Of a stretch of 64,000 bases of DNA, positions 1 to 64,000 are shown piece by piece. The stretch lies in sequence record LC739534.1. The stretch is one strand, 5' to 3'. A program made the translations under genes and the position numbers. Position 1 is the stretch's first letter. Every line of letters starts with the position of its first letter. This DNA is from Escherichia phage phiWec181. A model generated the notes under the pieces. That model ran no database searches and was not told where the DNA came from. It saw nothing but the letters and a program-made list of their open reading frames with translations.

Positions 1-1
1 A

Positions 2-844
2 CTAAGCATGACGGATTTGGCAAACGAAGCACAGGTCAAAAGTTTGGTGGTAGAATGCAACCCTGATTTCATTATTCACTTAGCGGCAGAGAGTCATGTG
101 GACAACTCTATCAAAAATCCACGAGCTTTCATCGACTCCAATATCATCGGTACATATAATTTACTGGAAGCTGCGAGACTACTCCCAAGGAATAAGCTGA
201 AGATGTTTGTACACGTCTCCACAGACGAAGTGTACGGCGATATGGCAGACTCTGGCGCTCCCTTTACCGAAGAGACAGCATATACTCCTTCAAGCCCGTA
301 CAGCGCGTCCAAGGCGGCTTCTGATCATCTTGTGAAAGCTTGGCACCGTACTTATGACTTGCCTGTAGTGATAACTAATTGCTCCAATAATTTTGGACCT
401 TACCAATACCCTGAAAAATTGATTCCAAAAGTAATCACAAGCATCTTGACGAACAAAGAAATCCCAGTGTATGGTAAAGGTGATCAGGTACGAGACTGGC
501 TTTTTGTTGAGGACCATGCACGAGCTATTCTTCAGGTAGCTTCTGGCGGCGAACCTGGACAAACTTACAACGTAGGTACACGTAATCCTAAAACCAATAT
601 GGAGATCATCTATATGATTTGTGATTACATGGATGCCGTACACCCGCAAAGTGGAACCTACCCCTCTTCAAGTTTAATAACTTTTGTTGAAGATCGTAAA
701 GGACATGACTTGCATTATGAAATCAACCCTGCTAAGATTGAATCTGAACTGGGTTGGAGTGCAAACTCCACATTTGAACAAGACCTTTACTCTACGATAG
801 AGTGGTATTTAAACAACCCTCAATGGTGGAGAGAAAAGATTTAA
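2..844 (+). CDS. rfbB: dTDP-glucose 4,6-dehydratase (RmlB/RfbB), 5'-truncated at window edge
   Basis: Translation has HLAAESHVD and [13 protein letters not shown] (YxxxK region) typical of RmlB; N-terminal Rossmann part lies upstream of window. Confidence 0.85.
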
Positions 845-852
845 GGAGGGTT

Positions 853-1731
853 ATGAAAGGTATTATTTTGGCTGGAGGAAGTGGAACCCGCCTACATCCA
901 GTAACACGCAGTGTGAGCAAGCAATTGCTCCCTGTGTATGACAAACCTATGATTTATTATCCTTTATCAGTCTTGATGTTGGCAGATATTAAGGATATCT
1001 TAATCATCACAACCCCAGGCGATCAGGAAGATTTTGAGTATCTTCTTGGAGATGGATCTATGTTTGGGATAAAGATCACTTACGCAATGCAGTCTGAACC
1101 ACGAGGTCTTGCAGATGCTTTCATCATTGGTAAAGATTTCATTGGGGAAGATTCTGTTGCCCTTATTTTAGGGGATAACTTGTTCTTCGGACAAAGTTTC
1201 GGAAAACTTCTTATCCAAGCCAGCGAAATGGTGGATGTTTGGGGTGGAGCTTGTATCTTCGGGTATCTGGTGAAAGATCCTGAACGATTCGGTGTTGTTG
1301 AGTTTGGAAGTAATCGCCAAGCTATCTCTATTGAAGAGAAACCGGAACATCCTAAATCAGACTATGCTGTCACGGGTTTGTATTTCTATGACAACTCTGT
1401 TGTTCAACGTGCATTGGAAGTAACCCCTTCCGAGCGTGGAGAACTGGAGATCACAGATATCAATCGCAGCTACCTCGAAGACAGGAAGTTACAAGTTGAA
1501 GTTCTTGGAAGAGGATTCACTTGGTTGGATACAGGGACACACGCCAGTCTAATGGAAGCAGGTCAATTCGTGCAGACTATTGAGAACTGCCAAGGATTGA
1601 AGATTGCGTGCCTGGAAGAGATCGCTTTCAAAAAAGGGTGGATTTCTTTAGAGACTTTGGTGTATCATGGCAACTCATTGAAGAAAACAGAGTACGGGCA
1701 ATATTTGTTAAAATTAGCGGAGGGTAAATGA
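853..1731 (+). CDS. rfbA: glucose-1-phosphate thymidylyltransferase (RmlA/RfbA)
   Basis: N-terminal [12 protein letters not shown] sugar-nucleotidyltransferase motif; SD AAGGAGG upstream of ATG 853. Confidence 0.9.
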
Positions 1732-2288
1732 AAATAAAAGAATTAAGTATTCCTGGTCTGGTTGTCTTTAAACCTCAAGTTTACAAAGATGATCGTGGTT
1801 ACTTCACGGAGACGTTTAACGAGAAGATTTACGAAGAGGTTATTGGCAAACAAACGTTTGTTCAGGATAACCATTCATTCTCTACTTTAGGTGTTCTTCG
1901 CGGAATGCACTTTCAAGTAAACAATCCGCAAGGTAAGCTTGTACGTTGCACACGAGGTGAAGTTTTTGACGTGGCTGTAGATCTTCGTGAAGGTAGTCCA
2001 ACCTTCGGACAATGGGAAGGTGTGATTCTTAGTGGGCGTAACAATAAACAGTTTTGGATTCCACCTGGCTTTGCACATGGTTTTGTTGTAACCTCTTATG
2101 AAGCCAACTTTGAATACAAGTGCACCAACTACTACGATCCGGCATCTGAACGTAGTTTGTTGTGGAACGATCCTACTGTGAATATTGATTGGGGTTTTGA
2201 TATGATTTTCAATGATGAGAATTTTGTACCTATCATTTCGGAAAAGGATGCACAAGCTAAAACACTGAAGGAGCTTATGGAATCATGA
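1728..2288 (+). CDS. rfbC: dTDP-4-dehydrorhamnose 3,5-epimerase (RmlC/RfbC)
   Basis: RmlC-like cupin sequence ([22 protein letters not shown]); start overlaps rfbA stop (ATGA). Confidence 0.85.
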
Positions 2289-3127
2289 AAACATATTTAG
2301 TATTGGGTGGTAATGGTCAATTAGGTCAGGCACTGCGTAAAGTGGTGCCGGAGAATGTGACTTTGGTGTATCCAGAAAAGCGTGTAGATATCACCAGTTT
2401 CGAAGCTGTAAGAAAAGCGATCATGGACACCCCAAATATTAACGGTGTTATCAACTGTGCGGCATACACTGCGGTGGACAAAGCAGAGACAGATGTTGAT
2501 GCAGCTATGGCTGTAAATTTACACGGGGCAGCTAATATTGCTGCCTTCTGTAAGGCTTGGGATATTGACATGGTGCATATTTCTACTGACTATGTGTTCA
2601 ACAGCGATAAACCGTTGTTCCATCAGGATGAACCCAACCCTATCAATGTTTACGGGTTATCTAAAAGTTTGGGTGAAGCTGCTGTTCGTGGTATCTACCA
2701 TAAAGCTTTTATTATCCGCACGGCTTCTGTGTATAGCGAGTTTGGTAACAACTTCCTGAAGACTATGGTGTCTCGTTACAACGATGGTCAAAGAGACTTC
2801 TCGGTAGTTGCAGATCAAACATCTCGACCAACTTATGCCCCAGATTTGGCTAAGATGATTTTCCAAGTGTTGGAAACAGGATATAACACCCGTACTTTGC
2901 ATTACGCTGGGAACATCACTGTTTCGTGGCACCAGTTCGCAAAAATGATATTGACACGTATGCCTGAATCTGTTATTATACACCCGACCTCTGCTGCAAC
3001 CTATAATTCGGCAGCGATGCGACCAGCAAAGTCTATACTAATTACGTCTGGTTGGAACGAACCTTCAAGCGTCGGACAAGGTATTGAAGAATCTTTAGCA
3101 GTATTACTTAATAAGGAGAGAGCATGA
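2285..3127 (+). CDS. rfbD: dTDP-4-dehydrorhamnose reductase (RmlD/RfbD)
   Basis: N-terminal LGGNGQLGQAL dinucleotide-binding motif, RmlD-like length; ATGA overlap with rfbC. Confidence 0.8.
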   Translation: MKTYLVLGGNGQLGQALRKVVPENVTLVYPEKRVDITSFEAVRKAIMDTPNINGVINCAAYTAVDKAETDVDAAMAVNLHGAANIAAFCKAWDIDMVHISTDYVFNSDKPLFHQDEPNPINVYGLSKSLGEAAVRGIYHKAFIIRTASVYSEFGNNFLKTMVSRYNDGQRDFSVVADQTSRPTYAPDLAKMIFQVLETGYNTRTLHYAGNITVSWHQFAKMILTRMPESVIIHPTSAATYNSAAMRPAKSILITSGWNEPSSVGQGIEESLAVLLNKERA

Positions 3128-3384
3128 ATTTTGTAATTTACGGCAAACCAAATTGCCAGTTCTGTGAAATGTCCAAACAACTCTTAACTATGCGTGAAAA
3201 AGAGTTTGAATATCTGACATTAGATCAGGACTATGATTTTGAAGTGATGACTCAAGCAGTGATCGCAGCAACAGGAATTGCACCTCGCACCTTCCCGCAG
3301 ATTTTTGTGGAAGAGCTTGGAGCAGTAACCCACGTAGGCGGTTTTACCGAACTGCGTGATTTCATGGCTCAAATTGCGGAGTAA
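3124..3384 (+). CDS. glutaredoxin/thioredoxin-like protein (NrdC/NrdH-like)
   Basis: 86 aa with CQFC redox motif near N-terminus, same layout as T4 NrdC thioredoxin; ATGA overlap with rfbD. Confidence 0.65.
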   Translation: MNFVIYGKPNCQFCEMSKQLLTMREKEFEYLTLDQDYDFEVMTQAVIAATGIAPRTFPQIFVEELGAVTHVGGFTELRDFMAQIAE

Positions 3385-3389
3385 TATAA

Positions 3390-3539
3390 ATGAAAAGTAA
3401 ACAGAAACGTAAGATCTTTTCTCGTGCTTTAGCAAACGAGCTTAAGTCCAACACAAAGAAGACGAAACCGAAACGTGAGACTTCTCCTGAACATTTACTG
3501 TTTGACGAACTGGATCACGGAGTAGAGGACGACGAATAA
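3390..3539 (+). CDS. small basic protein (49 aa), hypothetical
   Basis: ORF MKSKQKRKIFSRALANELKS... not in ORF track (<60 aa); no clear SD, so low confidence. Confidence 0.3.
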   Translation: MKSKQKRKIFSRALANELKSNTKKTKPKRETSPEHLLFDELDHGVEDDE

Positions 3540-3547
3540 AGGAAAAC

Positions 3548-4051
3548 ATGGCTAAAAAAGTAGTAGATGAGTTTGACATGTTGGCTGTTGATGAAGGACT
3601 GAAGCTGACTGTTTACCCAGACACCTTGGGATATTGGACAGTCGGCATTGGACACCTCTTAACTAAAAAGAAAGATAAGGCGGAAGCTATTCGTATTCTG
3701 GATGCTCTTGTTGGTCGCAAGACTAACGGAGTTATCACAGAGAAAGAAGCCCGTGCTATCTTTGCTGACGATGTTGAAAAGGCGAAAAAACAGATTAAAA
3801 ACAGTTCCATTCTTGCCCCAATTTATGATAAGGTGAGTGAAACCCGTAAACTGGCAATCATCAATATGGTGTTCCAGTTGGGGTTAACAGGAACGGAAGG
3901 CTTTAAAAATAGCTTGACTTTAATCAGTAATTCGTACTATACTCAAGCTGGTAAAAACATGAGAGCCAGTAAATGGTACTCTCAAACGCCAAACCGTGCA
4001 GAACGAGTAATCAAGGTTCTAACATCTGGGACTCTTGATTCTTACAACTAA
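3548..4051 (+). CDS. e: T4-type lysozyme (endolysin, GH24 muramidase)
   Basis: MLAVDEGLKLTVYPDTLGYWTVGIGHLLTK...ITEKEA...INMVFQLG...SKWYSQTPNRAERVI aligns along whole length with T4 lysozyme. Confidence 0.9.
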   Translation: MAKKVVDEFDMLAVDEGLKLTVYPDTLGYWTVGIGHLLTKKKDKAEAIRILDALVGRKTNGVITEKEARAIFADDVEKAKKQIKNSSILAPIYDKVSETRKLAIINMVFQLGLTGTEGFKNSLTLISNSYYTQAGKNMRASKWYSQTPNRAERVIKVLTSGTLDSYN

Positions 4052-4088
4052 CAAAGGGGCGCAAGCCCCTTCTATAAGGAGTGCTACT

Positions 4089-4844
4089 ATGGGAAAAACA
4101 GCTACCGCTAAATCACCGCGCCAGAAGTTAGCTTCTAATGCGAAAGTAGAAAGTCGTTATGCTGCAAAAGCAGTTGGAAATGATGACTATCGTTTAGATG
4201 GGTTTTCACCAGAAGGAGATCAGCAGCAAATCGTTCAAAGTATGATCTGGAATGATCTTACAGTCGTAAATGCTCCAGCAGGGACAGGCAAGACTTCCGT
4301 GACTTTATGGAAAGCTTTGCAGATGCTTCGAGCAGGAGATTTCCGTAAGCTTCTTTTTATTAAAAACCCGACTGAAGTTGGTGATGATCAGATTGGTTTC
4401 CTTTCAGGAGATAAAACTGATAAACTGGCGGCGCACTACGAATCAACCAAACGAATCTTCCAGCAGTTTATGACTGCAAACAAATTAGAGAATGATATTG
4501 GTTCCGGTAAGATTGAACTTAATATCCCGAACTACCTACTGGGTGCTACCCTGGACAACACTATTGTGATCATTGATGAAGCACAGCTTATGTCTCCAGA
4601 AACATTAAAACTTCTGGTAGAGCGTGCAGGGATCAACACTCATGTTGTTGTTCTTGGAGATGTTCGTCAAACCTACGCTATCAAGAAGCGTGCAAACGGT
4701 TTGAAAGATCTTCTTGACAAAGTTGCCCCTGAAGGTGAAGATGGTGTTCGTGTCCCTCTGGTAGACTTTATCGGTTATGTGCAGTTAACCACAGATGACA
4801 ACAAACGATCTCGTTTGTCTAAGTTCATCACGGAAATTTATTAA
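4089..4844 (+). CDS. phoH: PhoH-like ATPase
   Basis: Walker A NAPAGTGKT and Walker B-like VIIDEAQ; SD AAGGAG upstream of ATG 4089. Confidence 0.8.
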   Translation: MGKTATAKSPRQKLASNAKVESRYAAKAVGNDDYRLDGFSPEGDQQQIVQSMIWNDLTVVNAPAGTGKTSVTLWKALQMLRAGDFRKLLFIKNPTEVGDDQIGFLSGDKTDKLAAHYESTKRIFQQFMTANKLENDIGSGKIELNIPNYLLGATLDNTIVIIDEAQLMSPETLKLLVERAGINTHVVVLGDVRQTYAIKKRANGLKDLLDKVAPEGEDGVRVPLVDFIGYVQLTTDDNKRSRLSKFITEIY

Positions 4845-4883
4845 TAACAAAAAAGCAAGGATGCTTTATTAAAGGGAGGGTCG

Positions 4884-5381
4884 ATGGTACAGACAATTAT
4901 AGATCGGACTGGTATTGATGAATGTTACCAAACTGGGCTTGTGAAGCCTAACGAGTTCCGACAGATTTGCGTGAATCATATTGAGAAAGAAATTGCACTA
5001 ACTTTGGAGAACCTTACTCTCCGAGACAAGCTGTCAATGTTTGTGGCTTGGTGTAAAGGTGAAGATTGGTTATTGGCCCATTTTCAAGAACTTTCTGATA
5101 GTCAAGAAGGCTTATATGAATGTATAATAGGAATAGCTGGCTCCAATCCTGAACTTCTCCATTTGGAAGAAGAAGAGGCGAAGTTATTGTTCTTAAGCAA
5201 CATGTTCAATCGTAAAGCATTGCTTGTTCGTGAGTGTAGTGATCTTTTAAATCATCCACTGGCGATCACAAACGAAATACTGGTTGACAAAGAGACATTA
5301 CGTGCGATAGACTATCTGCGCAAGTATGTCAACGGCGGGAAAGCAGTTCTTAAAACATTAACAGAGGAGGAAGCAGAATGA
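4884..5381 (+). CDS. hypothetical protein (165 aa)
   Basis: ORF with SD GGGAGGG upstream; no recognisable motif. Confidence 0.5.
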   Translation: MVQTIIDRTGIDECYQTGLVKPNEFRQICVNHIEKEIALTLENLTLRDKLSMFVAWCKGEDWLLAHFQELSDSQEGLYECIIGIAGSNPELLHLEEEEAKLLFLSNMFNRKALLVRECSDLLNHPLAITNEILVDKETLRAIDYLRKYVNGGKAVLKTLTEEEAE

Positions 5382-6067
5382 CTACAATTATCGCAACCAA
5401 AAACAAGATCCTTAGCGACGGTAAAGTAACTTTCGGTGGTCGTGTAGATTCAACCAATTTCAAGAAAGTACGTAAGATTGGGGATTATCTCGTAGGTGGC
5501 GCAGGGCGTTTGACTTCGGTATTAGCTTTCTTCCAGTGGTTCGAACAGAACCTGCAATGTGAAGCGGCGCGTGAGGCAGTGCCTGGGTTGATGATCAGTT
5601 CTAACCCTGATCGTGAAGATGAAGAGTTTATTGCTCTCGTTGTTCACCCAGACGGACGTATTTTCCTGCATGAAGGTAATGATCCTACTCGTGCATACCC
5701 AATCGACGAAGAATACTACGCAGTAGGTAGTGGTTCCGATTTCGCGCTCGCAGCACTGGACGGCGGTGCTTCTCCAGAAGCTGCTATGGAGGTTGCCAAG
5801 AAGCGTGACGCATACTCCGGTGGCGAAACCTTCGTTGAAGAATTAGATGAGATCATTGAACTGACTGACGAAGATCTCGAAAACTTCACCAAACAAGAAC
5901 TGATCAACCTGCTCAAGTTTGGTGATCCTTCTGGTGAAGAAACTCCTCGTGACGTGGCAGGTGACGAGACGGTAGAAGAAGAGGTTGCTGTAGAAAAAGA
6001 CTTGACTTCTAAACCGGAAAATATTAATCTCGTAAACGTAGCGGATTTCGACAATCCCGCTGCTTAA
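5378..6067 (+). CDS. HslV-like N-terminal-nucleophile peptidase with acidic C-terminal extension
   Basis: Starts MTTII (Thr after Met), KVRKI and AVGSGSDFALAAL resemble HslV MTTIV/KVRRL/AIGSGG; ~50 extra acidic residues at C-terminus. Confidence 0.6.
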   Translation: MTTIIATKNKILSDGKVTFGGRVDSTNFKKVRKIGDYLVGGAGRLTSVLAFFQWFEQNLQCEAAREAVPGLMISSNPDREDEEFIALVVHPDGRIFLHEGNDPTRAYPIDEEYYAVGSGSDFALAALDGGASPEAAMEVAKKRDAYSGGETFVEELDEIIELTDEDLENFTKQELINLLKFGDPSGEETPRDVAGDETVEEEVAVEKDLTSKPENINLVNVADFDNPAA

Positions 6068-6073
6068 TAAAAC

Positions 6074-6096
6074 TGCCCCTTCGGGGGCATTTCTTA
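6074..6096 (+). terminator. rho-independent terminator
   Basis: GCCCC-TTCG-GGGGC hairpin followed by TTTCTT directly after CDS stop. Confidence 0.6.
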
Positions 6097-6112
6097 CACA
6101 GAGGAGATTATT

Positions 6113-6550
6113 ATGTTGAACGTTCCTGTTAAATTCGTCGATAGCTGTGTTAATGCTTACCAACAAACTTGTAAACGTGCCTCAAACTGTTTGCAGTCTT
6201 TGATTCAAACGCGGTACGTGATCCAAAAGAAAAGAAAGTGGTTTGGTAAGGATTCTTATAGTGTTAATGCGTTTGGGGAGTATCAACTCCAATATGACGA
6301 TAACATGCAGCACATCTTAGAGTTTTTACTGATAAAAGATAAAATCTCCCCTGCGGATTACCAGTTACTTAAATTCTACGATCAGAGTTTGTCTATTGAG
6401 GAAGTTATTGAAGATATCCTTTCTCGTAAGACAGATAAGAACACTATTGGTATTACAAACTTAGAGATGCAATTGCTTAATGAGATCTTTTTGTTTGTGG
6501 AAGATGAGTCTGTAACTAAGGAGGAGCTTTTAAATGGCTTTAAGCTATGA
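6113..6550 (+). CDS. hypothetical protein (145 aa)
   Basis: ORF with SD GAGGAG upstream. Confidence 0.5.
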   Translation: MLNVPVKFVDSCVNAYQQTCKRASNCLQSLIQTRYVIQKKRKWFGKDSYSVNAFGEYQLQYDDNMQHILEFLLIKDKISPADYQLLKFYDQSLSIEEVIEDILSRKTDKNTIGITNLEMQLLNEIFLFVEDESVTKEELLNGFKL

Positions 6551-7043
6551 TCGTCCAGAGTCCGATTACTATCCGACTCCGCAAAAAGCGATTAACTCGT
6601 TATTTAGCATTATTGATTTTAAAAATTTGAAAGAGGAAGGATTTACATTTGCAGAACCGTGTAAAGGACAAGCAGCGGCTATTTACCGTCACTTCCCTGA
6701 AGGTTCTCAGTATTGTGAGCTTGAAGAAGGTAAAGATTATTTTAGTCACGTATGGGAAAATCGTCCCGACATTATAATCACTAACCCCCCGTTCAAGCTG
6801 GCATTAGAGTTCTTGGAAAAGAGCTTGAAAGAAGCAGACGTATCAGTCTACCTGCTTCGCTTGGGATTCCTTGAGTCAAAGAAACGTCGAGCGTTTCATC
6901 AAGAAAACCCACCTACGAATTTGATTGTACTCTCCGAACGTCCTTCGTTCGTAGCGGGTGGAACAGATAAGACAGCGTATGCTTGGTACGTATACGATCC
7001 AAAACAAATTTTGGGTCTAACTCAACCATTTTATTTCGTTTAA
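6534..7043 (+). CDS. putative DNA N6-adenine methyltransferase (small, NPPF motif)
   Basis: IITNPPF (motif IV (D/N)PP(F/Y)) preceded by FAEPCKG AdoMet-binding-like motif and DYYPTP. Confidence 0.5.
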   Translation: MALSYDRPESDYYPTPQKAINSLFSIIDFKNLKEEGFTFAEPCKGQAAAIYRHFPEGSQYCELEEGKDYFSHVWENRPDIIITNPPFKLALEFLEKSLKEADVSVYLLRLGFLESKKRRAFHQENPPTNLIVLSERPSFVAGGTDKTAYAWYVYDPKQILGLTQPFYFV

Positions 7044-7053
7044 GGAGCACACT

Positions 7054-7290
7054 ATGGCTAAATTTATTATGACCGTTTCTATTGATTTTGATGATGAGGA
7101 CGGAGGCATTAACTTAGGTATTGCTCAGAACCTGGAAGGGGATTTGAACCCGACAGAAGCAGCTATGGCGGTATTCTTTAAAGATGCCATAACAGCCACA
7201 GCAACGCATTCTGCAAATCAAACTGTAGATTACGGTAGCATGGTTCAAGCCTTGGTTGATGCTCAAAACGGTGAAGATTGGGATGATTAA
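7054..7290 (+). CDS. hypothetical protein (78 aa)
   Basis: ORF with SD AAGGAG upstream. Confidence 0.45.
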   Translation: MAKFIMTVSIDFDDEDGGINLGIAQNLEGDLNPTEAAMAVFFKDAITATATHSANQTVDYGSMVQALVDAQNGEDWDD

Positions 7291-7493
7291 TGGCTTACAA
7301 TTATTATTGCGTTTACGCAAATGAAGCAAAGAAAGGCGACACTGGCACTAATGTCTATGCAGAATCAGAAATACATGCAAAAGAAATTGGTGCGATCCTT
7401 CTGTCACGTTGGACAGGTGGTAACTATTCTGCTGCGGATTTGTTCGCAGAAATGGATGACACCATCCAAGAAGATACCATCACCACAACCTGA
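7290..7493 (+). CDS. hypothetical protein (67 aa)
   Basis: ORF start overlaps previous stop (TAATG). Confidence 0.4.
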   Translation: MAYNYYCVYANEAKKGDTGTNVYAESEIHAKEIGAILLSRWTGGNYSAADLFAEMDDTIQEDTITTT

Positions 7494-7515
7494 TATTGCT
7501 TGAAGTAGTTGGTAC

Positions 7516-7545
7516 TCTCCTTGTTTCGGCAAGGAGGGTATTTTT
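7516..7545 (+). terminator. rho-independent terminator
   Basis: CTCCTTG-TTTCGG-CAAGGAG hairpin followed by GGTATTTTT. Confidence 0.5.
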
Positions 7546-7557
7546 AAGGAGGAAATT

Positions 7558-7749
7558 ATGCAGGAGAATGAAGAGATAGTTGTTAAAAAGTTCCCGACAC
7601 GTACACAGGCAGTCAACTTTGCCTCTGATTTGCTTTTGGATGTGGAAGGAGTTCTCATTAGACATGAAGGGGATTCCTGGAATGTCTCTTATAATGTAAA
7701 CAGATCAATTATATATTTAGGAGAAGAGAACTTCTCTCGTATAGAGTGA
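7558..7749 (+). CDS. hypothetical protein (63 aa)
   Basis: SD AAGGAGG 5 nt upstream of ATG. Confidence 0.45.
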   Translation: MQENEEIVVKKFPTRTQAVNFASDLLLDVEGVLIRHEGDSWNVSYNVNRSIIYLGEENFSRIE

Positions 7750-7763
7750 TCGAAGGAGCAATT

Positions 7764-8336
7764 ATGCGTTCTACTTACACAGGTAAGATTAATTCTGGTA
7801 TCATTTTAGCAGCAGCAGGAATCATCAGCAAAACTTTCAAAGTGGCAAACCTACCAGAGTGTGTAGATTTTGACCACGTATTCAATCCATTAAATCCTTC
7901 TCGTTGTGTTGTTCGTAGCAACGTTGAGAATCCAAATGAGAACTTGTTTTATGTAACATCACCTTCACAAAGTATTCTAAACCAAGTGGAGGCTAAAATT
8001 ATTACCGAAGGTAGTTATTTCTCATTGCTACCTTGTAAATCGGTGGAGATTGAAGATAGTATCACCTTCGCAAATAACTTGGTCTTGACCATGTTCATGG
8101 TTTCTGATAAAGACTGTGGAGACGATATGGTTTTAGCTGTAAGGAATGTTTATGACACATTGGGTATTGCTTATAGCTGTAAGTTGTGCGATGATTATAA
8201 ATCTTGTTCAGACTTTTACATAAATGGTGTTCGGGTATGCCGTGTTGAATCCTACTGGGTGCAAGACACATACATAACAGTAGCGAACGTGATCAATGAA
8301 CCTATGTTCAGCCACGCTTTAGCGTTAATCATTTGA
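7764..8336 (+). CDS. hypothetical protein (190 aa), Cys-rich C-terminal half
   Basis: SD GAAGGAG upstream of ATG 7764; ORF-track start 7746 lacks SD. Confidence 0.5.
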   Translation: MRSTYTGKINSGIILAAAGIISKTFKVANLPECVDFDHVFNPLNPSRCVVRSNVENPNENLFYVTSPSQSILNQVEAKIITEGSYFSLLPCKSVEIEDSITFANNLVLTMFMVSDKDCGDDMVLAVRNVYDTLGIAYSCKLCDDYKSCSDFYINGVRVCRVESYWVQDTYITVANVINEPMFSHALALII

Positions 8337-8346
8337 GGAGGAAGGA

Positions 8347-8676
8347 ATGGAAATTACTACAGAACAGGCTCTTATCGACGAAGGGCGTAAAATCTTAGAG
8401 AAGCATTTGGGAGATATACATCAAACCCCTGGCTACTTAGGGTGGCGCATGGTTGAAGCTGTAGATTTCCTTCCTCGTACAAAACAAGACGTTGAAATGC
8501 GTTCTCTGTTCTTGCTTGTCAAAGTAGACGGGGATACGCCTTTCAAACTCGCAGCTTCACACATTGAGAAGGTGGAGGAGAAAGCTTATTCAGAGTTTGC
8601 CGAACTCGTATTACAGGAGGATCTCGAAGGGAAGGTAAACATTTTTATTTTTCTGGATTTTGAGGAGGAGATATGA
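8347..8676 (+). CDS. hypothetical protein (109 aa)
   Basis: SD GGAGGAAGGA upstream. Confidence 0.5.
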   Translation: MEITTEQALIDEGRKILEKHLGDIHQTPGYLGWRMVEAVDFLPRTKQDVEMRSLFLLVKVDGDTPFKLAASHIEKVEEKAYSEFAELVLQEDLEGKVNIFIFLDFEEEI

Positions 8677-9410
8677 TTTTATATAAAGAGATTACCGTGG
8701 AGCAGGATCAAGACCTCTTCATCATCGGGGACTTACATGGTTGCTACGATCTTTACTTGAAAGGTAAGAATTATCTTGGTATCCGAGATACAGATGTGGT
8801 TGTGTCTCTCGGAGATTTGACAGATCGCGGTAAACAAAACTTCAAATGTGTTGTGGAATTTACACGCAAAGAGAATCGTTATGCGCTTTGTGGTAATCAC
8901 GAAGATATGATGATTAAAGGCTTACTGGAAGGGGATCGTCGTTACTACGAATGTTGGTATCAGAACGGTGGTCATACAGTGTTGGCAGAATGTGATGAAG
9001 AAGGCTCTACATTACTTGCTACGATGGTCGAGGACAACCCTGTGGTTTTGGTTGTGAATTACCGAGGTATGAAGTTAGGGTTTATTCATGGCGGATATCC
9101 TTCCTCTTTTGAATATATTCCGCTGACAGACATACCGCACCTACGTATGAACAAAGCAAGAGAGGCTACTTTTGCTGAAGCTTTGATGTGGGATCGTGAC
9201 ATGGTGGAGTGTGCTAAAGAAGGTATGAAACTTCCGGTTGTTATGGGTGTTGATTATGTGTTTCACGGGCACTCTTATGTGAAAGAACCTTTGATCAATG
9301 CTAATCGTGTTTATATGGACACTGGGTCTGTTTTCAATAACAACTTAACGTTTGCCTATTTTGATGCAGACGGTGGACTTCAGTTTTATTCAACTTTACA
9401 GGAGGATTAA
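8673..9410 (+). CDS. Ser/Thr protein phosphatase (calcineurin-like metallophosphoesterase)
   Basis: Ordered GDLHGC, GDLTDRG and GNHE metallophosphatase motifs. Confidence 0.75.
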   Translation: MILYKEITVEQDQDLFIIGDLHGCYDLYLKGKNYLGIRDTDVVVSLGDLTDRGKQNFKCVVEFTRKENRYALCGNHEDMMIKGLLEGDRRYYECWYQNGGHTVLAECDEEGSTLLATMVEDNPVVLVVNYRGMKLGFIHGGYPSSFEYIPLTDIPHLRMNKAREATFAEALMWDRDMVECAKEGMKLPVVMGVDYVFHGHSYVKEPLINANRVYMDTGSVFNNNLTFAYFDADGGLQFYSTLQED

Positions 9411-9703
9411 TGTATAAAATTACAATCGTAGAATCTGTGGGTGAGATTCGTAAAGAAATTATTCTGGAGACGGAAGATCTGGAACTGGTACGTGAAATCA
9501 TAATTGGTAAGAATGTAGACAAGGTGGAGTCGGACGCACCCAACCTGATGATCGATGACCAATATGCAGAATTTCGTCGTATTTTTGAGGAAGAAAGGAA
9601 GAAGTGGGGCAAAGAACCAAACGTTTTTCGTCCTTATAATCCGTATCCTTCTGGTGATCCGTGGATCATGACTAACAGAAACCCGTTTGAAATAACCTGT
9701 TGA
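9410..9703 (+). CDS. hypothetical protein (97 aa)
   Basis: ORF overlapping previous stop (TAATG). Confidence 0.45.
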   Translation: MYKITIVESVGEIRKEIILETEDLELVREIIIGKNVDKVESDAPNLMIDDQYAEFRRIFEEERKKWGKEPNVFRPYNPYPSGDPWIMTNRNPFEITC

Positions 9704-9711
9704 GGTGGCCT

Positions 9712-10290
9712 ATGAGCAACCTATTTTACACAGGCGTGGGAAGTCGAGAGATAACCCACGAAGAATGGGATTTAATGGTCGCTGTAGCAAAGTGGTTGGC
9801 TAACTGTGGTTTTACTTTACGTTCAGGTAATGCAAACGGTAGTGACTCTGCTTTCGAAACAGGTGTGGAAGAATCCAAAAACAAATCTCTCAAGGAGATT
9901 TATATCCCTTGGGAGAAGTTTGAAGGCAATGATATTCCAGGTGAGAAAATAGTTCTTGCTAAACCTGACAGTATGAACTATGCTATCAGTCTCCAGTGGA
10001 TAAAGGATATTCATCCGGCATTTGATAAATTGAAACAAGGTGCACGTAAATTGCATCAACGTAACGTTCATCAGGTGTTGGGACAAGATCTGGAGCATCC
10101 AATTCCTTCTTTGTTTTTACTGGCTTGTTCCAAAGAAGATAAGAAGGGAGACGTTATGGGTGGAACACGGACGGCGTGGCTCATCGCTAAAGCTAATAAC
10201 GTTCCATGTTTTAACTTACGTGGTAAAACAAAGGAAGAACTTTATGCTTTTCTTAAACCGTTGGTCAAGGGGGCAATCAGTGGCAATTAA
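9712..10290 (+). CDS. SLOG/DprA-like Rossmann-fold protein (putative nucleotide-binding)
   Basis: GVGSREIT...LRSGNANGSDSAFETG resembles the DprA/Smf GxR...SGxAxGxDxAAH core; assignment tentative. Confidence 0.4.
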   Translation: MSNLFYTGVGSREITHEEWDLMVAVAKWLANCGFTLRSGNANGSDSAFETGVEESKNKSLKEIYIPWEKFEGNDIPGEKIVLAKPDSMNYAISLQWIKDIHPAFDKLKQGARKLHQRNVHQVLGQDLEHPIPSLFLLACSKEDKKGDVMGGTRTAWLIAKANNVPCFNLRGKTKEELYAFLKPLVKGAISGN

Positions 10291-10804
10291 GTTAAATCGT
10301 GCAAACGTAGGTAATCGTTTTAACCTTAGCCGTATAAACGAGGACGTAGATGTTACAGCAGATATTGAAAAAATCATGCAGGGTATTGTCCATCACGGTT
10401 TGCGTTTTGCCAGGGATTTGGTAATCTTCCGTTATGACGGAGAAGATGATCGTTCAAAGAATGATGGGATTATCTTCGTAGATAAAGATTTAACCCAAGC
10501 AGATATTGAACAGATCAACCGTTATTTTATTGGTGTAGGGGATCTTCAAGACACGCAGCTTGCACGTATGGCAGAAATTCTGGCGAATAAATTGTTGCAA
10601 GATATCGGAAAAGTTCTTGACAAAAATCCAAAACATGTTATAGTGACTATCCACAAAATGAGTTTTATTAAGTATCTTAACAAACCTGGTAAACTGGGTT
10701 ATGGATGGATACGCACAAGTGGACCACAAACCACTCTCGAAACCGAGATGTGCTATACAATTGAAGAAGTAAAACGTGAGGAGGAAGAGAATGGCGGAAT
10801 TTAA
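10280..10804 (+). CDS. hypothetical protein (~174 aa), GTG start
   Basis: In frame with ORF-track 10040..10804; GTG at 10280 preceded by AAGGGGG and placed just before the upstream stop; longer version would overlap upstream gene. Confidence 0.4.
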   Translation: MAIKLNRANVGNRFNLSRINEDVDVTADIEKIMQGIVHHGLRFARDLVIFRYDGEDDRSKNDGIIFVDKDLTQADIEQINRYFIGVGDLQDTQLARMAEILANKLLQDIGKVLDKNPKHVIVTIHKMSFIKYLNKPGKLGYGWIRTSGPQTTLETEMCYTIEEVKREEEENGGI

Positions 10805-11081
10805 TGAAGTGAAAAGTTACGAAAGCAATTTCGTAAGCAATTGGGAAGCATGGGATGAGATGGGTGTTGGTGAACTCTATTTCTACAATGTAACCCTTCG
10901 TCCAGAATATCAACATCTCATTCCAGAAGGCACTGTGCAGATCGGTATGTTCATGTCTTCTCAAGACGGTGTTGTGCAGTTTGAGTTTTACTCTGACACA
11001 GAACAGAACGAATTCACTTATCGTGCATTCAATATCGTATTAGCTTTAGGAGAGGAGAAATTTTATGACGACGAAGTATAA
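10791..11081 (+). CDS. hypothetical protein (96 aa)
   Basis: SD GAGGAGGAAGAGA upstream of ATG 10791. Confidence 0.45.
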   Translation: MAEFNEVKSYESNFVSNWEAWDEMGVGELYFYNVTLRPEYQHLIPEGTVQIGMFMSSQDGVVQFEFYSDTEQNEFTYRAFNIVLALGEEKFYDDEV

Positions 11082-11262
11082 AACAGTAGCAGAAGCACTG
11101 AAAGCAGCACACGAAGCCATTGCAGAAGCTGAACAATTGGCTGATGAAACTGGCACAAGTTTTCACTTCTCTGTTGAATATGGGATGGGTGGTACTTATG
11201 ACCCAGAAGATGAGAACGAATACACTGGGACCAACTGGCACCCATCTTCCCTCGGTTGTTAA
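11065..11262 (+). CDS. small protein, paralog family G (N-terminal helix, C-terminal Cys)
   Basis: SD GGAGAGGAG upstream; shares architecture with the next two ORFs. Confidence 0.45.
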   Translation: MTTKYKTVAEALKAAHEAIAEAEQLADETGTSFHFSVEYGMGGTYDPEDENEYTGTNWHPSSLGC

Positions 11263-11276
11263 TAAGGAGAAATAAA

Positions 11277-11495
11277 ATGAGTGATCGTAATGCACAAGCA
11301 TTAGCAGACAAAGCAAAAGAAATCATGAAGCTTGTGGATGCACTGGCAGCAGAAGCAGAAAAGGAAGGTTTCGGTCTTAGCTTAGAAAACAATACAATCT
11401 GTTTTGAAGATTGGCAGTCTTCTGCTTGCTATGGCGAAGCTGATGATGGTTTCACCGTTGACTCTGACGGTGTTTGGTATAGCAGTAATTGTTAA
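11277..11495 (+). CDS. small protein, paralog family G
   Basis: SD AAGGAGA upstream of ATG 11277; Ala/Glu-rich N-terminus, ends ...WYSSNC. Confidence 0.45.
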   Translation: MSDRNAQALADKAKEIMKLVDALAAEAEKEGFGLSLENNTICFEDWQSSACYGEADDGFTVDSDGVWYSSNC

Positions 11496-11504
11496 GGAGG
11501 GATC

Positions 11505-11774
11505 ATGTCAGAAGGTAGTGCCTTAATCAAGGCAAAAGTTAAAGAGATGGAAGAATCACAACAGAAGTTCCGCAACGAGATTGAAGAGCTTTGTGAGCAG
11601 TTCCAAGAACAAGCGTGGATCGGTGATTACGGGAATGGGGAAACTTACTACCCAACAGGAACAAACGCAGAAGAACATTATCTCACCTATATCTGCGGAG
11701 ACTATGATATTGAGATTGACGAAAACGGTCTGATGACCGAAGGTCTTTGGGTGTCTTCCTCGGAAATGTGCTAA
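11505..11774 (+). CDS. small protein, paralog family G
   Basis: SD AAGGAGGG upstream; ends ...WVSSSEMC like its neighbours. Confidence 0.45.
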   Translation: MSEGSALIKAKVKEMEESQQKFRNEIEELCEQFQEQAWIGDYGNGETYYPTGTNAEEHYLTYICGDYDIEIDENGLMTEGLWVSSSEMC

Positions 11775-11782
11775 TAAATAAT

Positions 11783-11808
11783 AACCCGCTTCGGCGGGTT
11801 TTTTATTG
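11783..11808 (+). terminator. rho-independent terminator
   Basis: AACCCGC-TTCG-GCGGGTT hairpin followed by TTTTTATT. Confidence 0.65.
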
Positions 11809-11816
11809 TGTGAGTG

Positions 11817-11845
11817 TTGACAAGACACGAAGAACCTGGTAGACT
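11817..11845 (+). promoter_or_regulatory. sigma70-type promoter
   Basis: TTGACA, 17-nt spacer, TAGACT upstream of CDS 11874. Confidence 0.4.
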
Positions 11846-11873
11846 TGTCTCATCAACTAAGAGAGGAGGATAT

Positions 11874-12812
11874 ATGAAAGTATTAATCGGTAGTCGTGCG
11901 TTGGAAATGATTTGTCGTTCTCGTGGTGTAGAACTGTATCGTGCTTGCGTAGATCTGGATTACCTCTGCACTGAAGAAGAGTGGCAAGCAGAAGCCCAGA
12001 AATTCTCGAAAGATCGTTTCGTAGAAATTGTTGAACGTAAAGGTAACAAAGGGCATATCAAAATGATCGCGGGCGCTCATCTGGAATATGATATTGCACA
12101 ACCAGGCGACTCTACAGATGCTTTGATTCAATACATCAAAGAGAATGCAGATCATCTGCCGCGTATTGGTTATGATGTGGTCGCGCCTTTGGATGTTTTA
12201 TACCTTCTGAAGATGAGTCACCGTTTTAAGAAGGACAGTCCTCACTTCCTGAAAACAATGAAGGATATCCACTTCATGCGTAACCTTGGAGCGAAGATCC
12301 CTGAAGAGTTGGAAGATACATACAAACTGCGTCAGAAGGAGTCCTATAATTACGGGCACCCTAATCTGAACGTGAAAAGTAAAGATTTCTTCAAGGGTGA
12401 TGAAGTGCCTTATGTGTATGATCACGATAGCCTGCACAGAGTTTTAGCTGTAATGGAGGAACCAGCTTACACGAACTACCTAAAGGATGGTAACGAGGTA
12501 ATGACAAGTAAAGATAAGTTCTATGCTGTTGACGAAACTACCAGATTGCTTGGGGTGTTAGAGGAGAGTTTGGTTCTGGCTTCGGAAAGGTGTCTAATAC
12601 CTTTCAACTACAGTGTTACAGGGAAGAAGGCATTTCTTATGGCTTTGACTAAAGTTTGCACTTCTATCACATCGGGCTACTTTCGAGAATATGCTTATGA
12701 AAAGTTCTTCCTTGTGTGTAAGGTATACGATAATATGTATCCTAACGACGAGTGGGTGGATACGTTAAGACAAGCCATAGATAAGGGGGCTGTTGATGTA
12801 TATAAAGCATAA
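11874..12812 (+). CDS. hypothetical protein (312 aa), possible minimal nucleotidyltransferase fold
   Basis: SD GAGAGGAGG upstream; N-terminal LIGSRAL...VDLDYL loosely resembles the GS...DxD NTase motif (weak). Confidence 0.5.
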   Translation: MKVLIGSRALEMICRSRGVELYRACVDLDYLCTEEEWQAEAQKFSKDRFVEIVERKGNKGHIKMIAGAHLEYDIAQPGDSTDALIQYIKENADHLPRIGYDVVAPLDVLYLLKMSHRFKKDSPHFLKTMKDIHFMRNLGAKIPEELEDTYKLRQKESYNYGHPNLNVKSKDFFKGDEVPYVYDHDSLHRVLAVMEEPAYTNYLKDGNEVMTSKDKFYAVDETTRLLGVLEESLVLASERCLIPFNYSVTGKKAFLMALTKVCTSITSGYFREYAYEKFFLVCKVYDNMYPNDEWVDTLRQAIDKGAVDVYKA

Positions 12813-13407
12813 ATATTTAGGAATCACAGACGAAGACTCCAAAGATGGAGAATTCGTCTACACGATCACAGCAGCGAATGGATACTACCAGACCCGTATA
12901 GGGGGTTTATGGAGAGCTTTAAATGCGCGGGTAGGTAAGGGATCATACACAAACGTATGTGTAGATTTTAAAGATTTCAAAGAGTTTGCCGAGAGTGTAA
13001 CAATATTAGCCAATTATAAAACATTAGATAGTTATGGGAACCACTATCACTTAGATAAAGACTTAAAATGTTACAAGAAGGATAAATCTTACAACAAAGA
13101 TTCAGTGCTGTTTATCCCTGGGCACTTAAATACCGCCTTGAAAGGTGTGATCCCTTACTTGGAGTGTGGGGCTACTTGTGGAGTCAGTTTTAGTAAGATT
13201 CGGAATAAGTTTCGAGCCTACTGTAATGATGGCGGTAGTAGACAGATACATTTAGGGTACTTCGAAAGTAAAGAAGCTGCTCAAAAAGCTTGGGTATTGG
13301 AGAAGATAAATCAAATAAAACGTTCCTTAATCAAAGAGAACATCTCGGACGAAGATATTTTGTATTTTACGGGTGTTTTGATAAGCGATTTAGAAGGAGG
13401 TTATTGA
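12793..13407 (+). CDS. AP2-domain-like DNA-binding protein (possible homing-endonuclease relative)
   Basis: C-terminal GVSFSKIRNKFRAYCNDGGSRQIHLGYFESKEAAQKAW matches the AP2 pattern common in phage HNH/AP2 endonucleases; nuclease motif not evident. Confidence 0.4.
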   Translation: MMYIKHKYLGITDEDSKDGEFVYTITAANGYYQTRIGGLWRALNARVGKGSYTNVCVDFKDFKEFAESVTILANYKTLDSYGNHYHLDKDLKCYKKDKSYNKDSVLFIPGHLNTALKGVIPYLECGATCGVSFSKIRNKFRAYCNDGGSRQIHLGYFESKEAAQKAWVLEKINQIKRSLIKENISDEDILYFTGVLISDLEGGY

Positions 13408-13408
13408 T

Positions 13409-13807
13409 ATGGGTTGGTGTGATCAGTCACAAAGTTACTTCAAAGTGACACATGTGGATCTCAACAAGGCAAGAGTGAAGCTGTTGAGTATTGAAAAAGA
13501 AACAGCAGCTATTGACAAACGCCTCCGAGAGAGTAAAGTGGTAATCACTTCTTGGTTCGGACTGAAACGTAAAGTCCTCACGCAGCGAGAGCATGTAATT
13601 AAAAATATGCATGGTTGGGCTTGGTTCCACGACATGGCAAAACACCTGGGGTACATTTCTACTGAAGAACACGACCTCTTGGAGCTACGTTATCGCCTTC
13701 CAGATGTAGAAGATTTAGATTTGTGGATCAGTTCCGAACAAATCTTCTTAACCGAGAGCGATTGGAAGAAAGTCAATATTTGTCTTAAATGGAGGGAGAA
13801 TGAGTAA
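13409..13807 (+). CDS. hypothetical protein (132 aa)
   Basis: ORF with SD GAAGGAGG upstream. Confidence 0.45.
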   Translation: MGWCDQSQSYFKVTHVDLNKARVKLLSIEKETAAIDKRLRESKVVITSWFGLKRKVLTQREHVIKNMHGWAWFHDMAKHLGYISTEEHDLLELRYRLPDVEDLDLWISSEQIFLTESDWKKVNICLKWRENE

Positions 13808-14483
13808 AGTAGTTTTATCAACATTTGATGGATCTGGGATCATGGTACTTCGTTACGCAGAAGCGGGACATAAATGCTATTGTGTAAATGCTGACGAAGG
13901 TGATCACGGGGCTTATGAAGTTCGCATGGAACATCCTAACATCACTTACGTGAACGCATGGATTGATTCCAACTTCAACCCTGAAGATTACGGTATTCCT
14001 AAGCCAGATATTATCTTTGGCTTCCCTCCATGTACCATGCTTGCTGGTTGCGGTAGTAAGCACGAACGTAGCGCAGAAGAGTTGGAAGAAGCTTTGGCTA
14101 ACATTCGTATCGTGGAAGCTTTAGGAAATAAATACAACGTTCCGTGGATGATTGAGAATCCGGTGGGTAAACTGTCAACATTGTGGCGTAAACCGGATTT
14201 CTATTTCGATCCTTACGAATATGGCGGATATCTGTTTGATGAAGAAGGCAGCTTCCACCCTAAAATGCCTACCCGTGACGGTTACACAAAGAAAACCTGT
14301 ATTTGGCATGGCAATGGTTTTGTTAAGCCTGTGAAGAAGCCTGTGGAACATATTGGTTGCTTCTGGGGCTGGAAAAGTTTAGGCGGAGCAAGTGCGAAAA
14401 CAAAGCAACTCCGATCGTTAACTGCTCGCGGTTTTGCTCGTGCTGTGTTTTTATCTAACAACCTTTTAGATAAGGAGGAATGA
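13800..14483 (+). CDS. compact C5-methyltransferase-fold protein (motifs I, IV, VI only)
   Basis: FDGSG (motif I), GFPPC (motif IV PC) and ENPVG (motif VI ENV) in canonical order, but only 227 aa with no room for a TRD or motifs VIII-X. Confidence 0.5.
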   Translation: MSKVVLSTFDGSGIMVLRYAEAGHKCYCVNADEGDHGAYEVRMEHPNITYVNAWIDSNFNPEDYGIPKPDIIFGFPPCTMLAGCGSKHERSAEELEEALANIRIVEALGNKYNVPWMIENPVGKLSTLWRKPDFYFDPYEYGGYLFDEEGSFHPKMPTRDGYTKKTCIWHGNGFVKPVKKPVEHIGCFWGWKSLGGASAKTKQLRSLTARGFARAVFLSNNLLDKEE

Positions 14484-15148
14484 TGACCCATTTAAAACCT
14501 TTTGGTGGAAAACCTATTGTGGCGTATCAAGTAGATCGTGATGATTGGGAAGGCAGTGTAGTTGTCTTTGGTAATCATTTCTTTGCTGTGCGTCGTAAAG
14601 GCGCAAGCATGTTAGATTGTGAGGAGGAGTATTGTCATGTCTCCCGTGCCAAAGAATTCGACCAGTATGTAGAAAAAGGTTTTGTGCCTGTCAAAGCTTT
14701 ACTGGAGGCAGGATGGTGGATACACTCTGCTCATGATGGTGTTAGACTTGACGAGTCTGTAGATAGTCTTGAGGCAGATTTTGACGAATGTGAAGATGGC
14801 ATGTATATTGAGGGGGATCTTGTATTTTCCCTTGACGAGAAAAGTGTGTGGAAGAACTGGGAAGAAATGGAACGTCACGCGCATTTTATCAATGATGCTT
14901 TGATTCGTAAAGCTTGGTTCACGGAGGCGGTGAAGGTAGCGTATCCGCAATTCACCTTTACAGAGGTTTGGGGCGGTCCACACCACATCACCCATACAGC
15001 ATTTTTCGACTTCCCTGGTTCACGTTACAAAGGTAATGTAATGTGGGACTGGGATGAGAATGAAGTACCATCTGTTCAAGACTTTCGTTGTTATGTTTGC
15101 CAAGGCGATCAAGAAGCCCTTGACAAATACCTGCAAAGTCTGGTATAG
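14480..15148 (+). CDS. hypothetical protein (222 aa)
   Basis: SD AAGGAGG upstream; start overlaps previous stop. Confidence 0.5.
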   Translation: MMTHLKPFGGKPIVAYQVDRDDWEGSVVVFGNHFFAVRRKGASMLDCEEEYCHVSRAKEFDQYVEKGFVPVKALLEAGWWIHSAHDGVRLDESVDSLEADFDECEDGMYIEGDLVFSLDEKSVWKNWEEMERHAHFINDALIRKAWFTEAVKVAYPQFTFTEVWGGPHHITHTAFFDFPGSRYKGNVMWDWDENEVPSVQDFRCYVCQGDQEALDKYLQSLV

Positions 15149-15164
15149 TGCCAGCATCTGAACA

Positions 15165-15194
15165 AAGCCTCCTGCTTCAGGGGGCTTTTCTTTT
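15165..15194 (+). terminator. rho-independent terminator
   Basis: AGCCTCC...GGGGGCT hairpin followed by TTTCTTTT. Confidence 0.5.
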
Positions 15195-15206
15195 ATGGGA
15201 GGAAAT

Positions 15207-15701
15207 ATGTTTCAAGTAGAAATTCATGTGCACAACAGTTGTTCAAATTGCGAAACTTGTGGTTACAATAGTTCAACCATGATCACTGTTAGCGGAGACT
15301 TAGGACATGCCAAGTTTGGCGAAGTCGCAAGCTGCTTCAGCGGAGAGGATGCAGATTGGCATGATATTGCTTTGTGGCTATGCGGAAGACTGAATGTAAA
15401 TTGTAAAGACTTCCCTGAACTGTTGAGCCGAAATCTTATTGATAGTCGGGAACAAGCCTACAATATTTATGCCGCTTCTGTTTATGTTGATCATAAATGG
15501 GTAGAAGATGAAGAAGCTGAACGTTTGCTGCGCCTCTACTACGAAGCAGAGGAAGCTTATGATAACTATTATAGCATGTCCAACATTCTACGCTTGTTTG
15601 CAGAGTTTGATATTTACTTTGAAGTGAGTTATTCTGAAGAGGAAGTGTATGATTTTGATGACGATGATTACGAGGAGGATGAAGAATGCCAAGACGATTA
15701 A
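15207..15701 (+). CDS. hypothetical acidic protein (164 aa) with N-terminal Cys cluster
   Basis: SD GGGAGG upstream of ATG 15207; CSNCETCG motif; highly acidic C-terminus. Confidence 0.5.
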   Translation: MFQVEIHVHNSCSNCETCGYNSSTMITVSGDLGHAKFGEVASCFSGEDADWHDIALWLCGRLNVNCKDFPELLSRNLIDSREQAYNIYAASVYVDHKWVEDEEAERLLRLYYEAEEAYDNYYSMSNILRLFAEFDIYFEVSYSEEEVYDFDDDDYEEDEECQDD

Positions 15702-16486
15702 TAGTGATCAGCGGTGCTGGTCTAAGCGCCGATAGCGGTGTACGTACTTTCCGCACTGATACAGATAGCGGGAAAGCTTTGTGGGATGAATACGACCTTT
15801 CTGAAGTGTGCGATATTTTCAATTTCCGTGCTGGCTACCAGCAAGAACAATGTGTTCCTGGCGCTGCTGGTGGATTAGATGCAGAGGGATACAACCTCTA
15901 CCGTAAAACTCACGACTTCTACAATAAACGTCGCGTAGAGATGGATAGTGTGTCTCCTAACGCTGCGCATTACCAGATCGCAGAGTGGTTCCAAGAGTAC
16001 GGCTGCGATCGTGTTATCAACATCACAACAAACGTAGATGATCTTCTGGAACAAGCAGGGGTTGTTCATGAAGATGTTCTGCATGTTCACGGCTTCCTGC
16101 CTGAAGTGATTGTAGACAATAGAATCATCAAGGATGTTGGTTATGCTGCTATTGATGTAGATGATTACAAGTATGTGAAGCCCAATGTAGTGTTCTTTGG
16201 GGAGACTGCCCCACTGTATAACGATATGTACCACATCTTAGACGGCTTGACGGCTCAAGATATGGTGGTTGTAGTGGGCTGCTCTAATCAAGTGATCAAC
16301 TTCAACTGGGATTTGTTCCCAGCCCTCAACATAGGAACAAAGATGGTCGTAGTTAATCCTGGGGTTAATTACGAAGAAACACTTCTCTATGAAGATCGTG
16401 GAGTTTTTGTTTACCGAGAAAAAGCTGCAACAGCCTTCAGTAATGAAGGTTTCATTAAAATGATCGAAGACCACTTAAACAAATAA
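15686..16486 (+). CDS. SIR2-family (sirtuin-like) NAD-dependent protein
   Basis: N-terminal VISGAGLSADSGVRTFR matches sirtuin GAGISxxSGIPxFR; HVHGF resembles the catalytic His region. Confidence 0.7.
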   Translation: MPRRLIVISGAGLSADSGVRTFRTDTDSGKALWDEYDLSEVCDIFNFRAGYQQEQCVPGAAGGLDAEGYNLYRKTHDFYNKRRVEMDSVSPNAAHYQIAEWFQEYGCDRVINITTNVDDLLEQAGVVHEDVLHVHGFLPEVIVDNRIIKDVGYAAIDVDDYKYVKPNVVFFGETAPLYNDMYHILDGLTAQDMVVVVGCSNQVINFNWDLFPALNIGTKMVVVNPGVNYEETLLYEDRGVFVYREKAATAFSNEGFIKMIEDHLNK

Positions 16487-16493
16487 ACCAACC

Positions 16494-16518
16494 AAGGGGC
16501 TACGGCCCCTTTCTTATT
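16494..16518 (+). terminator. rho-independent terminator
   Basis: AGGGGC-TACG-GCCCCT hairpin followed by TTCTTATT. Confidence 0.6.
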
Positions 16519-16529
16519 AGGAGATTACT

Positions 16530-16802
16530 ATGCAACAAGAAACTTTCGATTTTTATCTCGCCAATTACGTCTACTACTTCTCTAATGGTACACAGAAAGG
16601 GGAAGGCAACCTTTACCTGGCTACCAACACTGGAGCAGGTGTTCGTAAAGCCAATATTGATTTAGCAAGAGAAACAGTTCGCTCTGGACTGGAAGAGACG
16701 CTTGAAACTCCCGTTGTTGTGGTTATACAAACTATCAGTTACCTTGCAACTTGTACTAAAGAAGATTTTGAGGCTCCTCAAACGCAATCTAACGAAGCAT
16801 AA
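16530..16802 (+). CDS. hypothetical protein (90 aa)
   Basis: SD AGGAG upstream. Confidence 0.45.
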   Translation: MQQETFDFYLANYVYYFSNGTQKGEGNLYLATNTGAGVRKANIDLARETVRSGLEETLETPVVVVIQTISYLATCTKEDFEAPQTQSNEA

Positions 16803-16836
16803 AAGAAAGGCACCCAAGTGGGTGCCTTTTCTATTT
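16801..16836. terminator. bidirectional rho-independent terminator at convergent gene junction
   Basis: GGCACCC-AAGT-GGGTGCC hairpin flanked by A-run on left and T-run on right, between last + gene and first minus gene. Confidence 0.6.
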
Positions 16837-16871
16837 GAGAGCGTCTCTGTGCGATTTAAGGGGGTTCTCGG

Positions 16872-17102
16872 CTATTTGTGAAGTGCTCTCTCGTACAACT
16901 CGATAATCAACTCGTCTTCGGCAGTAATACGGGCCATTTGATCTGTCTTCAGGATTGCTGGTTGGTAATGATGCATTTCACTGCTCAAGATACACTCCCA
17001 CTCATCTTCCCCTACTCTCTCACCTACGTGAATCTTCACAGGATACCAGAAAGGATTGTCCACCAGGAATGCCATACAACCTTCTTCGATTTTGCTCAAC
17101 AT
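16872..17102 (-). CDS. hypothetical protein (76 aa)
   Basis: SD AAGGAGA upstream of ATG. Confidence 0.5.
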   Translation of the reverse strand: MLSKIEEGCMAFLVDNPFWYPVKIHVGERVGEDEWECILSSEMHHYQPAILKTDQMARITAEDELIIELYERALHK

Positions 17103-17123
17103 AGTAATCTCCTTTGTTCAGAT

Positions 17124-17148
17124 ATGAAAAAACCCGCCGAAGCGGGTT
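17124..17148 (-). terminator. rho-independent terminator
   Basis: AACCCGC-TTCG-GCGGGTT hairpin followed by TTTTTT on minus strand. Confidence 0.6.
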
Positions 17149-17192
17149 CATGTGCTGCGGTAGGATCAGTATCCTACAACACGAATTGTTTG

Positions 17193-17477
17193 TCAACGTT
17201 TGGAGTAGAAAAACTCCTCATATTCTGATCGTGTGACTATTGCTGGGCGACCTTTAGTGCCGAAGAAGTTTGCGCTTGGGCCTTGTGCCATACCTTTATT
17301 GAACAAGCAGTAATCCCCACGCATATAAATCCCAGAGAATGTTTCAACAACATCGTATTTGCCAACGCTGGAGAACTTAATTTCTCCATCTGCATCTCGA
17401 ACTGCGATCACAGCTTGTTCAGGCCATTCTTCGTTGAGAGCTTTAAGACCGTTGTAAACTTCTTGTACGAGTTCCAT
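17193..17477 (-). CDS. hypothetical protein (94 aa)
   Basis: SD AAGGAGG upstream. Confidence 0.5.
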   Translation of the reverse strand: MELVQEVYNGLKALNEEWPEQAVIAVRDADGEIKFSSVGKYDVVETFSGIYMRGDYCLFNKGMAQGPSANFFGTKGRPAIVTRSEYEEFFYSKR

Positions 17478-17486
17478 ATTACCTCC

Positions 17487-17660
17487 TTAAAGTACGATTT
17501 TTTCTTCGTCTGGTTTGTCATAATTTGGAGAGTAGACATGTGAAGGGTTGAAACCCTTGAAGCTACCACGTCCTTTACGAGGACAGTTGAAAGTACGAGC
17601 CTGATGATCACCGAAAGACTTACCACAATGCACACATTTGAAGTTGGTAACTTTATTCAT
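17487..17660 (-). CDS. small zinc-ribbon-like protein (57 aa)
   Basis: SD AAAGGAGAAG upstream of ATG 17660; CVHCG...CPRKG Cys pairs; ORF-track start 17690 lacks SD. Confidence 0.45.
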   Translation of the reverse strand: MNKVTNFKCVHCGKSFGDHQARTFNCPRKGRGSFKGFNPSHVYSPNYDKPDEEKIVL

Positions 17661-17715
17661 GTTCTTCTCCTTTAGGTTAATAGGCTGCACCTATTAAGAT
17701 GCAGCTTTTGATAGA

Positions 17716-17817
17716 TTACTTAGATGAGTCCAGAATATCTTTTACTTTGGCGATGATAACATCTTGATACTTATGGATGTGATATCCTACTACTAAACCT
17801 ACGATAAATGCAATCAT
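17716..17817 (-). CDS. small hydrophobic peptide (33 aa)
   Basis: MIAFIVGLVVGYHIHKYQ...; SD GGAGAAA upstream; TAATG overlap with upstream gene; not in ORF track. Confidence 0.3.
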   Translation of the reverse strand: MIAFIVGLVVGYHIHKYQDVIIAKVKDILDSSK

Positions 17818-18416
17818 TATTTTCTCCTATTTTGCTCGAATGTAGCTTGTGTCGGTATGTCAAACCAGTGGAAGTAACCTTTTTGTTGGGGTGCGATGCT
17901 GGTGCCAGTTGCCACAGCCAACACATCCACACTGATACCTATCTGATCATCTTCTACCGTATAATCCGAGGACCATAATTTAACAGTCAACGGTGTCTTT
18001 CCGACGAGGAAGTGAAGTCCTGCGTTTCCCCAGAGATTCACTTCAATCGCCTCGTCTTGAGATACATCTTGCTCTACTTCCTGTAGTTTGTCAAACACTT
18101 TCTGCACATCTTTTGGGTTAAGACGGATACTGTGCAGATAGTCAAACATGTTCACAAAATCTTGTGCTCGTTTTGTGTTTTTGGATACAGGATGAAGACA
18201 GTGTGGCACTAACGGCGACACACGAATATACCCTCCATCATCGTACCAACGCACAATAAACACGTCTCGACTTGGCTGACGATCTTTTGCTAAGATCGTA
18301 ACTTCTTGACCCTCTTCAATAGATGGGTAGTCTGGATCATACGCTGATGCACCATAGACCAAAGCTACGTGTCCAACATCCAAAGGTGTTTTTCCGTCCC
18401 AATAATTTGTTTCCAT
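17817..18416 (-). CDS. hypothetical protein (199 aa)
   Basis: SD AGGAGGGG upstream. Confidence 0.55.
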   Translation of the reverse strand: METNYWDGKTPLDVGHVALVYGASAYDPDYPSIEEGQEVTILAKDRQPSRDVFIVRWYDDGGYIRVSPLVPHCLHPVSKNTKRAQDFVNMFDYLHSIRLNPKDVQKVFDKLQEVEQDVSQDEAIEVNLWGNAGLHFLVGKTPLTVKLWSSDYTVEDDQIGISVDVLAVATGTSIAPQQKGYFHWFDIPTQATFEQNRRK

Positions 18417-18425
18417 TTTCCCCTC

Positions 18426-18689
18426 CTAAATAAGATCTGTGAAGTAGTGAATAACTTCAATATTATGGAAAAGCGTTTTACGCTCTTTTGTGTATTCTGT
18501 TGTCGTGACAGTTACCTTCGCCACCCCAAAATCTTTCATAGGGAACGTGGGTGCCTCTTTCAGGATATTATGTACTGTTTGGATGGCTTCAAATTCTGTC
18601 TCCCAGTAACTGAAGTAACCTTCGTCATCCGTGACGAGATTCTTGCCTTCCAAGTTCACGAAACAATAAAACTCTCGCGGTGTTGTCAT
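18426..18689 (-). CDS. hypothetical protein (87 aa)
   Basis: SD GAAGGTGG upstream; ATGA overlap with upstream small ORF. Confidence 0.5.
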   Translation of the reverse strand: MTTPREFYCFVNLEGKNLVTDDEGYFSYWETEFEAIQTVHNILKEAPTFPMKDFGVAKVTVTTTEYTKERKTLFHNIEVIHYFTDLI

Positions 18690-18844
18690 TCCACCTTCTC
18701 CAAAGCTTTCTTGAAGAATGTAGCATGTAACAGATGGCCCTCTGTATCAAACCATGTCACTTTACAGGAGTCCCCGTAGTCCTCTGTGACGGTCATGATA
18801 ACAGCTTCCCCACGTAAGGTTACAACATCGCCTACTGTAATCAT
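18686..18844 (-). CDS. small protein (52 aa)
   Basis: SD CCGGAGGA upstream; ATGA overlaps at both ends; not in ORF track. Confidence 0.4.
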   Translation of the reverse strand: MITVGDVVTLRGEAVIMTVTEDYGDSCKVTWFDTEGHLLHATFFKKALEKVE

Positions 18845-19287
18845 AAATCCTCCGGTGTACCAGCACGTAAAGCAGCTAAAGGTTCGGCTACAGCTTCCAG
18901 GGCGGCTTCAATTTGATCTTCAATCACATCACGAACCATTGCAATACGCTCATCAATATGCACAACGAAAGCATCGCTATAAGCACCAACTAACGTATTG
19001 TAAAATGTTTCTTGTGCGCTTAACGCGCCGCTAAGAATGAAATTACGTTGATCTTCAGGTAGTTGTTGGTGCTCTTCATATTTGGCAAACGTTTCACGGT
19101 TGATTTCCAACAGAGTCCCCATCATAAGGTCAAACTGCAAATCTTTGTCCGAGGGATTTCCCATTACAATGGTATTGTAAATGTTCAGCAAGCTGGTGCT
19201 AACACGAGCATTGTTTTCTACACCTTCCATCTGACGGAAAATAGTTAACACATCAATAGTTTCTTCAATCTTTTCGTTTTGGTTCAT
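18841..19287 (-). CDS. hypothetical protein (148 aa)
   Basis: SD AGAGGAGAA upstream. Confidence 0.55.
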   Translation of the reverse strand: MNQNEKIEETIDVLTIFRQMEGVENNARVSTSLLNIYNTIVMGNPSDKDLQFDLMMGTLLEINRETFAKYEEHQQLPEDQRNFILSGALSAQETFYNTLVGAYSDAFVVHIDERIAMVRDVIEDQIEAALEAVAEPLAALRAGTPEDL

Positions 19288-19459
19288 ATACGTTCTCCTC
19301 TATTATTGGAAGATATCCTGTAGTTTTACAGGGATTGCACTCATAAAGCTGGCCTACATCAACCATAACGTAGCCTAAACCTCCACAATATGGACACTCC
19401 ATAGGGGTACAAGGTACAGGTGTTGTTACGGTTACATCCACAACACGGGCAATTCTCAT
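19265..19459 (-). CDS. small Cys-rich protein (64 aa), putative zinc-binding
   Basis: CPYCGG...CNPC Cys pairs; SD AGGAGA upstream of ATG 19459. Confidence 0.45.
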   Translation of the reverse strand: MRIARVVDVTVTTPVPCTPMECPYCGGLGYVMVDVGQLYECNPCKTTGYLPIIEENVYEPKRKD

Positions 19460-19683
19460 TCCCATTCTCCTATAAGCTGGGGATTCAAGGCGAATTGTGA
19501 CATACGTTCAGTGGGAGAGTATAAGTACGGAGGTGTAATTTGCTCCAGCACCTTAGCTGCACGTACTTCATCTTCCACATCAATATGGAAACCACGTTCC
19601 ATAGTTAATACGCCATGATCATTAAGAAGGAATAGAGATTCTACTCCATCTACCTTATCAATTGCAACATAAAGTTTAGTCAT
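19456..19683 (-). CDS. small protein, paralog family H
   Basis: SD GGAGAT upstream of ATG 19683; C-terminus FALNPQLIGEWE matches next gene. Confidence 0.45.
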   Translation of the reverse strand: MTKLYVAIDKVDGVESLFLLNDHGVLTMERGFHIDVEDEVRAAKVLEQITPPYLYSPTERMSQFALNPQLIGEWE

Positions 19684-19693
19684 ATTATCTCCA

Positions 19694-19909
19694 TTACCAT
19701 TCGGCAATCAGTTGAGGTTTGACAGCAAAAGCTTGAAAGGTTGTAATATCATAAAGAAAGACATTAGTCGCCTCTTTCAGCTTAGTTGTCATGCCAGCCT
19801 TAGTTTCTCCGTTCCACGGGAAGATAGCAACACCTTGCTCTCCAACTAACCACCAGTGGTAATTGCCGTCACGAAGATCTTTTGCTTTATAAAGATAATT
19901 AGTAATCAT
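19694..19909 (-). CDS. small protein, paralog family H
   Basis: C-terminus FAVKPQLIAEW; start set at ATG 19909 (SD GGGAGA) rather than ORF-track 19999. Confidence 0.4.
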   Translation of the reverse strand: MITNYLYKAKDLRDGNYHWWLVGEQGVAIFPWNGETKAGMTTKLKEATNVFLYDITTFQAFAVKPQLIAEW

Positions 19910-20072
19910 TGCCACGTTTCTCCCATCTTTGCATCGCCTGTAACCAGCCCTCGGCTCTTTCCCTGGTTTCGAAGTAGACAGGAATACCCGTCCCTGCAAA
20001 TGTGACCCACCAAGTGAAGATCCACCAACCTGTTTTTATGCGATATCCTGTTTCATATTCGACCACTTTCAT
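19899..20072 (-). CDS. small Trp-rich protein (57 aa)
   Basis: MKVVEYETGYRIKTGWWIFTWW...; SD AAAGGTGA upstream; explains the N-terminal part of track ORF 19694..19999 in another frame. Confidence 0.4.
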   Translation of the reverse strand: MKVVEYETGYRIKTGWWIFTWWVTFAGTGIPVYFETRERAEGWLQAMQRWEKRGNDY

Positions 20073-20094
20073 GAGTCACCTTTAAAATCGTCTC

Positions 20095-20124
20095 ACTATA
20101 TCATTTACTATGTGTGTCTGTCAA
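20095..20124 (-). promoter_or_regulatory. sigma70-type promoter
   Basis: Minus strand TTGACA, 18-nt spacer, TATAGT; A-tract upstream. Confidence 0.4.
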
Positions 20125-20262
20125 GTTTTTCTTAGGGAAGAAGAGATCACAATAATGAATGTAGAAAAGTTCCACCAAAACCTCATCCTTGTACGACAAA
20201 CACTGCTCATCCTATTATTTTACATTAAAGCTTGGATAACAACCATCAGACAAATCTTAGTA

Positions 20263-20427
20263 TCATCTTATGGCTACAAGATAGAAACATAGAACACATC
20301 CAACCACACTTACTAAGAAACTGACATAAACAACAAACCTGTTATCGTCCACAATAGCCACAGCTAATGCGGCAGATGTTATCAGGAAAAGAACCATCAA
20401 CAGAATATCCCTGTTTACTGCATCCAT
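20263..20427 (-). CDS. small membrane protein (54 aa)
   Basis: Hydrophobic MDAVNRDILLMVLFLITSAALAVAIV...; strong SD AGGAGGTG upstream; not in ORF track. Confidence 0.45.
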   Translation of the reverse strand: MDAVNRDILLMVLFLITSAALAVAIVDDNRFVVYVSFLVSVVGCVLCFYLVAIR

Positions 20428-20556
20428 AGACACCTCCTCTTGTTAGTTACAGAGAGTATAATACCGGAACGTTACGATTACAACTACGAAGAACGGGTGA
20501 TTTTTGATTGATAGGTAGGACTTATCTGAAAGGAATAATTGATAGGGAACGCTGTA

Positions 20557-20585
20557 TTGACTTTTGCGAAAAAACATGCTACCCT
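20557..20585 (+). promoter_or_regulatory. promoter-like element, extended -10 type (TTGACT N17 TGcTACCCT), copy 1
   Basis: Nearly identical element recurs at 61274..61303; on + strand inside a minus-gene block, followed by homologous structured sequence. Confidence 0.35.
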
Positions 20586-20714
20586 AAACATATGTTTACG
20601 AGCGATAGCGAGTAGTGATTTCTATAGTATTATTGCATGTTACTCACGATAGGGAGTAAGCAATGTTAGTGAGGTAGACAGACTATGATCAACCATCTAC
20701 CTACTAACTATCTA

Positions 20715-20915
20715 TTACTCAGAGAAGGTACATTCGAGTACAGTCCAGACTAATATTACAGTCCAAGATGCTAACAGTATCCTGAAGATAGTCCACCAAC
20801 TAAACACATCTACCGTAATCCAGTGTCCAGCTACCAGTGATCCTGCTAACCAACCTCCTACAACAGTGATAACCCAAAGAATAAAACCTATCAAAGAAAA
20901 CGTAGCAAGTTTCAT
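20715..20915 (-). CDS. small membrane protein (66 aa)
   Basis: Two hydrophobic segments rich in Trp; SD AGAGGAGAAG upstream. Confidence 0.55.
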   Translation of the reverse strand: MKLATFSLIGFILWVITVVGGWLAGSLVAGHWITVDVFSWWTIFRILLASWTVILVWTVLECTFSE

Positions 20916-21196
20916 TAGACTTCTCCTCTATAAAGTTTATCTTCTCTTCTAACTTCAATCTTACACTCTTTGTCTACCACAATCAAGACTGAACATGAGT
21001 AATATCCTTCTGCAACAGTCTCGATCTGTTCTTCCAGATCCTTCGTCAATTCCTCTCCCATGAGATAGAAGGCAAACTTCGTGCAATGTAATAACTCTTC
21101 CTTGAAGTTAACCATCTTGTAGATGTTCATCCCAGTCTTATGTTCATCTACTGTCCAACCACTTGATCGAAGTCTGACTGCTGCGTTATGTCTCAT
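20915..21196 (-). CDS. hypothetical protein (93 aa)
   Basis: ATG overlaps stop of upstream small ORF (ATGA coupling). Confidence 0.45.
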   Translation of the reverse strand: MRHNAAVRLRSSGWTVDEHKTGMNIYKMVNFKEELLHCTKFAFYLMGEELTKDLEEQIETVAEGYYSCSVLIVVDKECKIEVRREDKLYRGEV

Positions 21197-21336
21197 CGTC
21201 CGTTACCATTCAATTGATCACGTAGCTTTTCTGCATCTCGTTTCTGTGGGAACGTGGCAACAGAGACATTGAATTCATTAACAACAGAAAAGGACTTGTC
21301 CAGGTTTTCACGGATAGTAAAAGGTTTCTTGCTCAT
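21193..21336 (-). CDS. small protein (47 aa)
   Basis: MSKKPFTIRENLDKSF...; SD GGAGGGAGA upstream; ATGA overlaps at both ends; not in ORF track. Confidence 0.4.
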   Translation of the reverse strand: MSKKPFTIRENLDKSFSVVNEFNVSVATFPQKRDAEKLRDQLNGNGR

Positions 21337-21686
21337 AATCTCCCTCCATCTTTAAGACGATTTTTAACCCAGCGTAGACGATCTGGATCTGTGTGTTGTG
21401 AAGCGTTTTCCGAATCCAGTAAATAAGCCTTTCTTCCGAACGGATAGGTTTCACATAACCCTGCTTCAATAAACTGATTATACATCTCTTTCATAGTGTT
21501 TTCGATTAAATACCAGTTACCTTCTGGAAGGTCTAAATCATACAACCAATACTCAAGATTACCACACAACCCTACAGAAGAGCTAAACACGTCTTCCATA
21601 ACAAGGCCCGTCTCGTCTCCATTTTCAGCCCAAGATAACCAAGCCTGATAAAAATCTAAAAGTAATTTACTTGATGCAATCTTCAT
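21333..21686 (-). CDS. paralog family A member
   Basis: Family pattern L..FY..WL.W...GLC...PF(N/G)...RL.WVK.R; SD AGGAGAG upstream of ATG 21686. Confidence 0.6.
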   Translation of the reverse strand: MKIASSKLLLDFYQAWLSWAENGDETGLVMEDVFSSSVGLCGNLEYWLYDLDLPEGNWYLIENTMKEMYNQFIEAGLCETYPFGRKAYLLDSENASQHTDPDRLRWVKNRLKDGGRL

Positions 21687-21688
21687 GC

Positions 21689-21874
21689 TCACTCTCCTAC
21701 ACTTTCTGGTGTGCCATCCCAAGCACCTAAGACTTCTTTCAGGTGTGCACGGGGTTCTTTAAAATACTCCTCCATTTTATCCAGAAGATCGTCTGTGTTT
21801 GGGCTGTATCCCAACATCCCACGTAAAACTCTTTCTTCTTGCAAGACCAACCATCTATGATAGCTTCGAATCAT
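21689..21874 (-). CDS. small protein (61 aa)
   Basis: SD GGAGG upstream of ATG 21874; ORF-track start 22006 lacks SD. Confidence 0.4.
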   Translation of the reverse strand: MIRSYHRWLVLQEERVLRGMLGYSPNTDDLLDKMEEYFKEPRAHLKEVLGAWDGTPESVGE

Positions 21875-22289
21875 AATATTCCTCCAAGAGTTTCTCAATT
21901 CTCTGAACGGTCTTAGTATCCCAATAAACCTTATTAAAGTCAAGTGTTCCATGTGCATTTCTTTTTGTTTCGAAGTAATAACCACCTTCCCGCTCCAAGC
22001 GATCACGGATCACTTCTATAAGATGATCCTTACCTATCTGCGTCAAACAATAATCATACTCTCCTTTTAAGAGATCTATAGAAGGTTGACGGTTATCTCC
22101 AACCTGGGAAATCTTCCAATTTACCAATGATCCTTGTATACCAACGTCTGTCTGCTTCACAGCGAAGCCTTTGGCACCCCAGCTACCCAACGTTACCACT
22201 AACAGGGCTTCTCCCGTCAGAGAGCGATTAAGCGTGTCGCTTCGGGGTTCACTTAAAGTTGAAAACCATTTAAGAATCTTTTTAAACAT
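21855..22289 (-). CDS. hypothetical protein (144 aa)
   Basis: SD GAGAGGAG upstream of ATG 22289. Confidence 0.5.
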   Translation of the reverse strand: MFKKILKWFSTLSEPRSDTLNRSLTGEALLVVTLGSWGAKGFAVKQTDVGIQGSLVNWKISQVGDNRQPSIDLLKGEYDYCLTQIGKDHLIEVIRDRLEREGGYYFETKRNAHGTLDFNKVYWDTKTVQRIEKLLEEYYDSKLS

Positions 22290-22309
22290 TATATGCTCCT
22301 CTCGTTCAA

Positions 22310-22344
22310 CATGCACAAACAATAACACCCTCCAAAGAGGGTGT
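22310..22344 (-). terminator. putative rho-independent terminator
   Basis: ACACCCTC-TTTG-GAGGGTGT hairpin followed by T-rich run on minus strand. Confidence 0.45.
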
Positions 22345-22350
22345 CAATGA

Positions 22351-22560
22351 TTAATCGATCACAAAAAACGTAGCGTTCAAACGTCTGAATGTCGCAGGGC
22401 TATATCCATGATCACACTCTTCAATGAACTGATCTGTAGTCTGATCGTAACTATAATACTGATCATTTTGGAAATGGAAGGACGCACAGAACAAATCATT
22501 TCCTACAGTCCACACTGCCACAAAATTCTTACCGAACGGATAACCTTCAGCTACTTTCAT
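22351..22560 (-). CDS. hypothetical protein (69 aa)
   Basis: SD AGAGGAGGGAGA upstream of ATG 22560. Confidence 0.45.
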   Translation of the reverse strand: MKVAEGYPFGKNFVAVWTVGNDLFCASFHFQNDQYYSYDQTTDQFIEECDHGYSPATFRRLNATFFVID

Positions 22561-22571
22561 TCTCCCTCCTC

Positions 22572-22841
22572 TTACCAAGAAACATACATAGAATACACAA
22601 AATCATTGCAGTCTGTCGTAAACGTCGCACTGCAACCTTGAGATCTGAATTTATCACAAATCCCGCGTACAATCGAAGCTTGTAGTTCTTTACCTTTCGG
22701 TAGACCTAAAGCTTTTACTGGGTTCTGAATCGTCGTGCTGTAGTAACCCCCTTCTGCTGCCGTTGTAATGAGGATTTCTGCTCGTTTGATATATTCAAAG
22801 TTCACAGAGTCAGCCAAAGCGTGTAAAGAATATGCATCCAT
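22572..22841 (-). CDS. hypothetical protein (89 aa)
   Basis: SD GAGGAGG upstream. Confidence 0.5.
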   Translation of the reverse strand: MDAYSLHALADSVNFEYIKRAEILITTAAEGGYYSTTIQNPVKALGLPKGKELQASIVRGICDKFRSQGCSATFTTDCNDFVYSMYVSW

Positions 22842-22851
22842 TATAACCTCC

Positions 22852-23187
22852 TCAAGAACGATCGAGTTTCATTAAAAATACAATCATAGCTGCACGCAGT
22901 GGTTTATCGTCTTCACGGGACGGTACACCTTCTGTCTTCGCAAGCCAACCGCGAGGAAAACCATCTTCCCCTGTTACAGGGCTGATACAAATCCTATGTT
23001 TTACTATGATAGCCCAAGCATCTGCTGGATCATTGCAGTAATCATACCAAGTGTAATTGCCGTTGCAGTCATTCCCCACTGATCGTCCATCTGCATTGTG
23101 CGGATAACCTAAAGGCTTGACACCGTGGACTGCTGCAAACACACGCTTGTTGATTTCAAAATCACTCATTACTCCATATTCTGTCAT
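22852..23187 (-). CDS. hypothetical protein (111 aa)
   Basis: SD AAGGAGAAAG upstream. Confidence 0.5.
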   Translation of the reverse strand: MTEYGVMSDFEINKRVFAAVHGVKPLGYPHNADGRSVGNDCNGNYTWYDYCNDPADAWAIIVKHRICISPVTGEDGFPRGWLAKTEGVPSREDDKPLRAAMIVFLMKLDRS

Positions 23188-23513
23188 GCTTTCTCCTTAT
23201 CTTTGGATACTGGAAGGATATTGATCATAACAACCCCATCATATCCGTAGGTATCGTTGATTGTAGTTTCAACTTCACGTATGTCGGCTAAAGATGGAGG
23301 CCAATCTGTGAATTGCACATCAATATTACCTGTCCCGATAAAATTACCTTCTTCTGGTCTGTAGTTGTATACAAACACAGCATCGTAACGAAACTCCTTC
23401 TGTTTGTTACGCTTCTTAAAAGTGCGGTCTAAGGCATAGATGCTTCCTATGACACATACCGCTACAGCAACAACAACAATGTTAAAATAGAGTTCTTGTA
23501 AAATTGCGCTCAT
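23184..23513 (-). CDS. membrane-anchored protein (109 aa)
   Basis: N-terminal hydrophobic segment NIVVVAVAVCVIGSIYAL; SD AAAGGGGG upstream. Confidence 0.5.
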   Translation of the reverse strand: MSAILQELYFNIVVVAVAVCVIGSIYALDRTFKKRNKQKEFRYDAVFVYNYRPEEGNFIGTGNIDVQFTDWPPSLADIREVETTINDTYGYDGVVMINILPVSKDKEKA

Positions 23514-23515
23514 TG

Positions 23516-23845
23516 TTATTTACCCCCTTTCAGTTTTGATTTAACCCATGCCAACCGTTCTTTGTTCATATGTTGCGTGCCGTGCTCATAATCCTGCATA
23601 TAAGCTAAGTCACCAAATGGGTACAAGGTGTCTTGGAAATCTTTGAAAAGCATCTCTGCAAATGCTTCGTTAACTTCGTCAATTTCTTTTAATGAAAACC
23701 CTTGTTCCAGTAACCAGTAAGACAAAGAGTCGCAAAGCCTAACAAGTGTGCTGAAAGGTTTGACATTCTCTCTTTTCGGAGCCACTTTAGCCCAGGCTAA
23801 CCATGCCTTAAGAAATTGTTGGATAATCACTTCGTTCTTTGTCAT
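23516..23845 (-). CDS. paralog family A member
   Basis: Family A pattern (FLKAWLAW...YPFG...RLAWVKSKL); SD AGGAG upstream of ATG 23845. Confidence 0.6.
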   Translation of the reverse strand: MTKNEVIIQQFLKAWLAWAKVAPKRENVKPFSTLVRLCDSLSYWLLEQGFSLKEIDEVNEAFAEMLFKDFQDTLYPFGDLAYMQDYEHGTQHMNKERLAWVKSKLKGGK

Positions 23846-23853
23846 TTTAGCTC

Positions 23854-24528
23854 CTATTTGATGTTCAGTTTGTTGAGCAGACGTTGAACCGTATAAGGGT
23901 GCCATGTGGTACTGCCACGAACGGTTTCAATTTTCTCTTCAGTAAAGATCTCTGCAATTCGAGTCAGAGATGCTCCTGCTTTCCTCATTAACGTCACTTT
24001 ATCACGAAGCTTCTCTGCATACAAGACACTTTTATCATTTTTTCGAGGTTGTTTGTAGTCTTGACGTGATTCTTTATACTTAGGGGAAGCAGATCCTAAA
24101 AGAACTCCTTTGCTCTTAGCTACTGCCAAACCTTTTTTGATACGATCTGCCATACCGCGAACTTCCTGTTCGGCGAGAACAGATAAAAGCTGGATAACCA
24201 TCTTATCCGCATCTGGCATAATGGCGATCTTAACGTCGATCATTTCCAGCAAGATTGCTACCGAGGCGTTGTTACGACCTAAACGGTCCACTTTAGCTAC
24301 CAGGAGGGTTGCTCCGGTAGCTTTACACATCTCAACAGCCTTGACAAGTTCTTTACGTTGCTTCCAGTCACCTTTACCTGAATAGAATTCAGAAAACTCT
24401 CCGATCACTTCAGCCTCCGGCACAGACTCCAAGAAGTAACGGATATCGTTCTCCTGACTCTGCATACCATACTGGGCTTCGCCTTTCTTCTGTTTGGACA
24501 AACGGCTGTAAACAACAAACTTTTTCAT
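23854..24528 (-). CDS. serine recombinase (resolvase/invertase family)
   Basis: N-terminal VVYSRLS...Q with catalytic Ser, VDRLGR motif, C-terminal HTH-like SLTRIAEIF; SD GAGGAG 6 nt upstream of ATG 24528. Confidence 0.7.
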   Translation of the reverse strand: MKKFVVYSRLSKQKKGEAQYGMQSQENDIRYFLESVPEAEVIGEFSEFYSGKGDWKQRKELVKAVEMCKATGATLLVAKVDRLGRNNASVAILLEMIDVKIAIMPDADKMVIQLLSVLAEQEVRGMADRIKKGLAVAKSKGVLLGSASPKYKESRQDYKQPRKNDKSVLYAEKLRDKVTLMRKAGASLTRIAEIFTEEKIETVRGSTTWHPYTVQRLLNKLNIK

Positions 24529-24538
24529 GATCAACTCC

Positions 24539-24745
24539 TCAATCGTTATTAGGCTTCCATTTTACAAACTTGAAGCAGTTATTGTCAAGGAATTTATTGG
24601 CATCTTTTTCCTGTTTCCAAACGGTGCATTGTTCTTTAAGGGCTATCTGTTCATTCTGCACATCTGATACCACATCAGCAAGGAGGATCAGAAATCCCAA
24701 AAAGACCAACATCAATAACAGATTAAAGAAAGTTTGAAAACTCAT
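24539..24745 (-). CDS. small membrane protein (68 aa)
   Basis: Hydrophobic FNLLLMLVFLGFLILL; SD GGGAGG upstream of ATG 24745. Confidence 0.45.
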   Translation of the reverse strand: MSFQTFFNLLLMLVFLGFLILLADVVSDVQNEQIALKEQCTVWKQEKDANKFLDNNCFKFVKWKPNND

Positions 24746-24996
24746 GCGTCCTCCCATTTGATCCACAGAATCATTTCTTCAACGTAAACCTCTTTACCTT
24801 TGTTATTGATGAAAGTGTATTCTATGAACTCCGCTGTATACTTTTTGTTGTATTGCTCCGCTGCTGGGATCGGACACTTTGTCATACGTGTCTCAACCCA
24901 TTGACGATGAATCGTTGCCTTGTTTTTGGGGTCAAACGGGTGTAAATAGTGTGGTTCCCCACCCTGACTTTGCCCCATCTTATTTTTCTTTGCCAT
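24742..24996 (-). CDS. hypothetical protein (84 aa)
   Basis: SD GGAGGAGG upstream of ATG 24996. Confidence 0.4.
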   Translation of the reverse strand: MAKKNKMGQSQGGEPHYLHPFDPKNKATIHRQWVETRMTKCPIPAAEQYNKKYTAEFIEYTFINNKGKEVYVEEMILWIKWEDA

Positions 24997-25324
24997 GCTG
25001 CACCTCCTCCAGACGGTCATACACCCAAGCAAGACGATCGAAGTTTTTGTGTTGGGTGCCGGACTTCTTCTCAATCCAATAACAAGGAATCCAACCTGAC
25101 AGATCCCACTCGCCATCGAACGGATAGTTCCATTCTAAACCTTCCGCTTCAAACTGCTCTACCATTTCATCAGAAAGGGAAATATACAAATCTTGGTCTT
25201 CCCCGCAATACACTTCCACTGCATGACACAAACCGCAAGCTTTGATGTTTTCGTGCGGATCTTGGCCCATAGCCTGATCCAACCACCACTCATAAAACTC
25301 CAGTAAAGCTTCACTTGATCTCAT
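24980..25324 (-). CDS. paralog family A member
   Basis: Family A pattern (LLEFYEWWL...GLC...YPFDG...RLAWVYDRL); SD GGGGAGGGGAAG upstream. Confidence 0.6.
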   Translation of the reverse strand: MRSSEALLEFYEWWLDQAMGQDPHENIKACGLCHAVEVYCGEDQDLYISLSDEMVEQFEAEGLEWNYPFDGEWDLSGWIPCYWIEKKSGTQHKNFDRLAWVYDRLEEVQHGKEK

Positions 25325-25697
25325 TTTCTTCCCCTCCCCCTTTTCCAATAAGCGGCGAAGCCGCGATCATCGACTTATAGACAACTTCGGCTGTTCGGGT
25401 TAGCCCCGTCCAGTCCTTCGCTGCCTCCAACATTTCTGGGGTAGGCTCTTTCGGGACCAAGACATACCCTTCTGGGACACACATCCCACTCTCTTTCTTT
25501 TCGGCTTCTTCCGACATAACTTGCCACACTCCATAGCTGCAATTCTCGAACAAACAATAGAGTTCAGATCCTTCATCATCCACGACAATGAAACAGTTCT
25601 CATCTGCTACTTTGGCATTATAGATCCGACCTATGGTCAAATAGTCTCGGACATTAATAAACTTAGAGGCAAGAAACTTCACACGAATGTTTTTCAT
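25311..25697 (-). CDS. hypothetical protein (128 aa)
   Basis: SD CGGAG upstream. Confidence 0.5.
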   Translation of the reverse strand: MKNIRVKFLASKFINVRDYLTIGRIYNAKVADENCFIVVDDEGSELYCLFENCSYGVWQVMSEEAEKKESGMCVPEGYVLVPKEPTPEMLEAAKDWTGLTRTAEVVYKSMIAASPLIGKGGGEENEIK

Positions 25698-25933
25698 TTC
25701 TTAAACTCCGAAAAGCAACCCAAAGAGATGACCCCGCCATTATAGACGATAGCAAACTGGCACCCTGTCTTTGTGTCTGTGATGATGTAATCTAAAGCCC
25801 CAGTCATGCCAGTTTGAACAAAGCGATCCTTGGTTACAACTTTTGAGTCCGAGAAGCCGTTAACTTTCGGCACAGTGTCTGCCATAACAGTAGGAGTCAC
25901 CAGAAACAATGCGATCAGTAATGCCTTTTTCAT
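25694..25933 (-). CDS. small secreted protein (79 aa) with signal peptide
   Basis: MKKALLIALFLVTPTVMA signal-like N-terminus; SD TGGAGGG upstream. Confidence 0.5.
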   Translation of the reverse strand: MKKALLIALFLVTPTVMADTVPKVNGFSDSKVVTKDRFVQTGMTGALDYIITDTKTGCQFAIVYNGGVISLGCFSEFKK

Positions 25934-25944
25934 AAACCCTCCAG

Positions 25945-26259
25945 TTAGCCTTGAAATGAATTGCGACGACCAATACGGGCACAGCGATCACCTTCATAAG
26001 AGGTGAAATCCAGACTCACTCGGAAGCCAGGGTGGGTATCAGAGATCCCCACATTCTTCACCCACATCTCGAAACTGCCGATATGTAAGGTCATAATGTT
26101 TACATACCATTCCAGCGTCACTTCTGTGCCGTCTACGCCTGTGATGTAGAAATCACGAGCGAAATGGGTGTCGTGCTTCTGTTTCTGACGCTCATACTTA
26201 GCGATTGCACCTTTCTCAACAGCCGCTTTCAGGATCACTTCTAACTCTTCTATTTGCAT
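25945..26259 (-). CDS. hypothetical protein (104 aa)
   Basis: SD AAAGGAGAGAGA upstream. Confidence 0.5.
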   Translation of the reverse strand: MQIEELEVILKAAVEKGAIAKYERQKQKHDTHFARDFYITGVDGTEVTLEWYVNIMTLHIGSFEMWVKNVGISDTHPGFRVSLDFTSYEGDRCARIGRRNSFQG

Positions 26260-26288
26260 GTTCTCTCTCCTTTATTGTTGATGCAACC

Positions 26289-26317
26289 ACTATAATATGT
26301 CTGACACTCTCTGTCAA
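26289..26317 (-). promoter_or_regulatory. sigma70-type promoter
   Basis: Minus strand TTGACA, 17-nt spacer, TATAGT upstream of CDS 25945..26259. Confidence 0.4.
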
Positions 26318-26529
26318 ATGTTTTCTGCTTCCAGCACTACTCTTTGGATCTGCACGTCATCAATGTTTGCGAGACAATTCCCTAAAATAAGCCCTGCTCG
26401 GAAAGGGGCTTGGAACTTGGAGGAAGCCCCCACTCGAATAGAATACTCCACACCGCACATAACATAATCTACACGGTACATATTCAAGCCCATGAACATG
26501 AGTTCTTCTTCCGACTCTTCGATTTGCAT
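26314..26529 (-). CDS. hypothetical protein (71 aa)
   Basis: SD AGAGGAGA upstream. Confidence 0.45.
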   Translation of the reverse strand: MQIEESEEELMFMGLNMYRVDYVMCGVEYSIRVGASSKFQAPFRAGLILGNCLANIDDVQIQRVVLEAENI

Positions 26530-26541
26530 TTTTATCTCCTC

Positions 26542-27096
26542 TTAGTTCCAACTAATAATGATGTGTTTGATAACCCCAAAAACGCTATATTCCGCTGTTG
26601 TCAACGTTACATCTAAACCTTTTGCACGCAACATTGCGGCTACTACATTCACCCCTTCTTTCTGTTTATCCATCTCTTCGTAAGAAGAAGGGCTGTTACA
26701 CAAACCAAAACTCGAAGGTTCAAAATATTTTTGGAATTTTCCCTGTTCTGCATAATCTTCAATCTCCAGCAGAACACAGTCTACCATTTCAGTAAAATGG
26801 GAATTTGCTTGCAGTGCTTTACTACGTAGTTTATCACGTAAACTTCCCACAAACCCTTCCTGATCTTCTGTTTGCTCTACTTCACAGAAAGGATGAAGTT
26901 CAGCCCAGTCCCAAACGTCTCCCTCTAAAGCAAACGTTGTGTTGTAGTTGAAGAAGGTGCAACGTGGAAGTTCCCCGTTGAAAGAATCCTTCAGCAAAAT
27001 GTATTTCTTACCATTTGCGTGGAAGAGTTCCCCTTTGATAACCTTGCCTTTCTGGATATCGCTGTCGGTGGAACGGGTGCAGATAAACTGTTTCAT
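26542..27096 (-). CDS. hypothetical protein (184 aa), paralog family B (C-terminal domain)
   Basis: C-terminal FEPSSFGLCNSP...AMLRAKGLDV resembles CDS 33333..33635; SD GAGAGGAGAA upstream. Confidence 0.55.
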   Translation of the reverse strand: MKQFICTRSTDSDIQKGKVIKGELFHANGKKYILLKDSFNGELPRCTFFNYNTTFALEGDVWDWAELHPFCEVEQTEDQEGFVGSLRDKLRSKALQANSHFTEMVDCVLLEIEDYAEQGKFQKYFEPSSFGLCNSPSSYEEMDKQKEGVNVVAAMLRAKGLDVTLTTAEYSVFGVIKHIIISWN

Positions 27097-27150
27097 GATT
27101 TTCTCCTCTCTGTTTCGATGAGATGATTATGACAAAGACAGATCCTTCTG

Positions 27151-27477
27151 TCAACCAATTATTTCTTCTGCTATACGTTCTTTTACCCAGTTCACACGAT
27201 CCACATTCAAATGACAACGGCTTCTTTCCGCTTCTAAGGTGTACTTTCCAAAATTACTGTTGAAAGGCAACACCATAACCAAATCTTTGCGGTAGAACTG
27301 CTCATGCATTTCATCCAGTACAGGTTCGTATCGTTCGCTTTCCCCCATATCGTAAAAATCATAGAGGTTCGAGCACAAACCTGTGCAACGGGTGAACGGT
27401 TCACCTTCAGGAGCACCAGCTTCCAACCATGCCAAATACGTGCGGTAAAATGTTAATAGTTCTTCGCTCATTTCCAC
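27151..27477 (-). CDS. paralog family A member
   Basis: Family A pattern (LLTFYRTYLAWL...GLC...LPFNSN...HLNVDRVNWVKERI); SD AAGGAGAG upstream. Confidence 0.6.
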   Translation of the reverse strand: MEMSEELLTFYRTYLAWLEAGAPEGEPFTRCTGLCSNLYDFYDMGESERYEPVLDEMHEQFYRKDLVMVLPFNSNFGKYTLEAERSRCHLNVDRVNWVKERIAEEIIG

Positions 27478-27680
27478 TCTCCTTCATGATAGTAAACCTC
27501 AAAAGAATAGTAAGTGAACATGCTCATTGTAACACCTCCCATTTCTGGATCAACGGAAGTGTTGTTATACATGTCAACTACTGCCTGACCCGCTGCTTTG
27601 GCATGTGCTGCCGAATCACAGGCACAAACATCTTTCTCCCACGGAAACTTGCCATCATACTTAAGACGGACAATCCACAT
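27468..27680 (-). CDS. hypothetical protein (70 aa)
   Basis: SD TGGAGGAA upstream. Confidence 0.45.
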   Translation of the reverse strand: MWIVRLKYDGKFPWEKDVCACDSAAHAKAAGQAVVDMYNNTSVDPEMGGVTMSMFTYYSFEVYYHEGEWK

Positions 27681-27682
27681 GA

Positions 27683-27910
27683 TTATTCCTCCATCTTAAA
27701 CCATTGAGGGAATACTTTACGGAAGACACGAGTTGCTTCCAAAAGGAATTCCAATTCTTTTTCCCGATCTGCGTTCCAACCGTGTACTTTAACATTGATC
27801 GCCAGTGCATCAGCGCGCTGACTCAATGCTTGGCAAATCGGATCGCGCAACACTACCGCATCATAAAACTGACAAACAGCTTCAAGTTCATACCAATTAT
27901 AAGCAGCCAT
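27683..27910 (-). CDS. hypothetical protein (75 aa)
   Basis: SD AGAGGAGAA upstream. Confidence 0.45.
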   Translation of the reverse strand: MAAYNWYELEAVCQFYDAVVLRDPICQALSQRADALAINVKVHGWNADREKELEFLLEATRVFRKVFPQWFKMEE

Positions 27911-28236
27911 TATTCATTCTCCTCTGCAATACGATCTTTAACCCAATTAATCCTGTCCACGTTCAGGTGACAGGCATCTGCATCTGACTCTAAAACATAT
28001 GCATCGTAGTTCTCATTGAAAGGGAGTTCTTGACTCAACCCTTTATAGTGGAACTGTGCGTGCATCTCATCTGACAAGGTTATTATAATGAGATTGAAGC
28101 CATCCCTGTGCACATAATCGAACAAGTTGGCACACAAACCCACACTTGGCAGAAACGGTCTGCCATAAGGAGCACCATTTTCAATCCATGCCAGATACTT
28201 TTTGTAAAACTTCATCAACTCTTCACTTGTTTTCAT
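27910..28236 (-). CDS. paralog family A member
   Basis: Closest relative of 27151..27477 (…GLCANL…HLNVDRINWVKDRIAEE); SD GAGGTGG upstream. Confidence 0.6.
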   Translation of the reverse strand: MKTSEELMKFYKKYLAWIENGAPYGRPFLPSVGLCANLFDYVHRDGFNLIIITLSDEMHAQFHYKGLSQELPFNENYDAYVLESDADACHLNVDRINWVKDRIAEENE

Positions 28237-28474
28237 TTAGCCACCTCGTCAGTTTTTCTTGCTCTTTGTTTGCGCGTTCTAAGCTTCTAAACTTTAAACA
28301 AAGGGGAAGAGTATCCACACCCATGCACAAGCTTTTATCTAAGCTGTGCTCCCCAACCAACCAAAGAGAATATGTTTGAACATCTAACCCATAGTTTCTG
28401 TCTTTCCATAATCTCACCCCAAGAACATCAAAAGGCGCTTCCGCGACTAAAGAAAGAAACCGATCTTTATTCAT
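28223..28474 (-). CDS. hypothetical protein (83 aa)
   Basis: SD GAGGTGG upstream. Confidence 0.45.
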   Translation of the reverse strand: MNKDRFLSLVAEAPFDVLGVRLWKDRNYGLDVQTYSLWLVGEHSLDKSLCMGVDTLPLCLKFRSLERANKEQEKLTRWLNENK

Positions 28475-28475
28475 G

Positions 28476-28820
28476 TTACACCACCTCTACCACATGAATG
28501 GACACATCGTCACGGTAGTATTTATCATCCCCGTAAATCTGGCCCAAACGTACACATGCGTCGTAGATAGAAAGGGCTGGGATCTGATAAGTTTTAATAC
28601 TGCCGTTATCTTTTGTATACCGGATCTCAAAAAGACGCATCACATCTTCAGCTACCACCTCAAAAGTGGCGCAGCCCATTCTCAACTCAATAACACAATC
28701 TGTTCCGTCATCACTATTGATCCAGTAGTAGTCCACATCCTCGTCTGTATTTGTCACAGGGTATTGCTTACCAACAGTGAAATATGGAACGGAAGATGAT
28801 ACGCACAAAAGTTTAGTCAT
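28476..28820 (-). CDS. hypothetical protein (114 aa)
   Basis: SD AAGGAGAGAA upstream of ATG 28820; ORF-track start 28877 lacks SD. Confidence 0.5.
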   Translation of the reverse strand: MTKLLCVSSSVPYFTVGKQYPVTNTDEDVDYYWINSDDGTDCVIELRMGCATFEVVAEDVMRLFEIRYTKDNGSIKTYQIPALSIYDACVRLGQIYGDDKYYRDDVSIHVVEVV

Positions 28821-28848
28821 TTTTCTCTCCTTATTGTCTTGATGTGGT

Positions 28849-28877
28849 AAGCATACCATACAGAAATCAGGTGTCAA
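28849..28877 (-). promoter_or_regulatory. sigma70-type promoter
   Basis: Minus strand TTGACA, ~16-nt spacer, TATGCT upstream of CDS 28476..28820. Confidence 0.35.
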
Positions 28878-28880
28878 GCT

Positions 28881-29081
28881 TTATCGACACAGATAGTTGT
28901 AACGATCTGCTTTATCCTCTGCTTCAGCAAAGTCAGCAATCAAGGAAGTTTTGAGTTCTTCCAACTCTTTCACCCAAGAGTCGTAATCGCTCTGTGTTTC
29001 CCCGATGGTTTGGAGAAAACAATCGTCGTAGCCAATAGACATGGCTAACTCGATAATACGTTCCAGTTTTTCTTCCATCAT
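28881..29081 (-). CDS. hypothetical acidic protein (66 aa)
   Basis: SD GAAGGAGAGA upstream. Confidence 0.45.
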   Translation of the reverse strand: MMEEKLERIIELAMSIGYDDCFLQTIGETQSDYDSWVKELEELKTSLIADFAEAEDKADRYNYLCR

Positions 29082-29602
29082 TTCTCTCCTTCTACAGATT
29101 CTTGTTTAATATGATAATAGGCACCCCGTGCCAGATACACTTCGTGTTCTACATCGCTGATCGGGAACCCATCAGGATTGGAAAGTCCTTGCTCAATAGT
29201 GAGAATAAGGCTTCGCAAACTAAGAGCCAGCAATTCTATACGTGCTTCAAGCACACGGTTGTGTTTACGAGAAATATCGTAGTTGCACTGTGCTTCCTTC
29301 CATTGTTCGGTGGCATGTTCCGCTACACGCAGAAGAACAGCTTTCTCCTGTTCAGCTTTAGATACTTCCCAGTTCACAGAAGTGTCAGCAGGAACAAGAA
29401 TGAAAGGTTCTTCTTTCTCTCCCACAACAGACCAACGCCCCAGCTTACTATCTTTCAATGTATCCCACGCATAGTCCCCATCGTCACAAGTAAATCGGAA
29501 TACCTCTCCTTCCTTGGCCTCCCATTCAGCCTCGTAAGTTTTACCAGTGGTAACAAAGGAATGTTTAGAGAGACTACAGTAAACAGCGAATACCTTGCTC
29601 AT
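29078..29602 (-). CDS. hypothetical protein (174 aa)
   Basis: SD GAGGAGG upstream. Confidence 0.55.
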   Translation of the reverse strand: MSKVFAVYCSLSKHSFVTTGKTYEAEWEAKEGEVFRFTCDDGDYAWDTLKDSKLGRWSVVGEKEEPFILVPADTSVNWEVSKAEQEKAVLLRVAEHATEQWKEAQCNYDISRKHNRVLEARIELLALSLRSLILTIEQGLSNPDGFPISDVEHEVYLARGAYYHIKQESVEGEK

Positions 29603-29844
29603 TCTACCTCCTCATTAGAAATTACAGACAAAGAGAGCGTAGCAAAACCTACAGAGATTGCTCGCCCCTCATCAATAGCTTCGTTAATCATATAACTTAC
29701 CAAACTGGTAGTAGCAAAATCACCATCTTCAGTAAGGCGAAACACTTCTTGATCCGGTTCGGTGATGAAAGGCAGAAGGTATTCTTTCTTTGTATCCAGG
29801 AAACGTACTACATGGAATAAACGGGTTTTATTTCCGTAAGACAT
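29599..29844 (-). CDS. hypothetical protein (81 aa)
   Basis: SD AAAGGAGAGA upstream of ATG 29844. Confidence 0.4.
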   Translation of the reverse strand: MSYGNKTRLFHVVRFLDTKKEYLLPFITEPDQEVFRLTEDGDFATTSLVSYMINEAIDEGRAISVGFATLSLSVISNEEVE

Positions 29845-30109
29845 TCTTTCTCTCCTTTGCTTTTGGATACTCCCAACCCTCTGGGAGATCTTCGTTAAGC
29901 ATCCACTCAAAAGGCCAGCGACAATAGCTATGCCACTTTCCATCCAAGTAGAGGCAATCTTCATCTACTGGTCCACAAGGATTGATAACTACAACACACC
30001 CTTTTGCTCGCCAATACTGAACTATTTCGGGGTAAAAACAAGAAACATCAGTCCACTCCCAAATACGTTCATCATTCAAACGATACGCTGCTGGTAATGT
30101 TTCTTTCAT
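29828..30109 (-). CDS. hypothetical Cys/Trp-rich protein (93 aa)
   Basis: ORF; weak SD AGAGG. Confidence 0.45.
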   Translation of the reverse strand: MKETLPAAYRLNDERIWEWTDVSCFYPEIVQYWRAKGCVVVINPCGPVDEDCLYLDGKWHSYCRWPFEWMLNEDLPEGWEYPKAKERKNVLRK

Positions 30110-30113
30110 CCGA

Positions 30114-30560
30114 TCAAACCTCTGTCAAAGAGAAACGCCAATCTTTACTACTACCCACACCAAGGAAGTAATAGTCTCCGGTACTAACGGAAATACGCCA
30201 AGCGGAAATCCAGTCAGGAATCTCTGGCTTATGGCTGTAGCCATAGCGATCACCACTTGAATCTGTTGCAATATAATTAACAAATTCAGGCACATCTAAA
30301 GTTTCACCTTGATACTCTACACGCTTGAAGCCATCTTCCACTTGTTCCTCCCCTTCTACCAGAAGGGCAAGAAGCTGAATGTGCGGACAAGTGAAATCTT
30401 GCCCTGGATAACGTGAACGGATATCTGTAAGCAGAGCGATCACCGCGTCTGCCAGATTTTGGTAATCTTCATACTTCACGAACGTCCCTTTTGTAGGATC
30501 ATCCGAACACAAAAGCCAAGCGTCGTTCGGATTCACTCCATAATGTTTAACTTTAGACAT
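30114..30560 (-). CDS. hypothetical protein (148 aa), paralog family D
   Basis: YEDYQNLADAVIALLTD resembles YDDYQKLAEATSWLVSML of CDS 33121..33333; SD AGGAGGG upstream. Confidence 0.5.
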   Translation of the reverse strand: MSKVKHYGVNPNDAWLLCSDDPTKGTFVKYEDYQNLADAVIALLTDIRSRYPGQDFTCPHIQLLALLVEGEEQVEDGFKRVEYQGETLDVPEFVNYIATDSSGDRYGYSHKPEIPDWISAWRISVSTGDYYFLGVGSSKDWRFSLTEV

Positions 30561-30640
30561 ACACCCTCCTATTCGTACATTAAGAAGCCCAAAATAATAA
30601 TCAGGGCAGCGAAAATAATAATCTCTATCATATCACATTC

Positions 30641-30853
30641 TCACTTATTCATAGAAGCAGGAAGAATCGAATGACACTTCCTGCACACTTTCACTTTAAC
30701 AAGATTATCACTCCCTTCTGCGTAAATCAAAGCTTCTTTCAACTTATTCCCACACGAACAATACTCTGTTAGGTCCAGGGGAACATCAAAAAGCCCGTAA
30801 TCGCTCTCATATTGTTTCTTACACAACGAAACCACTCTTGTAAAGTAAGACAT
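30641..30853 (-). CDS. small zinc-finger-like protein (70 aa)
   Basis: CSCGNK...CRKCH four-Cys arrangement; SD GAGGAA upstream. Confidence 0.45.
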   Translation of the reverse strand: MSYFTRVVSLCKKQYESDYGLFDVPLDLTEYCSCGNKLKEALIYAEGSDNLVKVKVCRKCHSILPASMNK

Positions 30854-30856
30854 TTC

Positions 30857-31078
30857 TTATTCCTCGATCACTTCTACATCCCAAGAGAAGAATACATAGT
30901 CACAACCTTCCCAAACATCATCCTCCAGGATCTCACAACCTTCCACTTTAGCCATCTCTTCTTGGGAAACGAAGAATGTTTGCAGATCATCGCTGAAAAG
31001 GTGTGCTTCAACAACAAAAGGAAGCTGAACGTTCTCGAAACCTACATAGCCTGTAACATCAATAATCTTAATTTTCAT
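30857..31078 (-). CDS. small acidic protein (73 aa), paralog family C
   Basis: MKIKIIDVTGYVGFENVQLPFVV... resembles CDS 35471..35701; SD AAAGGAGAA upstream. Confidence 0.5.
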   Translation of the reverse strand: MKIKIIDVTGYVGFENVQLPFVVEAHLFSDDLQTFFVSQEEMAKVEGCEILEDDVWEGCDYVFFSWDVEVIEE

Positions 31079-31269
31079 GATGGTTCTCCTTTATAAAGTA
31101 AACCTCTTAGTTCGCATTCTGCCACCAATAGACGGTTGGCTTGATTGTCCATAGACACGTCTATCTCCACACTCCAAGCATTAATATACACTTCGTTGAT
31201 CTTTGCGTCAAGCATTTGTGCAACTAAAGCTACGGCTCCAGCATATTCAAGTTTGATCTCTATAATCAT
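31075..31269 (-). CDS. hypothetical protein (64 aa)
   Basis: ORF with start overlapping upstream stop; no clear SD. Confidence 0.4.
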   Translation of the reverse strand: MIIEIKLEYAGAVALVAQMLDAKINEVYINAWSVEIDVSMDNQANRLLVAECELRGLLYKGEPS

Positions 31270-31553
31270 TTAAGATGATCCCTTACCCATTGGATACGGA
31301 CAGCATTGAGATGAGAACCATCTTCCTTGTATTCTTTCGCGTAATCATCCCAATCCTTATTGAACGGGAGTTCTGGGTCCAACCCCGCAGCTTCAAACTG
31401 TTTTGACATTTCATACAGCAAATCATCATCACAATAACCGAAGAAATAGAGATTAGTACATAAACCCCATTCACGGCGGAAAGGATTACCGTCTGGCGCT
31501 CCCGCGTCCACCCAATCTGCGTAAGCTTGATAGAACTCTCGTAATGTTTTCAT
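31266..31553 (-). CDS. paralog family A member
   Basis: Family A pattern (LREFYQAYADWV...GLC...LPFNKD...RIQWVRDHL); ATG 31553 overlaps stop of upstream small ORF. Confidence 0.6.
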   Translation of the reverse strand: MKTLREFYQAYADWVDAGAPDGNPFRREWGLCTNLYFFGYCDDDLLYEMSKQFEAAGLDPELPFNKDWDDYAKEYKEDGSHLNAVRIQWVRDHLK

Positions 31554-31708
31554 AACCACCCCTTATCTTGATAACCTTTAGAAAACCCTTCTTCCCACTC
31601 TTGAAACTGTTCAGGATGTTTATTGGGATCGTAAGGATTGTGGCGGCAAAACATGCCGAATTTATAACCCTGTGCGTAGCCTTTATCGAATGCGTTCTTA
31701 CTCTCCAT
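31550..31708 (-). CDS. small protein (52 aa) with KGY repeats
   Basis: MESKNAFDKGYAQGYKFG...SKGYQDKGWL; strong SD AGAGGAGAGAA upstream; not in ORF track. Confidence 0.4.
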   Translation of the reverse strand: MESKNAFDKGYAQGYKFGMFCRHNPYDPNKHPEQFQEWEEGFSKGYQDKGWL

Positions 31709-31720
31709 TGTTCTCTCCTC

Positions 31721-31993
31721 TTATTCAACGTTCCAGAAAACACCCCGTTTATCTGTAATGTCTATACGATACTCCTCCCACATCTTAGTTACAAGAGGTC
31801 TTTTCACATAACCGTGAAAATAAACTTCAGAATGCACCCCGTAAGCTGTGTAATTGTCAACAGTCCCTTCTACCTTGAAGATCACCATGTCTCCACCTAA
31901 AAATCTTTCAAAAACCAAGGTGAAACAGTCGAACTTAACAACGTCTCCCTCGAAGAGGGAGATATCTTTCACCTTACAGAAATGTCCGATCAT
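31721..31993 (-). CDS. hypothetical protein (90 aa)
   Basis: SD AAGGAGAGAA upstream. Confidence 0.5.
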   Translation of the reverse strand: MIGHFCKVKDISLFEGDVVKFDCFTLVFERFLGGDMVIFKVEGTVDNYTAYGVHSEVYFHGYVKRPLVTKMWEEYRIDITDKRGVFWNVE

Positions 31994-32002
31994 TTTCTCT
32001 CC

Positions 32003-32194
32003 TTAATACACATCACCTACAAACCAGATTTCTGGATCGCCATACTGATCCTTCTCGTAAGATTTGTAGACACTACAGCAATATTTCAAAACACCGTCCA
32101 CAAGGATTGTTGATCTTTCTTCTGGAATCTCTGTGATCTCCCCTTTGCGGGTTTCGAAGATGGTATCACCCTTTTCAATTAGTCGGATTTTCAT
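32003..32194 (-). CDS. hypothetical protein (63 aa)
   Basis: SD GGGAGG upstream. Confidence 0.5.
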   Translation of the reverse strand: MKIRLIEKGDTIFETRKGEITEIPEERSTILVDGVLKYCCSVYKSYEKDQYGDPEIWFVGDVY

Positions 32195-32195
32195 A

Positions 32196-32393
32196 TCATA
32201 CCTCCCTCAATGCGATTAGTGCGTTCACCAGATTATCAACACCTTGAGCATCCAGGGCAATAACATCAAAGTTAAACCCTGTATCAGTTGGGACTTTACG
32301 TGTTATGGTGTAATAATCCTCTGCATGACGTTCAACATATGCGTATGGGTAACTGGTGTTCGGATCATGTTTTACGCGAATAGATGTTTTCAT
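32196..32393 (-). CDS. hypothetical protein (65 aa)
   Basis: SD AAGAGGAGAA upstream. Confidence 0.5.
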   Translation of the reverse strand: MKTSIRVKHDPNTSYPYAYVERHAEDYYTITRKVPTDTGFNFDVIALDAQGVDNLVNALIALREV

Positions 32394-32863
32394 GTTTTGT
32401 TCTCCTCTTTAGTTGCAACACGGAACTTATTAGCTTCTCTCACCTGGAACATGAAGTCTTTCTTCTTCATAATCCCGATGGACATTTCATCCAGTTCTTC
32501 TGGATGGATCTGGAGATTACGGCGATCGGACAGGAACCAAGATTTCTCCCACCAGAAGCGTTGATCCTCCTCCTTGTGGTGCTTGTATTCCTCTTTTTCT
32601 TTTTCTGTGAGGATCTTGAAGCGATTCTTTCCTTCCCAACGCATTGCTGTGTTAAAAGGAATACCGTTATCCCCATTATACACTGCGGAAGTAGGAAGGC
32701 AATAGCCAGTTTCTGCGTCGATCATTTGGTAGTGAAATTCACATTCCAGTTCAACGTACTCTAAATCCCCATAAAAATCACTGATCAAGAAAGCAATGTA
32801 AGTTTCACCATGTTCGGGAACAAATTCTTGCTTTGTCAACATCTCCAGTTTCAAACCTGCCAT
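32390..32863 (-). CDS. hypothetical protein (157 aa)
   Basis: SD AAAGGAGAAAG upstream. Confidence 0.55.
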   Translation of the reverse strand: MAGLKLEMLTKQEFVPEHGETYIAFLISDFYGDLEYVELECEFHYQMIDAETGYCLPTSAVYNGDNGIPFNTAMRWEGKNRFKILTEKEKEEYKHHKEEDQRFWWEKSWFLSDRRNLQIHPEELDEMSIGIMKKKDFMFQVREANKFRVATKEENKT

Positions 32864-32875
32864 TGCTTTCTCCTT

Positions 32876-33109
32876 TTAGTCGAACCAGTTATATTCAGAA
32901 GGGTAACGCGCATAGTTTGGCTTATACCCCAGCCTTTTCATCTTAACAGACATACGAGTGAAGCCAAAGGTTTTTTTGCCCTTAGACATAAACTTCTTCC
33001 CACTCTTCATTGGCTTCTTAGGGTCTTTGATCGCCTGGTTTAACGCTCGCGCAAGCCACAAAGTGTATGCGCTCGGTGCTTGGTTAACTTTCATCTTGTT
33101 ACCCTTCAT
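32876..33109 (-). CDS. small basic protein (77 aa)
   Basis: Lys-rich (KDPKKPMKSGKKFMSKGKK); SD AAGAGGAGA upstream. Confidence 0.5.
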   Translation of the reverse strand: MKGNKMKVNQAPSAYTLWLARALNQAIKDPKKPMKSGKKFMSKGKKTFGFTRMSVKMKRLGYKPNYARYPSEYNWFD

Positions 33110-33120
33110 ACGATCTCCTC

Positions 33121-33333
33121 TTATAAAATTTCAAGTTCTTCGAGTGTTTCTTTCAGGGAAACTGGCAAATCACACTCCACATCCAGCATCGAAACCAACC
33201 AAGAGGTGGCTTCGGCTAACTTCTGGTAATCATCATACAACACATAACCCCCTTCGTCAACCTCTACGATGCAACGATAAGATGCAAAAGGGTTTTTGCT
33301 CATTTCTTCAATGTCATAACGTTCAACAACCAT
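33121..33333 (-). CDS. small acidic protein (70 aa), paralog family D
   Basis: SD AGAGGTGA upstream of ATG 33333; related to CDS 30114..30560. Confidence 0.45.
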   Translation of the reverse strand: MVVERYDIEEMSKNPFASYRCIVEVDEGGYVLYDDYQKLAEATSWLVSMLDVECDLPVSLKETLEELEIL

Positions 33334-33635
33334 TATTTCACCTCTGACCAATCAACAGTAATACATTGATAAGCTTGATGATTTATGTCCAATTCAATAT
33401 AAACCACAAGCCCACGCTCGCGGAGTGCTGTTACCACCATATACATTAACTCGCGCTGTCTGGCGATCCCATCTTGGGAAAGAGGACGATTACAGAAGCC
33501 AAAATCAGAGGGCGTGAAATCCCGTTGGTAATTTCCCGCCCGTGCTTCTGAAAAACACGTCTCAATAACCTCTTCAATAGGAAAACCGATGGAAGCTTCT
33601 TTGGCAATACTGCGTAACTGTTCGGTCAAATTCAT
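33333..33635 (-). CDS. hypothetical protein (100 aa), paralog family B
   Basis: FTPSDFGFCNRP...TALRERGLVV resembles C-terminus of CDS 26542..27096; SD GAGAGGAGAA upstream. Confidence 0.5.
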   Translation of the reverse strand: MNLTEQLRSIAKEASIGFPIEEVIETCFSEARAGNYQRDFTPSDFGFCNRPLSQDGIARQRELMYMVVTALRERGLVVYIELDINHQAYQCITVDWSEVK

Positions 33636-33700
33636 TTCATTTCTCCTCTCGTCTGTGTATGCAAAGATTATCTACCAACGTGATCCTTATGTCAAGCTAT

Positions 33701-34213
33701 TTATTCAAAATAAACTTTAACTTGTGCCGTGCTGTAGCGATTGTAAATCTCGACCACGGCTTTAGCATTATCTTCTTTATAGGATTCTGCCAGATCTTCC
33801 GCATCTCGGATATTTCCGGCAACACCTACGAGAACAAGATCCACCATTACAAGATATTTTTTATCTTCTGGACTCTCTTGAGAAGGCTCTTGCACTGGTT
33901 CTTCCTTTGGTTCTGGTGGCAAACCAACCTCTGCCTCAACATAAGAGTCAAACCAAGTGATATCGTTAAAATGCTTTAACTCGTGTTTGGACAGCAGCAT
34001 ACCACAATCAACGAAAGCACCTGCATCAGCTTCAAAGACATGCCCTTCAAATGTTTGGAACTTAACCACATCCCCTTTTTCTGTTGTCTCCAACACCAGG
34101 AAGTGTTTTGGCCCCAGCAGATCTGAAATCTTTCGGTTCAGATTGACAGCTTCACGGAACGCATTGTACTCTTTTGTATTTTTGAATTTATAAGAATGCC
34201 CTTGAATAAACAT
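33701..34213 (-). CDS. hypothetical protein (170 aa), paralog family E
   Basis: SD AAGAGGAGA upstream; tandem duplicate of next gene. Confidence 0.55.
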   Translation of the reverse strand: MFIQGHSYKFKNTKEYNAFREAVNLNRKISDLLGPKHFLVLETTEKGDVVKFQTFEGHVFEADAGAFVDCGMLLSKHELKHFNDITWFDSYVEAEVGLPPEPKEEPVQEPSQESPEDKKYLVMVDLVLVGVAGNIRDAEDLAESYKEDNAKAVVEIYNRYSTAQVKVYFE

Positions 34214-34225
34214 AGTAGTCTCCTC

Positions 34226-34744
34226 TTAGTCAAATATCACATTACTTACGAGTTTCGCTGTGCTACGCAGAGTATAAATCTCCACAAGCTTCCCTGGACT
34301 CTCTTTCTTCGCTTTCGTGGCTCTTTCTTGTGCCTCTGAAAAAGATGATACAGTATGCACTACTACGTAGTCAACAATAACTGCAAACTTTTTAGGCACA
34401 ATATCGGCATCAGGACGATCGTCGTGCGCAGAAACATCCTTACCTGGCTGTGGTGCCAGCGGCGGCAAGCCTGTCATTAACAGTGCACCTCCATCAAAGA
34501 AATATCCGATTTCATCGTGTGCAATAAGGAAGCGATCCATTTGAGCATCACCTACTCCCTGATCCCAGAACACTTTCCTATCTTCTACGAAGATGATAAG
34601 GGACAGGACATTCCCATGAACATCCGTGTTAACTGGTTGGAACCAGTGATCCCCAATCGCTTCAGCCAATTGTTTAGAGATTGATTGAAACAACTCTTGG
34701 TACGTGCCTTGTCTGAAACGATATACATTATTTGTTTTAAACAT
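34226..34744 (-). CDS. hypothetical protein (172 aa), paralog family E
   Basis: SD AAGAGGAGA upstream; C-terminal KKFAVIVDYVVVHT...VEIY resembles previous gene. Confidence 0.55.
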   Translation of the reverse strand: MFKTNNVYRFRQGTYQELFQSISKQLAEAIGDHWFQPVNTDVHGNVLSLIIFVEDRKVFWDQGVGDAQMDRFLIAHDEIGYFFDGGALLMTGLPPLAPQPGKDVSAHDDRPDADIVPKKFAVIVDYVVVHTVSSFSEAQERATKAKKESPGKLVEIYTLRSTAKLVSNVIFD

Positions 34745-34766
34745 TAGTGTCTCCTCTTGTATTAAA

Positions 34767-35225
34767 TTATTGTTCTACTTCACGCAGCCACGCTAAAGCC
34801 TCTTCTGGGGATTTATCGAAGTCGTTGAGCAGTTCCTGCTCCAACTCCTCTTTCATTTCATTCAGCACTTGTAGTTGACGTGCCTTTTTCCACAAGGCTA
34901 CACGATAATCAACACCTTGTGGTGCTTCTTCTGCCACTTTTACATTACCTGTCGGGCAGCGAGGAAGATAGTCTTCAATATCTTCCAAGGCACGGCGATA
35001 ATTGGGGTCCATGTAGTTCACACGAACACGATTACATTCTAACAAAGTGGCACGGAACACTTCATAACGTGTTTCGGATAGAATGTGTTTCACACAGACA
35101 GCACCAGTATCTTCTGAAATTACGCTATACACTTCCAGTAGGCTGGAGTTTCTCTTGACATAATCTGTAACGCATTGCACATATGCTCCCAATATTGTGG
35201 AAGCTCTCGCTGGTTTTTCGCTCAT
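34767..35225 (-). CDS. hypothetical protein (152 aa)
   Basis: SD GGGGAGG upstream. Confidence 0.55.
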   Translation of the reverse strand: MSEKPARASTILGAYVQCVTDYVKRNSSLLEVYSVISEDTGAVCVKHILSETRYEVFRATLLECNRVRVNYMDPNYRRALEDIEDYLPRCPTGNVKVAEEAPQGVDYRVALWKKARQLQVLNEMKEELEQELLNDFDKSPEEALAWLREVEQ

Positions 35226-35461
35226 TTTCTACCTCCCCATAATGCCACCATTTTATTAAAGATGGAAGCGCGTCGTGCACGAGATGCTAACATACGATTG
35301 GCTTCTTCGTAGCCATAGAACAAACGATCTGTCAATACCAACGCCAGTGTCTTCTCTTGCAGAGACTGGCAATTATGTTCAGGACGACAGTCGTGCCCTG
35401 CATCGAAGTACAGATTGTTCAGATAGTTGTTTGCTCTCTCATTCTGCTTTGCAGTGATCAC
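35222..35461 (-). CDS. hypothetical protein (79 aa), GTG start
   Basis: ORF-track start is GTG preceded by AAGGAGGG; start uncertain. Confidence 0.4.
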   Translation of the reverse strand: MITAKQNERANNYLNNLYFDAGHDCRPEHNCQSLQEKTLALVLTDRLFYGYEEANRMLASRARRASIFNKMVALWGGRK

Positions 35462-35470
35462 GATCCCTCC

Positions 35471-35701
35471 TTAATGAACAATTTCATATTCGTGAGGAAG
35501 GAAAACATAATCTTCCCCTTCACCTGCATCTTCTTCATCCCAGAAGAAACCTGGTATCTCAATCATCTTCGAAAAGCGCACATGCGCCAACCCACTATAC
35601 CCTATCTGTGCATTCAGCACAACGGGTAACTCTGCACCAATCAGACCTACATACCCGCAAGCGGTTTCAATACGAATTTTCATACGTTTTATGTTATGCA
35701 T
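35471..35701 (-). CDS. small protein (76 aa), paralog family C
   Basis: Related to CDS 30857..31078; weak SD. Confidence 0.45.
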   Translation of the reverse strand: MHNIKRMKIRIETACGYVGLIGAELPVVLNAQIGYSGLAHVRFSKMIEIPGFFWDEEDAGEGEDYVFLPHEYEIVH

Positions 35702-35903
35702 CTTTCATATTCTCCACGAAGTGACGAGCAACAGGATTCCCGTAGAAATATTCATTGATGAAATCGATCACACAGGTTTCACTGCCTGTCACAACGGACG
35801 GTGCGAAGTTTCGGAACTGCACGAGTACACGACTTGCGTTAGCAAGGGCGTTCACACGATCAGTATTAGCTAAATACAAGGATACAGTTTTCATATTCGA
35901 CAT
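35694..35903 (-). CDS. hypothetical protein (69 aa)
   Basis: SD TGAGGAGA upstream. Confidence 0.5.
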   Translation of the reverse strand: MSNMKTVSLYLANTDRVNALANASRVLVQFRNFAPSVVTGSETCVIDFINEYFYGNPVARHFVENMKDA

Positions 35904-35974
35904 TTCAATCTCCTCATTGGCTATCTGTTATGCGCGGTATTGCGCCTCTCATGCAAACAAGTATACAGACATTT

Positions 35975-36343
35975 TTATTCAATGCAAGCATTATTTGCAT
36001 CTTCGATGCGATCTTTCACCCATTGAAGACGTAACGTGTTGGTATGACACGCCAAGTCTATACACTCTGAAAGGTAATCCATGCAATCTGCATTGAACGG
36101 AAGATTGTAGTCCAGTTTTGCACATGTAAATTGTTTCCTCATTTCGTATTTCAAACTATCCAACAAACGATCACGCCATCTTTTATCTTCTTCTCTAATT
36201 ACCTCACCAACAAAATCATCTACATAATCTACCAGACAACCACACAAGCCACTCGTTGTGCGATTCATTGCCGGATGGTTGGCAATCCATGCTTTATAGA
36301 ATCGTATTAATGTTGCACTGCTCAACGGAATGTTACTTTTCAT
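35975..36343 (-). CDS. paralog family A member
   Basis: Family A pattern (LIRFYKAWIANH...GLCGCL...LPFNAD...RLQWVKDRI); SD GAAGGAGG upstream of ATG 36343. Confidence 0.6.
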   Translation of the reverse strand: MKSNIPLSSATLIRFYKAWIANHPAMNRTTSGLCGCLVDYVDDFVGEVIREEDKRWRDRLLDSLKYEMRKQFTCAKLDYNLPFNADCMDYLSECIDLACHTNTLRLQWVKDRIEDANNACIE

Positions 36344-36698
36344 TATTGCCTCCTTCACAATCCTGGATACGATCTTCTACCCATTGCACACGCAGTCGGT
36401 TGAGATGACATTTTCTGTTTTCACATTCTTCCTCGTAGTCGAAGAAGTTGGTATTGAAAGGTGTGGTTTTAGACAACCCTGCATACATAAACTGTACCAG
36501 CATTTCATCAGCTAAAGCTTCACGCATCTCCCAAAACTGATCCACATCGGCACCATGTATCGGACACAATACGTCCCATGCAAAATTGCCTAAACATACG
36601 CACAAGCCATTCGCTGTGTTCACCAACTCACTACGGTGAGCCATCCAATTCTTATAGAACATCAGAAGAGTATCACTACTCAAGGGAATATTTTTCAT
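36333..36698 (-). CDS. paralog family A member
   Basis: Family A pattern; N-terminus MKNIPLSSDTLLMFYKNWM; SD AAAGGAG upstream. Confidence 0.6.
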   Translation of the reverse strand: MKNIPLSSDTLLMFYKNWMAHRSELVNTANGLCVCLGNFAWDVLCPIHGADVDQFWEMREALADEMLVQFMYAGLSKTTPFNTNFFDYEEECENRKCHLNRLRVQWVEDRIQDCEGGNNEK

Positions 36699-36699
36699 A

Positions 36700-37080
36700 T
36701 CAGGCTCCTTTACGATTATGGAAACAATCTTTCACTCGCTCTTGCACCCACTCTACACGAAGCTTGTTTTCATGCGCTCTGTTGTGGTTATGCTCTTGCA
36801 CATAGTCTTCGTAGTTCACATTAAAGGGAACACTGACAGACAATCCTGCACAACGAAATTGTTTCTTCATTTCTTTTAATGTCGCATCACTTAGGGCACA
36901 AAGCTGATTTGCCTGTTCCTCACTGAAGTTACTGTCCCACATCTCATCCCAGATAAAACTATCCAAGCATACACATAACCCATGCCTTGTGCGCTCTTTA
37001 GTATGATGATCAGCAAGCCAACTTTCATAGAAAGCTAACAACACCGGACTACTCAACGGAACATTTTTACTCTCTTGCAT
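36700..37080 (-). CDS. paralog family A member
   Basis: Family A pattern; SD AGAGAGGAGA upstream of ATG 37080; ORF-track start 37167 lacks SD. Confidence 0.6.
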   Translation of the reverse strand: MQESKNVPLSSPVLLAFYESWLADHHTKERTRHGLCVCLDSFIWDEMWDSNFSEEQANQLCALSDATLKEMKKQFRCAGLSVSVPFNVNYEDYVQEHNHNRAHENKLRVEWVQERVKDCFHNRKGA

Positions 37081-37133
37081 GATAATCTCCTCTCTTGGTT
37101 TCATGACAAACATCCTAATTCTCAACGAGGAAC

Positions 37134-37162
37134 ATCTTACGATCAATCCTCGGCAATTACAA
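37134..37162 (-). promoter_or_regulatory. putative sigma70-type promoter for the three tandem family-A genes
   Basis: Minus strand TTGTAA, 17-nt spacer, TAAGAT (same -10 as array promoters). Confidence 0.35.
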
Positions 37163-37437
37163 TTCATTTATCATCGCTTTTCCCTATCAATTATTCTATA
37201 TATACCTGTTATTTTTGACACCCCCTTTGGTCAAATATTAATCGGCAAAATATCTGGGGGTACTCTATAAAATGATGCCCCCTGTTCCTGCAATTTATCG
37301 AGGAGAATATCATTCGACTATCATCGGCAAAGAGACAGAAAAGCCTTTGGTAGCAAGGATTTATGGCGAGTACGTCAGGACTGCTTAACGCGAATTTTTC
37401 GGCCCCTCCACTTCTGCGAGCCGGAATCCTCAAATAT

Positions 37438-37470
37438 CAATGAGAATAATTATCATTATCATTCGTATTC
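37438..37470. promoter_or_regulatory. Fur-box-like palindromic operator motif
   Basis: AATGAGAATAATTATCATTATCATT: 16/19 identity to Fur consensus GATAATGATAATCATTATC; related copies at 52026..52140. Confidence 0.35.
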
Positions 37471-37859
37471 AATAACTTAGGCGATCTTTTCCCCTGCTAT
37501 AAGGTCGGGCCTAACTTAACCATCACTTTTCAAACAATCCTTTATCAATCAACTACTTAACAACCTAAACATATGATTACTACGGTGTAAAGGTGCCGCC
37601 CATAACAGACTACCTATAAAATAGATGAGAATGATTATTATTCAGACAATTCTTACAACAAATCGACCAACAAATCAAGAATTTTCTTATTTTTATTCAC
37701 GTTTAAGAGAACGTGCTCAACATTCCGCTACGCGTAACGGTTCGCCCCCAAAAGATTAGCCTTTGCTTTCCTGTATATTTATACACTATGTGCAAGGTGT
37801 CGCTACACGCTCGCCTTGCCCCGCATAATCCTTCACTGTGCTAATGATTTCATAGTGCA

Positions 37860-38060
37860 ACAATAACACTTATTATTATATTACGCTTAATTATTCTTAC
37901 ATACAATGCTAATAATAAGCCAGCGTAATTAGTGTAAGCGTAATACGCTTGCAATAATTGCAAGCTACATAATCACAAGAAATAACTATCACCGATAGTT
38001 ATGATTGTGGGGGTGTAGTTGGCTTATTATTAGCTCGCTACGTGTCCGGCGTAGCGTGCT
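37860..38060. repeat. cluster of four distinct perfect palindromes in non-coding DNA
   Basis: AAGCGTA-a-TACGCTT, GCTTGCAAT-a-ATTGCAAGC, ATAACTATC-acc-GATAGTTAT, CGCTACG-N7-CGTAGCG within ~120 bp. Confidence 0.45.
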
Positions 38061-38099
38061 AATGATGAGGCTTGGAATGATTCATTTTGCAATTATTAC

Positions 38100-38480
38100 A
38101 GTCTTCACTATTTTGATAATAGTTGTTCTTTTAATGGTTTCATTTGTTATCGTTAGTTAGTTGGTTGTTTTGTAGTGTTATCGTTATCTTGCTTAGTATT
38201 CATCACGGTTTGATTGTTTGTCGTTATCAATCATCTTTCTATTATTCCTTTGATTATGATTAGTTTGCTTATTGTTTTAGGTTGTTGGTTGGTTAGTTGT
38301 TGCGAACTATTATCAACATTATAGTTATGCACTTATATTGCATAGATACGCAAGGGTAGATGATAATGGTTATCATTGCACTGGAAAGGAAGAAAACAGC
38401 CTTTTTCGGTTGTTTGTTGTTGGTTGTTGATCTATTTTAACCGCTCTAAATAGCTCTCTAACAGCCTGTTTACCTGGGGT
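38100..38480. repeat. G+T-rich low-complexity tract with reiterated GTTATC / GGTTGG motifs (iteron-like)
   Basis: Multiple GTTATC(G/A) and GTTGTTGG repeats; no ORF with SD on either strand. Confidence 0.4.
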
Positions 38481-38583
38481 GTATGGTTATTCGTTTGCTG
38501 GTTGATTAGCTCGATACCGCGATTTATTCAGTTTTGTTCTGTGTCGGTTTTTCATAGGCGGAATCTATCAACATTGTTCGGGC

Positions 38584-38612
38584 AAAAAGAAAGGGCGCTT
38601 GGTGCGCCCCTT
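38584..38612 (-). terminator. rho-independent terminator
   Basis: AAGGGGCGC-ACCAA-GCGCCCTT hairpin followed by TTTCTTTTT on minus strand, just after CDS 38626..39045. Confidence 0.55.
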
Positions 38613-38625
38613 GTTTTGTTGTCGA

Positions 38626-39045
38626 TTATAACGCTTCATAGATTGAGTAGATCCGGTTCGCCAGGTCATTACGAAAGCGGAATTTTTCATCACGTTTAAT
38701 CATCAGATCCTTAAAACCGCATTCTTTCAAGGCTTCATTAACTTTACTGCGGCATACTTTCATATTGTCCTGCGCGTCACCAATAAACTTATTGCTATGA
38801 TGCATTGCTTTGATCTCTTCCTCCAGGACCAGGGCAACTACACGGATCGGATCAAGCTGATACGCGGTAACATCCATGCGGCATTGTAAACGGCTTTTAA
38901 CATCGTTTACCGGATACACTGCAACCTCTTCCCCGTCAACGTTCACGATAACCAGTTTGCCATCAATTTCGAAGCCTTTAGCGGCGCTACCGTGACAAAA
39001 AGCGTTATCGAAGGAGTAAGCCGGATTATTTGATTTAATGTTCAT
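38626..39045 (-). CDS. hypothetical protein (139 aa)
   Basis: SD AAAGGAC upstream; promoter TTGACA inside palindrome CCCCTGTCAATAGGGG upstream. Confidence 0.55.
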   Translation of the reverse strand: MNIKSNNPAYSFDNAFCHGSAAKGFEIDGKLVIVNVDGEEVAVYPVNDVKSRLQCRMDVTAYQLDPIRVVALVLEEEIKAMHHSNKFIGDAQDNMKVCRSKVNEALKECGFKDLMIKRDEKFRFRNDLANRIYSIYEAL

Positions 39046-39156
39046 GTTGTTGTCCTTTGTTTGGTTGCGTTGTTTGCTGCCAGTGAGTTAAATATAATAT
39101 AACGCCGATCCCCTGTCAATAGGGGATAGCGTATTATTTACATTTCTTTACGTTAA

Positions 39157-39175
39157 AGGGCGCTTAGTGCGCCCT
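39157..39175 (-). promoter_or_regulatory. intergenic GC hairpin (weak terminator or mRNA-stabilising element)
   Basis: AGGGCGC-ACTAA-GCGCCCT 10 nt after stop of CDS 39185..39553; only a short T-run follows. Confidence 0.35.
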
Positions 39176-39184
39176 TGTATAATC

Positions 39185-39553
39185 TTACTTTGTGCGGTTG
39201 TGAACGTTATCGCGTTCAACCATCAAGGCAAGGCGGATCAGTTGATCAGTTGTATCGCGTAAGCTGTCAGGCCATGTCTTATAGTTCCAGCTATCCAGGT
39301 TTGATTGTATATAGGTTTCAATCGCTTGATCCATATTATCAAACAAGTTTTCCTCCAAGCTCTCGGCTGTTTCACACTGGAAAGCATCAGCGACACTATT
39401 AATCAATAAGCAAGCCAGTAAATCAGCGTTGCGCCAATTTTTACGGATAGTTTCATCTGTCAGATAACCAACGAGATTAACCTTTGCGCCAGTGGTGGAC
39501 GTTGCGATCACTTCTTGCGCTTTTTCAACTGCTTTAATTGCTGATTTGCTCAT
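39185..39553 (-). CDS. hypothetical protein (122 aa)
   Basis: SD AAAGAGGAAAAG upstream. Confidence 0.55.
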   Translation of the reverse strand: MSKSAIKAVEKAQEVIATSTTGAKVNLVGYLTDETIRKNWRNADLLACLLINSVADAFQCETAESLEENLFDNMDQAIETYIQSNLDSWNYKTWPDSLRDTTDQLIRLALMVERDNVHNRTK

Positions 39554-39631
39554 CTTCTTTTCCTCTTTGTGGGCTTGCTGTATTGCTTGCCCTACGCAAT
39601 AACTATAAGTTAACAGGGTGTATAAAGCAAG

Positions 39632-39865
39632 CTATTTTTTATAAAATTTTTCTGCTGTGATATTCTTCCCTGTAGGCTTAACCGCTTGCAAAATCTTATC
39701 ATGTGCCGAACGTCCAAAGGAATAAGATCCGTAAACGGTAAACCAATAATCGCCATTGGGTTGCACGGTTACGGCGGCGTATGGTGTACCTCTCTCATTA
39801 TCACCGATAAAGTGTGAAACATTGCCGTTAACGTTCGATTTAGTGCTTTTAATTTGTCCGATCAT
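39632..39865 (-). CDS. hypothetical protein (77 aa)
   Basis: SD TAGGAAT upstream. Confidence 0.5.
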   Translation of the reverse strand: MIGQIKSTKSNVNGNVSHFIGDNERGTPYAAVTVQPNGDYWFTVYGSYSFGRSAHDKILQAVKPTGKNITAEKFYKK

Positions 39866-39885
39866 GGTGTTATTCCTATATTAGA

Positions 39886-39942
39886 CGGGAAACATTCCCG
39901 CCCTACGTGATAAATAATAATATAAGCGTGATCCGGTGTCAA
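39886..39942 (-). promoter_or_regulatory. promoter + 5'-proximal GC stem-loop cassette (PeSL-like), hairpin class IV
   Basis: Minus strand TTGACA, 17 nt, TATTAT, 10 nt, GGGAATGTTTCCC hairpin, then CDS 39632..39865. Confidence 0.5.
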
Positions 39943-40077
39943 TAGGTAGAATTGTAAAGATTTGATAGTTTGTCTCTTTGTTGTTTTGTTGTTTGATAGA
40001 TGTTAGCTATCAATATATAGCGGGGTCGTCCGGTGATTACCTCCCCCGTTGCCAGTGCCGCCCGTTCAATAAGCATA

Positions 40078-40107
40078 ACAAAAAACAGGACAAAAGCAAG
40101 CCCTGTT
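40078..40107 (-). terminator. rho-independent terminator
   Basis: ACAGGGCTTGCTTTTGTCCTGT hairpin followed by TTTTTTGTT on minus strand after CDS 40117..40320. Confidence 0.55.
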
Positions 40108-40116
40108 TTGTAAAGA

Positions 40117-40320
40117 TTAGATGATCTGCATATCCTCCACGATAATTTCTAATTTCCAAACAAGATGATCTAAGCTCCCTGATAAAAATGATTCCGATAC
40201 ATAACCGCCATCGGACACCGTAGCAAGGATCTCGCCATTTGCTTGCTCTTTGATTTGAACATCCAGGCGGTTAGCCTTTGCTTTGTTCAGGACGGCGATC
40301 AGGCGGTTAGCTGTAGTCAT
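40117..40320 (-). CDS. hypothetical protein (67 aa)
   Basis: SD GAAAGGAAAA upstream; loosely similar to CDS 41063..41299. Confidence 0.5.
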   Translation of the reverse strand: MTTANRLIAVLNKAKANRLDVQIKEQANGEILATVSDGGYVSESFLSGSLDHLVWKLEIIVEDMQII

Positions 40321-40340
40321 GGTGTTTTCCTTTCAGTTGT

Positions 40341-40398
40341 GAGCGGCACCATTGCCGCCCTACGTGATACATCTTACACTATCAGATACATTGTGCAA
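40341..40398 (-). promoter_or_regulatory. PeSL-like cassette, hairpin class I
   Basis: TTGCAC, ~16 nt, TAAGAT, 10 nt, GGCGGCA-ATGG-TGCCGCT hairpin ~20 nt before ATG of CDS 40117..40320. Confidence 0.5.
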
Positions 40399-40404
40399 GC
40401 TATT

Positions 40405-40596
40405 TTAGATCTCGTCACCTATATAATCAGATCTGTTCTTCTCTGTCATACGTTTTAATAATTCTTGCATATCGCTTATAGCTTGCAATGTGTCTTCTTC
40501 CAGGCTTGAATCCACATAGTCAGGATCATTCTTTACCTTGCTATGGTTATGATAGCGCAACGCTGCTAATACCTTTCTAACTTGTTCCACGTTCAT
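40405..40596 (-). CDS. hypothetical protein (63 aa)
   Basis: ORF; weak SD AAGGG. Confidence 0.45.
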   Translation of the reverse strand: MNVEQVRKVLAALRYHNHSKVKNDPDYVDSSLEEDTLQAISDMQELLKRMTEKNRSDYIGDEI

Positions 40597-40605
40597 GATG
40601 TACCC

Positions 40606-40725
40606 TTAAAATAGTGTGCCGATGGAAGATAGCAGGTCACTAATAACCAGGACCAGATCTACTATCACATATCTAATCAGGAAGGGGATTAGCGCCAGCG
40701 TCGCTACTATGATCCCCATTGTCAT
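40606..40725 (-). CDS. small hydrophobic peptide (39 aa)
   Basis: MTMGIIVATLALIPFLIRYVIVDLVLV...; SD GAGAAAGG upstream; not in ORF track. Confidence 0.4.
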   Translation of the reverse strand: MTMGIIVATLALIPFLIRYVIVDLVLVISDLLSSIGTLF

Positions 40726-40736
40726 GATTACCTTTC

Positions 40737-41027
40737 TCATTGTTGGCGGTTTACATAAGCTTTACCGTTTACGGTCATCGGTATGGCCTCAAGGTCTGGA
40801 TCTTCCTTAAGGTCGCGTGCAAGCTCACCGCACCGGACACCCTCGAATCCGTGGTATTCTGTTTCCCCGTTCTTAAAAGTTTTAGCGGCAAGGCATAGGC
40901 GATAATTAACACCGATCCGGTTTACTGCGTTGATATCGGTTAACGTGATCGATTCCGGCAAATCGTTAGCCATTACAGGCGCGTTAATACCAACAACCAG
41001 GGCAACTACTGCGATCATCTTTTTCAT
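40737..41027 (-). CDS. small secreted protein (96 aa) with signal peptide
   Basis: MKKMIAVVALVVGINAPVMA signal-like N-terminus; SD GGAAGAGGA upstream. Confidence 0.5.
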   Translation of the reverse strand: MKKMIAVVALVVGINAPVMANDLPESITLTDINAVNRIGVNYRLCLAAKTFKNGETEYHGFEGVRCGELARDLKEDPDLEAIPMTVNGKAYVNRQQ

Positions 41028-41062
41028 GTGTCTATCCTCTTCCTATTGCGTTTAATGGGGCG

Positions 41063-41299
41063 TTATTGATTGATGTTATGATGAAAGTTATTTTCTTCAA
41101 CGGCTTTTAAAATAAAGGCTGTTACCGCTTTCGTGTCTACTTGTTCGAACGTATCAGAATAAGCCCAATAATAATCATCCCCTACTTTAGGCGGGTAAAC
41201 CTGGACAAGGAGATCGCCACCTGGTTGATCTATAAGCTCAACATGTAAGCCGGATGATTCAGCGGTTTTAACGGCGTTTAATACTGTTGCAATACTCAT
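41063..41299 (-). CDS. hypothetical protein (78 aa)
   Basis: SD GAAAGGAAAAG upstream. Confidence 0.5.
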   Translation of the reverse strand: MSIATVLNAVKTAESSGLHVELIDQPGGDLLVQVYPPKVGDDYYWAYSDTFEQVDTKAVTAFILKAVEENNFHHNINQ

Positions 41300-41318
41300 A
41301 ATCTTTTCCTTTCTAATG

Positions 41319-41334
41319 TGGGGCGTTGCCGCCC
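41319..41334 (-). promoter_or_regulatory. intergenic GC hairpin without adjacent promoter
   Basis: GGGGCG-GCAA-CGCCCC between CDS 41344..41643 and 41063..41299; no -35/-10 next to it. Confidence 0.3.
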
Positions 41335-41343
41335 CTTTGTTGA

Positions 41344-41643
41344 TTAGATCGCTGTTTCCAGTAGTTCGGCTAACGTCTTACCGCCTGATAGTTGGTCTAA
41401 CGTTTGCTCTTCTGACAAGAAATTAGCGGATATTAAACCGACCTGGTTCCCTTTGTGCCAGTTAGCCTGGCGGGTGATTCCATCCTTTAAGGATTTTACC
41501 GCCATTGTGCAACCATCACCAAATGATTCATTTTTATGGTCCATCACTTCATAAGCGCCCAGCTTGCTGCTGTTAGGCACCATTAACGCGAATACATCAC
41601 CAACAACCAGTTTTTCTACGGTAACAATAGCGATAGTTTCCAT
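41344..41643 (-). CDS. hypothetical protein (99 aa)
   Basis: SD TGAGGAAAAC upstream. Confidence 0.5.
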   Translation of the reverse strand: METIAIVTVEKLVVGDVFALMVPNSSKLGAYEVMDHKNESFGDGCTMAVKSLKDGITRQANWHKGNQVGLISANFLSEEQTLDQLSGGKTLAELLETAI

Positions 41644-41660
41644 TTTGTTTTCCTCATTAT

Positions 41661-41718
41661 CGGCGGCACCATTGCCGCCCTACGTGGTAAATATTATCAC
41701 ACTGGCGATCTGTGTCAA
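41661..41718 (-). promoter_or_regulatory. PeSL-like cassette, hairpin class I
   Basis: TTGACA, 16 nt, TAATAT, 10 nt, GGCGGCA-ATGG-TGCCGCC hairpin, then CDS 41344..41643. Confidence 0.5.
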
Positions 41719-41724
41719 TACTTT

Positions 41725-42111
41725 TTATTCAATATAAATCAAATTATCTTCACCAATGTAAGCCGACACGTCCGGCATGAATTTAGCGGCATTTGTTAGG
41801 CGGTTGGCTGTGTTAGTAGTGTATATTTCAGGGCGATCCCAAAATCCTACGCCGTGACCGTTACGGGTAAAATGTAAATCATTCCCGATCTGGTTGGCTG
41901 TAGCGCCGTCGCTCATTGCTTCCGCAATAGCGGCAACGTTAGCATTACAAAATGATGTAACATCGTCCGCGATACGGTCCAGGGCTTGAGAAGAAAAATC
42001 ATAATCGTCTAAGTTATCAATAAAATCACCTTCGTGATCCCTGGCTGATTCAGCAAAAATAAAAACGTCTTTATAACCGTTGATGATTTCGTTAATGATT
42101 TCTGTTTTCAT
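41725..42111 (-). CDS. hypothetical acidic protein (128 aa)
   Basis: SD AAAGAGAGA upstream. Confidence 0.55.
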   Translation of the reverse strand: MKTEIINEIINGYKDVFIFAESARDHEGDFIDNLDDYDFSSQALDRIADDVTSFCNANVAAIAEAMSDGATANQIGNDLHFTRNGHGVGFWDRPEIYTTNTANRLTNAAKFMPDVSAYIGEDNLIYIE

Positions 42112-42125
42112 GTTGTGTCTCTCTT

Positions 42126-42230
42126 TTAACCGATACCGTGGGAAGATAGGATCATATTAGCCATAGTTGCAACCACTCCAACCGATAACGCCAGGCCAAC
42201 TACTGCAACCGTGAAAATTTTCTCTAACAT
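42126..42230 (-). CDS. small hydrophobic peptide (34 aa)
   Basis: MLEKIFTVAVVGLALSVGVVATMANMILSSHGIG; SD GAGGGTAG upstream; C-terminus resembles 40606..40725 peptide; not in ORF track. Confidence 0.4.
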   Translation of the reverse strand: MLEKIFTVAVVGLALSVGVVATMANMILSSHGIG

Positions 42231-42248
42231 GATGCTACCCTCATTAAT

Positions 42249-42310
42249 GGGCGTTGCCTTATTGCCCCGCCCTACGTAATACAGTTTACCCGATTTATAA
42301 TTGTTGTCAA
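42249..42310 (-). promoter_or_regulatory. PeSL-like cassette, hairpin class V
   Basis: TTGACA, 16 nt, TAAACT, 10 nt, GC hairpin GGGCG...CGCCC, then small ORF 42126..42230. Confidence 0.45.
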
Positions 42311-42311
42311 A

Positions 42312-42593
42312 TTATTTTTTCAAGCTTGACCACTCAAAACACGGCGGGATCTCGTTAAAACTTGCACCCTGTAAAGCACATAATTTTTTAGCAATAGCCG
42401 CCGTAACCTGGCGTTGTACGCGCGGATCTGCTACTGATTGGAGAAAGTAGGCGGCTTTATATGTGATCATGCTTTCGCCTGTTTCCTTGTTAACGTGGTG
42501 CACTATTTTAGCCTTATCATCTTTAACCAGGGTGTAACCGGATTCGATGGCCTTGATTGCAACGTCCAATGATATTTTCATGATTTGTCTCAT
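42312..42593 (-). CDS. hypothetical protein (93 aa)
   Basis: ATG only 7 nt after hairpin and without SD; possible short-leader translation. Confidence 0.45.
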   Translation of the reverse strand: MRQIMKISLDVAIKAIESGYTLVKDDKAKIVHHVNKETGESMITYKAAYFLQSVADPRVQRQVTAAIAKKLCALQGASFNEIPPCFEWSSLKK

Positions 42594-42599
42594 CTGATA

Positions 42600-42658
42600 A
42601 GCGGGGCGGTTGTCGCCCCTGTAAAATGAATACTACGCGCTTATTTTGCTGTTGTCAA
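42600..42658 (-). promoter_or_regulatory. PeSL-like cassette, hairpin class III
   Basis: TTGACA, 17 nt, TAGTAT, ~10 nt, GGGGCG-ACAAC-CGCCCC hairpin, then CDS 42312..42593. Confidence 0.5.
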
Positions 42659-42823
42659 CAACGGGCGAAAAAACTTTTTGATCTGGTTTGCTGTTAGGCG
42701 CATATCTGCTTTGAGCGTTGCCAGGCGATAAGCTTTACCCTTGATCAGTTTATGGTGTCCGGTGCCGTTGCCGATGATAACATCGATTTCACACAATACG
42801 CGGGAAGCATCAATCTTTTTCAT
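42641..42823 (-). CDS. hypothetical basic protein (60 aa)
   Basis: SD GAAAGGTAA upstream. Confidence 0.45.
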   Translation of the reverse strand: MKKIDASRVLCEIDVIIGNGTGHHKLIKGKAYRLATLKADMRLTANQIKKFFRPLLTTAK

Positions 42824-42843
42824 GTTGTTACCTTTCGTGTTAT

Positions 42844-42899
42844 GGGGCGCTTGTCGCCCCCTGTCTGATAAAGATAATCCCTTTCGGGATATCTGTCAA
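42844..42899 (-). promoter_or_regulatory. PeSL-like cassette, hairpin class III, with second hairpin in promoter spacer
   Basis: TTGACA, 17 nt (contains ATCCC-GAAA-GGGAT), TATCTT, 10 nt, GGGGCG-ACAAG-CGCCCC. Confidence 0.5.
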
Positions 42900-42905
42900 C
42901 TATTT

Positions 42906-43091
42906 TTATTGTACGGTGTGGCGATCGCTGTATTCAGCGTAAAACTCACATCCATCGTCACGGCTATCAAGTTTAACGATGTACCCGCTATTCCAACGTT
43001 CAACTGATACTACCGGATAATACTTCCCGTTAAGGATATTTTTCACCAGGTCGCCTTTTACCAGTTCTTTCGTTTTCTTGTAAGTAGTCAT
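42906..43091 (-). CDS. hypothetical protein (61 aa)
   Basis: ATG 43091 preceded by AGAAGAGAAAAC; ORF-track start 43172 would lie inside the promoter cassette. Confidence 0.45.
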   Translation of the reverse strand: MTTYKKTKELVKGDLVKNILNGKYYPVVSVERWNSGYIVKLDSRDDGCEFYAEYSDRHTVQ

Positions 43092-43110
43092 GATGTTTTC
43101 TCTTCTGTTT

Positions 43111-43172
43111 TGCGGTGGACCGTTCCGCCGCCCTATGTAATAAACTATACGCGCCAACGTTCCAGGCGTCAA
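43111..43172 (-). promoter_or_regulatory. PeSL-like cassette, hairpin class II
   Basis: TTGACG, 17 nt, TATAGT, 10 nt, GGCGGCGGA-ACGG-TCCACCGC hairpin. Confidence 0.5.
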
Positions 43173-43289
43173 GTATATTTTTAAAATTATTTTCTACAAC
43201 GTAAAACGCCCCAGCATAAGCCAGGGCGCACTAATTAAATCAGGTAGGGGATTGCATTGCCTTACACCTTTTAGGCTGTTAGCTGGCGA

Positions 43290-43517
43290 TTAGTAGCGTA
43301 GGATGTTTACACGCTCATCCCGCCCCAAGATATCTTCATATCTGTTTCCCCTTCCTTCGTACCAGATGATCACGGTGTCAGGATCAAACGGATTGTTTTC
43401 GATAGCCGTTACCTTACAAAAATCATAAAACGGGAACGGATAAACGCCAACCTGTAAACGCGCCCGATCTCCTGGGCGAATGGTAGCGGCACGATCTGCA
43501 ATGACATTGTTATACAT
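43290..43517 (-). CDS. hypothetical protein (75 aa)
   Basis: SD TAAGGGG upstream of ATG 43517. Confidence 0.45.
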   Translation of the reverse strand: MYNNVIADRAATIRPGDRARLQVGVYPFPFYDFCKVTAIENNPFDPDTVIIWYEGRGNRYEDILGRDERVNILRY

Positions 43518-43527
43518 AGTAAGCCCC

Positions 43528-43806
43528 TTAACGATTATAAACATTGTGGATGGCATCGAAAGCAAGCCGACCATAAGCCGCCAAATCGGGATTGATCCAG
43601 GCGTTATCTAACATCGTTTCAAGGACTGTGGAATCATCGTATAAAGCATCATAAAAATCTGCACGGATGATCGTTTCAATATCGTCCGGTGTTAGTTCCC
43701 TGTTAAGGTTGCAAACCGCTAAAACGTCCACCAATAATTTCCAATCTTGCAAATTAGTGGTTAATACTGTTTTCATTTCTTCGGTTGTGAGTTTAACGAT
43801 GGTCAT
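43528..43806 (-). CDS. hypothetical acidic protein (92 aa)
   Basis: SD AGAGAGATAA upstream. Confidence 0.5.
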   Translation of the reverse strand: MTIVKLTTEEMKTVLTTNLQDWKLLVDVLAVCNLNRELTPDDIETIIRADFYDALYDDSTVLETMLDNAWINPDLAAYGRLAFDAIHNVYNR

Positions 43807-43823
43807 GATTTTATCTCTCTGTT

Positions 43824-43882
43824 AGGCGGGGCGCTTGTCGCCCCTATGTGATACACTTTATCAGATTGGTTGGGCTTGTCAA
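43824..43882 (-). promoter_or_regulatory. PeSL-like cassette, hairpin class III
   Basis: TTGACA, 17 nt, TAnnnT -10, GGGGCG-ACAAG-CGCCCC hairpin, then CDS 43528..43806. Confidence 0.5.
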
Positions 43883-43883
43883 A

Positions 43884-43994
43884 CTATTTTTTCTTTTTCT
43901 TTGCTTCCAACCGTCTAAGGTTACGGCTTGACTTATTGCGCAAGGCGCTTAGATCGTCGTACCCTTTCCATGCTTGCATATCTTTCGGATTCAT
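43884..43994 (-). CDS. small basic protein (36 aa)
   Basis: MNPKDMQAWKGYDDL...KKKKK; SD TAAGGGGGG upstream of ATG 43994. Confidence 0.4.
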   Translation of the reverse strand: MNPKDMQAWKGYDDLSALRNKSSRNLRRLEAKKKKK

Positions 43995-44004
43995 GTTAGC
44001 CCCC

Positions 44005-44211
44005 TTAACGCGTTGCGTAAATAATATGACTTGCCGGACTACTGCAAACCAGGTTAAGCGGCTTGCTGTTATATTGCATCTTGTCGGCTTGTTTGCTTGC
44101 TGCGATGATTCCATCTATTACACGTTGCAAACTAACCTTTACCGCCTTTTTTGCCAACCGTTGACGCTTTACCAGTGCCTGGATCTTTTTCTTGTCTGCG
44201 TTGCTTAACAT
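44005..44211 (-). CDS. hypothetical basic protein (68 aa)
   Basis: SD TAAGGGCG upstream. Confidence 0.45.
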   Translation of the reverse strand: MLSNADKKKIQALVKRQRLAKKAVKVSLQRVIDGIIAASKQADKMQYNSKPLNLVCSSPASHIIYATR

Positions 44212-44220
44212 GGTGCGCCC

Positions 44221-44400
44221 TTACTTGTTAGCCGGATTGTATGCCAGGATCGCGCCGCTTGCTTTCACGCTTTCATCTTCATAGTTGCGCAGATCGTTTT
44301 CTGTAAGATTGAGCGCGATCACTTCCTCGATCTCAATGCCAGTGGCAAGGGCGATCTCTTTAATGATGTTTGATGATCTGATAACGTTTACTGTTTTCAT
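44221..44400 (-). CDS. hypothetical protein (59 aa)
   Basis: SD AAGGTG upstream of ATG 44400. Confidence 0.45.
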   Translation of the reverse strand: MKTVNVIRSSNIIKEIALATGIEIEEVIALNLTENDLRNYEDESVKASGAILAYNPANK

Positions 44401-44410
44401 GGTGTGCACC

Positions 44411-44530
44411 TTATAAGATGATTGATAAGATAGTGATAACGAAAGCGATAACACCAACGGCGATCGTAGTCTTACGCCCTTCGGATACTGCCGGATTCTC
44501 TACCGTGTATTCTACTGTGTATTTGTTCAT
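44411..44530 (-). CDS. small hydrophobic peptide (39 aa)
   Basis: MNKYTVEYTVENPAVSEGRKTTIAVGVIAFVITILSIIL; SD AGAGGATAA upstream; not in ORF track. Confidence 0.4.
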   Translation of the reverse strand: MNKYTVEYTVENPAVSEGRKTTIAVGVIAFVITILSIIL

Positions 44531-44552
44531 TGTGTTATCCTCTCGCTTGCTT

Positions 44553-44610
44553 TGAGAACTATTCCCGCCGCCCTATGAATTAAATATACACTATCCCAAA
44601 ATGATTGCAA
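44553..44610 (-). promoter_or_regulatory. PeSL-like cassette, hairpin class IV (degenerate stem)
   Basis: TTGCAA -35, TAnnnT -10, GGCGGCGGGAATAGTTCTC region with weaker pairing. Confidence 0.4.
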
Positions 44611-44629
44611 GCCTTTTTCTAAATTATTT

Positions 44630-44914
44630 TTATGCAGTAAACAGACCATCATTTACAACGGCGGCGATGATCTCCCGTGCCATTGATTCAGGGAACGGGG
44701 CGCTATAGTCCTGGCTTGTCTCGTCGCTGTCTGTTACCCAATGATAAGCCAACGAGTAAAAGCCTTTACTCCCTGTTTTCAGTGAAACGATGATCACTCG
44801 GTTAAGTCCATCGGTAAACGTTGCCGTTAATGTGTTATCATCTTGCGTCATGTTGGACAAGTAAGCGGCATCATTAACCAGGGAAAACAGTAGCACCGTG
44901 TTAGCTTTAACCAT
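44630..44914 (-). CDS. hypothetical protein (94 aa)
   Basis: SD GAGGAT upstream of ATG 44914, immediately after hairpin. Confidence 0.5.
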   Translation of the reverse strand: MVKANTVLLFSLVNDAAYLSNMTQDDNTLTATFTDGLNRVIIVSLKTGSKGFYSLAYHWVTDSDETSQDYSAPFPESMAREIIAAVVNDGLFTA

Positions 44915-44932
44915 GATTTGATCCTCAAACGG

Positions 44933-44990
44933 GCGCGGCACCATTGCCGCCCTACGTAATACACTTTACCTTATTTCTTCCAAAAAGCAA
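44933..44990 (-). promoter_or_regulatory. PeSL-like cassette, hairpin class I
   Basis: TTGCTT, ~17 nt, TAAAGT, 10 nt, GGCGGCA-ATGG-TGCCGCGC hairpin; -35 overlaps 3' end of upstream CDS. Confidence 0.45.
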
Positions 44991-45171
44991 GTTTATTTGC
45001 AATTGGTGACAAATAACGTTTACCCGCGTAAAACAGTACAGCGACACTAACCACGGCGGCGATCTCATGCATAGCCGACGGGAAACGAGTATCATAATAA
45101 GATCCAATAATAGCAATAGCGGCAACGGCTGCAACGTCGATAATGATTTTTTCTTGTTTTGCGGTGATCAT
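44971..45171 (-). CDS. small membrane protein (66 aa)
   Basis: Two hydrophobic segments; SD AAAAGGTAAAT upstream. Confidence 0.5.
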   Translation of the reverse strand: MITAKQEKIIIDVAAVAAIAIIGSYYDTRFPSAMHEIAAVVSVAVLFYAGKRYLSPIANKLAFWKK

Positions 45172-45192
45172 AATATTTACCTTTTTGTATGG

Positions 45193-45253
45193 TGGGGGGA
45201 ACTATTCCCCGCCCTGATGTAATACAGTTTAACAGATCCGGTTATAGTGTCAA
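45193..45253 (-). promoter_or_regulatory. PeSL-like cassette, hairpin class IV
   Basis: TTGACA, TAnnnT -10, GGGGAA-TAG-TTCCCC hairpin, then CDS 44971..45171. Confidence 0.5.
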
Positions 45254-45259
45254 CCACTT

Positions 45260-45445
45260 TTAAAGATATTTTATACTGATAACATTTTCCGGTTTAACCT
45301 GGTTGTGATAAGCATCAATGTAAATCAAACCATCGTTAGAAACGCCCAGGATCACGCCTTGCGCAATAAAACCGTATCGGTCGCGGTAACGTGCCGCCAC
45401 TTTGTTCGCTGCGTTGTAGGCTGTTTTAATCTCGTTTAAGGTCAT
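45260..45445 (-). CDS. hypothetical protein (61 aa)
   Basis: SD GAGAGGATAA upstream. Confidence 0.5.
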   Translation of the reverse strand: MTLNEIKTAYNAANKVAARYRDRYGFIAQGVILGVSNDGLIYIDAYHNQVKPENVISIKYL

Positions 45446-45469
45446 GTGCTGTTATCCTCTCGTTAGATA

Positions 45470-45493
45470 TAAGAAAGGGCGCTATTTGCGCCC
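45470..45493 (-). terminator. rho-independent terminator
   Basis: GGGCGC-AAATA-GCGCCC hairpin followed by TTTCTTAT on minus strand. Confidence 0.5.
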
Positions 45494-45503
45494 TTGATTT
45501 GTT

Positions 45504-45650
45504 TTAGTCTTCCAGGTCCATCCATGCACGTTTCTCGGTGCGGTCGCGCTTAGTTTTGTTGCGCTTGTCGCCCTTGCGGATCACTTCTTCATTCCACGCT
45601 GCGCGTGTTTTAGAAGATTGGATTTTTTCGGCGCGATTAGATGTATTCAT
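45504..45650 (-). CDS. small basic protein (48 aa)
   Basis: MNTSNRAEKIQSSKTRAAWNEEVIRKGDKRNKTKRDR...; SD AAAGAGGAAA upstream; not in ORF track. Confidence 0.4.
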   Translation of the reverse strand: MNTSNRAEKIQSSKTRAAWNEEVIRKGDKRNKTKRDRTEKRAWMDLED

Positions 45651-45672
45651 GATGTTTCCTCTTTTTAGTTGT

Positions 45673-45731
45673 GAGCGGCACCATTGCCGCCCTACGTGTT
45701 TTAATTTACTTTATTGTTTGATGCCTGTCAA
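45673..45731 (-). promoter_or_regulatory. PeSL-like cassette, hairpin class I
   Basis: TTGACA, TAnnnT -10, GGCGGCA-ATGG-TGCCGCT hairpin, then small ORF 45504..45650. Confidence 0.5.
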
Positions 45732-45748
45732 CTACTTTTAAAAACTTT

Positions 45749-46102
45749 TTATTCGTGGGAAAGTGTAAGGATCACACCTGCAATATATAACCAATAGTTT
45801 TCCCTTTCTTTCTGGATCTTGTTTTCGCTACTACGCTCGTTAATGTACCCCCAGGATGTTAACAACCGATCTACTTCCCAATACTCGAAAGCTATATTAA
45901 TATTTGACGGTAAACCTTGTAACCATGATGCTATTGCTCTGATAATGTTATGATCGTAACGTTTTTGATTATCGGTGTACCAATATTCAGATTTAAAACA
46001 GCGCATCAATTCCGCGATCTTCTCTTTCTCTTCTGTGATGCCATACTCGCTATAATCAATTGAGGCCAGAATATAAAGTTTAATTGCATTTTGTGCTTTC
46101 AT
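45749..46102 (-). CDS. hypothetical protein (117 aa)
   Basis: SD AGAAGAGAGA upstream. Confidence 0.5.
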   Translation of the reverse strand: MKAQNAIKLYILASIDYSEYGITEEKEKIAELMRCFKSEYWYTDNQKRYDHNIIRAIASWLQGLPSNINIAFEYWEVDRLLTSWGYINERSSENKIQKERENYWLYIAGVILTLSHE

Positions 46103-46121
46103 GGTGTCTCTCTTCTGTTGT

Positions 46122-46179
46122 GAGCGGCACCATTGCCGCCCTATGTGTTACATCTTACCGGATTTTTAAAACTTGTCAA
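46122..46179 (-). promoter_or_regulatory. PeSL-like cassette, hairpin class I
   Basis: TTGACA, TAAGAT -10, GGCGGCA-ATGG-TGCCGCT hairpin, then CDS 45749..46102. Confidence 0.5.
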
Positions 46180-46401
46180 TCATTTTTCTACTATCATTTG
46201 ATAACCTGTTTCAAGGTTAGTAAACACCGTGATCCCGTCCTGGCGTTCACTCATAAGCAAGCAAGGCGCTAACATCCTTCCTACTTCCTTGCACTCGTTA
46301 TAAGCGGCGGTAATGTCTCCCGCTGCTTTGTCTTCTGTGGTGAATGTATCGTTTACGTAAACTTTACCAGCGACAACGGCGACAATAGCAAAAGTGATCA
46401 T
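46180..46401 (-). CDS. hypothetical protein (73 aa) with hydrophobic N-terminus
   Basis: SD AAAGAGGAAAAC upstream of ATG 46401; ORF-track start 46473 lacks SD. Confidence 0.45.
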   Translation of the reverse strand: MITFAIVAVVAGKVYVNDTFTTEDKAAGDITAAYNECKEVGRMLAPCLLMSERQDGITVFTNLETGYQMIVEK

Positions 46402-46479
46402 GATGTTTTCCTCTTTGTGTTTTTCGTTTTGATTAGTTGATAATACAGCAATTCGCAGATTAGTCTTTAGCAATTCATG

Positions 46480-46698
46480 CTATTTACTCACAACAGTATC
46501 GAAAACAAATTTTTCTTTGTTGTCGAAGCTAACATATCCGATTCGACCACGCAAGCCGCCAGTAGTGCCGTATTCGTAACCATCAAGGCCTTTAACCTTC
46601 CAATCCGTACCCATTAAAACCGCATTATATTTCTGACCAACTACAAACGCGCCACCAGTTGATTCAATGCAAACAACTTTAATTTTACGGATTGCCAT
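46480..46698 (-). CDS. hypothetical protein (72 aa)
   Basis: SD AAAGAGAGAAAG upstream. Confidence 0.5.
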   Translation of the reverse strand: MAIRKIKVVCIESTGGAFVVGQKYNAVLMGTDWKVKGLDGYEYGTTGGLRGRIGYVSFDNKEKFVFDTVVSK

Positions 46699-46766
46699 TT
46701 TCTTTCTCTCTTTGTGGTGATTGGTTTCTCTTCTCTATAGCGCCCATTATAAGGCGCTATAACGAA

Positions 46767-46934
46767 AAGTCAACGATTATTTTTTACGGCTTAAGGTGCC
46801 CAAGTTATCAGCGTGACGCAGACCAGGGAAGATCCAAGCGCCGGATTCATCTTTTACAGGTGCCTTAACACTTGCGCCCAGGTTGGCGGCGTTAACTTTA
46901 CGTGCTACGTTGCGAGCGGCTTCACGGGTAGTAA
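46767..46934 (-). CDS. small protein (~55 aa)
   Basis: MITFTTREAARNVARKVNAANLGA...; SD AGAGGAAAAC upstream; not in ORF track. Confidence 0.4.
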
Positions 46935-46957
46935 AAGTAATCATGATGTTTTCCTCT

Positions 46958-47020
46958 TCTCTTTGTTAGGCGGTGGACCATTCCGCCGCCTTGATGTAAT
47001 ACAGTTTACTCTATTTTTAT
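46958..47020 (-). promoter_or_regulatory. PeSL-like cassette, hairpin class II
   Basis: TTGCAA, 16 nt, TAAACT, ~11 nt, GGCGGCGGA-ATGG-TCCACCGCC hairpin. Confidence 0.5.
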
Positions 47021-47165
47021 TTCTTTGCAACTACTTTTATATTTTCTTTCTTTGCCTCTTCCACCTGGTCCGCCCACTGCTTACCCCACGTTTGAGCGTT
47101 ATAGTGATATTGACAAAGAGCAACACCACGTTTTAAACCAGCGATAGACTTTTTACCACATTGAC
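47007..47165 (-). CDS. small Cys-containing protein (52 aa)
   Basis: MKTCQCGKKSIAGLKRGVALCQYHY...; SD TAAGGGA upstream; overlaps -35 of downstream cassette; not in ORF track. Confidence 0.4.
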
Positions 47166-47186
47166 AAGTTTTCATTTTGTGATCCC

Positions 47187-47399
47187 TTAGTTGATGATAG
47201 TCAGTGTAAAATTATAATCACCATTCTTATATAACACCATATTACCGAAGGTGCCGACTCGACGCATATCCATACGGATACCTATAACATCTTTAACGTC
47301 TTTAATGTTTTTAACGCCCGTGATATCTTTATTAAAATATTCCTCGTCTGAAAATAAAACTTGACTTGCATTTTTTAACAGTGTGCGGATATTAGCCAT
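47187..47399 (-). CDS. hypothetical protein (70 aa)
   Basis: Purine-rich AGAAGAGAGA upstream. Confidence 0.5.
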   Translation of the reverse strand: MANIRTLLKNASQVLFSDEEYFNKDITGVKNIKDVKDVIGIRMDMRRVGTFGNMVLYKNGDYNFTLTIIN

Positions 47400-47422
47400 C
47401 GTGATAATCTCTCTTCTGTTGT

Positions 47423-47480
47423 GAGCGGCACCATTGCCGCCCTACGTAATACAGTTTACTCTTTTTCTTTCCGGTGTCAA
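47423..47480 (-). promoter_or_regulatory. PeSL-like cassette, hairpin class I
   Basis: TTGACA, 16 nt, TAAACT, 10 nt, GGCGGCA-ATGG-TGCCGCT hairpin, then CDS 47187..47399. Confidence 0.5.
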
Positions 47481-47488
47481 CAATCTTT

Positions 47489-47716
47489 TTAGATTAATTC
47501 GTCCAGGCATAACAGGCGATCAACGTTGAGATCGGTCAGGCTGATGGTTGGCACCTGATAAGATTCGATGTACTCGACGCTTGCATATTCCCCAAAGTTA
47601 GCAATAGCCCACTTATTCAAGATCTCACATACATCATTAATCTTTTTGTTTGTTACAACTGCAATAACCTGGGAAGTGCCAACGGTGCCGGATACGCGAA
47701 CAATATTGATAGCCAT
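47489..47716 (-). CDS. hypothetical protein (75 aa)
   Basis: SD AGAAGAGAGAAAA upstream. Confidence 0.5.
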   Translation of the reverse strand: MAINIVRVSGTVGTSQVIAVVTNKKINDVCEILNKWAIANFGEYASVEYIESYQVPTISLTDLNVDRLLCLDELI

Positions 47717-47735
47717 GATTTTTCTCTCTTCTGTT

Positions 47736-47794
47736 AGGCGGGGCGCTTGTCGCCCCTATGTGATACATCTTACACTAATTTAAAACTTTGTCAA
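47736..47794 (-). promoter_or_regulatory. PeSL-like cassette, hairpin class III
   Basis: TTGACA, TAAGAT -10, GGGGCG-ACAAG-CGCCCC hairpin, then CDS 47489..47716. Confidence 0.5.
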
Positions 47795-47795
47795 A

Positions 47796-47876
47796 TTATT
47801 TTCTATTTCTTCCGTAATAGCCCAATTTATGATCTAAGCTAAAACGTTTTGTGAGATAGGTCGAACGATGTTTCAT
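47796..47876 (-). CDS. tiny basic peptide (26 aa), speculative
   Basis: MKHRSTYLTKRFSLDHKLGYYGRNRK; SD AAAGGAGAC upstream; may be spurious. Confidence 0.25.
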   Translation of the reverse strand: MKHRSTYLTKRFSLDHKLGYYGRNRK

Positions 47877-47889
47877 TTTTATGTCTCCT

Positions 47890-48129
47890 TTACATTCCAA
47901 CCATAGCGGCGCGGATCGCGGTAGTGCTATACTTGAAACCGTCTGGAGTTTTATCTTGTCCAGTCTGTTCCAGAAAGAGCATCATATCACGCGCCGCATC
48001 GTTACGGTTAGAATTATAACTAATAAATTCTTTCGCGGTGCGGTATAATGATTCATCGTTATTAATCCAAAGGCTTACATTCCAATGAGTTTTGTTTTTG
48101 TGACCTAAGAACATTTTTGATTTAGCCAT
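47890..48129 (-). CDS. hypothetical protein (79 aa)
   Basis: SD AAAAAGAGA upstream. Confidence 0.5.
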   Translation of the reverse strand: MAKSKMFLGHKNKTHWNVSLWINNDESLYRTAKEFISYNSNRNDAARDMMLFLEQTGQDKTPDGFKYSTTAIRAAMVGM

Positions 48130-48150
48130 GATGTTAATCTCTTTTTCAGT

Positions 48151-48212
48151 GAGGCGGGAACTATTCCCGCGCCCTATGTAATACAGTTTACTCTTTTTAT
48201 TCGTGCTGTCAA
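48151..48212 (-). promoter_or_regulatory. PeSL-like cassette, hairpin class IV
   Basis: TTGACA, TAAACT -10, GCGGGAA-TAG-TTCCCGC hairpin, then CDS 47890..48129. Confidence 0.5.
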
Positions 48213-48218
48213 TGCTTT

Positions 48219-48572
48219 TTATAAATCTTTTTTACGTTTTACATCGCTTGCATGACTGTATACAGCGATCCCATTATCACGACAAAAACGGGTAAGGTAT
48301 GATCCGCGTGAAAACTCTTTCCCTTCCAGGTCAACAACCTTGCTAAATTCTTCCAGGGCAACGGTATCAAAATGATCACCATAACCATATTGAAACGGCA
48401 CGTTAACAACTTCAATCAATTTACCGCCGATCTCAACGTCCACGCTTAAAGAAAAATATGTGTTACCGTAGGACTGTTGAAACCAGCGACGGGCGCTAAT
48501 GTGAACGGCTTCAATCTCACCAATTTTAAATTGAGTGTTACCCAGGATCGCAACGTTGATATTTTTAGCCAT
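48219..48572 (-). CDS. hypothetical protein (117 aa)
   Basis: SD AAAGAGAGAAAA upstream. Confidence 0.5.
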   Translation of the reverse strand: MAKNINVAILGNTQFKIGEIEAVHISARRWFQQSYGNTYFSLSVDVEIGGKLIEVVNVPFQYGYGDHFDTVALEEFSKVVDLEGKEFSRGSYLTRFCRDNGIAVYSHASDVKRKKDL

Positions 48573-48597
48573 GATTTTTTCTCTCTTTTTGGTTAGT

Positions 48598-48649
48598 GGG
48601 AAGTGTTCCCGATAAAAGTTATTATGCTTATACTATCGTTTTTTGTCAA
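48598..48649 (-). promoter_or_regulatory. PeSL-like cassette, hairpin class IV
   Basis: TTGACA, 17 nt, CATAAT, 10 nt, GGGAAC-ACT-TCCC hairpin, then CDS 48219..48572. Confidence 0.45.
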
Positions 48650-48668
48650 TAGTATAAGACTAAAACTT

Positions 48669-48848
48669 TTAACGATAATCATCGTAGGCTTTATTAACCT
48701 GGCGAATATAACATTCGAAAGCGAGATCAATAGAATCATATTCCCGCACATAATCCCCGTAAGAAACTACATACACACCTTTTTGATCCTCAAACGTCAT
48801 GATGATAGAATCCAGGCCGATGATTTCAGTTTTAGCGATGATAGTCAT
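48669..48848 (-). CDS. hypothetical protein (59 aa)
   Basis: MTIIAKTEIIGLDSIIMTFEDQKGVYVVSYGDYV...; SD AAAAAGGT upstream; not in ORF track. Confidence 0.45.
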   Translation of the reverse strand: MTIIAKTEIIGLDSIIMTFEDQKGVYVVSYGDYVREYDSIDLAFECYIRQVNKAYDDYR

Positions 48849-48867
48849 AATAATAACCTTTTTATTG

Positions 48868-48926
48868 TTGGCGGCACCATTGCCGCCCTACGTGATAAAC
48901 TATACCAGAATTTTAAACAGTGTCAA
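48868..48926 (-). promoter_or_regulatory. PeSL-like cassette, hairpin class I
   Basis: TTGACA, TAnnnT -10, GGCGGCA-ATGG-TGCCGCC hairpin, then CDS 48669..48848. Confidence 0.5.
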
Positions 48927-48936
48927 ACGTTTTTTC

Positions 48937-49182
48937 TTAGTTTGCGAAATATGGCGCGGCGGCTGATGCCGTTAATCTCCAAGTGATTTGGCTATCGATC
49001 AAGTATTCTTCATTCTTGATCCGCACGGTATCAATCGAGAAGTTACTGAAAGGCTTGCTCTTGATTTTACGAACAACCGTTACACGACGGTTATTTTTCA
49101 TCTCTTTTAACTGAATCCAGGCGTAACCTTTTTCATTGACAAATATTTCATTGTGATTGGTGATAGATGATAAGTGTTTCAT
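48937..49182 (-). CDS. hypothetical protein (81 aa)
   Basis: SD AGAAGAGAGAAAA upstream. Confidence 0.5.
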   Translation of the reverse strand: MKHLSSITNHNEIFVNEKGYAWIQLKEMKNNRRVTVVRKIKSKPFSNFSIDTVRIKNEEYLIDSQITWRLTASAAAPYFAN

Positions 49183-49203
49183 GATTTTTCTCTCTTCTGT
49201 TTT

Positions 49204-49265
49204 GAGCGGTGGACCATTCCGCCGCCCTATGTGTTACATCTTACTACTTTTTTAAACATTGTCAA
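49204..49265 (-). promoter_or_regulatory. PeSL-like cassette, hairpin class II
   Basis: TTGACA, TAAGAT -10, GGCGGCGGA-ATGG-TCCACCGC hairpin, then CDS 48937..49182. Confidence 0.5.
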
Positions 49266-49273
49266 GGATATTT

Positions 49274-49555
49274 TTAACTATATGATCCACATCGTTCGCA
49301 GTAGTGATCATCGTCGTCATCTGCTACCTGGCTGATAAAATGATCTACCTTTGCTTTCAAATTATTATAATTGCTTTCTACTTCCTGTAGTCGTCGTTGG
49401 TAGTATTCCAGGGCTTGCACATAGGCCATTTGTTCGGTTTTAGCTTGCATAGCTAAATTCATGCCACGCGTTTCATCGTATAACCAATAACCATCATTAC
49501 ATTCACTAATAGATAGTGTAGGGCTTAGTTTTTCGTGACGGATAACCTTGCTCAT
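49274..49555 (-). CDS. hypothetical protein (93 aa), coiled-coil-like with C-terminal CxxC
   Basis: SD TAAGGGG upstream; ends ...HYCERCGSYS. Confidence 0.5.
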   Translation of the reverse strand: MSKVIRHEKLSPTLSISECNDGYWLYDETRGMNLAMQAKTEQMAYVQALEYYQRRLQEVESNYNNLKAKVDHFISQVADDDDDHYCERCGSYS

Positions 49556-49565
49556 AGTGTGCCCC

Positions 49566-49676
49566 TTACTTCAAAATGATTGTTGTGATAACTGCTACGG
49601 TGATCCAGAATGGAACAACTAAGATAATAGCGTTAATCGTTCCAACTGTCAAACTATTTTCTTTCTTGATCATCAT
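49566..49676 (-). CDS. small hydrophobic peptide (36 aa)
   Basis: MMIKKENSLTVGTINAIILVVPFWITVAVITTIILK; SD AAGGAAAAC upstream; in frame with track ORF 49566..49799, whose N-terminal extension is rejected. Confidence 0.4.
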   Translation of the reverse strand: MMIKKENSLTVGTINAIILVVPFWITVAVITTIILK

Positions 49677-49683
49677 GTTTTCC

Positions 49684-49767
49684 TTACAGTGTCCAAAGAA
49701 TGATTTCAAGTGCAGCACGGAAACCAGGAATAAAATTGATTGCAAAAAACAGGGAAGTAGTAAACAT
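49684..49767 (-). CDS. small hydrophobic peptide (27 aa)
   Basis: MFTTSLFFAINFIPGFRAALEIILWTL; SD GAAAGGATAG upstream; not in ORF track. Confidence 0.35.
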   Translation of the reverse strand: MFTTSLFFAINFIPGFRAALEIILWTL

Positions 49768-49786
49768 TTTTCTATCCTTTCAGTTG

Positions 49787-49845
49787 TGAGCGGCACCATT
49801 GCCGCCTGATGAGTTAACTATAAGGGATCACGTTTTACCTGTCAA
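49787..49845 (-). promoter_or_regulatory. PeSL-like cassette, hairpin class I
   Basis: TTGACA, TAnnnT -10, GGCGGCA-ATGG-TGCCGCT hairpin, then the two small hydrophobic peptide ORFs. Confidence 0.5.
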
Positions 49846-50399
49846 CCTAAATCATCAAAATAAAGATAATTTTTTTCGGCTTCTTTCTTCTCTTCCTGTG
49901 ATGCCTCAAAGACTGGGAGAAAGTGATCAAAGGCGACGCACTCAACCGCTTGATCGTCTTCCTCTTCCTGGTCTTCCTCCTGGGCTATGGCTGCAATTTT
50001 GGCTAATTTCCTTTCAGCCTGGATCAGCTTACCATCTAAAACGCTTTTAGCGGTGCTGTACGCCGTCCAAGTGATGCGCTTACTTTCCAGCGCGGCATCA
50101 AGCGCCGCTATCTTGCTGGGGTATTCATCCAGGACACGAAAAGCCGGATCTACCTTGTACAGCGGATTATCTTTCGCGCCGTCGCTATCATCTGCGGCGC
50201 TTGCAATGTCAGCGTTACCATTCGCCAGCCAACCAGGGCGATCGCTGCGTGTTTTGGTATTCCCATGACTACGCGCCGATCTGTTGCCTACTTGCTCGCC
50301 ACTATAGCCAGGAGCATGATCGATCATGTCGTCCGGTATAATGCGCGGATCATTAACGTCATGTTTTACCCAGGACTGGATCACATATTCGCGCCCCAT
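49842..50399 (-). CDS. hypothetical protein (185 aa), acidic C-terminus
   Basis: SD AAAAGGGGTG upstream. Confidence 0.55.
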   Translation of the reverse strand: MGREYVIQSWVKHDVNDPRIIPDDMIDHAPGYSGEQVGNRSARSHGNTKTRSDRPGWLANGNADIASAADDSDGAKDNPLYKVDPAFRVLDEYPSKIAALDAALESKRITWTAYSTAKSVLDGKLIQAERKLAKIAAIAQEEDQEEEDDQAVECVAFDHFLPVFEASQEEKKEAEKNYLYFDDLG

Positions 50400-50659
50400 T
50401 ATACACCCCTTTTAACAATCATTTCACACACAAGAAATAAGCTGGCGGAATCACGGCAAGGATAGAAAGATGTACGATAATCTCTCACCCCTGCTTTTAT
50501 GATCTCCGTGGTTTTACCTGATAGCACATTGTAAATAGTGTAACTTGTCGGACTGTTTTTATATACCTTGCCAGGGTAGATCATAACATAACGAGCAAGG
50601 TTATAAAATTCCTCGTTACGAAAGGCTATGATCTTCCCGCATACCTTAAGAAAGTGCAC
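50399..50659 (-). CDS. hypothetical protein (86 aa), GTG start
   Basis: GTG preceded by TAAGGGGGG at 6 nt; start overlaps downstream gene stop. Confidence 0.45.
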   Translation of the reverse strand: MHFLKVCGKIIAFRNEEFYNLARYVMIYPGKVYKNSPTSYTIYNVLSGKTTEIIKAGVRDYRTSFYPCRDSASLFLVCEMIVKRGV

Positions 50660-50669
50660 GTTAGCCCCC

Positions 50670-50942
50670 TTACAGCAAAAAGTTTACTTGTCTTGCTGTT
50701 AATGTAGTATCAACCATTTTCGGGCTTTTATAATTGACAAAACGCGCGGTTTTTTCAATAGCGAAGCCGAGATAATCTTGTTTGTTGAAATTACATTCTT
50801 TCTTAAATGTTTCCCGTGCAATGGCGATCGCTGCGTCCAGGGATAAACGCCCGTCAATATTGATATTTGCGAAAGATCCGCCACCGCTCATAGGTTTACC
50901 AGTGGTGCCCGTTACGATCATTGTTGCGCTATATGATGCCAT
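50670..50942 (-). CDS. hypothetical protein (90 aa)
   Basis: ATG 50942 preceded by AAGAGAGATTATC; ORF-track start 50978 would lie inside the hairpin cassette. Confidence 0.5.
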   Translation of the reverse strand: MASYSATMIVTGTTGKPMSGGGSFANINIDGRLSLDAAIAIARETFKKECNFNKQDYLGFAIEKTARFVNYKSPKMVDTTLTARQVNFLL

Positions 50943-50964
50943 GATGATAATCTCTCTTAGTTGT

Positions 50965-51026
50965 GAGCGGTGGACCATTCCGCCGCTCTACGTGATACAT
51001 CTTATCAGGTTGTTGCCTGTTGTCAA
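50965..51026 (-). promoter_or_regulatory. PeSL-like cassette, hairpin class II
   Basis: TTGACA, TAAGAT -10, AGCGGCGGA-ATGG-TCCACCGCT hairpin, then CDS 50670..50942. Confidence 0.5.
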
Positions 51027-51032
51027 TACTTT

Positions 51033-51230
51033 TTATTCAAGCCCTACGATATGTAAGACACGGCGATTAGCAATAGCGTGCTGGTCTTCTGTTATAACGC
51101 CCATTTCTACCAGTGAATCAAGAAAGGAAAGCACCGTGATATATTCGTCATCGGGTACACTCATTTCATTAGTACCGTTTACCACTACGTTGATTTGTCC
51201 TGCTTTCGCTACAATGTGCAATGTTGCCAT
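51033..51230 (-). CDS. hypothetical protein (65 aa)
   Basis: SD CTGGAG upstream; long GC-rich leader. Confidence 0.5.
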   Translation of the reverse strand: MATLHIVAKAGQINVVVNGTNEMSVPDDEYITVLSFLDSLVEMGVITEDQHAIANRRVLHIVGLE

Positions 51231-51365
51231 GATCTTAACTCCAGGTGATGAATGATGTTTTTTGTTGGTTGACGGTGGATTATGGAGATCCTCACCTTTG
51301 CCCGTCCTGCATTGCGCCCTCCTGTTGTTTATTGTCGTTGTGCCTCGCCCCCCTCGACAAGATTA

Positions 51366-51394
51366 ATACTACGCTACCAGGTGCGGAACGTCAA
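51366..51394 (-). promoter_or_regulatory. sigma70-type promoter with long GC-rich leader
   Basis: Minus strand TTGACG, 17-nt spacer, TAGTAT; ~130-nt leader before CDS 51033..51230. Confidence 0.45.
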
Positions 51395-51504
51395 CGACTT
51401 TTTCAATCTTTTTTATTTTCTTTTTGCTTGCTATATATAAAGGAAAGGGCTATCATCTTTCTACCGCGCCAACCAGGGCGCACAACAGAAGAAAGGGCGA
51501 CACC

Positions 51505-51771
51505 ATGACAACTACTACATTACACCTTATGCACTCGTTAGGCTGGCAAGGCGGCACGGTCCACCAGGTAGCAAGCGCAACGGGCTTAAAGGTTGAAACA
51601 GTTCTCAACCTGGGCGATCATAAAGTGGAAGAGATAGACCATTTTGATCCGTTCGCTGATGGTTATCTCTGGGCTTGCAGTGGCGGCGGGGAAAGCAAGA
51701 TACCGCCAGCCGCGCGGGGCGATATGCATTTTTGGTTAGGTGTTCTCTCCTGGCAAGAAAACAAAAAATAA
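51505..51771 (+). CDS. hypothetical protein (88 aa) in GC-rich island, opposite strand to neighbours
   Basis: ATG 51505 preceded by GAAGAAAGGG; codon composition visibly more GC-rich than surrounding genes. Confidence 0.35.
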   Translation: MTTTTLHLMHSLGWQGGTVHQVASATGLKVETVLNLGDHKVEEIDHFDPFADGYLWACSGGGESKIPPAARGDMHFWLGVLSWQENKK

Positions 51772-51773
51772 TC

Positions 51774-51802
51774 TTGACAAGCCCAGGGATCGGGCTTATA
51801 CT
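51774..51802 (+). promoter_or_regulatory. near-consensus sigma70 promoter on + strand with no downstream SD-led ORF
   Basis: TTGACA, exactly 17-nt spacer, TATACT; downstream ~150 nt GC-rich with no convincing ORF. Confidence 0.5.
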
Positions 51803-52025
51803 GTTTTACATACAGAAGAGGAAGCGCCACCCCACGGCGTAAAGGCGGGGCTAACATACCAGGGGCACTGGTTGGAAGGTCGATCGCCGGGAGGCTGGGC
51901 GCTATATATTTGTAAAGAAATGTAAAGATAAAATAATCGCTTGCTTTCCTGGCTGGATCTGTTATTCTTATTACATGGCGAGGGGACACGGGAGCGCGAG
52001 ACAATCACCGGACCTGCCCGTCATT

Positions 52026-52140
52026 CTGCAAATGAGAAAAATTCTCATTTGCAAATAAGACTCATTCGCATTTAATAATTGAATGAGAATCATTCTCATT
52101 CTCATTCGTATTTCGATTTTAAGTGAGAATAATTCTCATT
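52026..52140. promoter_or_regulatory. three palindromic operator-like sites (AATGAGAAT-n-ATTCTCATT), Fur-box-like
   Basis: 27-bp perfect palindrome TGCAAATGAGAA-AAA-TTCTCATTTGCA at 52026..52052; further copies at 52082..52100 and 52121..52140. Confidence 0.45.
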
Positions 52141-52152
52141 TCGGTAATTTTC

Positions 52153-52338
52153 ACGTAAACTTTAGAATTTGCTTTTCAACTTTCACTTTTGTAAAAGCAA
52201 AAAAACTTTAAATACCTGGTGCGCGCGACTTTTTAAAAAATTTTTCTCGGTTTTTTGCTTTGAAATCTGGCCCACCAATTTGAGATAGTGTACGTAAACT
52301 TTAGAATTTGGTTTTGGATTCTCACTTTTGTAAACTCG
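52153..52338. repeat. pair of ~46-bp direct repeats in non-coding DNA
   Basis: ACGTAAACTTTAGAATTTG(C/G)TTTT...TTCTCACTTTTGTAAA at 52153..52198 and 52292..52338; TTGAGATAGT also repeated. Confidence 0.45.
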
Positions 52339-52483
52339 TAAAAAGTTTAAATAATTGTAGGGATTTTGAGATAGTTTGCTTGTAAGGTTTGAGATAATCC
52401 TTCCCGAAGATGTTACGCAGCCTACAGCCTACCTGAATGCTCGTCTAACGAGATTAACTCTAAAAGATGAGTGTTGGTGTAGC

Positions 52484-52521
52484 TAAAGAGAAAAGGCTCT
52501 CTACGGTGTTGTAGGAGCCTT
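52484..52521 (-). terminator. rho-independent terminator after NADAR gene
   Basis: AAGGCTC-N15-GAGCCTT hairpin followed by TTTTCTCTTT on minus strand. Confidence 0.45.
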
Positions 52522-52591
52522 ATTTCTGTGGCACAAAGTTGACGTATTCTTTTTAAAAACGAATTTTTTCAAAATATCACGAATATCGCCT

Positions 52592-53119
52592 TTATGGTAT
52601 TTTGGCTGGGAACAGGATTTTAATCAGATTGTTGTGGTATTGTCCTAAAAGATTCTGCCCTTTCCAGTTGGCAGGATTAAGCACCCCTGGTTCGTACATA
52701 CCCATTCCAATTCCGTAAACCTTATCATAAGGACTCGCCTCAACGAACGTTTTGAATTGGTACAGTCGCAAGTCAGAATAAAGATCAGGGTTCTGTGTAT
52801 ACTTCAAGCATAAGCCTCGCATTACGATACGCTCTCGGTACTCTTCCCACATGTCATTATTAAAACCAGACACCGCTCGACCCATGCGCTTGTAGTATGC
52901 CTGTCCCTTCTCGTCGTCACGCTTCATTGAGTGATCAAGGATAGCTGCTGCGATTACCTGATCCTTGAACAGCAAAGCCTTACGCCACATCATGTATTGC
53001 TCTACACAACAGAAAGTTTCATTGTACCCTGGTTCCGTCTCTGTGAATGGTGCAATGTACCAATTGCTAAACACATCTTTATGTGAAAAGAAGAATACAT
53101 ATTCATTAGTTATTCGCAT
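52592..53119 (-). CDS. NADAR-domain protein (YbiA-like, NAD/ADP-ribose processing family)
   Basis: N-terminal FFFSHKDVFSNWY and overall ~175 aa layout resemble NADAR/DUF1768 (YbiA). Confidence 0.65.
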   Translation of the reverse strand: MRITNEYVFFFSHKDVFSNWYIAPFTETEPGYNETFCCVEQYMMWRKALLFKDQVIAAAILDHSMKRDDEKGQAYYKRMGRAVSGFNNDMWEEYRERIVMRGLCLKYTQNPDLYSDLRLYQFKTFVEASPYDKVYGIGMGMYEPGVLNPANWKGQNLLGQYHNNLIKILFPAKIP

Positions 53120-53294
53120 TTTTCATGCCTCTTAAGACTTCAGCTTGCCCGTCTTGAAAAGCTTTCATCAGAACTATCTTAAGATTGACTTCCAAGCGTT
53201 CTTCATCCTCTTTATAACAATCCAACACTGCCTTAAGTTCATCATAGTGGTTCAGAATAGGTTTAAAGATTTCATGATCTGCTAAACGTGCCAT
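53106..53294 (-). CDS. hypothetical protein (62 aa)
   Basis: SD AAAGGAGAAAC upstream of ATG 53294. Confidence 0.45.
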   Translation of the reverse strand: MARLADHEIFKPILNHYDELKAVLDCYKEDEERLEVNLKIVLMKAFQDGQAEVLRGMKNANN

Positions 53295-53307
53295 AGTTTC
53301 TCCTTTG

Positions 53308-53673
53308 TTAGTCCATCCACCAGTAGCCATAAACTGCGTCTGCGTCGATGAGTTTGTGTTTGTTGTTCCGCATGTAGTCTAAGATAAGTAGACGTTTATT
53401 GTATCTGGAGAGATTATGACCCTCTTTTCCGCCATAGTCAAAATATTTTGCAAGACTTTTACACTCAAACAAAATCAGTTCGGGAGTTTCTTCACATTGG
53501 TCTGTCTGGTACACTTGACGGATGATCATGTATACGTCATCGTCTTCCGCTAAGTGCTCTACTGGTCCACACCCAGCAGGAATAAATTCATAGTCCCATC
53601 GAATCAGATGTTTCTCTACTGCTTCAAAGAAATCCATTTTTTCGCTACGCATGATCTGAACATCAATTAACAT
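53308..53673 (-). CDS. hypothetical protein (121 aa)
   Basis: SD CAGGAGGAAAA upstream. Confidence 0.5.
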   Translation of the reverse strand: MLIDVQIMRSEKMDFFEAVEKHLIRWDYEFIPAGCGPVEHLAEDDDVYMIIRQVYQTDQCEETPELILFECKSLAKYFDYGGKEGHNLSRYNKRLLILDYMRNNKHKLIDADAVYGYWWMD

Positions 53674-54679
53674 AATTTTCCTCCTGTCTCATTATTCCAC
53701 CTGCTTGGTTGATAGCACTTAAGACAACAGCCAAATCCTCACGCAGGAAGGTTTCACTATGACCGTCTTTCATGTGCAACGCTTCCACACAGCCGATAGA
53801 CGGTAGGATCTGATCAGTCTTAGATTTTAGCTTACTCTCTAACGCCCTGCAAGCCTGGTAGGACGGCAGATCAAACAATGCTACACGTTGCATAAAGTAG
53901 TTATTATTTGCATTCTGAATCTTCAAACGTATATCACTATCCTTTGCAATCCCCAGCTTGAAAGCTCCCGTATCTTCTCCATACTCATCAAGGATAACGT
54001 TGATGTAAAATTCTTGCTGTGATCTGCCTTTACATTCAGAACAACCATTCCCACTTAGATACTTATTAGGTGTTATCGTTTGTTCTCCGTGCTCACTACA
54101 TAAATATTTAAACTTAGACATGGTTCCCACCTTACCAACGAACCCTATAAACTGGTCCCCTCGTTCCTGGCAAGCTTCAGTCATACGGAAAATCCATTGC
54201 GCAGGAGTGTAACGATGGTTTTTAGAACAACGGCAAGCAAGCAGCCCATCTCTAAGACTGCTCCTCGTTACTTCAAACCTACCGTTACACACGCCAGCCT
54301 TTACATATTCGTCATGAGAACATACGGAACACTTAACTATCCAATAAGCCGCCCATCCTTTACTATCTAATCTATCACTACGATAATACTCACGCGGAAC
54401 GTTATCAGGACACGCTTTGTTAAAGGTTGTGATATGGATTGAATCATCAATTAAACATGTTTGCCTTATTGCTTCCACCCTACAACCTTTACAACCACTT
54501 CCTATTTTAGCATTATCTATAGAAGTTGTTCTCCATTCCCCATGTATAGAACATTCACAGGTTAGTTTAGTGCGTGCCCCCTTCCATTCACCATGCCACC
54601 CCGTAATGGTCCACGGTTTATCCTGGTAAGCTTGTTCTATTTCTTCCTGATATTCCTCCCAACTTTTAGCCCTCATCAT
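53663..54679 (-). CDS. T5orf172-like (GIY-YIG-related) domain protein with N-terminal CxxC zinc-ribbon repeats
   Basis: Repeated CxxC pairs, then C-terminal KLGIAKD...R...KDGHSETF resembling T5orf172; paralog of CDS 58247..59200. Confidence 0.5.
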   Translation of the reverse strand: MMRAKSWEEYQEEIEQAYQDKPWTITGWHGEWKGARTKLTCECSIHGEWRTTSIDNAKIGSGCKGCRVEAIRQTCLIDDSIHITTFNKACPDNVPREYYRSDRLDSKGWAAYWIVKCSVCSHDEYVKAGVCNGRFEVTRSSLRDGLLACRCSKNHRYTPAQWIFRMTEACQERGDQFIGFVGKVGTMSKFKYLCSEHGEQTITPNKYLSGNGCSECKGRSQQEFYINVILDEYGEDTGAFKLGIAKDSDIRLKIQNANNNYFMQRVALFDLPSYQACRALESKLKSKTDQILPSIGCVEALHMKDGHSETFLREDLAVVLSAINQAGGIMRQEENYVN

Positions 54680-54716
54680 CCCCCCTACAACAAATGCCCC
54701 TTGCGGGGCATCTTTA

Positions 54717-55856
54717 TTAGAACACGCTACTTAAGGTTGCAGATCGTGTAGTGGTTGGTTCCAGAACCACACGGAACGTATCCCCAGGTTTATCGCTCAC
54801 TACTACAATCTTACCACCTTCGATCAGGTCACACTTCAAACCTTCGGCAGTAGCTTTCAGGTCGATGCGTGGATCGCCATCATCATCCAGGATAACGTAG
54901 CTGCTATCTTCGAGAGGCTCCAGTTCTTCGTCTTTCACGGCTTCCAGGTAGATGTTCAGTTCACATGCACCAGACAAGAACTTGGTAGGAGTGAACTCAT
55001 GCCAGTTGTTGACCCAGTTAGGCTTGATAGCTTTACCGTTGACAACAATAGAGCTAATCGTCCAGCGTGCATCGTTACCCAGAGAGATACCCATCATCTC
55101 CAGACAGGTCTTGAACGTCATTTTCGGATAGAAGTTTAACTCTTCTACGATCCCTTGAATAACATCGAAAGACAGTTCAGTGCTAACATCCCACAAACGT
55201 TGGAAGCTTTCAACATGTTTGCGATTCTTCAGATTCTTGTCCAGGTAGTCCAGCATAGTTTCAATAGACAGTTTGTCGTAGTTGAAGCTATAGAAGATAC
55301 GGCTCGGACGGTTGACGAAGTATTCCGAGATGTATCCGCTGTTCTTTGTCAGCATGAACAGTTTGTTACCGCTACCTGTGCCATCCAGCAGAGTCAGCAG
55401 TGCTTCCTGATCTTCCTTCTTGGAATACACTTTGTCGAACTCATCGAACAGTACTACTGCGCGTTCAGAGATCTTACTCATGAACTCCAGGAAATTGGCA
55501 TCAGAATATGGCTGCGTTACCAGAATAGTTGGGATTCCCAGGTCTTCCGCTTCCAACAGAGTGTTACTGATCAGTTTTGCCAGCATTGTCTTGCCACTGC
55601 CTTTTGTACCCGACAACAGGACACCTGTGTTCTTACCTTCTTTACTACGACGAGCGAAGGTACGGATAACGTGGGCTGCACGTTCTTTGGTTTCCCCGTA
55701 CAGGCGATCAGGAATCGTGAACTTATCAGCGCGACTAAGAGAATAGTTACCATGTGGATCACAATTGACAGTCCAAACGCCAGCGGGGAGTTTATCAACC
55801 TCTACACCAAAATCTTTATTAACAATTGCAACATCCCCATAAACTGTGTATTTCAT
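54717..55856 (-). CDS. AAA+ family ATPase
   Basis: Walker A GTKGSGKT and Walker B VVLFDEFD; SD AGAGGAGAAAG upstream. Confidence 0.7.
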   Translation of the reverse strand: MKYTVYGDVAIVNKDFGVEVDKLPAGVWTVNCDPHGNYSLSRADKFTIPDRLYGETKERAAHVIRTFARRSKEGKNTGVLLSGTKGSGKTMLAKLISNTLLEAEDLGIPTILVTQPYSDANFLEFMSKISERAVVLFDEFDKVYSKKEDQEALLTLLDGTGSGNKLFMLTKNSGYISEYFVNRPSRIFYSFNYDKLSIETMLDYLDKNLKNRKHVESFQRLWDVSTELSFDVIQGIVEELNFYPKMTFKTCLEMMGISLGNDARWTISSIVVNGKAIKPNWVNNWHEFTPTKFLSGACELNIYLEAVKDEELEPLEDSSYVILDDDGDPRIDLKATAEGLKCDLIEGGKIVVVSDKPGDTFRVVLEPTTTRSATLSSVF

Positions 55857-55879
55857 TTACTTTCTCCTCTTCTGTTGGA

Positions 55880-55916
55880 ATAGACGTATTATCTCTTGTC
55901 TAATACGTCTTGTCAA
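55880..55916 (-). promoter_or_regulatory. sigma70-type promoter overlapped by 10-bp inverted repeat (operator-like)
   Basis: TTGACA, 17 nt, GATAAT; inverted repeat AGACGTATTA / TAATACGTCT spans the spacer and -10. Confidence 0.45.
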
Positions 55917-55924
55917 TACTTGTT

Positions 55925-56284
55925 TTAGATCCCTTCGCCTTTAGTGATGATAGCTTCCATCACCACAGCTTTCTTCTTACGTTGAACATCTTGACGGATC
56001 AGGAGGCTACCACCTTGATCATCCTTATACTGCTTCATGATGATGAAGTTGTTGCCACACACAGCGCCGATAGCCACGTATGGGCGATTAGAATTATCCA
56101 CATCCGCAGATGGGGTTACATCCGTGCAAGTAAAGAACTTGCCATCAGGATCAGTATAAGCAAAGTGGCCTTTAGCAGTTACTGCAACTTCTCCGGTGCT
56201 TGTGGACTGTGCAGCCACAAACGGTGCAGCAGATGCTACGAAACTTGCAGACAGCAGGGCTACAGCTAAAATAATCTTTTTCAT
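55925..56284 (-). CDS. secreted protein (119 aa) with signal peptide
   Basis: MKKIILAVALLSASFVASAAPFVAA signal-like N-terminus; SD AAGAGGAGA upstream. Confidence 0.55.
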   Translation of the reverse strand: MKKIILAVALLSASFVASAAPFVAAQSTSTGEVAVTAKGHFAYTDPDGKFFTCTDVTPSADVDNSNRPYVAIGAVCGNNFIIMKQYKDDQGGSLLIRQDVQRKKKAVVMEAIITKGEGI

Positions 56285-56296
56285 GGTGATCTCCTC

Positions 56297-56458
56297 TTAT
56301 TCCAACAACATACACAATGCAGCTACAACCAAGAACAGAGTAGCCACGCTTAAAGCGATAAACATTCCTAATTGAGAATGAAATTCGCCTATGATAGGTG
56401 CAGACAACGCACTTAGCAAACAACCTGTCAAACTTGCTTTGATAATAAGATCTAACAT
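56297..56458 (-). CDS. small membrane protein (53 aa)
   Basis: Two hydrophobic segments; strong SD TAGGAGGTAAT upstream; not in ORF track. Confidence 0.45.
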   Translation of the reverse strand: MLDLIIKASLTGCLLSALSAPIIGEFHSQLGMFIALSVATLFLVVAALCMLLE

Positions 56459-56466
56459 ATTACCTC

Positions 56467-56718
56467 CTACAATTCCACAATAGTTTTATCTAAGTGGTGT
56501 GCCTCAACTTGAGATAAGGTTAGCACTTCAACCAAACCTCTGTCAATACCTAATTTGATCACTTGCAAATAATCACCGAAAAGATCAGAGATTTCAATCT
56601 GGTGTTCAGTAACCACCACGACCTCGTTACCCTTGGTATACTCTCTCCAGATTCGTCCACACTTATAAATGAAATCTTTCTGGTCTTCACTGATCATCTT
56701 AGGCTTAACGCTTAACAT
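56467..56718 (-). CDS. hypothetical protein (83 aa)
   Basis: SD CGGGAG upstream. Confidence 0.5.
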   Translation of the reverse strand: MLSVKPKMISEDQKDFIYKCGRIWREYTKGNEVVVVTEHQIEISDLFGDYLQVIKLGIDRGLVEVLTLSQVEAHHLDKTIVEL

Positions 56719-57056
56719 TACATACTCCCGTAGTCTGGTTCAATATGGTGTTTACGACAAATAGCATCCCAACGTTCACTACCGAAACCCCGTCCGTGTA
56801 GTGCATCGTATGCGAAATGTTCTGCCAACCACAATACTACACCATCTGGTTCAGTGTCAAGCGGAATTCGAAATTCTCGATCATAACGCATACGGAGAAC
56901 AAACTCATTACCGTCTTCCAGGAGATGCATGTGACTTTTCGCTCGTGATGCCAAGTCAAAGAAAGGTGCCTCGTCTTTCCAAACCTGGCGCTCAACCTCA
57001 ATACCGTGATCAACTACCAGGGTAGCAATCACATCTTTCATTTCTTTACTAAACAT
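56718..57056 (-). CDS. hypothetical protein (112 aa)
   Basis: SD TAGGAGGGAAT upstream of ATG 57056. Confidence 0.5.
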   Translation of the reverse strand: MFSKEMKDVIATLVVDHGIEVERQVWKDEAPFFDLASRAKSHMHLLEDGNEFVLRMRYDREFRIPLDTEPDGVVLWLAEHFAYDALHGRGFGSERWDAICRKHHIEPDYGSM

Positions 57057-57064
57057 ATTCCCTC

Positions 57065-57310
57065 CTAATAATGTTTTAAAGTCCACTCAATACCTGACGG
57101 GTAACTGCCTCGACAAATCTTACCATCGGAATGCCAGTTAATGCTATCAGGGAAAGTATGATTTAGTGTTTTTTCATGAGGAAGCCATTCTGTAGGCTTC
57201 TCTCCACCATTGATCCATACAAAACCTTCGTCTTCCAGTAAACCTAAAGCAAACTCCATCTCTTCTGCATCGTGAACCGTTACTTTCTGACCTTTCTGTA
57301 ATTTAATCAT
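57065..57310 (-). CDS. hypothetical protein (81 aa)
   Basis: SD TAAGGGGG upstream. Confidence 0.5.
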   Translation of the reverse strand: MIKLQKGQKVTVHDAEEMEFALGLLEDEGFVWINGGEKPTEWLPHEKTLNHTFPDSINWHSDGKICRGSYPSGIEWTLKHY

Positions 57311-57319
57311 ATTACCCCC

Positions 57320-57493
57320 TTAACCAATTAGTTGGACTGCCTTGCAGATGTAAATCCAAACAGGACTAAGCATAAGTGCTACAATACTGGGGTAAATCCC
57401 TTTTGGCTCTATCTCAATTATTGATAAGATTAAGGTGACAGCACTGATAAACATATAAGCTCCCAAGAAAGCCAGCGTCAAGAATTCAGACAT
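57320..57493 (-). CDS. small membrane protein (57 aa)
   Basis: Two hydrophobic helices; SD GTGGAG upstream of ATG 57493. Confidence 0.45.
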   Translation of the reverse strand: MSEFLTLAFLGAYMFISAVTLILSIIEIEPKGIYPSIVALMLSPVWIYICKAVQLIG

Positions 57494-57495
57494 AA

Positions 57496-57828
57496 TTAGC
57501 TCCACAAGTTATGAAAATATTCAGCAAACAGGCAACGACCTTCGATTTTATCCGTTTTGGTCATAACGGATTCAGGTTTAAAACCTTCAATCATTTGATC
57601 AATAATGGATAACCACTCCACTGTAGCTTCCCGCTCCTGCTCTTCTGTTAGTTTACGGTAATCTGACACATATTTAGCCCAAATCTTAGATGGGATAAGG
57701 ATATCCCCTCGTTCCACAATACGTGCCTTGAACGCGTACAGTCCAGCACAGATAATCGCGGAGAACGTATCATCCAGGTCTTGCAGATCTTCTACGCCAA
57801 ATTGTAATTCATCATGGATAATTTTCAT
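57496..57828 (-). CDS. hypothetical protein (110 aa)
   Basis: SD CGGGGAGAAAC upstream. Confidence 0.5.
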   Translation of the reverse strand: MKIIHDELQFGVEDLQDLDDTFSAIICAGLYAFKARIVERGDILIPSKIWAKYVSDYRKLTEEQEREATVEWLSIIDQMIEGFKPESVMTKTDKIEGRCLFAEYFHNLWS

Positions 57829-58112
57829 TTTGTTTCTCCCCGCTCTGCGTCTAATTTCAATAAGAAGGCTGCATACTCTTCCGAACCTTTGTGTAAGAAC
57901 ATACGATAAGAACTCACCAGTTTCTTCGTTGTTGTATAACGCTCCATTCCGCCGACAACCCCTGTACCGAGAGTGTAGAGAACAACACCTTCAACCCCAA
58001 CATGGGTTACGACTTCAACCATGTCCGTGTTATCCCAGTGATATTTAGGGGATACAATAAGATCGCCAACTGCTAATTTGATGTTTGCCGCTTCGTCTTG
58101 TGAATAGTACAT
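57825..58112 (-). CDS. hypothetical protein (95 aa)
   Basis: SD GAGAGGAGAA upstream. Confidence 0.5.
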   Translation of the reverse strand: MYYSQDEAANIKLAVGDLIVSPKYHWDNTDMVEVVTHVGVEGVVLYTLGTGVVGGMERYTTTKKLVSSYRMFLHKGSEEYAAFLLKLDAERGETK

Positions 58113-58157
58113 TTTGTTCTCCTCTCACATTAGGACACGTTTTGTGTCGATGGGTGT

Positions 58158-58186
58158 AGATTACGTGAGCACAAAGGGGTTGTCAA
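58158..58186 (-). promoter_or_regulatory. sigma70-type promoter
   Basis: Minus strand TTGACA, 17 nt, TAATCT upstream of CDS 57825..58112. Confidence 0.45.
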
Positions 58187-58194
58187 CTACTTAT

Positions 58195-58222
58195 TGACAA
58201 AAATTTCTAAACGTTGTAAATT
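58195..58222 (+). promoter_or_regulatory. sigma70-type promoter, divergent from 58158..58186
   Basis: TTGACA, 16 nt, TAAATT upstream of + strand CDS 58247. Confidence 0.45.
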
Positions 58223-58246
58223 AAAAACATCTACAAAGGAGGAAAC

Positions 58247-59200
58247 ATGAAATACGAAGATTTTAAACAAATAGTTAAAGACGATGTGGTATTTGAGAAC
58301 TTACAGGAAGGTTGTGAAGTCTTAGGTTGGACAGAAAGAGATAGAAACTTTGCAAAAATATACGTAATACGTTGTAGTGTTTGTGCCAAAGACCCCGAAA
58401 TGTATGGAGATGGTCTTTTTACAGCTACAAAAGGGCGTTTAGTGAAAGGTCAGAAATGTTGCGCGTGCGCTGTATCCTTTAAATACAGTCAAAACCAACA
58501 CCTAATTCTGCTAAACAGGCATTTAAGTGTCGCAGGGTACAGCATAGTTTCTATTGGTGCTTGGGAGTGTTCTAAGACGAGAATAGAGTTTAGTTGTGAG
58601 AATGGACACACGAAGAACAGAACCCTGGCTCAAGCAAAGGTAGTAGAACCTTGTAAACAGTGTCTTGAAGAAGGCTGTACAAAACACAAACAAGATGAGG
58701 CAGAGGCAAAAATTATGAAGATAATAGAAGATAAATGTTTACCTTATGTATTTGTAGGGTGGGATACTTCTTACAAGAATGTAACTTCAAAATTCAACCT
58801 CATCTGTTCGGATCACGGTTTAAAAACAATAAGATACGCTTGTTTCCTAAATGGTCATTTTTGTAACGAGTGTTCTGGTAGAAATTGCCTAAGTCTTTAT
58901 TTATTAGGAGTTTATGATAGAGACTTGTTGGTAGGTTTAAAATTTGGCATCTCTCAGAGTCCAGTAAGAAGGGTTCAACAGTTAAATAAAAGGAACTTAT
59001 TTAAATGTAAAATACTACAGATTTGGACTTTTACATCACATGATCAAGCTGTACGGATGGAAACATTATTAAAGAACACATTGCGAACTGGAATATTTAC
59101 TAAAAGAGAGATGAAAGATGGTCATACAGAAACCACAGAAGTTACTAATTTAGAAACCATAATGGACCTTATGACCTCATCTCATGGATTGGTTAGTTAA
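58247..59200 (+). CDS. T5orf172-like (GIY-YIG-related) domain protein with CxxC repeats; + strand gene inside minus-strand block
   Basis: Repeated CxxC pairs, then C-terminal KFGISQS...R...KDGHTETT; own divergent promoter; SD AAAGGAGGAAAC upstream. Confidence 0.5.
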   Translation: MKYEDFKQIVKDDVVFENLQEGCEVLGWTERDRNFAKIYVIRCSVCAKDPEMYGDGLFTATKGRLVKGQKCCACAVSFKYSQNQHLILLNRHLSVAGYSIVSIGAWECSKTRIEFSCENGHTKNRTLAQAKVVEPCKQCLEEGCTKHKQDEAEAKIMKIIEDKCLPYVFVGWDTSYKNVTSKFNLICSDHGLKTIRYACFLNGHFCNECSGRNCLSLYLLGVYDRDLLVGLKFGISQSPVRRVQQLNKRNLFKCKILQIWTFTSHDQAVRMETLLKNTLRTGIFTKREMKDGHTETTEVTNLETIMDLMTSSHGLVS

Positions 59201-59495
59201 CAAAAACCTTAACATTTCCGATGTTCTTGCTGACTTCTTGTGAGAACATTGAAAGTACCTTGTCAAGCAGTTTTACTAATTCATTTGTAATTTGTTCCTC
59301 TGAACGAGAAGAAGTAAGTACCTTACTCTCACCAACGATGTGCATCACCTTGATAGGAGCATTCAGGATAACATTGTGCTTTTCATCTTCTTCGAAAGAT
59401 GCTAACCACTTCTCATTATTCCCGTGCAAAGCCACGATAACACCAAAACCGTTAATAGTTTGTGAAATGTTCTTAGTTGCTAATGTAATGTTCAT
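59193..59495 (-). CDS. hypothetical protein (100 aa)
   Basis: SD AAGAGAGGTGA upstream; 3' end overlaps 3' end of + strand gene by 8 nt. Confidence 0.5.
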   Translation of the reverse strand: MNITLATKNISQTINGFGVIVALHGNNEKWLASFEEDEKHNVILNAPIKVMHIVGESKVLTSSRSEEQITNELVKLLDKVLSMFSQEVSKNIGNVKVFVN

Positions 59496-59523
59496 TGTTC
59501 ACCTCTCTTAATAATGTAGGGCT

Positions 59524-59582
59524 ATTGTACACTAAAAATATTTCAGGTCAAGTGTTGACAAGCTTTTTGGTTCTGTTATGAT
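59524..59582. promoter_or_regulatory. back-to-back divergent sigma70-type promoters at strand-switch point
   Basis: Minus: TTGACC, 16 nt, TACAAT (59524..59551); plus: TTGACA, 16 nt, TATGAT (59555..59582); -35 boxes 4 bp apart. Confidence 0.45.
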
Positions 59583-59612
59583 TAGCTCATACTAAATGAG
59601 AGGAGAAAACAA

Positions 59613-60050
59613 ATGCAAAACATCAAACTGACTTGGACCGAAGCTAAAGAAGCAATGAAGGAAGGTAGACGTGTTAAACACGAGTATTTCTGTGGTGGGG
59701 AATGGTTTGAGATGCAATATGGTGTTATTCTGGACGAACATGGTTATAATATGACTGATTGGTATCGTGACGAAGCTTGGCAGGATGATGGTTGGTCTGT
59801 GGTTGAGAAAGAAGGTAATGAGGAAGAAGGACTGTTGTCTAATGTAGAGCGCGAAATGCGGGAAACAAAGGTGCCCGAACTGGACTACCATCACCTGGAA
59901 CTTCTTGTGGCAGCATCTTTCGCTACTGGAGATACAATGTGGCAAACTCCGGTGTCCCGTGTCGATAACCAAAATAAACCGTCTGCCCGTAATCACAAGC
60001 TTTACAAAGGTAAAGGTCATAACAAACTGAAGAAAGGAAAGAAGAAATGA
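59613..60050 (+). CDS. hypothetical protein (145 aa), Lys-rich C-terminal tail
   Basis: SD GAGAGGAGAAAAC upstream. Confidence 0.55.
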   Translation: MQNIKLTWTEAKEAMKEGRRVKHEYFCGGEWFEMQYGVILDEHGYNMTDWYRDEAWQDDGWSVVEKEGNEEEGLLSNVEREMRETKVPELDYHHLELLVAASFATGDTMWQTPVSRVDNQNKPSARNHKLYKGKGHNKLKKGKKK

Positions 60051-60193
60051 TCTACAAAAACAAGTTCACTGGTTGTCTACGTAAGTTTGTCGATAAAAAA
60101 GGTTATGTTTCGCTTGACAACGGGACTACATGGGTGCAGAATGGGACTTCAGAACAATTGATCAAGGCTCTGCCTTACTACGAGGAGGTTTAA
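60047..60193 (+). CDS. small protein (48 aa)
   Basis: ATGA overlap with upstream stop; next gene starts directly after its TAA with SD GAGGAGG inside it; not in ORF track. Confidence 0.4.
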   Translation: MIYKNKFTGCLRKFVDKKGYVSLDNGTTWVQNGTSEQLIKALPYYEEV

Positions 60194-60517
60194 ATGTCCA
60201 ACAATCTGTTTAGCGTGTCAATCGCACCGCGTGTTAATATTCGCTGTCAGTTTGTTACCTTGCCAGGCGTGACACACATTACTTTAGAGTATGATCCTCG
60301 TTCACGAGAGAACCCAATTACAGGCAAGATTGATTCAGCCTACGGCGACTTCCTAATGGATCACCAAGCGATCTTATGTTGTGTGCAACGCTTACAGGCA
60401 GGGTCTTTATACATCTTTAAGAAGTCTGTGTTCCAAGAGATTGCTCAAGCAGTTGAAAGCGGTATGGAGACTCTTAACGCTATGATTGAAGCAGCCAACA
60501 AGAAGGAGGTTTTATGA
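60194..60517 (+). CDS. hypothetical protein (107 aa)
   Basis: SD GAGGAGG upstream. Confidence 0.55.
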   Translation: MSNNLFSVSIAPRVNIRCQFVTLPGVTHITLEYDPRSRENPITGKIDSAYGDFLMDHQAILCCVQRLQAGSLYIFKKSVFQEIAQAVESGMETLNAMIEAANKKEVL

Positions 60518-60771
60518 CACTCTATCACGTAACCACTGAAGGCGATACCGAAGGTCGTACTACAAAAGACTTAGGGTATGTTGAAGCAGATTCGCCTGAA
60601 CATGCAATCAAGTATCTGCACTCTATAGGGAAGTATGCAGGGTATAAATATGACATTCAAGAAGTTGAAGTCAACCCTGTACAAGTGGCAACACCTATGG
60701 TAGAGTTGCAGTATCTTAAAGCCAAGGTTACACCTGGGCCTTTGGGCGGTTATAAGGGAGAGGTAAAATGA
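60514..60771 (+). CDS. hypothetical protein (85 aa)
   Basis: ATGA overlap with previous gene; SD AAGGAGG upstream. Confidence 0.5.
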   Translation: MTLYHVTTEGDTEGRTTKDLGYVEADSPEHAIKYLHSIGKYAGYKYDIQEVEVNPVQVATPMVELQYLKAKVTPGPLGGYKGEVK

Positions 60772-60977
60772 GCGGTTGGATTAAGGTATCTGGCACCGAA
60801 GATGTTCCTGTAGGAGAGTGGCTTGTCATCATGGCAGACGGCAAGAAGGGCTTCTGTGAGGTGCACAAAGCCGCAAAAGGGACAATAGCAGTCATTAACC
60901 GTTTATTTTACTTTGACTGTGAACCTGTAATAGCGTATCATGCATTACCAACTTATGAAGAGGAGACTAACAAATGA
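60768..60977 (+). CDS. hypothetical protein (69 aa)
   Basis: ATGA overlap; SD GGGAGAGG upstream. Confidence 0.5.
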   Translation: MSGWIKVSGTEDVPVGEWLVIMADGKKGFCEVHKAAKGTIAVINRLFYFDCEPVIAYHALPTYEEETNK

Positions 60978-61270
60978 GCCTTACCACTATGCACAAAACA
61001 CTGCTCAAACTATTTAACAATCAACGTAATCTTTTGATCGAAGATTTCCGTAGCTTTAAACGTAACAAGGTCAATCGTGCCTACATGCCTCATTCAGCCT
61101 TTGATGCCACGTTAAAAGAGTTTCGTAACCGTATCTCTGAAATGGATGCTTACATCCGTGGCACAAAGCTTGCACGCACAGTAACTATCCAAACAGGATT
61201 GTTGCACTTTTATGATGGAACTACCGGATCGATCTACAATCCAGACAGCATAGAGAATTATTTAAAATAG
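60974..61270 (+). CDS. hypothetical protein (98 aa)
   Basis: ATGA overlap; SD GAGGAGA upstream. Confidence 0.5.
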   Translation: MSLTTMHKTLLKLFNNQRNLLIEDFRSFKRNKVNRAYMPHSAFDATLKEFRNRISEMDAYIRGTKLARTVTIQTGLLHFYDGTTGSIYNPDSIENYLK

Positions 61271-61273
61271 TTG

Positions 61274-61303
61274 TTGACTTTGATATACGAAGTATGCTAC
61301 CCT
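61274..61303 (+). promoter_or_regulatory. promoter-like element, extended -10 type (TTGACT N18 TGcTACCCT), copy 2
   Basis: Shares TTGACTTT and ATGCTACCCTA with element at 20557..20585. Confidence 0.4.
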
Positions 61304-61470
61304 ACCCACGAAGTGCCGAGCGGGAGCGAGGTATAAGTGTTACCCTCCCGTTAGGGTAGAGGGTAGTAATTATAGTTTCTATCGTTAGATTGTTCGAAGA
61401 ACAGAAACTTAGATCTTGTTCTTATCGTTAGATGATCGTAAGATCAAGAACATAATATAGAGGAGATAAA
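61304..61470 (+). promoter_or_regulatory. structured 5' leader with inverted and direct repeats
   Basis: CGAGCGGGAGCGAGG block and TTACCCTC...GAGGGTAG hairpin homologous to 20600..20665; GTTC-gaa-GAAC palindrome; two CGTTAGAT repeats. Confidence 0.35.
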
Positions 61471-61472
61471 GA

Positions 61473-62009
61473 ATGAAATTGTTAGACTATGCGATGGTTA
61501 TGGATCTTAGTGTGCTTCGTGACGATGCTCAATACATGACACAGAACCAGGATGGCACCTTAAACCTGTATTCTGCCTATCCACGTAATCATGGTCCAGT
61601 TACAACTTACGGTTGGGGTGATAGCAACTTCCTGGATTACTACCCAGCACCACGTAGCCTGGAAACTGCTGAAGATTGGTTCCACTCTATTATCAACTTG
61701 CAAGCAATCCGTGACTACCAAGAGAGTGGGTCAGATAGCAACCTGGCAAATACATTGGGAACGTTGAATACCATCTCTTACAAAGAGAAGCCGCCTAAGC
61801 TTTACTTCCTGCGGGATATTCCAGAAGGCACTTTCTTTGTCTATGGCGGTGCTGACGCTTCTGGTGAGCCTCCTATCTGGCAGAAAGTAGATGGCGGTTT
61901 AGCAGTTATGTTTGATACAGGGATCACTTCTCCGCAAGATACTTTCTCTCAAGATCGTGTGTGGAAAATCTTGAAAGCGCATCTGACTGTTAGCCCAATC
62001 CGAGAATAA
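61473..62009 (+). CDS. hypothetical protein (178 aa)
   Basis: SD AGAGGAGATAAAG upstream. Confidence 0.55.
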   Translation: MKLLDYAMVMDLSVLRDDAQYMTQNQDGTLNLYSAYPRNHGPVTTYGWGDSNFLDYYPAPRSLETAEDWFHSIINLQAIRDYQESGSDSNLANTLGTLNTISYKEKPPKLYFLRDIPEGTFFVYGGADASGEPPIWQKVDGGLAVMFDTGITSPQDTFSQDRVWKILKAHLTVSPIRE

Positions 62010-62087
62010 TCTTAATCTGCAAATAAGTCTTGATCACAAGGTTGTATTCTGATAGAATGCAATCTCACTAAACAAAAGGAGATTTAA

Positions 62088-62285
62088 ATGGCTACGAAGA
62101 AACAAAAAATGAAATGTCTGTCACTAACTCAACTGGGACACAGTGCAGGTTGTGTGACGATCGGTAAAACCTACTCCACCACTTTGAATAAAGAGAACAA
62201 CAGCTTTACATTCAAAGATGACAATGGTAACATGCAGGTGGGGATTTACCCTGAGTGTGCATTCGGTACTTGGGAAAAAGTTTAA
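62088..62285 (+). CDS. hypothetical protein (65 aa)
   Basis: SD AAAAGGAGA upstream. Confidence 0.5.
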   Translation: MATKKQKMKCLSLTQLGHSAGCVTIGKTYSTTLNKENNSFTFKDDNGNMQVGIYPECAFGTWEKV

Positions 62286-62304
62286 TTAACTGATCGGAGG
62301 GAGT

Positions 62305-62478
62305 ATGCAAGACAAGAAAAACAATGTTCGTTATGCTTTGTACGGACGTATGGGCGTAGACTGCGAATGGAGACTTCTGTTACAGCGTATTCCCTCTTAT
62401 CAAGAAGCTATGACGAAGCGAGAACATTATAAGAAGACGTGGAGACACGTTGTTTGCAAACATTACGAGGAGGCATAA
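62305..62478 (+). CDS. small basic protein (57 aa)
   Basis: MQDKKNNVRYALYGRMGVDCEWRLL...; SD GGAGGGAG upstream; TAATG overlap with next gene; not in ORF track. Confidence 0.4.
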   Translation: MQDKKNNVRYALYGRMGVDCEWRLLLQRIPSYQEAMTKREHYKKTWRHVVCKHYEEA

Positions 62479-62786
62479 TGAGCACATTATCAACAGCAGT
62501 CAAGTTCCACCAGGATTATGAAGAAGCTGTCAAAGATGCTGACAATCCTTCCTCGTTAGTGTTTGAGGATCGTACAGGTTTGAAGTGGGTTAAATCTTTC
62601 GATGAGATCTATTTCTGGTATCCGCAGGGAGCCACAAGCAATAGTTCTCTGTATAGCTACGAACTGGAATACCGTGGCCCTGTAGATGAAGATGAAAACT
62701 TTATCATGTATTTCGTAAATAATGGTTGCGGTGAAACGTTTAATGTTGTATTCTCTAAAGCAGATGAGTCTGACGAGGAGGTGTAA
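62478..62786 (+). CDS. hypothetical protein (102 aa), paralog family F
   Basis: SD GAGGAGG upstream of ATG 62478; ...DENFIMYFVNNGCGETFNVVF resembles next gene. Confidence 0.5.
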   Translation: MSTLSTAVKFHQDYEEAVKDADNPSSLVFEDRTGLKWVKSFDEIYFWYPQGATSNSSLYSYELEYRGPVDEDENFIMYFVNNGCGETFNVVFSKADESDEEV

Positions 62787-63091
62787 TGCAGTACAATACG
62801 ACTTTAAGTTTGGCAGTTGCAGCCCACATGCTGTACAATGATTCTGTGAAGGATGAGTTGTCGCCTGTGAGTTTAGCTTTCTATCTGATAGAAAGGGATT
62901 GGATGTTCTCTGGTGAGGACGAAATCTACTACGTAAATTCGCGCGGTTTTATTGAAAGTTTTGAACTTGAACATCGCGCACCAACAGCAGAAGATGATCG
63001 TTTTATTATGTTCTGTGTAAGTGATGGTTACGGAGAGGTATATGATGTAGTATTCTTCAAAAACCGACAGAAGATTGAAGAGGAATTCTAA
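62786..63091 (+). CDS. hypothetical protein (101 aa), paralog family F
   Basis: ...DDRFIMFCVSDGYGEVYDVVFF parallel to previous gene; SD GACGAGGAGG upstream. Confidence 0.5.
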   Translation: MQYNTTLSLAVAAHMLYNDSVKDELSPVSLAFYLIERDWMFSGEDEIYYVNSRGFIESFELEHRAPTAEDDRFIMFCVSDGYGEVYDVVFFKNRQKIEEEF

Positions 63092-63454
63092 ATGAAAAAG
63101 CTACTTTGTGTCCTGATGTTGATGATTGCCACCAATGCTACAGCCGCCCGTGACGGTTTCAAGATTGGGGTGGAAGGTAGCCAATTCTTCACTTGGTACG
63201 GTGGTGAAGCTGTCTACCAGGTGGATGATAAAAAGTATAACTGTAAGTTTGATCGTATAGATCGTGGAGTAGATAATTGGGGCGACGCTTATAAAGCAAC
63301 AGGTTTTTATTGCACCAAAGAAATCTACATTACGGTCAAAGAACCACAAGACAACAGAAAGGTGTTGTTTATTGTGATAAACCCTGCTAAATTTGAAGAA
63401 CGTAAAGCTTACTATGCAGATATGTTCATTGAATACAAAAAGGAGGAAAAATGA
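63092..63454 (+). CDS. secreted protein (120 aa) with signal peptide
   Basis: MKKLLCVLMLMIATNATAA signal-like N-terminus; SD GAGGAA upstream. Confidence 0.5.
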   Translation: MKKLLCVLMLMIATNATAARDGFKIGVEGSQFFTWYGGEAVYQVDDKKYNCKFDRIDRGVDNWGDAYKATGFYCTKEIYITVKEPQDNRKVLFIVINPAKFEERKAYYADMFIEYKKEEK

Positions 63455-63813
63455 GAGAAACAATCGTAGATGTTGTTATTAATGGACAACGTTATGTACC
63501 TGTTATAGAGAAAGCTGAACCAGACGCTTTAGATGTTGTCTTTGAAGATGATGATCTTGGCACTGTTACTGTACGTGAATATTTCAGACGACTACTCTCT
63601 ACACTTTGGGAAGAAGAAGACAGTTTTAGTGGAAAACGACCTTTTGGTAACTCTTGCTGGCAGTTCGATTTGATTATCGGTTTGATCGATGCTGGCTACC
63701 TGGAGGGTAAAGTTTATCGTGACGAAGATGGAGGTATAGAAGATACCGACTATGATCGTGAAGAAGCAGATAAACTCATTCAAGGTCTAATTTCACGTAT
63801 GTGTTTGGGGTAA
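63451..63813 (+). CDS. hypothetical acidic protein (120 aa)
   Basis: SD AAAAAGGAGGAAAA upstream; ATGA overlap. Confidence 0.55.
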   Translation: MRETIVDVVINGQRYVPVIEKAEPDALDVVFEDDDLGTVTVREYFRRLLSTLWEEEDSFSGKRPFGNSCWQFDLIIGLIDAGYLEGKVYRDEDGGIEDTDYDREEADKLIQGLISRMCLG

Positions 63814-63814
63814 T

Positions 63815-64000
63815 ATGAAAGTCTTGAACTTCTACCATTTAGGTAAAGTTGTTCCCGACACTGCAATATACATTGGACGCGCGATGCCCCACTTCGGGTT
63901 GAAAGCGTCAAAGTTTGCCAACCCGTTCAAACTGAAAGAGGATGAACCAAGAGGTGCTACCATTCAAAGATACAAAGAGTGGTTGTGGGATCAGATCCGT
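63815..64000 (+). CDS. hypothetical protein, 3'-truncated at window edge
   Basis: ORF MKVLNFYHLGKVVPDTAIYIGRAMPHFGLKASKFANPFKL... continues past window end; weak SD. Confidence 0.4.
   Translation, partial: MKVLNFYHLGKVVPDTAIYIGRAMPHFGLKASKFANPFKLKEDEPRGATIQRYKEWLWDQIR

What the first reader, a model, noticed from the sequence alone, without database searches (positions are those of the whole stretch)
21333..37080. Nine-member paralogous protein family dispersed through a small-gene block
Nine ORFs of ~96-126 aa (starts 21686, 23845, 25324, 27477, 28236, 31553, 36343, 36698, 37080) share a clear pattern: N-terminal L..FY..WL.W, central GLC, LPF(N/G), and C-terminal H.N..R(L/I).WV(K/E).R. The last three are tandem. 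I do not recognise the family. So many diverged copies in one phage suggests diversifying selection, as seen for host-range or anti-defence determinants.
Basis: seen in the sequence. Interest (0 to 1): 0.7.

Follow-up and report, generated by a model that had tools for sequence, protein, structure and literature searches.

The report
Nine-copy uncharacterised early phage protein family
A virulent E. coli phage carries nine diverged copies of a small five-helix protein. The family occurs in about 2,000 phage lineages, always among early accessory genes, and has no known function, Pfam family or solved structure, so it is real phage "dark matter" whose role was not resolved here.

Summary
Nine minus-strand genes between 21333 and 37080 are true paralogs. 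Leave-one-out HMM scores are 47-115 bits, against at most 14 bits for shuffled copies, and there are exactly nine in the window.

The family is large (1,971 clusters at 50% identity) and effectively confined to phages. It includes N4 gp3, phi92 gp010, early genes of Autographiviridae and nin-region genes of lambdoid prophages.

Each copy has an invariant core (FY, GLC, QF, PFN, Y, HxNxxRxxWV). The helix 2-helix 3 hairpin, loop 1 and C-tail vary.

Orthologs are under purifying selection (omega 0.22-0.30, against 0.13-0.14 for neighbours), so gene-wide diversifying selection is not supported. The repertoire does vary between relatives, from 7 to 10 copies.

The block is driven by near-consensus sigma-70 promoters. 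Most likely these are early host-directed binding proteins (takeover or counter-defence) built on one scaffold with different targets. That reading is inferred, not shown.

The parts
21333..21686 (-). copy c1, 117 aa, pI 4.5
   Evidence: HMM 134.6 bits. phrog_2510 E 1.3e-24. Ortholog dN/dS 0.14-0.16. SD GGAGAG before the ATG.
23516..23845 (-). copy c2, 109 aa. The most divergent copy (RLC instead of GLC; pI 6.7). Lies directly downstream of the serine recombinase gene.
   Evidence: HMM 112.4 bits. phrog_2510 E 4.2e-20. Leave-one-out score 46.7 bits.
24980..25324 (-). copy c3, 114 aa, pI 4.35
   Evidence: HMM 122.2 bits. phrog_2510 E 1.9e-22. dN/dS 0.14-0.36.
27151..27471 (-). copy c4, 106 aa (108 aa if the GTG at 27477 is used)
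   Evidence: HMM 135.6 bits. phrog_2510 E 7.6e-31. 54% identical to c5. The ATG at 27471 has AAGGAG upstream.
27910..28236 (-). copy c5, 108 aa. This is the protein modelled in the first structure prediction.
   Evidence: HMM 144.8 bits. AF2 pLDDT 93.9, pTM 0.86, five helices.
31266..31553 (-). copy c6, 95 aa. The shortest copy, with a minimal helix 2-helix 3 hairpin.
   Evidence: HMM 122.1 bits. dN/dS 0.02 against PsgM04F and phiWec188.
35975..36343 (-). copy c7, 122 aa. Third gene of the tandem trio, Cys-rich (7 Cys, GLCGC).
   Evidence: HMM 128.5 bits. Overlaps c8 by 11 nt. Extra cysteines at HMM positions 38, 69, 89 and 94.
36333..36698 (-). copy c8, 121 aa. Second gene of the tandem trio.
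   Evidence: HMM 133.4 bits. Absent from phiWec188, which keeps only two genes of the trio.
36700..37080 (-). copy c9, 126 aa. First gene of the tandem trio and first gene after the 1.5-kb ORF-free stretch.
   Evidence: HMM 130.6 bits. AF2 pLDDT 91.3 with the same helix order and lengthened helices 2 and 3. SD GAGAGGAG before the ATG.
33667..33695 (-). near-consensus sigma-70 promoter (TTGACA-17-GATAAT) in an intergenic gap of the block
   Evidence: One of six sites matching at least 11 of 12 positions on the coding strand of 16000-39500. The others start at 39119, 27154, 26317, 24588 and 20124. Expected 0.34 sites; 0 of 200 shuffles reach six.
27126..27154 (-). near-consensus sigma-70 promoter (TTGACA-17-CATAAT with TG) immediately after the stop codon of c4

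Best explanation
The nine genes are functional paralogs of a very large, uncharacterised protein family that is effectively confined to phages (PHROG 2510; includes N4 gp3 and phi92 gp010).

Each gene encodes a small, mostly acidic, cytoplasmic five-helix domain. The core is nearly invariant: F-Y in helix 1, G-L-C at the start of helix 2, Q-F in helix 3, a P-F-N loop, Y in helix 4, and H-x-N-x-x-R-x-x-W-V entering helix 5. Three parts vary: loop 1, a helix 2-helix 3 hairpin of different lengths, and the C-terminal tail.

The genes are probably transcribed by host sigma-70 RNA polymerase soon after infection, as part of a block of about 60 small accessory genes.

The most likely mode of action is stoichiometric binding of host factors, either host takeover or counter-defence. 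On this reading the conserved core is a common scaffold or docking site, and the variable hairpin, loop and tail give each paralog its own target. That would explain why a large phage keeps 7-10 old, diverged copies, each under purifying selection, and why relatives swap copies in and out.

Shown: homology, fold confidence, distribution, gene position, promoter enrichment, and the selection regime.
Inferred: early expression in this particular phage, action by binding rather than catalysis, and a host rather than a phage target.
For: - Real genes under constraint. Ortholog dN/dS is 0.22-0.30 pooled, and all nine have an SD plus ATG.
- One fold with a variable insert. AF2 models of c5 (pLDDT 93.9) and c9 (pLDDT 91.3) have the same helix order. 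The extra roughly 18 residues of c9 are taken up by longer helices 2 and 3.
- Conserved core, variable surface. Across 217 domains C36 is 99% conserved, P77, F78 and R100 are 100%, and W103 is 95%. Between orthologs, 0.5% of core positions and 1.4% of helix 2 positions differ. The figures are 11.5% for loop 1, 15% for the variable region, 12% for helix 3 and 20% for the C-tail.
- Early or accessory position in independent phage lineages:
  - N4 gp3 lies between the early genes gp1/gp2 and gp15/16 (PMC4496689).
  - JG068 gp5 and phiAp1 gp09 lie just after the annotated host promoters and before primase/helicase.
  - N4-like Achromobacter, Klebsiella and Rhizobium phages carry it 1-6 kb from the left end.
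  - In E. coli lambdoid/Rac-like prophages it sits between the replication genes and Q, next to Ead/Ea22, DUF551 and hok.
- In this window, six near-consensus sigma-70 promoters lie on the coding strand, against 0.34 expected.
- Confined to phages. There are 259 phage records, but only 1 of 72,556 plasmids.
- Mostly acidic. Seven of the nine copies have pI 4.35-5.4, the other two 5.95 and 6.7, which argues against DNA binding.
- The repertoire turns over among close relatives: 7-10 copies with different membership.
- There is no recurrent neighbouring partner gene.
- Natural two- and three-domain fusions exist (P0042, P0043, P0051). This suggests the domain works as a repeated module.
Against: - No member has any experimental data. 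Literature and accession searches found nothing.
- Near-total invariance of a Cys and an Arg, plus strongly conserved Asn, His, Glu and Gln, across about 30%-identical sequences is more than a pure scaffold usually needs. It could mark an active site or a ligand pocket.
- Early timing in this phage is inferred from promoters and from gene position in other phages, not from RNA data.
- No gene-wide positive selection was detected, which weakens an arms-race picture.
- I could not inspect model coordinates, so whether the conserved polar residues are buried or exposed is unknown.
Confidence: 0.45

Rival explanations
1. The domain is a small enzyme. Its active site would be formed by the invariant Cys at the N-terminus of helix 2, together with the His/Asn/Arg cluster that precedes helix 5. 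The paralogs would modify or cleave different host or phage substrates, as the T4 Alt/ModA/ModB paralogs do.
For: - C36 is 99% conserved, R100 100%, N97 89% (with D a further 8%), H95 81%, and E88 74% (with D a further 12%), across 217 diverse domains.
- A Cys at a helix N-terminus is a classic nucleophile position (established knowledge).
- Ortholog substitutions avoid these positions: 2 differences in 438 comparisons.
Against: - At 95-126 aa it is very small for an enzyme, and it has no nucleotide- or cofactor-binding motif.
- His95 is replaced by Tyr or Trp in about 13% of domains while the Cys is kept.
- No Pfam hit in 117 members.
Confidence: 0.2
2. The family is a small-molecule or metal binder. 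One possibility is a 'sponge' for immune signalling nucleotides, like Acb2, Acb4 or Tad. Another is a Zn or redox module. Paralogs would be tuned to different ligands.
For: - Small early proteins with a conserved polar cluster, and tandem multi-domain versions exist.
- The trio subfamily adds cysteines at HMM positions 38, 69, 89 and 94, next to C36 and H95. In c9 one of these is replaced by His. This would suit a metal site.
- N4-like phages are known to encode sponges (Acb4; bioRxiv 10.64898/2026.08.10.743972).
Against: - No structural similarity to any solved protein in a PDB copy running to April 2026.
- The Acb4 gene of Bas69/N4 is a different gene. The published primers bracket bas69_0023, and it is unrelated to this family (hhalign probability 0.5%).
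- Outside the trio subfamily only one Cys and one His are conserved, too few for a Zn site.
- The co-occurrence of the extra cysteines may simply reflect shared ancestry.
Confidence: 0.12
3. The proteins serve the phage itself, for example as small transcription or replication regulators or as assembly helpers, rather than acting on the host.
For: - The genes lie near replication and regulatory genes in lambdoid prophages and in N4.
Against: - Seven of the nine copies are acidic (pI 4.35-5.4).
- Copy number and membership vary among near-identical phages.
- The family occurs in unrelated phages that share no replication or transcription machinery (T7-like, N4-like, lambdoid, large myoviruses).
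Confidence: 0.1
4. The similarity is compositional, or the ORFs are decaying duplicates with no function.
For: None was found.
Against: - Leave-one-out HMM scores are 47-115 bits, against at most 14 bits for shuffles.
- dN/dS is well below 1.
- Orthologs are intact in five phages.
- The AF2 models are confident.
- There are 1,971 family clusters.
Confidence: 0.01

Closest known systems
PHROG 2510, with the weaker relatives phrog_6418, phrog_27059 and phrog_2176 (all 'unknown function')
   Same: All nine copies match phrog_2510 over their full length (E 2e-18 to 8e-31). This is the same family.
   Different: The PHROG carries no function, structure or name. Its profile (219 positions) also covers C-terminal extensions that the window copies lack.
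Escherichia phage N4 gp3 (Bas69 bas69_0078) and phi92 gp010
   Same: They are homologs (tblastn 5e-5 and 2e-5; hhalign probability 99.4% for bas69_0078). N4 gp3 lies inside the early region, among genes transcribed by the virion RNA polymerase (PMC4496689).
   Different: N4 has a single copy. No function has been reported for gp3.
Accessory modules of the lambdoid nin / exo-xis regions (Ead/Ea22, DUF551, NinX and others)
   Same: The genomic niche is the same. In E. coli prophages the domain sits between the replication genes and Q, and it is fused to DUF551 or other C-terminal modules. The window block also contains a P22 NinX homolog.
   Different: There is no sequence relationship to those families, and they too are mostly of unknown function.
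Small helical early anti-host or anti-defence proteins (T4 AsiA, T7 Ocr, Acb2, Acb4)
   Same: They share size, acidity, early expression and restriction to phages. This is what the family most plausibly works like.
Multi-copy accessory gene families of large viruses (for example T4 Alt/ModA/ModB; poxvirus ankyrin and Bcl-2-like families). This comparison rests on general knowledge.
   Same: Many diverged paralogs of one scaffold in one genome, with a repertoire that differs between close relatives.
   Different: This is an analogy only. There is no homology, and no target is known here.

Membership tests
PHROG 2510 (phage protein family, unknown function) | Significant full-length match to the family HMM | tested here: met
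   All nine copies match at E 2.2e-18 to 7.6e-31, covering profile positions about 4-110.
Any Pfam-A or NCBIfam family | A match at or above the curated gathering score | tested here: not met
   No hit with E below 0.03 for the nine copies. Among 117 diverse members no family is hit by more than one sequence.
Any protein of solved structure | Sequence-profile or fold similarity to a PDB chain | tested here: not met
Acb4 / Acb2-type nucleotide sponges | Homology to the Acb4 gene of N4/Bas69, or to solved sponge folds | tested here: not met
   The published acb4 primers map to bas69_0023. hhalign of the family profile against that protein gives probability 0.5%. There is no PDB fold match.
Acb4 / Acb2-type nucleotide sponges | Binding of cyclic oligonucleotides | not testable with these tools
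   This needs ITC or gel-shift assays with purified protein.
Cys-His hydrolases / transferases (papain-like, deamidase-like) | An invariant catalytic Cys and His on a recognisable fold | tested here: not met
   Cys is 99% conserved, but His only 81% (Tyr 10%, Trp 3%). The fold is all-helical and matches no such enzyme.
HEPN RNases | An R-x(4-6)-H motif on a four-helix up-down bundle | tested here: not met
Zinc-binding modules (ZAS-like, treble clef and others) | Three or four conserved Cys/His ligands | tested here: inconclusive
   Family-wide only C36 and H95 are conserved. The trio-type subfamily adds cysteines at positions 38, 69, 89 and 94, and c9 has His at position 89. Metal content cannot be tested here.
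Winged-helix / MarR-type DNA-binding proteins | A wHTH fold and a basic DNA-binding surface | tested here: not met
Early (host-RNAP-transcribed) accessory genes | Transcription early in infection | tested here: inconclusive
   Six near-consensus sigma-70 promoters lie on the coding strand, against 0.34 expected. Homologs sit in early regions of N4 and of Autographiviridae. No RNA data exist for this phage.

The most novel reading that the evidence does not exclude
The family is a previously unrecognised fold class of phage immune antagonists or host-modifying effectors. The invariant Cys/Arg/His-Asn site engages a common host machine or ligand. The variable helix 2-helix 3 'finger' selects different targets. 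On this reading the 7-10-copy arrays in Stephanstirmvirinae, and the 2-3-domain fusions in other phages, are an arsenal against several host defences.
Probability: 0.3. Interest if true: 0.75.

Novelty: new member of a known kind. Interest (0 to 1): 0.45.

Why it matters
The family has about 2,000 clusters at 50% identity. It is found in phages of alpha-, beta- and gamma-proteobacteria, including the model phage N4, and always in early or accessory positions. It has a confident predicted fold unlike any solved structure, and it is absent from Pfam.

Families of this kind have repeatedly turned out to be host-takeover or anti-defence factors. A nine-copy array in a therapeutic-type E. coli phage offers a ready comparative and genetic handle: natural gain and loss among relatives, and a single-copy homolog in genetically tractable N4.

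If the conserved Cys/Arg site proves catalytic or ligand-binding, it would define a new biochemical activity. At present, however, this is a well-delimited unknown, not a demonstrated new mechanism.

Tried and rejected
1. Pfam, NCBIfam and PDB sequence searches gave nothing. This held both for the nine copies and for a 117-member profile.
2. Fold searches of the pLDDT-94 model:
   - BFVD returned only uncharacterised phage homologs.
   - AFDB50 was unavailable.
3. Pfam scans of longer family members, looking for informative fusion partners, found none. The only named fusion partner is DUF551, itself of unknown function.
4. The idea that the family is the Acb4 sponge of N4/Bas69 was rejected. 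Primer mapping and hhalign show Acb4 is a different, unrelated gene.
5. Plasmid leading-region (anti-restriction-like) distribution was rejected, with 1 hit in 72,556 plasmids.
6. Recent in-genome amplification or mobile cassettes were rejected. No DNA repeats remain beyond weak coding remnants and SD motifs, and paralogs are as distant from each other as from homologs elsewhere.
7. Gene-wide positive selection was rejected.
8. No conserved neighbouring partner gene was found.
The wide context survey therefore relied on the phage collection and on E. coli prophage contigs.
10. Literature searches by accession number, gene name, PHROG id and phage group found no functional study.
11. Rfam and tRNA scans of the window were empty.


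Full report
**Identity of the window.** Positions 21000-37500 are 100% identical to Escherichia phages phiWec179 and phiWec186 (Stephanstirmvirinae, Phapecoctavirus-like). They are 93-94% identical to phiWec188/190 and to the record called 'Pseudomonas phage PsgM04F', and 84-89% identical in patches to phAPEC8, ESCO13 and about 100 other coliphages. Every gene in the region is annotated 'hypothetical protein'. PMC12695924 describes phiWec179/181/186 as a new genus and does not mention this family.

**Checking the observation.** The nine ORFs are present on the minus strand at the coordinates given.
- They align over their whole length with 12 invariant columns.
- All 36 pairs are detectable by BLASTP (E 2e-40 to 2e-3).
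- Leave-one-out HMMs recover each omitted copy at 47-115 bits. Two hundred composition-matched shuffles of each copy never exceed 14 bits.
- An HMM of the nine copies finds exactly those nine in the six-frame translation of the whole window.
- In an all-against-all comparison of the 64 annotated block proteins they form the only large family. The others are four pairs.
- Each copy has a GGAG-type ribosome-binding site 5-10 nt before an ATG.

**What the family is, by sequence.** All nine copies match PHROG 2510 (E 1e-18 to 1e-31), and more weakly phrog_6418, 27059 and 2176. All four are 'unknown function'. There is no Pfam or NCBIfam match. When 117 diverse members are scanned, no Pfam family is hit by more than one of them. 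Profile searches of all PDB sequences find nothing.

An exhaustive HMM search of 1.84 billion representative proteins finds 1,971 clusters at E of 1e-3 or better, and 992 at 1e-10 or better.
- Most are single domains of 95-130 aa.
- Some carry two or three tandem domains (P0042, P0043 and P0051; the last is the 344-aa type seen in Burkholderia phage BcepSaruman).
- A few are fused to regions with no Pfam match.

**Distribution.** In GenBank phages the family occurs in 259 records. These include:
- Stephanstirmvirinae, Vequintavirinae and FelixO1-like myoviruses;
- N4 (gp3) and N4-like phages of Achromobacter, Klebsiella, Erwinia and Rhizobium;
- Autographiviridae of Burkholderia, Ralstonia and Rhizobium;
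- Delftia PhiW-14, and jumbo phages of Xanthomonas and Burkholderia (also seen).

All listed hosts are Proteobacteria. Only one of 72,556 plasmids carries the family. A prophage form occurs in 29 of 5,426 complete E. coli genomes. Every source name is 'hypothetical protein', 'gp3' or, for some fusions, 'DUF551 domain-containing'.

**Structure.** An AlphaFold2 model of copy c5, built on a 46-sequence alignment, is very confident (pLDDT 93.9, pTM 0.86). It has five helices: residues 5-19, 34-43, 48-64, 77-85 and 93-107.

A second model, of the longer tandem copy c9, is equally confident (pLDDT 91.3). It has the same order of elements, and its extra residues are absorbed by longer helices 2 and 3. 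The variable region is therefore a helical hairpin of different lengths.

**Conservation pattern.** Over 217 domains the near-universal residues, in HMM numbering, are F11, Y12, G34-L35-C36 (Cys 99%), F67, P77-F78 (100%), Y85, H95 (81%, with Tyr 10% and Trp 3%), N97, R100 (100%) and W103-V104.

Between orthologs in five related phages, amino-acid differences avoid the core (2 of 438 comparisons) and helix 2 (1.4%). They accumulate in loop 1 (11.5%), the helix 2-helix 3 variable segment (15%), helix 3 (12%) and the C-tail (20%).

Seven of the nine copies have pI 4.35-5.4; the other two are at 5.95 and 6.7. The tandem-trio subfamily carries extra cysteines (a C-x-C at the start of helix 2, and Cys at HMM positions 69, 89 and 94). 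This might form a metal site, but their co-occurrence may only reflect common descent.

**Evolution.** The homologous block holds 9 copies in phiWec179, 10 in PsgM04F and 7 each in phAPEC8 and ESCO13. phiWec188 also has 9, but a different set: one extra copy, and only two genes of the trio.

Nei-Gojobori dN/dS for orthologs with at least 75% identity, pooled per comparison, is 0.22, 0.22, 0.28 and 0.30 for family genes. For the other genes of the block it is 0.14, 0.13, 0.14 and 0.13. Every copy is therefore maintained by purifying selection, somewhat relaxed relative to its neighbours. There is no gene-wide signal of positive selection.

The copies are old. For c1, c2, c3 and c6 the closest non-orthologous homolog elsewhere (44%, 36%, 54% and 59% identity) is closer than any paralog in the genome. 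No nucleotide-level repeats survive between copies.

**Genomic setting and timing.** The family lies in a run of about 60 small minus-strand genes. Among the 51 other genes scanned, only four have any Pfam match: a serine recombinase, DUF7202, P22 NinX and DUF2158.

The coding strand of 16000-39500 carries six sigma-70 promoter matches of at least 11 of 12 positions. Five are in or at intergenic gaps. Dinucleotide shuffles give 0.34 on average, and none of 200 reaches six. This points to transcription by unmodified host polymerase.

Homologs are positioned in early or delayed-early accessory regions in independent lineages:
- N4 gp3 sits between gp1/gp2 and the RNAPII genes gp15/16, all known early genes (PMC4496689).
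- JG068 gp5 and phiAp1 gp09 follow the annotated host promoters and precede primase/helicase.
- RHEph09 gp03 and many N4-like phages carry it within 1-6 kb of the left end.
- In E. coli lambdoid/Rac-like prophages it lies between the replication genes and Q, beside Ead/Ea22, DUF551, DUF4014 and hok.

No recurrent partner gene accompanies it.

**Interpretation.** The best-supported reading is an early, cytoplasmic, host-directed binding protein built on a conserved five-helix scaffold. Paralogs would be specialised through loop 1, the helix 2-helix 3 hairpin, the helix 3 surface and the C-tail (confidence about 0.45).

The strongest rival is that the invariant Cys/Arg, together with His/Asn, forms an active site (about 0.2). 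A ligand- or metal-binding site, including a sponge-like role, is a further possibility (about 0.12). A sponge identity with the known N4/Bas69 Acb4 was excluded specifically. The published acb4 primers bracket bas69_0023. That protein is unrelated to the family (hhalign probability 0.5%), whereas the gp3 homolog bas69_0078 is a clear member (probability 99.4%). A phage-internal regulatory role is unlikely, given the acidity of most copies, the variable copy number and the spread across unrelated phage types. No paper in the searchable library assigns a function to any member.

**Verdict.** The family is catalogued (PHROG 2510) but uncharacterised. It is large, effectively confined to phages, structurally unmatched and consistently early or accessory. 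The claim of diversifying selection is not supported at the gene level. Repertoire turnover and localised surface variability are supported. An anti-defence or host-takeover function is plausible but untested. Interest is moderate: this is a well-defined target for experiment rather than a demonstrated novelty.

Noticed in passing
window 23854-24528 (-): A serine recombinase / DNA invertase gene (Pfam Resolvase 6e-17; phrog_125 'DNA invertase') sits inside the early small-gene block of a virulent myovirus, immediately upstream of family copy c2. It is conserved in phAPEC8 ('putative site-specific recombinase'), ESCO13 ('resolvase') and PsgM04F. I did not look for an invertible segment or target sites.
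   Followed up: partly
window 37081-38590: An AT-rich stretch of about 1.5 kb without annotated ORFs, directly upstream of the tandem trio. It is bounded by a strong terminator hairpin at 38612-38590 (-) and contains several inverted repeats (for example 37908-37922 with 38020-38034, 15/15 complementary). There is no tRNA and no Rfam hit. The same gap exists in phAPEC8. It could hold early promoters, an origin or an unannotated RNA.
   Followed up: partly
window 19456-19909; 26542-27096 with 33333-33635; 30857-31078 with 35471-35701; 33701-34213 with 34226-34744: Four further two-member paralog pairs in the same block (BLASTP E 7e-7 to 1e-11). The last pair is tandem. All are of unknown function.
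   Followed up: no
window 16000-39500, minus strand: Six near-consensus sigma-70 promoters (TTGACA, 17-18 nt spacer, TATAAT-like; at least 11 of 12 positions) start at 39119, 33695, 27154, 26317, 24588 and 20124. Dinucleotide shuffles give 0.34 on average, and the plus strand has only one. They divide the block into several host-RNAP transcription units.
   Followed up: yes
L002 (OR584014.1) and records listed: 'Pseudomonas phage PsgM04F' is 93% identical over 16.5 kb to this E. coli phage. Records named 'Campylobacter phage C3' and 'Acinetobacter phage vB_AbaM_ABPW7' are also phAPEC8-like. The host labels of these records look doubtful.
   Followed up: no
window from about 37986 onward: The window is identical to LC739533 (phiWec179) up to about 37985. 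After that it shows many mismatches at a fixed offset, most likely from an indel. The source may therefore be phiWec186/181 or a close variant rather than phiWec179 itself.
   Followed up: partly
P0042, P0043, P0051 (metagenomic/phage proteins); P0070, P0099: Natural fusions of two or three copies of the domain in one polypeptide. The N-terminal domain of P0043 is 59% identical to c6. P0070 and P0099 have two copies that flank an unknown domain of about 130 aa. This suggests the domain can act as a repeated module or oligomer.
   Followed up: partly
L015 34892-35263 (Bas69 bas69_0023): The published acb4 (anti-CBASS 4 sponge) primers of Bas69 bracket this 123-aa gene, next to the virion RNA polymerase gene. 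It is annotated only as 'hypothetical protein' in MZ501049.
   Followed up: yes
window, whole (composition profile): GC skew flips sign at about 16 kb, about 38 kb and about 58 kb. The flip at about 16 kb coincides with the start of the minus-strand small-gene block. No tRNA genes occur anywhere in the 64-kb window, although this phage group is reported to carry more than 10.
   Followed up: no

Follow-up and report, generated by a model that had tools for sequence, protein, structure and literature searches.

A conserved small serine recombinase with a mosaic DNA-binding tail in Escherichia phage phiWec181 and related myoviruses, a possible resolvase of phage DNA

The recombinase locus

The window analysed here, the whole stretch of 64,000 nucleotides taken from Escherichia phage phiWec181 (record LC739534.1), carries on its minus strand a gene for a small serine recombinase, set in an array of small genes. 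The phage falls in the genus Phapecoctavirus (subfamily Stephanstirmvirinae), myoviruses of ~150 kb that are described as virulent. The features on which the analysis turns are the following.

23854..24528, minus strand: coding sequence of the small serine recombinase, 224 aa (ORF list, PF00239, PHROG 125, AlphaFold2 model with Foldseek)
24091..24528, minus strand: catalytic domain and helix E, residues 1-146 (alignment of 29 sequences, homology to phAPEC8 and Tr1)
23857..24090, minus strand: variable linker and helix-turn-helix (HTH) DNA-binding module, residues 147-224 (start of PF07508; 36% identical to the phAPEC8 type)
24559..24588, minus strand: sigma70-like promoter TTGACA-N18-TAAAAT, 11/12, the best promoter-like site in 22000-26000
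7494..7557, plus strand: putative empty ancestral slot (scar) of the recombinase gene (synteny tables, orthologous flanks, tblastn map)

The reading frame runs from an ATG at 24528 to a stop codon at 23854-23856; the mechanically called start is a TTG at 24534, two codons ahead of the ATG. Intergenic DNA around the gene amounts to 10 bp upstream and 8 bp downstream. A preliminary description of this DNA had placed the gene between two members of a paralogous family and far from any tail-fibre genes, and both statements hold: the flanking ORFs at 23516..23845 and 24980..25324 are paralogues (both PHROG 2510), and tail-fibre genes are indeed distant. Two further genes, 24539..24742 and 24742..25014 (the latter DUF7202), stand between the recombinase and its upstream paralogue. 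Four flanking ORFs were scanned and no transposase domain was detected in them; they encode small proteins (PHROG 2510, 15662 and 2008/DUF7202), and the genes beside the recombinase in relatives are annotated as hypothetical proteins. No conserved partner gene was found beside it, the downstream genes differing among phiWec179, phAPEC8 and Tr1.

The promoter at 24559..24588 lies directly upstream of the recombinase, within the 3' end of ORF 24539..24742; in the 70 bp upstream of the gene no repeated dyads were found, only this promoter. Comparable promoters, recognised by eye, also lie immediately ahead of the homologous genes of phAPEC8, PaulScherrer, Shewanella phage 1/4, ICP1, Tr1 and Klebsiella phage phi1_175008. 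That promoter-like sites are kept ahead of the homologues suggests transcription of the recombinase by host RNA polymerase early in infection.

Catalytic domain and fold

The gene product is a genuine small serine recombinase whose catalytic residues are intact, as had been proposed from its N-terminal domain. Residues 5-142 match the Pfam Resolvase family PF00239 (E=6.1e-17; 62.5 bits against a cutoff of 23.3), and the protein matches PHROG 125, labelled 'DNA invertase', at 5e-32; a search of NCBIfam assigned it to no named family. The two motifs singled out earlier, YSRLS (Y7-S11) and DRLGR (D81-R85), are both present. In an alignment of 29 sequences, reaching down to 30% identity, R9, S11, Q25, D81, R82, R85, E122 and R129 are invariant in all 29, so that the catalytic serine and arginines withstand careful alignment. 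S11 occupies the nucleophile position of the catalytic domain, and we take R9, S11, D81, R82 and R85, on the PDB alignment, to correspond to R8, S10, D67, R68 and R71 of gamma-delta resolvase.

An AlphaFold2 model of the protein (pLDDT 89.6) has its best fold matches in the catalytic domains of Sin and gamma-delta resolvase (Foldseek E~5e-7), and the Tn3/gamma-delta resolvases and Sin also give the best sequence matches in the PDB. The model aligns to structures of large serine integrases as well. The fold match agrees with the Pfam and PHROG assignments in supporting a serine recombinase with an N-terminal catalytic domain.

A mosaic C-terminal tail

The C-terminal HTH, which makes up the last ~45 residues (helices at 188-197 and 211-220), was correctly recognised in the preliminary description; its attribution to the Hin/Gin/Tn3 type was not borne out. 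The only profile signal of the HTH is to positions 13-50 (of 102) of PF07508 'Recombinase', a family matched by 19 of the 29 aligned members in a Pfam table taken at E<=0.1 (best 1.7e-5; the query protein itself 0.013). HTH_7, the HTH of Hin and gamma-delta, is absent from the Pfam families matched by the 29 members.

The tail is the part of the protein that differs most between phages. Compared with the phAPEC8-type protein, residues 1-146 are 95% identical and the C-terminal 78 residues 36% identical; at the DNA level, homology to phAPEC8 is limited to 24095-24598, that is, the promoter and the catalytic domain, and homology to Citrobacter phage Tr1 to 24104-24528. The tail type present in the window occurs in only 5 phage records, with further matches in Tr1 (50%) and, weakly, in Klebsiella phage 05F01 (37%). 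In the family at large, evolution is generally quicker in the tail than in the catalytic core. These comparisons suggest that target specificity has been replaced between otherwise close relatives, and a tail replaced between close relatives implies in turn one of two things: a linked target on the phage that varies together with the tail, or a target off the phage.

Distribution and conservation

By tblastn, 181 phage records match the recombinase, most of them from Phapecoctavirus and Justusliebigvirus, and in 161 the match spans 80% or more of the protein. Identity is at least 98% in 5 records, about 75% in about 64 phapecoctaviruses, about 55% in Justusliebigvirus and Serratia phages, about 50% in the Klebsiella Stephanstirmvirinae, and 37-49% in Vibrio and Shewanella phages of 129-149 kb. 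Some isolates of ICP1 carry, in a variable early region, a homologue that matches at 34% over the catalytic domain. A metagenome search gave the same picture, with relatives of about 215-258 aa, many of them on ~150-kb contigs.

Among the closest relatives, phiWec179 (LC739533.1) and phiWec186 (LC739535.1) match the 5 kb around the gene at 100% identity, and phiWec188, phiWec190 and the 'Pseudomonas' phage PsgM04F at about 93%. The full identity to phiWec186 extends over 11700-56900, and indels relative to phiWec179 fall at 42116-44005. In the Schickermooser isolate 19 bases are deleted within the recombinase gene; this may point to a dispensable gene or to a sequencing artefact.

That the gene exists, and what general kind it is, was known before. 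It is labelled 'putative site-specific recombinase' (in a note to phAPEC8), 'resolvase', 'serine recombinase' or 'DNA invertase', and many records mislabel it as 'methionine ABC transporter ATP-binding protein'. What the literature offers on the gene is a single speculative remark about concatemers (PMC10282059). The relocation scar described below and the domain-level mosaic are modest new details.

Relocation within the genome

In PaulScherrer, a Justusliebigvirus, and in Klebsiella phage phi1_175008 the recombinase belongs to a syntenic module that opens with endolysin, PhoH, another gene (x), HslV, x, a methyltransferase and two small genes, and continues with the recombinase, a small gene, an aaRS-like gene, a phosphatase, x and a DprA-like gene; PaulScherrer has one extra small gene ahead of the phosphatase, and Shewanella phage 1/4 shows a looser form of the PhoH–DprA order. 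According to the synteny tables and the tblastn map, the same module is present in the window on the plus strand, at about 3100-10300, without the recombinase. Its place appears to be taken by the slot at 7494..7557, a 64-bp gap between the small genes 7290..7493 and 7558..7749, which are orthologues of the genes that border the recombinase in Justusliebigvirus and the Klebsiella phages. At the junction the recombinase's Shine-Dalgarno sequence and hairpin, CAAGGAGGGTATT, is joined directly to the ribosome-binding site of the next gene, TTTAAGGAGGAAATTATG; within the slot the Shine-Dalgarno/hairpin is thus left an orphan, and the promoter upstream of it has decayed. The gene itself is now found some 16 kb from this slot, on the opposite strand and within the array of small genes.

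Identity between the recombinase and its PaulScherrer counterpart is 55%, and that of the syntenic orthologues of the module spans 33-84%. The simplest reading of these sequences is that one vertically inherited gene was excised at ORF boundaries and moved to the small-gene array; a scar that follows ORF boundaries at ribosome-binding sites favours ordinary microhomology shuffling over transposition. More broadly, the comparisons indicate a vertically inherited gene of the Stephanstirmvirinae and of related myoviruses of ~130-150 kb. The earlier suggestion that the gene is a remnant of a mobile element fares badly against its full length in 161 of the 181 matching records, its synteny, and a divergence that lies within the range of its neighbours.

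Search for crossover sites and isomers

Crossover sites were sought as imperfect palindromes of 2x12 bp with spacers of 0-6 bp, whose counts were compared with a Markov-shuffled expectation. Genome-wide, spacers of 0 and 2 gave counts near expectation, and those of 4 and 6 exceeded it about two- to three-fold. Paired imperfect palindromes were not found above chance within ±6 kb of the gene, contrary to what an enzyme with nearby paired sites would have led one to expect; the sole site there is a terminator hairpin at 22320. Repeat searches extended over the window and a composite whole genome (phiWec179 flanks joined to the phiWec186-like window, the right-hand junction being off by about 107 bp, and hence approximate outside the window). 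They returned no inverted or direct repeat pair around the recombinase; all that they yielded were terminator hairpins and promoter cassettes, together with 148 bp of overlap at the ends of the record.

Inversion isomers were not seen either. Over 11700-36600 each of the 40 related records listed runs colinear with the window on a single strand, so that the 25 kb around the gene keep one orientation in 40/40 and the alternative arrangements sought in related genomes do not appear among them; the only second place listed is in phiWec190, whose match stops at the record end. From 32000 to 56900 many records match at several places, in a region that is repeat-rich and spans record ends. Relative to PsgM04F there are only two indels, neither of them at the recombinase.

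A direct terminal repeat of 342 bp has been reported for a Justusliebigvirus (PMC12210895). The non-coding region of the window homologous to the terminal repeat of BME3 (Justusliebigvirus), at 37082-38625, is palindrome-rich; no even-centred dyad site was seen in it, its dyads being odd-centred and operator-like, and the BME3 record is itself internally repetitive.

The neighbouring repeat-rich array

The truly repeat-rich array lies at 39.9-51 kb and holds at least 15 direct copies of a cassette composed of a promoter and a stem-loop. Its core, TAGGGCGGCAATGGTGCCGC, is identical in phAPEC8, where the copies are annotated as promoters. We considered these cassettes as sites for the recombinase and rejected them: their core is the same in phAPEC8 although the tail is only 36% identical, and cassettes that are identical where tails differ are unlikely to be recombinase sites. 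Two cassettes flank the stretch of 341 bp by which phiWec179 and the window differ, with its junction just outside the stem-loop, and this single recent array change that we examined needs no help from the recombinase. It had been suggested that the enzyme resolves or inverts segments of the hyperplastic region; with no paired sites, no isomers and a cassette-bounded indel, that suggestion finds no backing. The gene is of an ordinary type, already annotated, and its link to the hyperplastic region is not supported.

Comparison with known recombinase systems

Tn3 and gamma-delta resolvases and Sin share with the phage recombinase the catalytic fold and residues, and after them the succession of a long helix E and an HTH at the C-terminus. 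Similarity to Tn3/gamma-delta is nevertheless limited to E~1e-5 and about 21-27% identity over the catalytic core, and the phage protein has a shorter stretch from strand 4 to helix E. Tn3 and gamma-delta resolvases also stand in a transposon, with a res site of ~120 bp upstream, whereas the phage gene has neither and only its 10 bp of intergenic DNA. Membership in the Hin/Gin/Tn3 type, as first proposed, therefore has to be given up: the similarity is confined to the catalytic core, and the C-terminal domain is of the large-serine-recombinase kind.

Hin, Gin, Cin and Pin are likewise small serine recombinases, and phage-encoded, and many annotations have borrowed the name 'DNA invertase' from them. 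The phage gene differs from these in having no invertible segment, no inverted sites, no linkage to tail fibres and a different DNA-binding domain; an inverted pair of ~26-34 bp sites bounding a plausible segment was found neither near the gene nor in the composite genome.

With the large serine recombinases (Bxb1, phiC31, TP901-1) the protein has the catalytic domain in common and an HTH like positions 13-50 of PF07508; Foldseek aligned about 250 columns between the model and integrase structures, and the motif that follows the nucleophile, SKQKKGEAQYGMQSQ, presumably resembles that of large serine recombinases. Large serine integrases comprise several hundred residues, with a complete recombinase domain, a zinc ribbon and a coiled coil. 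The phage recombinase has 224 residues against 486-596 in the integrase chains among the fold matches, lacks the rest of the recombinase domain, shows no further detectable integrase domain and belongs to a virulent phage. The preliminary description was right that it is not a large serine integrase, since at 224 aa it contains only the start of PF07508.

The closest parallels in architecture are found on plasmids. Full-length relatives occur on 103 plasmids, 87 of them non-mobilizable and several of 5-7 kb; the plasmid matches listed are 33-39% identical over 96-99% of the query. On pMaD11 (Marinovum) and pIITB3_2 (Synechococcus) the relative is the only annotated recombinase, on pMaD11 it stands beside RepA and ParA-like genes, and P0072 (40% identity; PF00239 and PF07508) adjoins a Rep3 replication gene. 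By this context the plasmid relatives look like enzymes of multimer resolution. They have the same two-part architecture and are collinear over their full length with the phage protein, but 140-677 bp of non-coding DNA lie upstream of them, which the phage gene lacks. A comparison of the plasmid homologues yielded no consensus site.

Cre/loxP of P1 and ParA/res of RK2 use one site per replicon unit and either cyclise terminally redundant DNA or resolve multimers. Cre is a tyrosine recombinase and the phage enzyme a serine recombinase, so that a likeness to Cre/loxP and RK2 ParA/res would be one of function, which we infer; the phage recombinase has no recognised counterpart to P1 loxP or RK2 res.

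Possible roles of the recombinase

We hypothesize that the recombinase is a resolvase or cyclase that acts on the phage's own DNA at one cognate site per genome, and give this reading a probability of roughly 0.35-0.4. It is favoured because of the ancestry of the gene in a DNA-metabolism module, its early-type promoter, its intact catalytic residues and the absence of paired sites from the searches. The enzyme is of a distinct clade, made up of a catalytic domain and one short HTH akin to the first part of the PF07508 domain, and is probably expressed from the gene's own host-type (sigma70-like) promoter. In the Phapecoctavirus lineage its gene moved from the PhoH-HslV-methylase-recombinase-aaRS-like-phosphatase-DprA module into the small-gene array. 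Under the hypothesis the recombinase would be active and, acting in trans, would turn terminally repeated or multimeric replicating DNA into monomer circles, and with one site per genome unit a second site would be needless in the monomer sequence. Since the tail has been swapped between close relatives, the cognate site would probably lie in variable DNA that co-segregates with the tail. The absence of inverted or paired sites and of isomers fits such a one-site resolvase better than an invertase.

Certain points weigh against a resolvase or cyclase. The searches brought up no candidate site, so that the target could be anywhere, or off the phage. There is almost no non-coding DNA beside the gene, unlike the arrangements of res or loxP; and multimer resolution has no evident use for a phage that packages its DNA from concatemers.

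The reading that survives next best, which we nevertheless consider unlikely, is that the enzyme acts in trans on DNA other than that of the phage (host chromosome, prophage, plasmid, satellite or co-infecting phage) as a weapon of takeover or competition. On this reading a fast-evolving, swappable tail would track changing targets. The early-type promoter within an array of small early genes agrees with it, as does the failure of the searches to find a cognate site on the phage; so does a tail that diverges much faster than the catalytic domain and has here been replaced outright (95% against 36%), although fast evolution of the tail is equally expected with a co-evolving site borne by the phage. 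Vertical inheritance and the ancestral DNA-metabolism module suggest housekeeping instead, and we know of no precedent for a phage recombinase that acts on non-phage DNA. A homologue does occur in the variable early region of some ICP1 isolates, and the literature describes an arms race between ICP1 and satellites (PMC6002521).

Three further readings strike us as improbable, more so than action on non-phage DNA. An invertase of the Hin/Gin kind, with very degenerate sites, would flip a segment of the phage, in the array or elsewhere, to switch expression, as the label of PHROG 125 and of several GenBank records implies; a prophage homologue of 41% identity moreover adjoins a gene with a T4_baseplate domain. 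Beside that prophage homologue, however, no inverted-repeat pair suggestive of an invertible segment was seen, and the same is true of the flanks of the phage gene in the window and composite, where no inverted repeat came up that was stronger than the terminator hairpins and promoter cassettes. An invertase is further opposed by the lack of HTH_7 among the 29 members, by imperfect palindromes that are not in excess within ±6 kb, by the single strand on which the surrounding 25 kb lie in the 40 records, and by an ancestral context of DNA metabolism, not tail fibres.

It is just as doubtful that a mobile element has left the gene behind as a selfish or decaying relic (a transposon resolvase or an IS-type gene) with no role for the phage. 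Such a relic would explain the move from one locus to another, the differences in flanking sequence among relatives and the disrupted copy in one isolate. Yet the catalytic residues are invariant across deep divergence, synteny extends across genera with divergence like that of the neighbours, the four flanking ORFs hold no transposase domain and no flanking repeats were found, and the scar is ORF-sized, with its boundaries at ribosome-binding sites.

Nor do we expect the protein to act mainly by binding DNA as a regulator, for instance by repressing its own promoter, and to catalyse no recombination. Tn3 and gamma-delta resolvases do also repress transcription, and the gene always has its own promoter. 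By eye, dyads can be made out over the promoter spacer (TTCTGA-TT-TCAGAA in Tr1; a 10-bp inverted repeat in phi1_175008), but they are not conserved between phages, and the invariant nucleophile and Arg/Asp constellation argue that catalysis has been kept.

Least probable of all would be a retargetable weapon or editing tool whose exchangeable tail directs recombination or cleavage to non-self DNA such as host loci, prophages, satellites or rival phages, or integron-like cassette exchange in the phage's own arrays, the latter weakened by cassettes that are identical across differing tails and by an indel junction that, where examined, falls outside the dyad.

Significance

A site-specific recombinase is not something that a strictly virulent phage should need, yet this one persists, catalytic residues included, across a subfamily and its marine relatives. 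Screens of therapeutic phages flag such genes as markers of lysogeny, and the conserved status of the gene as something other than an integrase helps in interpreting those flags. If its site and role were found, and the role were genome cyclisation or multimer resolution, a step would be added to the replication cycle of phAPEC8-like phages; the enzyme might then also provide a compact recombinase with a naturally swappable DNA-binding module.

Recombinase homologues and their records in other phages

The small serine recombinase is misnamed in the databases, with at least ten GenBank records of related phages (OR352956.1, LR597654.1, MT496970.1 and OR062524.1 among them) labelling its orthologue a "methionine ABC transporter ATP-binding protein"; this label is a propagated misannotation. 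In phage Schickermooser (homologue locus L023; MK373788.1, 11303-11955) the recombinase gene is 97% identical overall to that of phAPEC8, and the mismatch consists mainly of gaps: 19 bases are lost in several small gaps, all within the first 240 nt, and the reading frame is broken. Either this viable phage carries the gene as a pseudogene, or the gaps are a local sequencing artefact. A more distant homologue of 251 aa, with 34% identity across the catalytic domain, occurs in some isolates of Vibrio phage ICP1 (homologue locus L006; MW794143.1, 18717-19472, isolate 2017_DRC_32). It carries a sigma70-like promoter of its own and sits among newly called genes that lie between the former gp30 and gp41, a stretch that may be a variable early region.

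Several phages resembling coliphage phapecoctaviruses are filed under unrelated host genera, which suggests contaminant isolation or mislabelled hosts:

OR584014.1, "Pseudomonas phage PsgM04F": 93% DNA identity
MG065650.1, "Campylobacter phage B15": partial DNA matches of ~85% and a recombinase orthologue ~75% identical
OP562383.1, "Acinetobacter phage ABPW7": partial DNA matches of ~85% and a recombinase orthologue ~75% identical

Former recombinase position and small-gene array

In sister genera the recombinase gene occupies a position matching window 7494-7557, where the window phage retains an orphan Shine-Dalgarno/hairpin element (CTCCTTG-TTTCGG-CAAGGAG) and a decayed promoter. The hairpin covers the Shine-Dalgarno sequence and shows compensatory changes between PaulScherrer (a Justusliebigvirus) and the window phage, a pattern hinting that translation of the recombinase was controlled at its ancestral position.

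A pair of terminator-like hairpins in inverted orientation (AACCCGCTTCGGCGGGTTTTTT, at 11783-11813 and 17118-17148) may bracket the zone in which the plus-strand DNA-metabolism module converges with the minus-strand small-gene array. The window also encodes a paralogous family of ~110-130-aa proteins, whose motifs include F/Y-x-x-W-L-x-W, L-P-F/Y-P-F and a C-terminal R-x-x-W-V-K-x-R-L; two tested members match PHROG 2510, and the remaining three were assigned by eye from their translations. The five members are:

21333..21722, minus strand
23516..23845, minus strand
24980..25324, minus strand
27151..27477, minus strand
27910..28236, minus strand

Non-coding region and palindromes

The long minus-strand gene array includes ~1.5 kb of non-coding DNA (37082-38625), parts of which are 80-85% identical to DNA of Justusliebigvirus BME3 that is annotated as its direct terminal repeat and ends. 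This region, in which the genome may have its terminus, an origin or a packaging site, is rich in palindromes and in AT-rich, Fur-box-like repeats. Near-perfect palindromes of one form are clustered at two non-coding loci, and these are similar to Fur boxes. The elements are:

~37949, palindrome TTGCAATAATTGCAA
~37983, palindrome ATAACTATC-ACC-GATAGTTAT
37432-37464 and 52027-52360, clusters of the form AATGAGAAT-n-ATTCTCATT

Promoter/stem-loop cassettes

Across window 39877-51026, where transcription is on the minus strand, a cassette is present in at least 15 direct copies, one preceding each of the small genes, and consists, in order, of a sigma70-like promoter, a GC stem-loop (core TAGGGCGGCAATGGTGCCGC) and a ribosome-binding site. 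The identical core is found in phAPEC8, where the cassette elements are annotated as PHIRE/MEME promoters. These cassettes are similar to the promoter/stem-loop cassettes implicated in the modular shuffling of T4-type phages.

The sole stretch differing between the window, which is identical to phiWec186, and phiWec179 is 42116-44005, within which a 341-bp segment (42275-42617) is present in the window and missing from phiWec179. Since two promoter/stem-loop cassettes flank this segment, with the junction immediately 3' of the stem-loop, the arrangement suggests a recent gain or loss of a gene via the cassettes.
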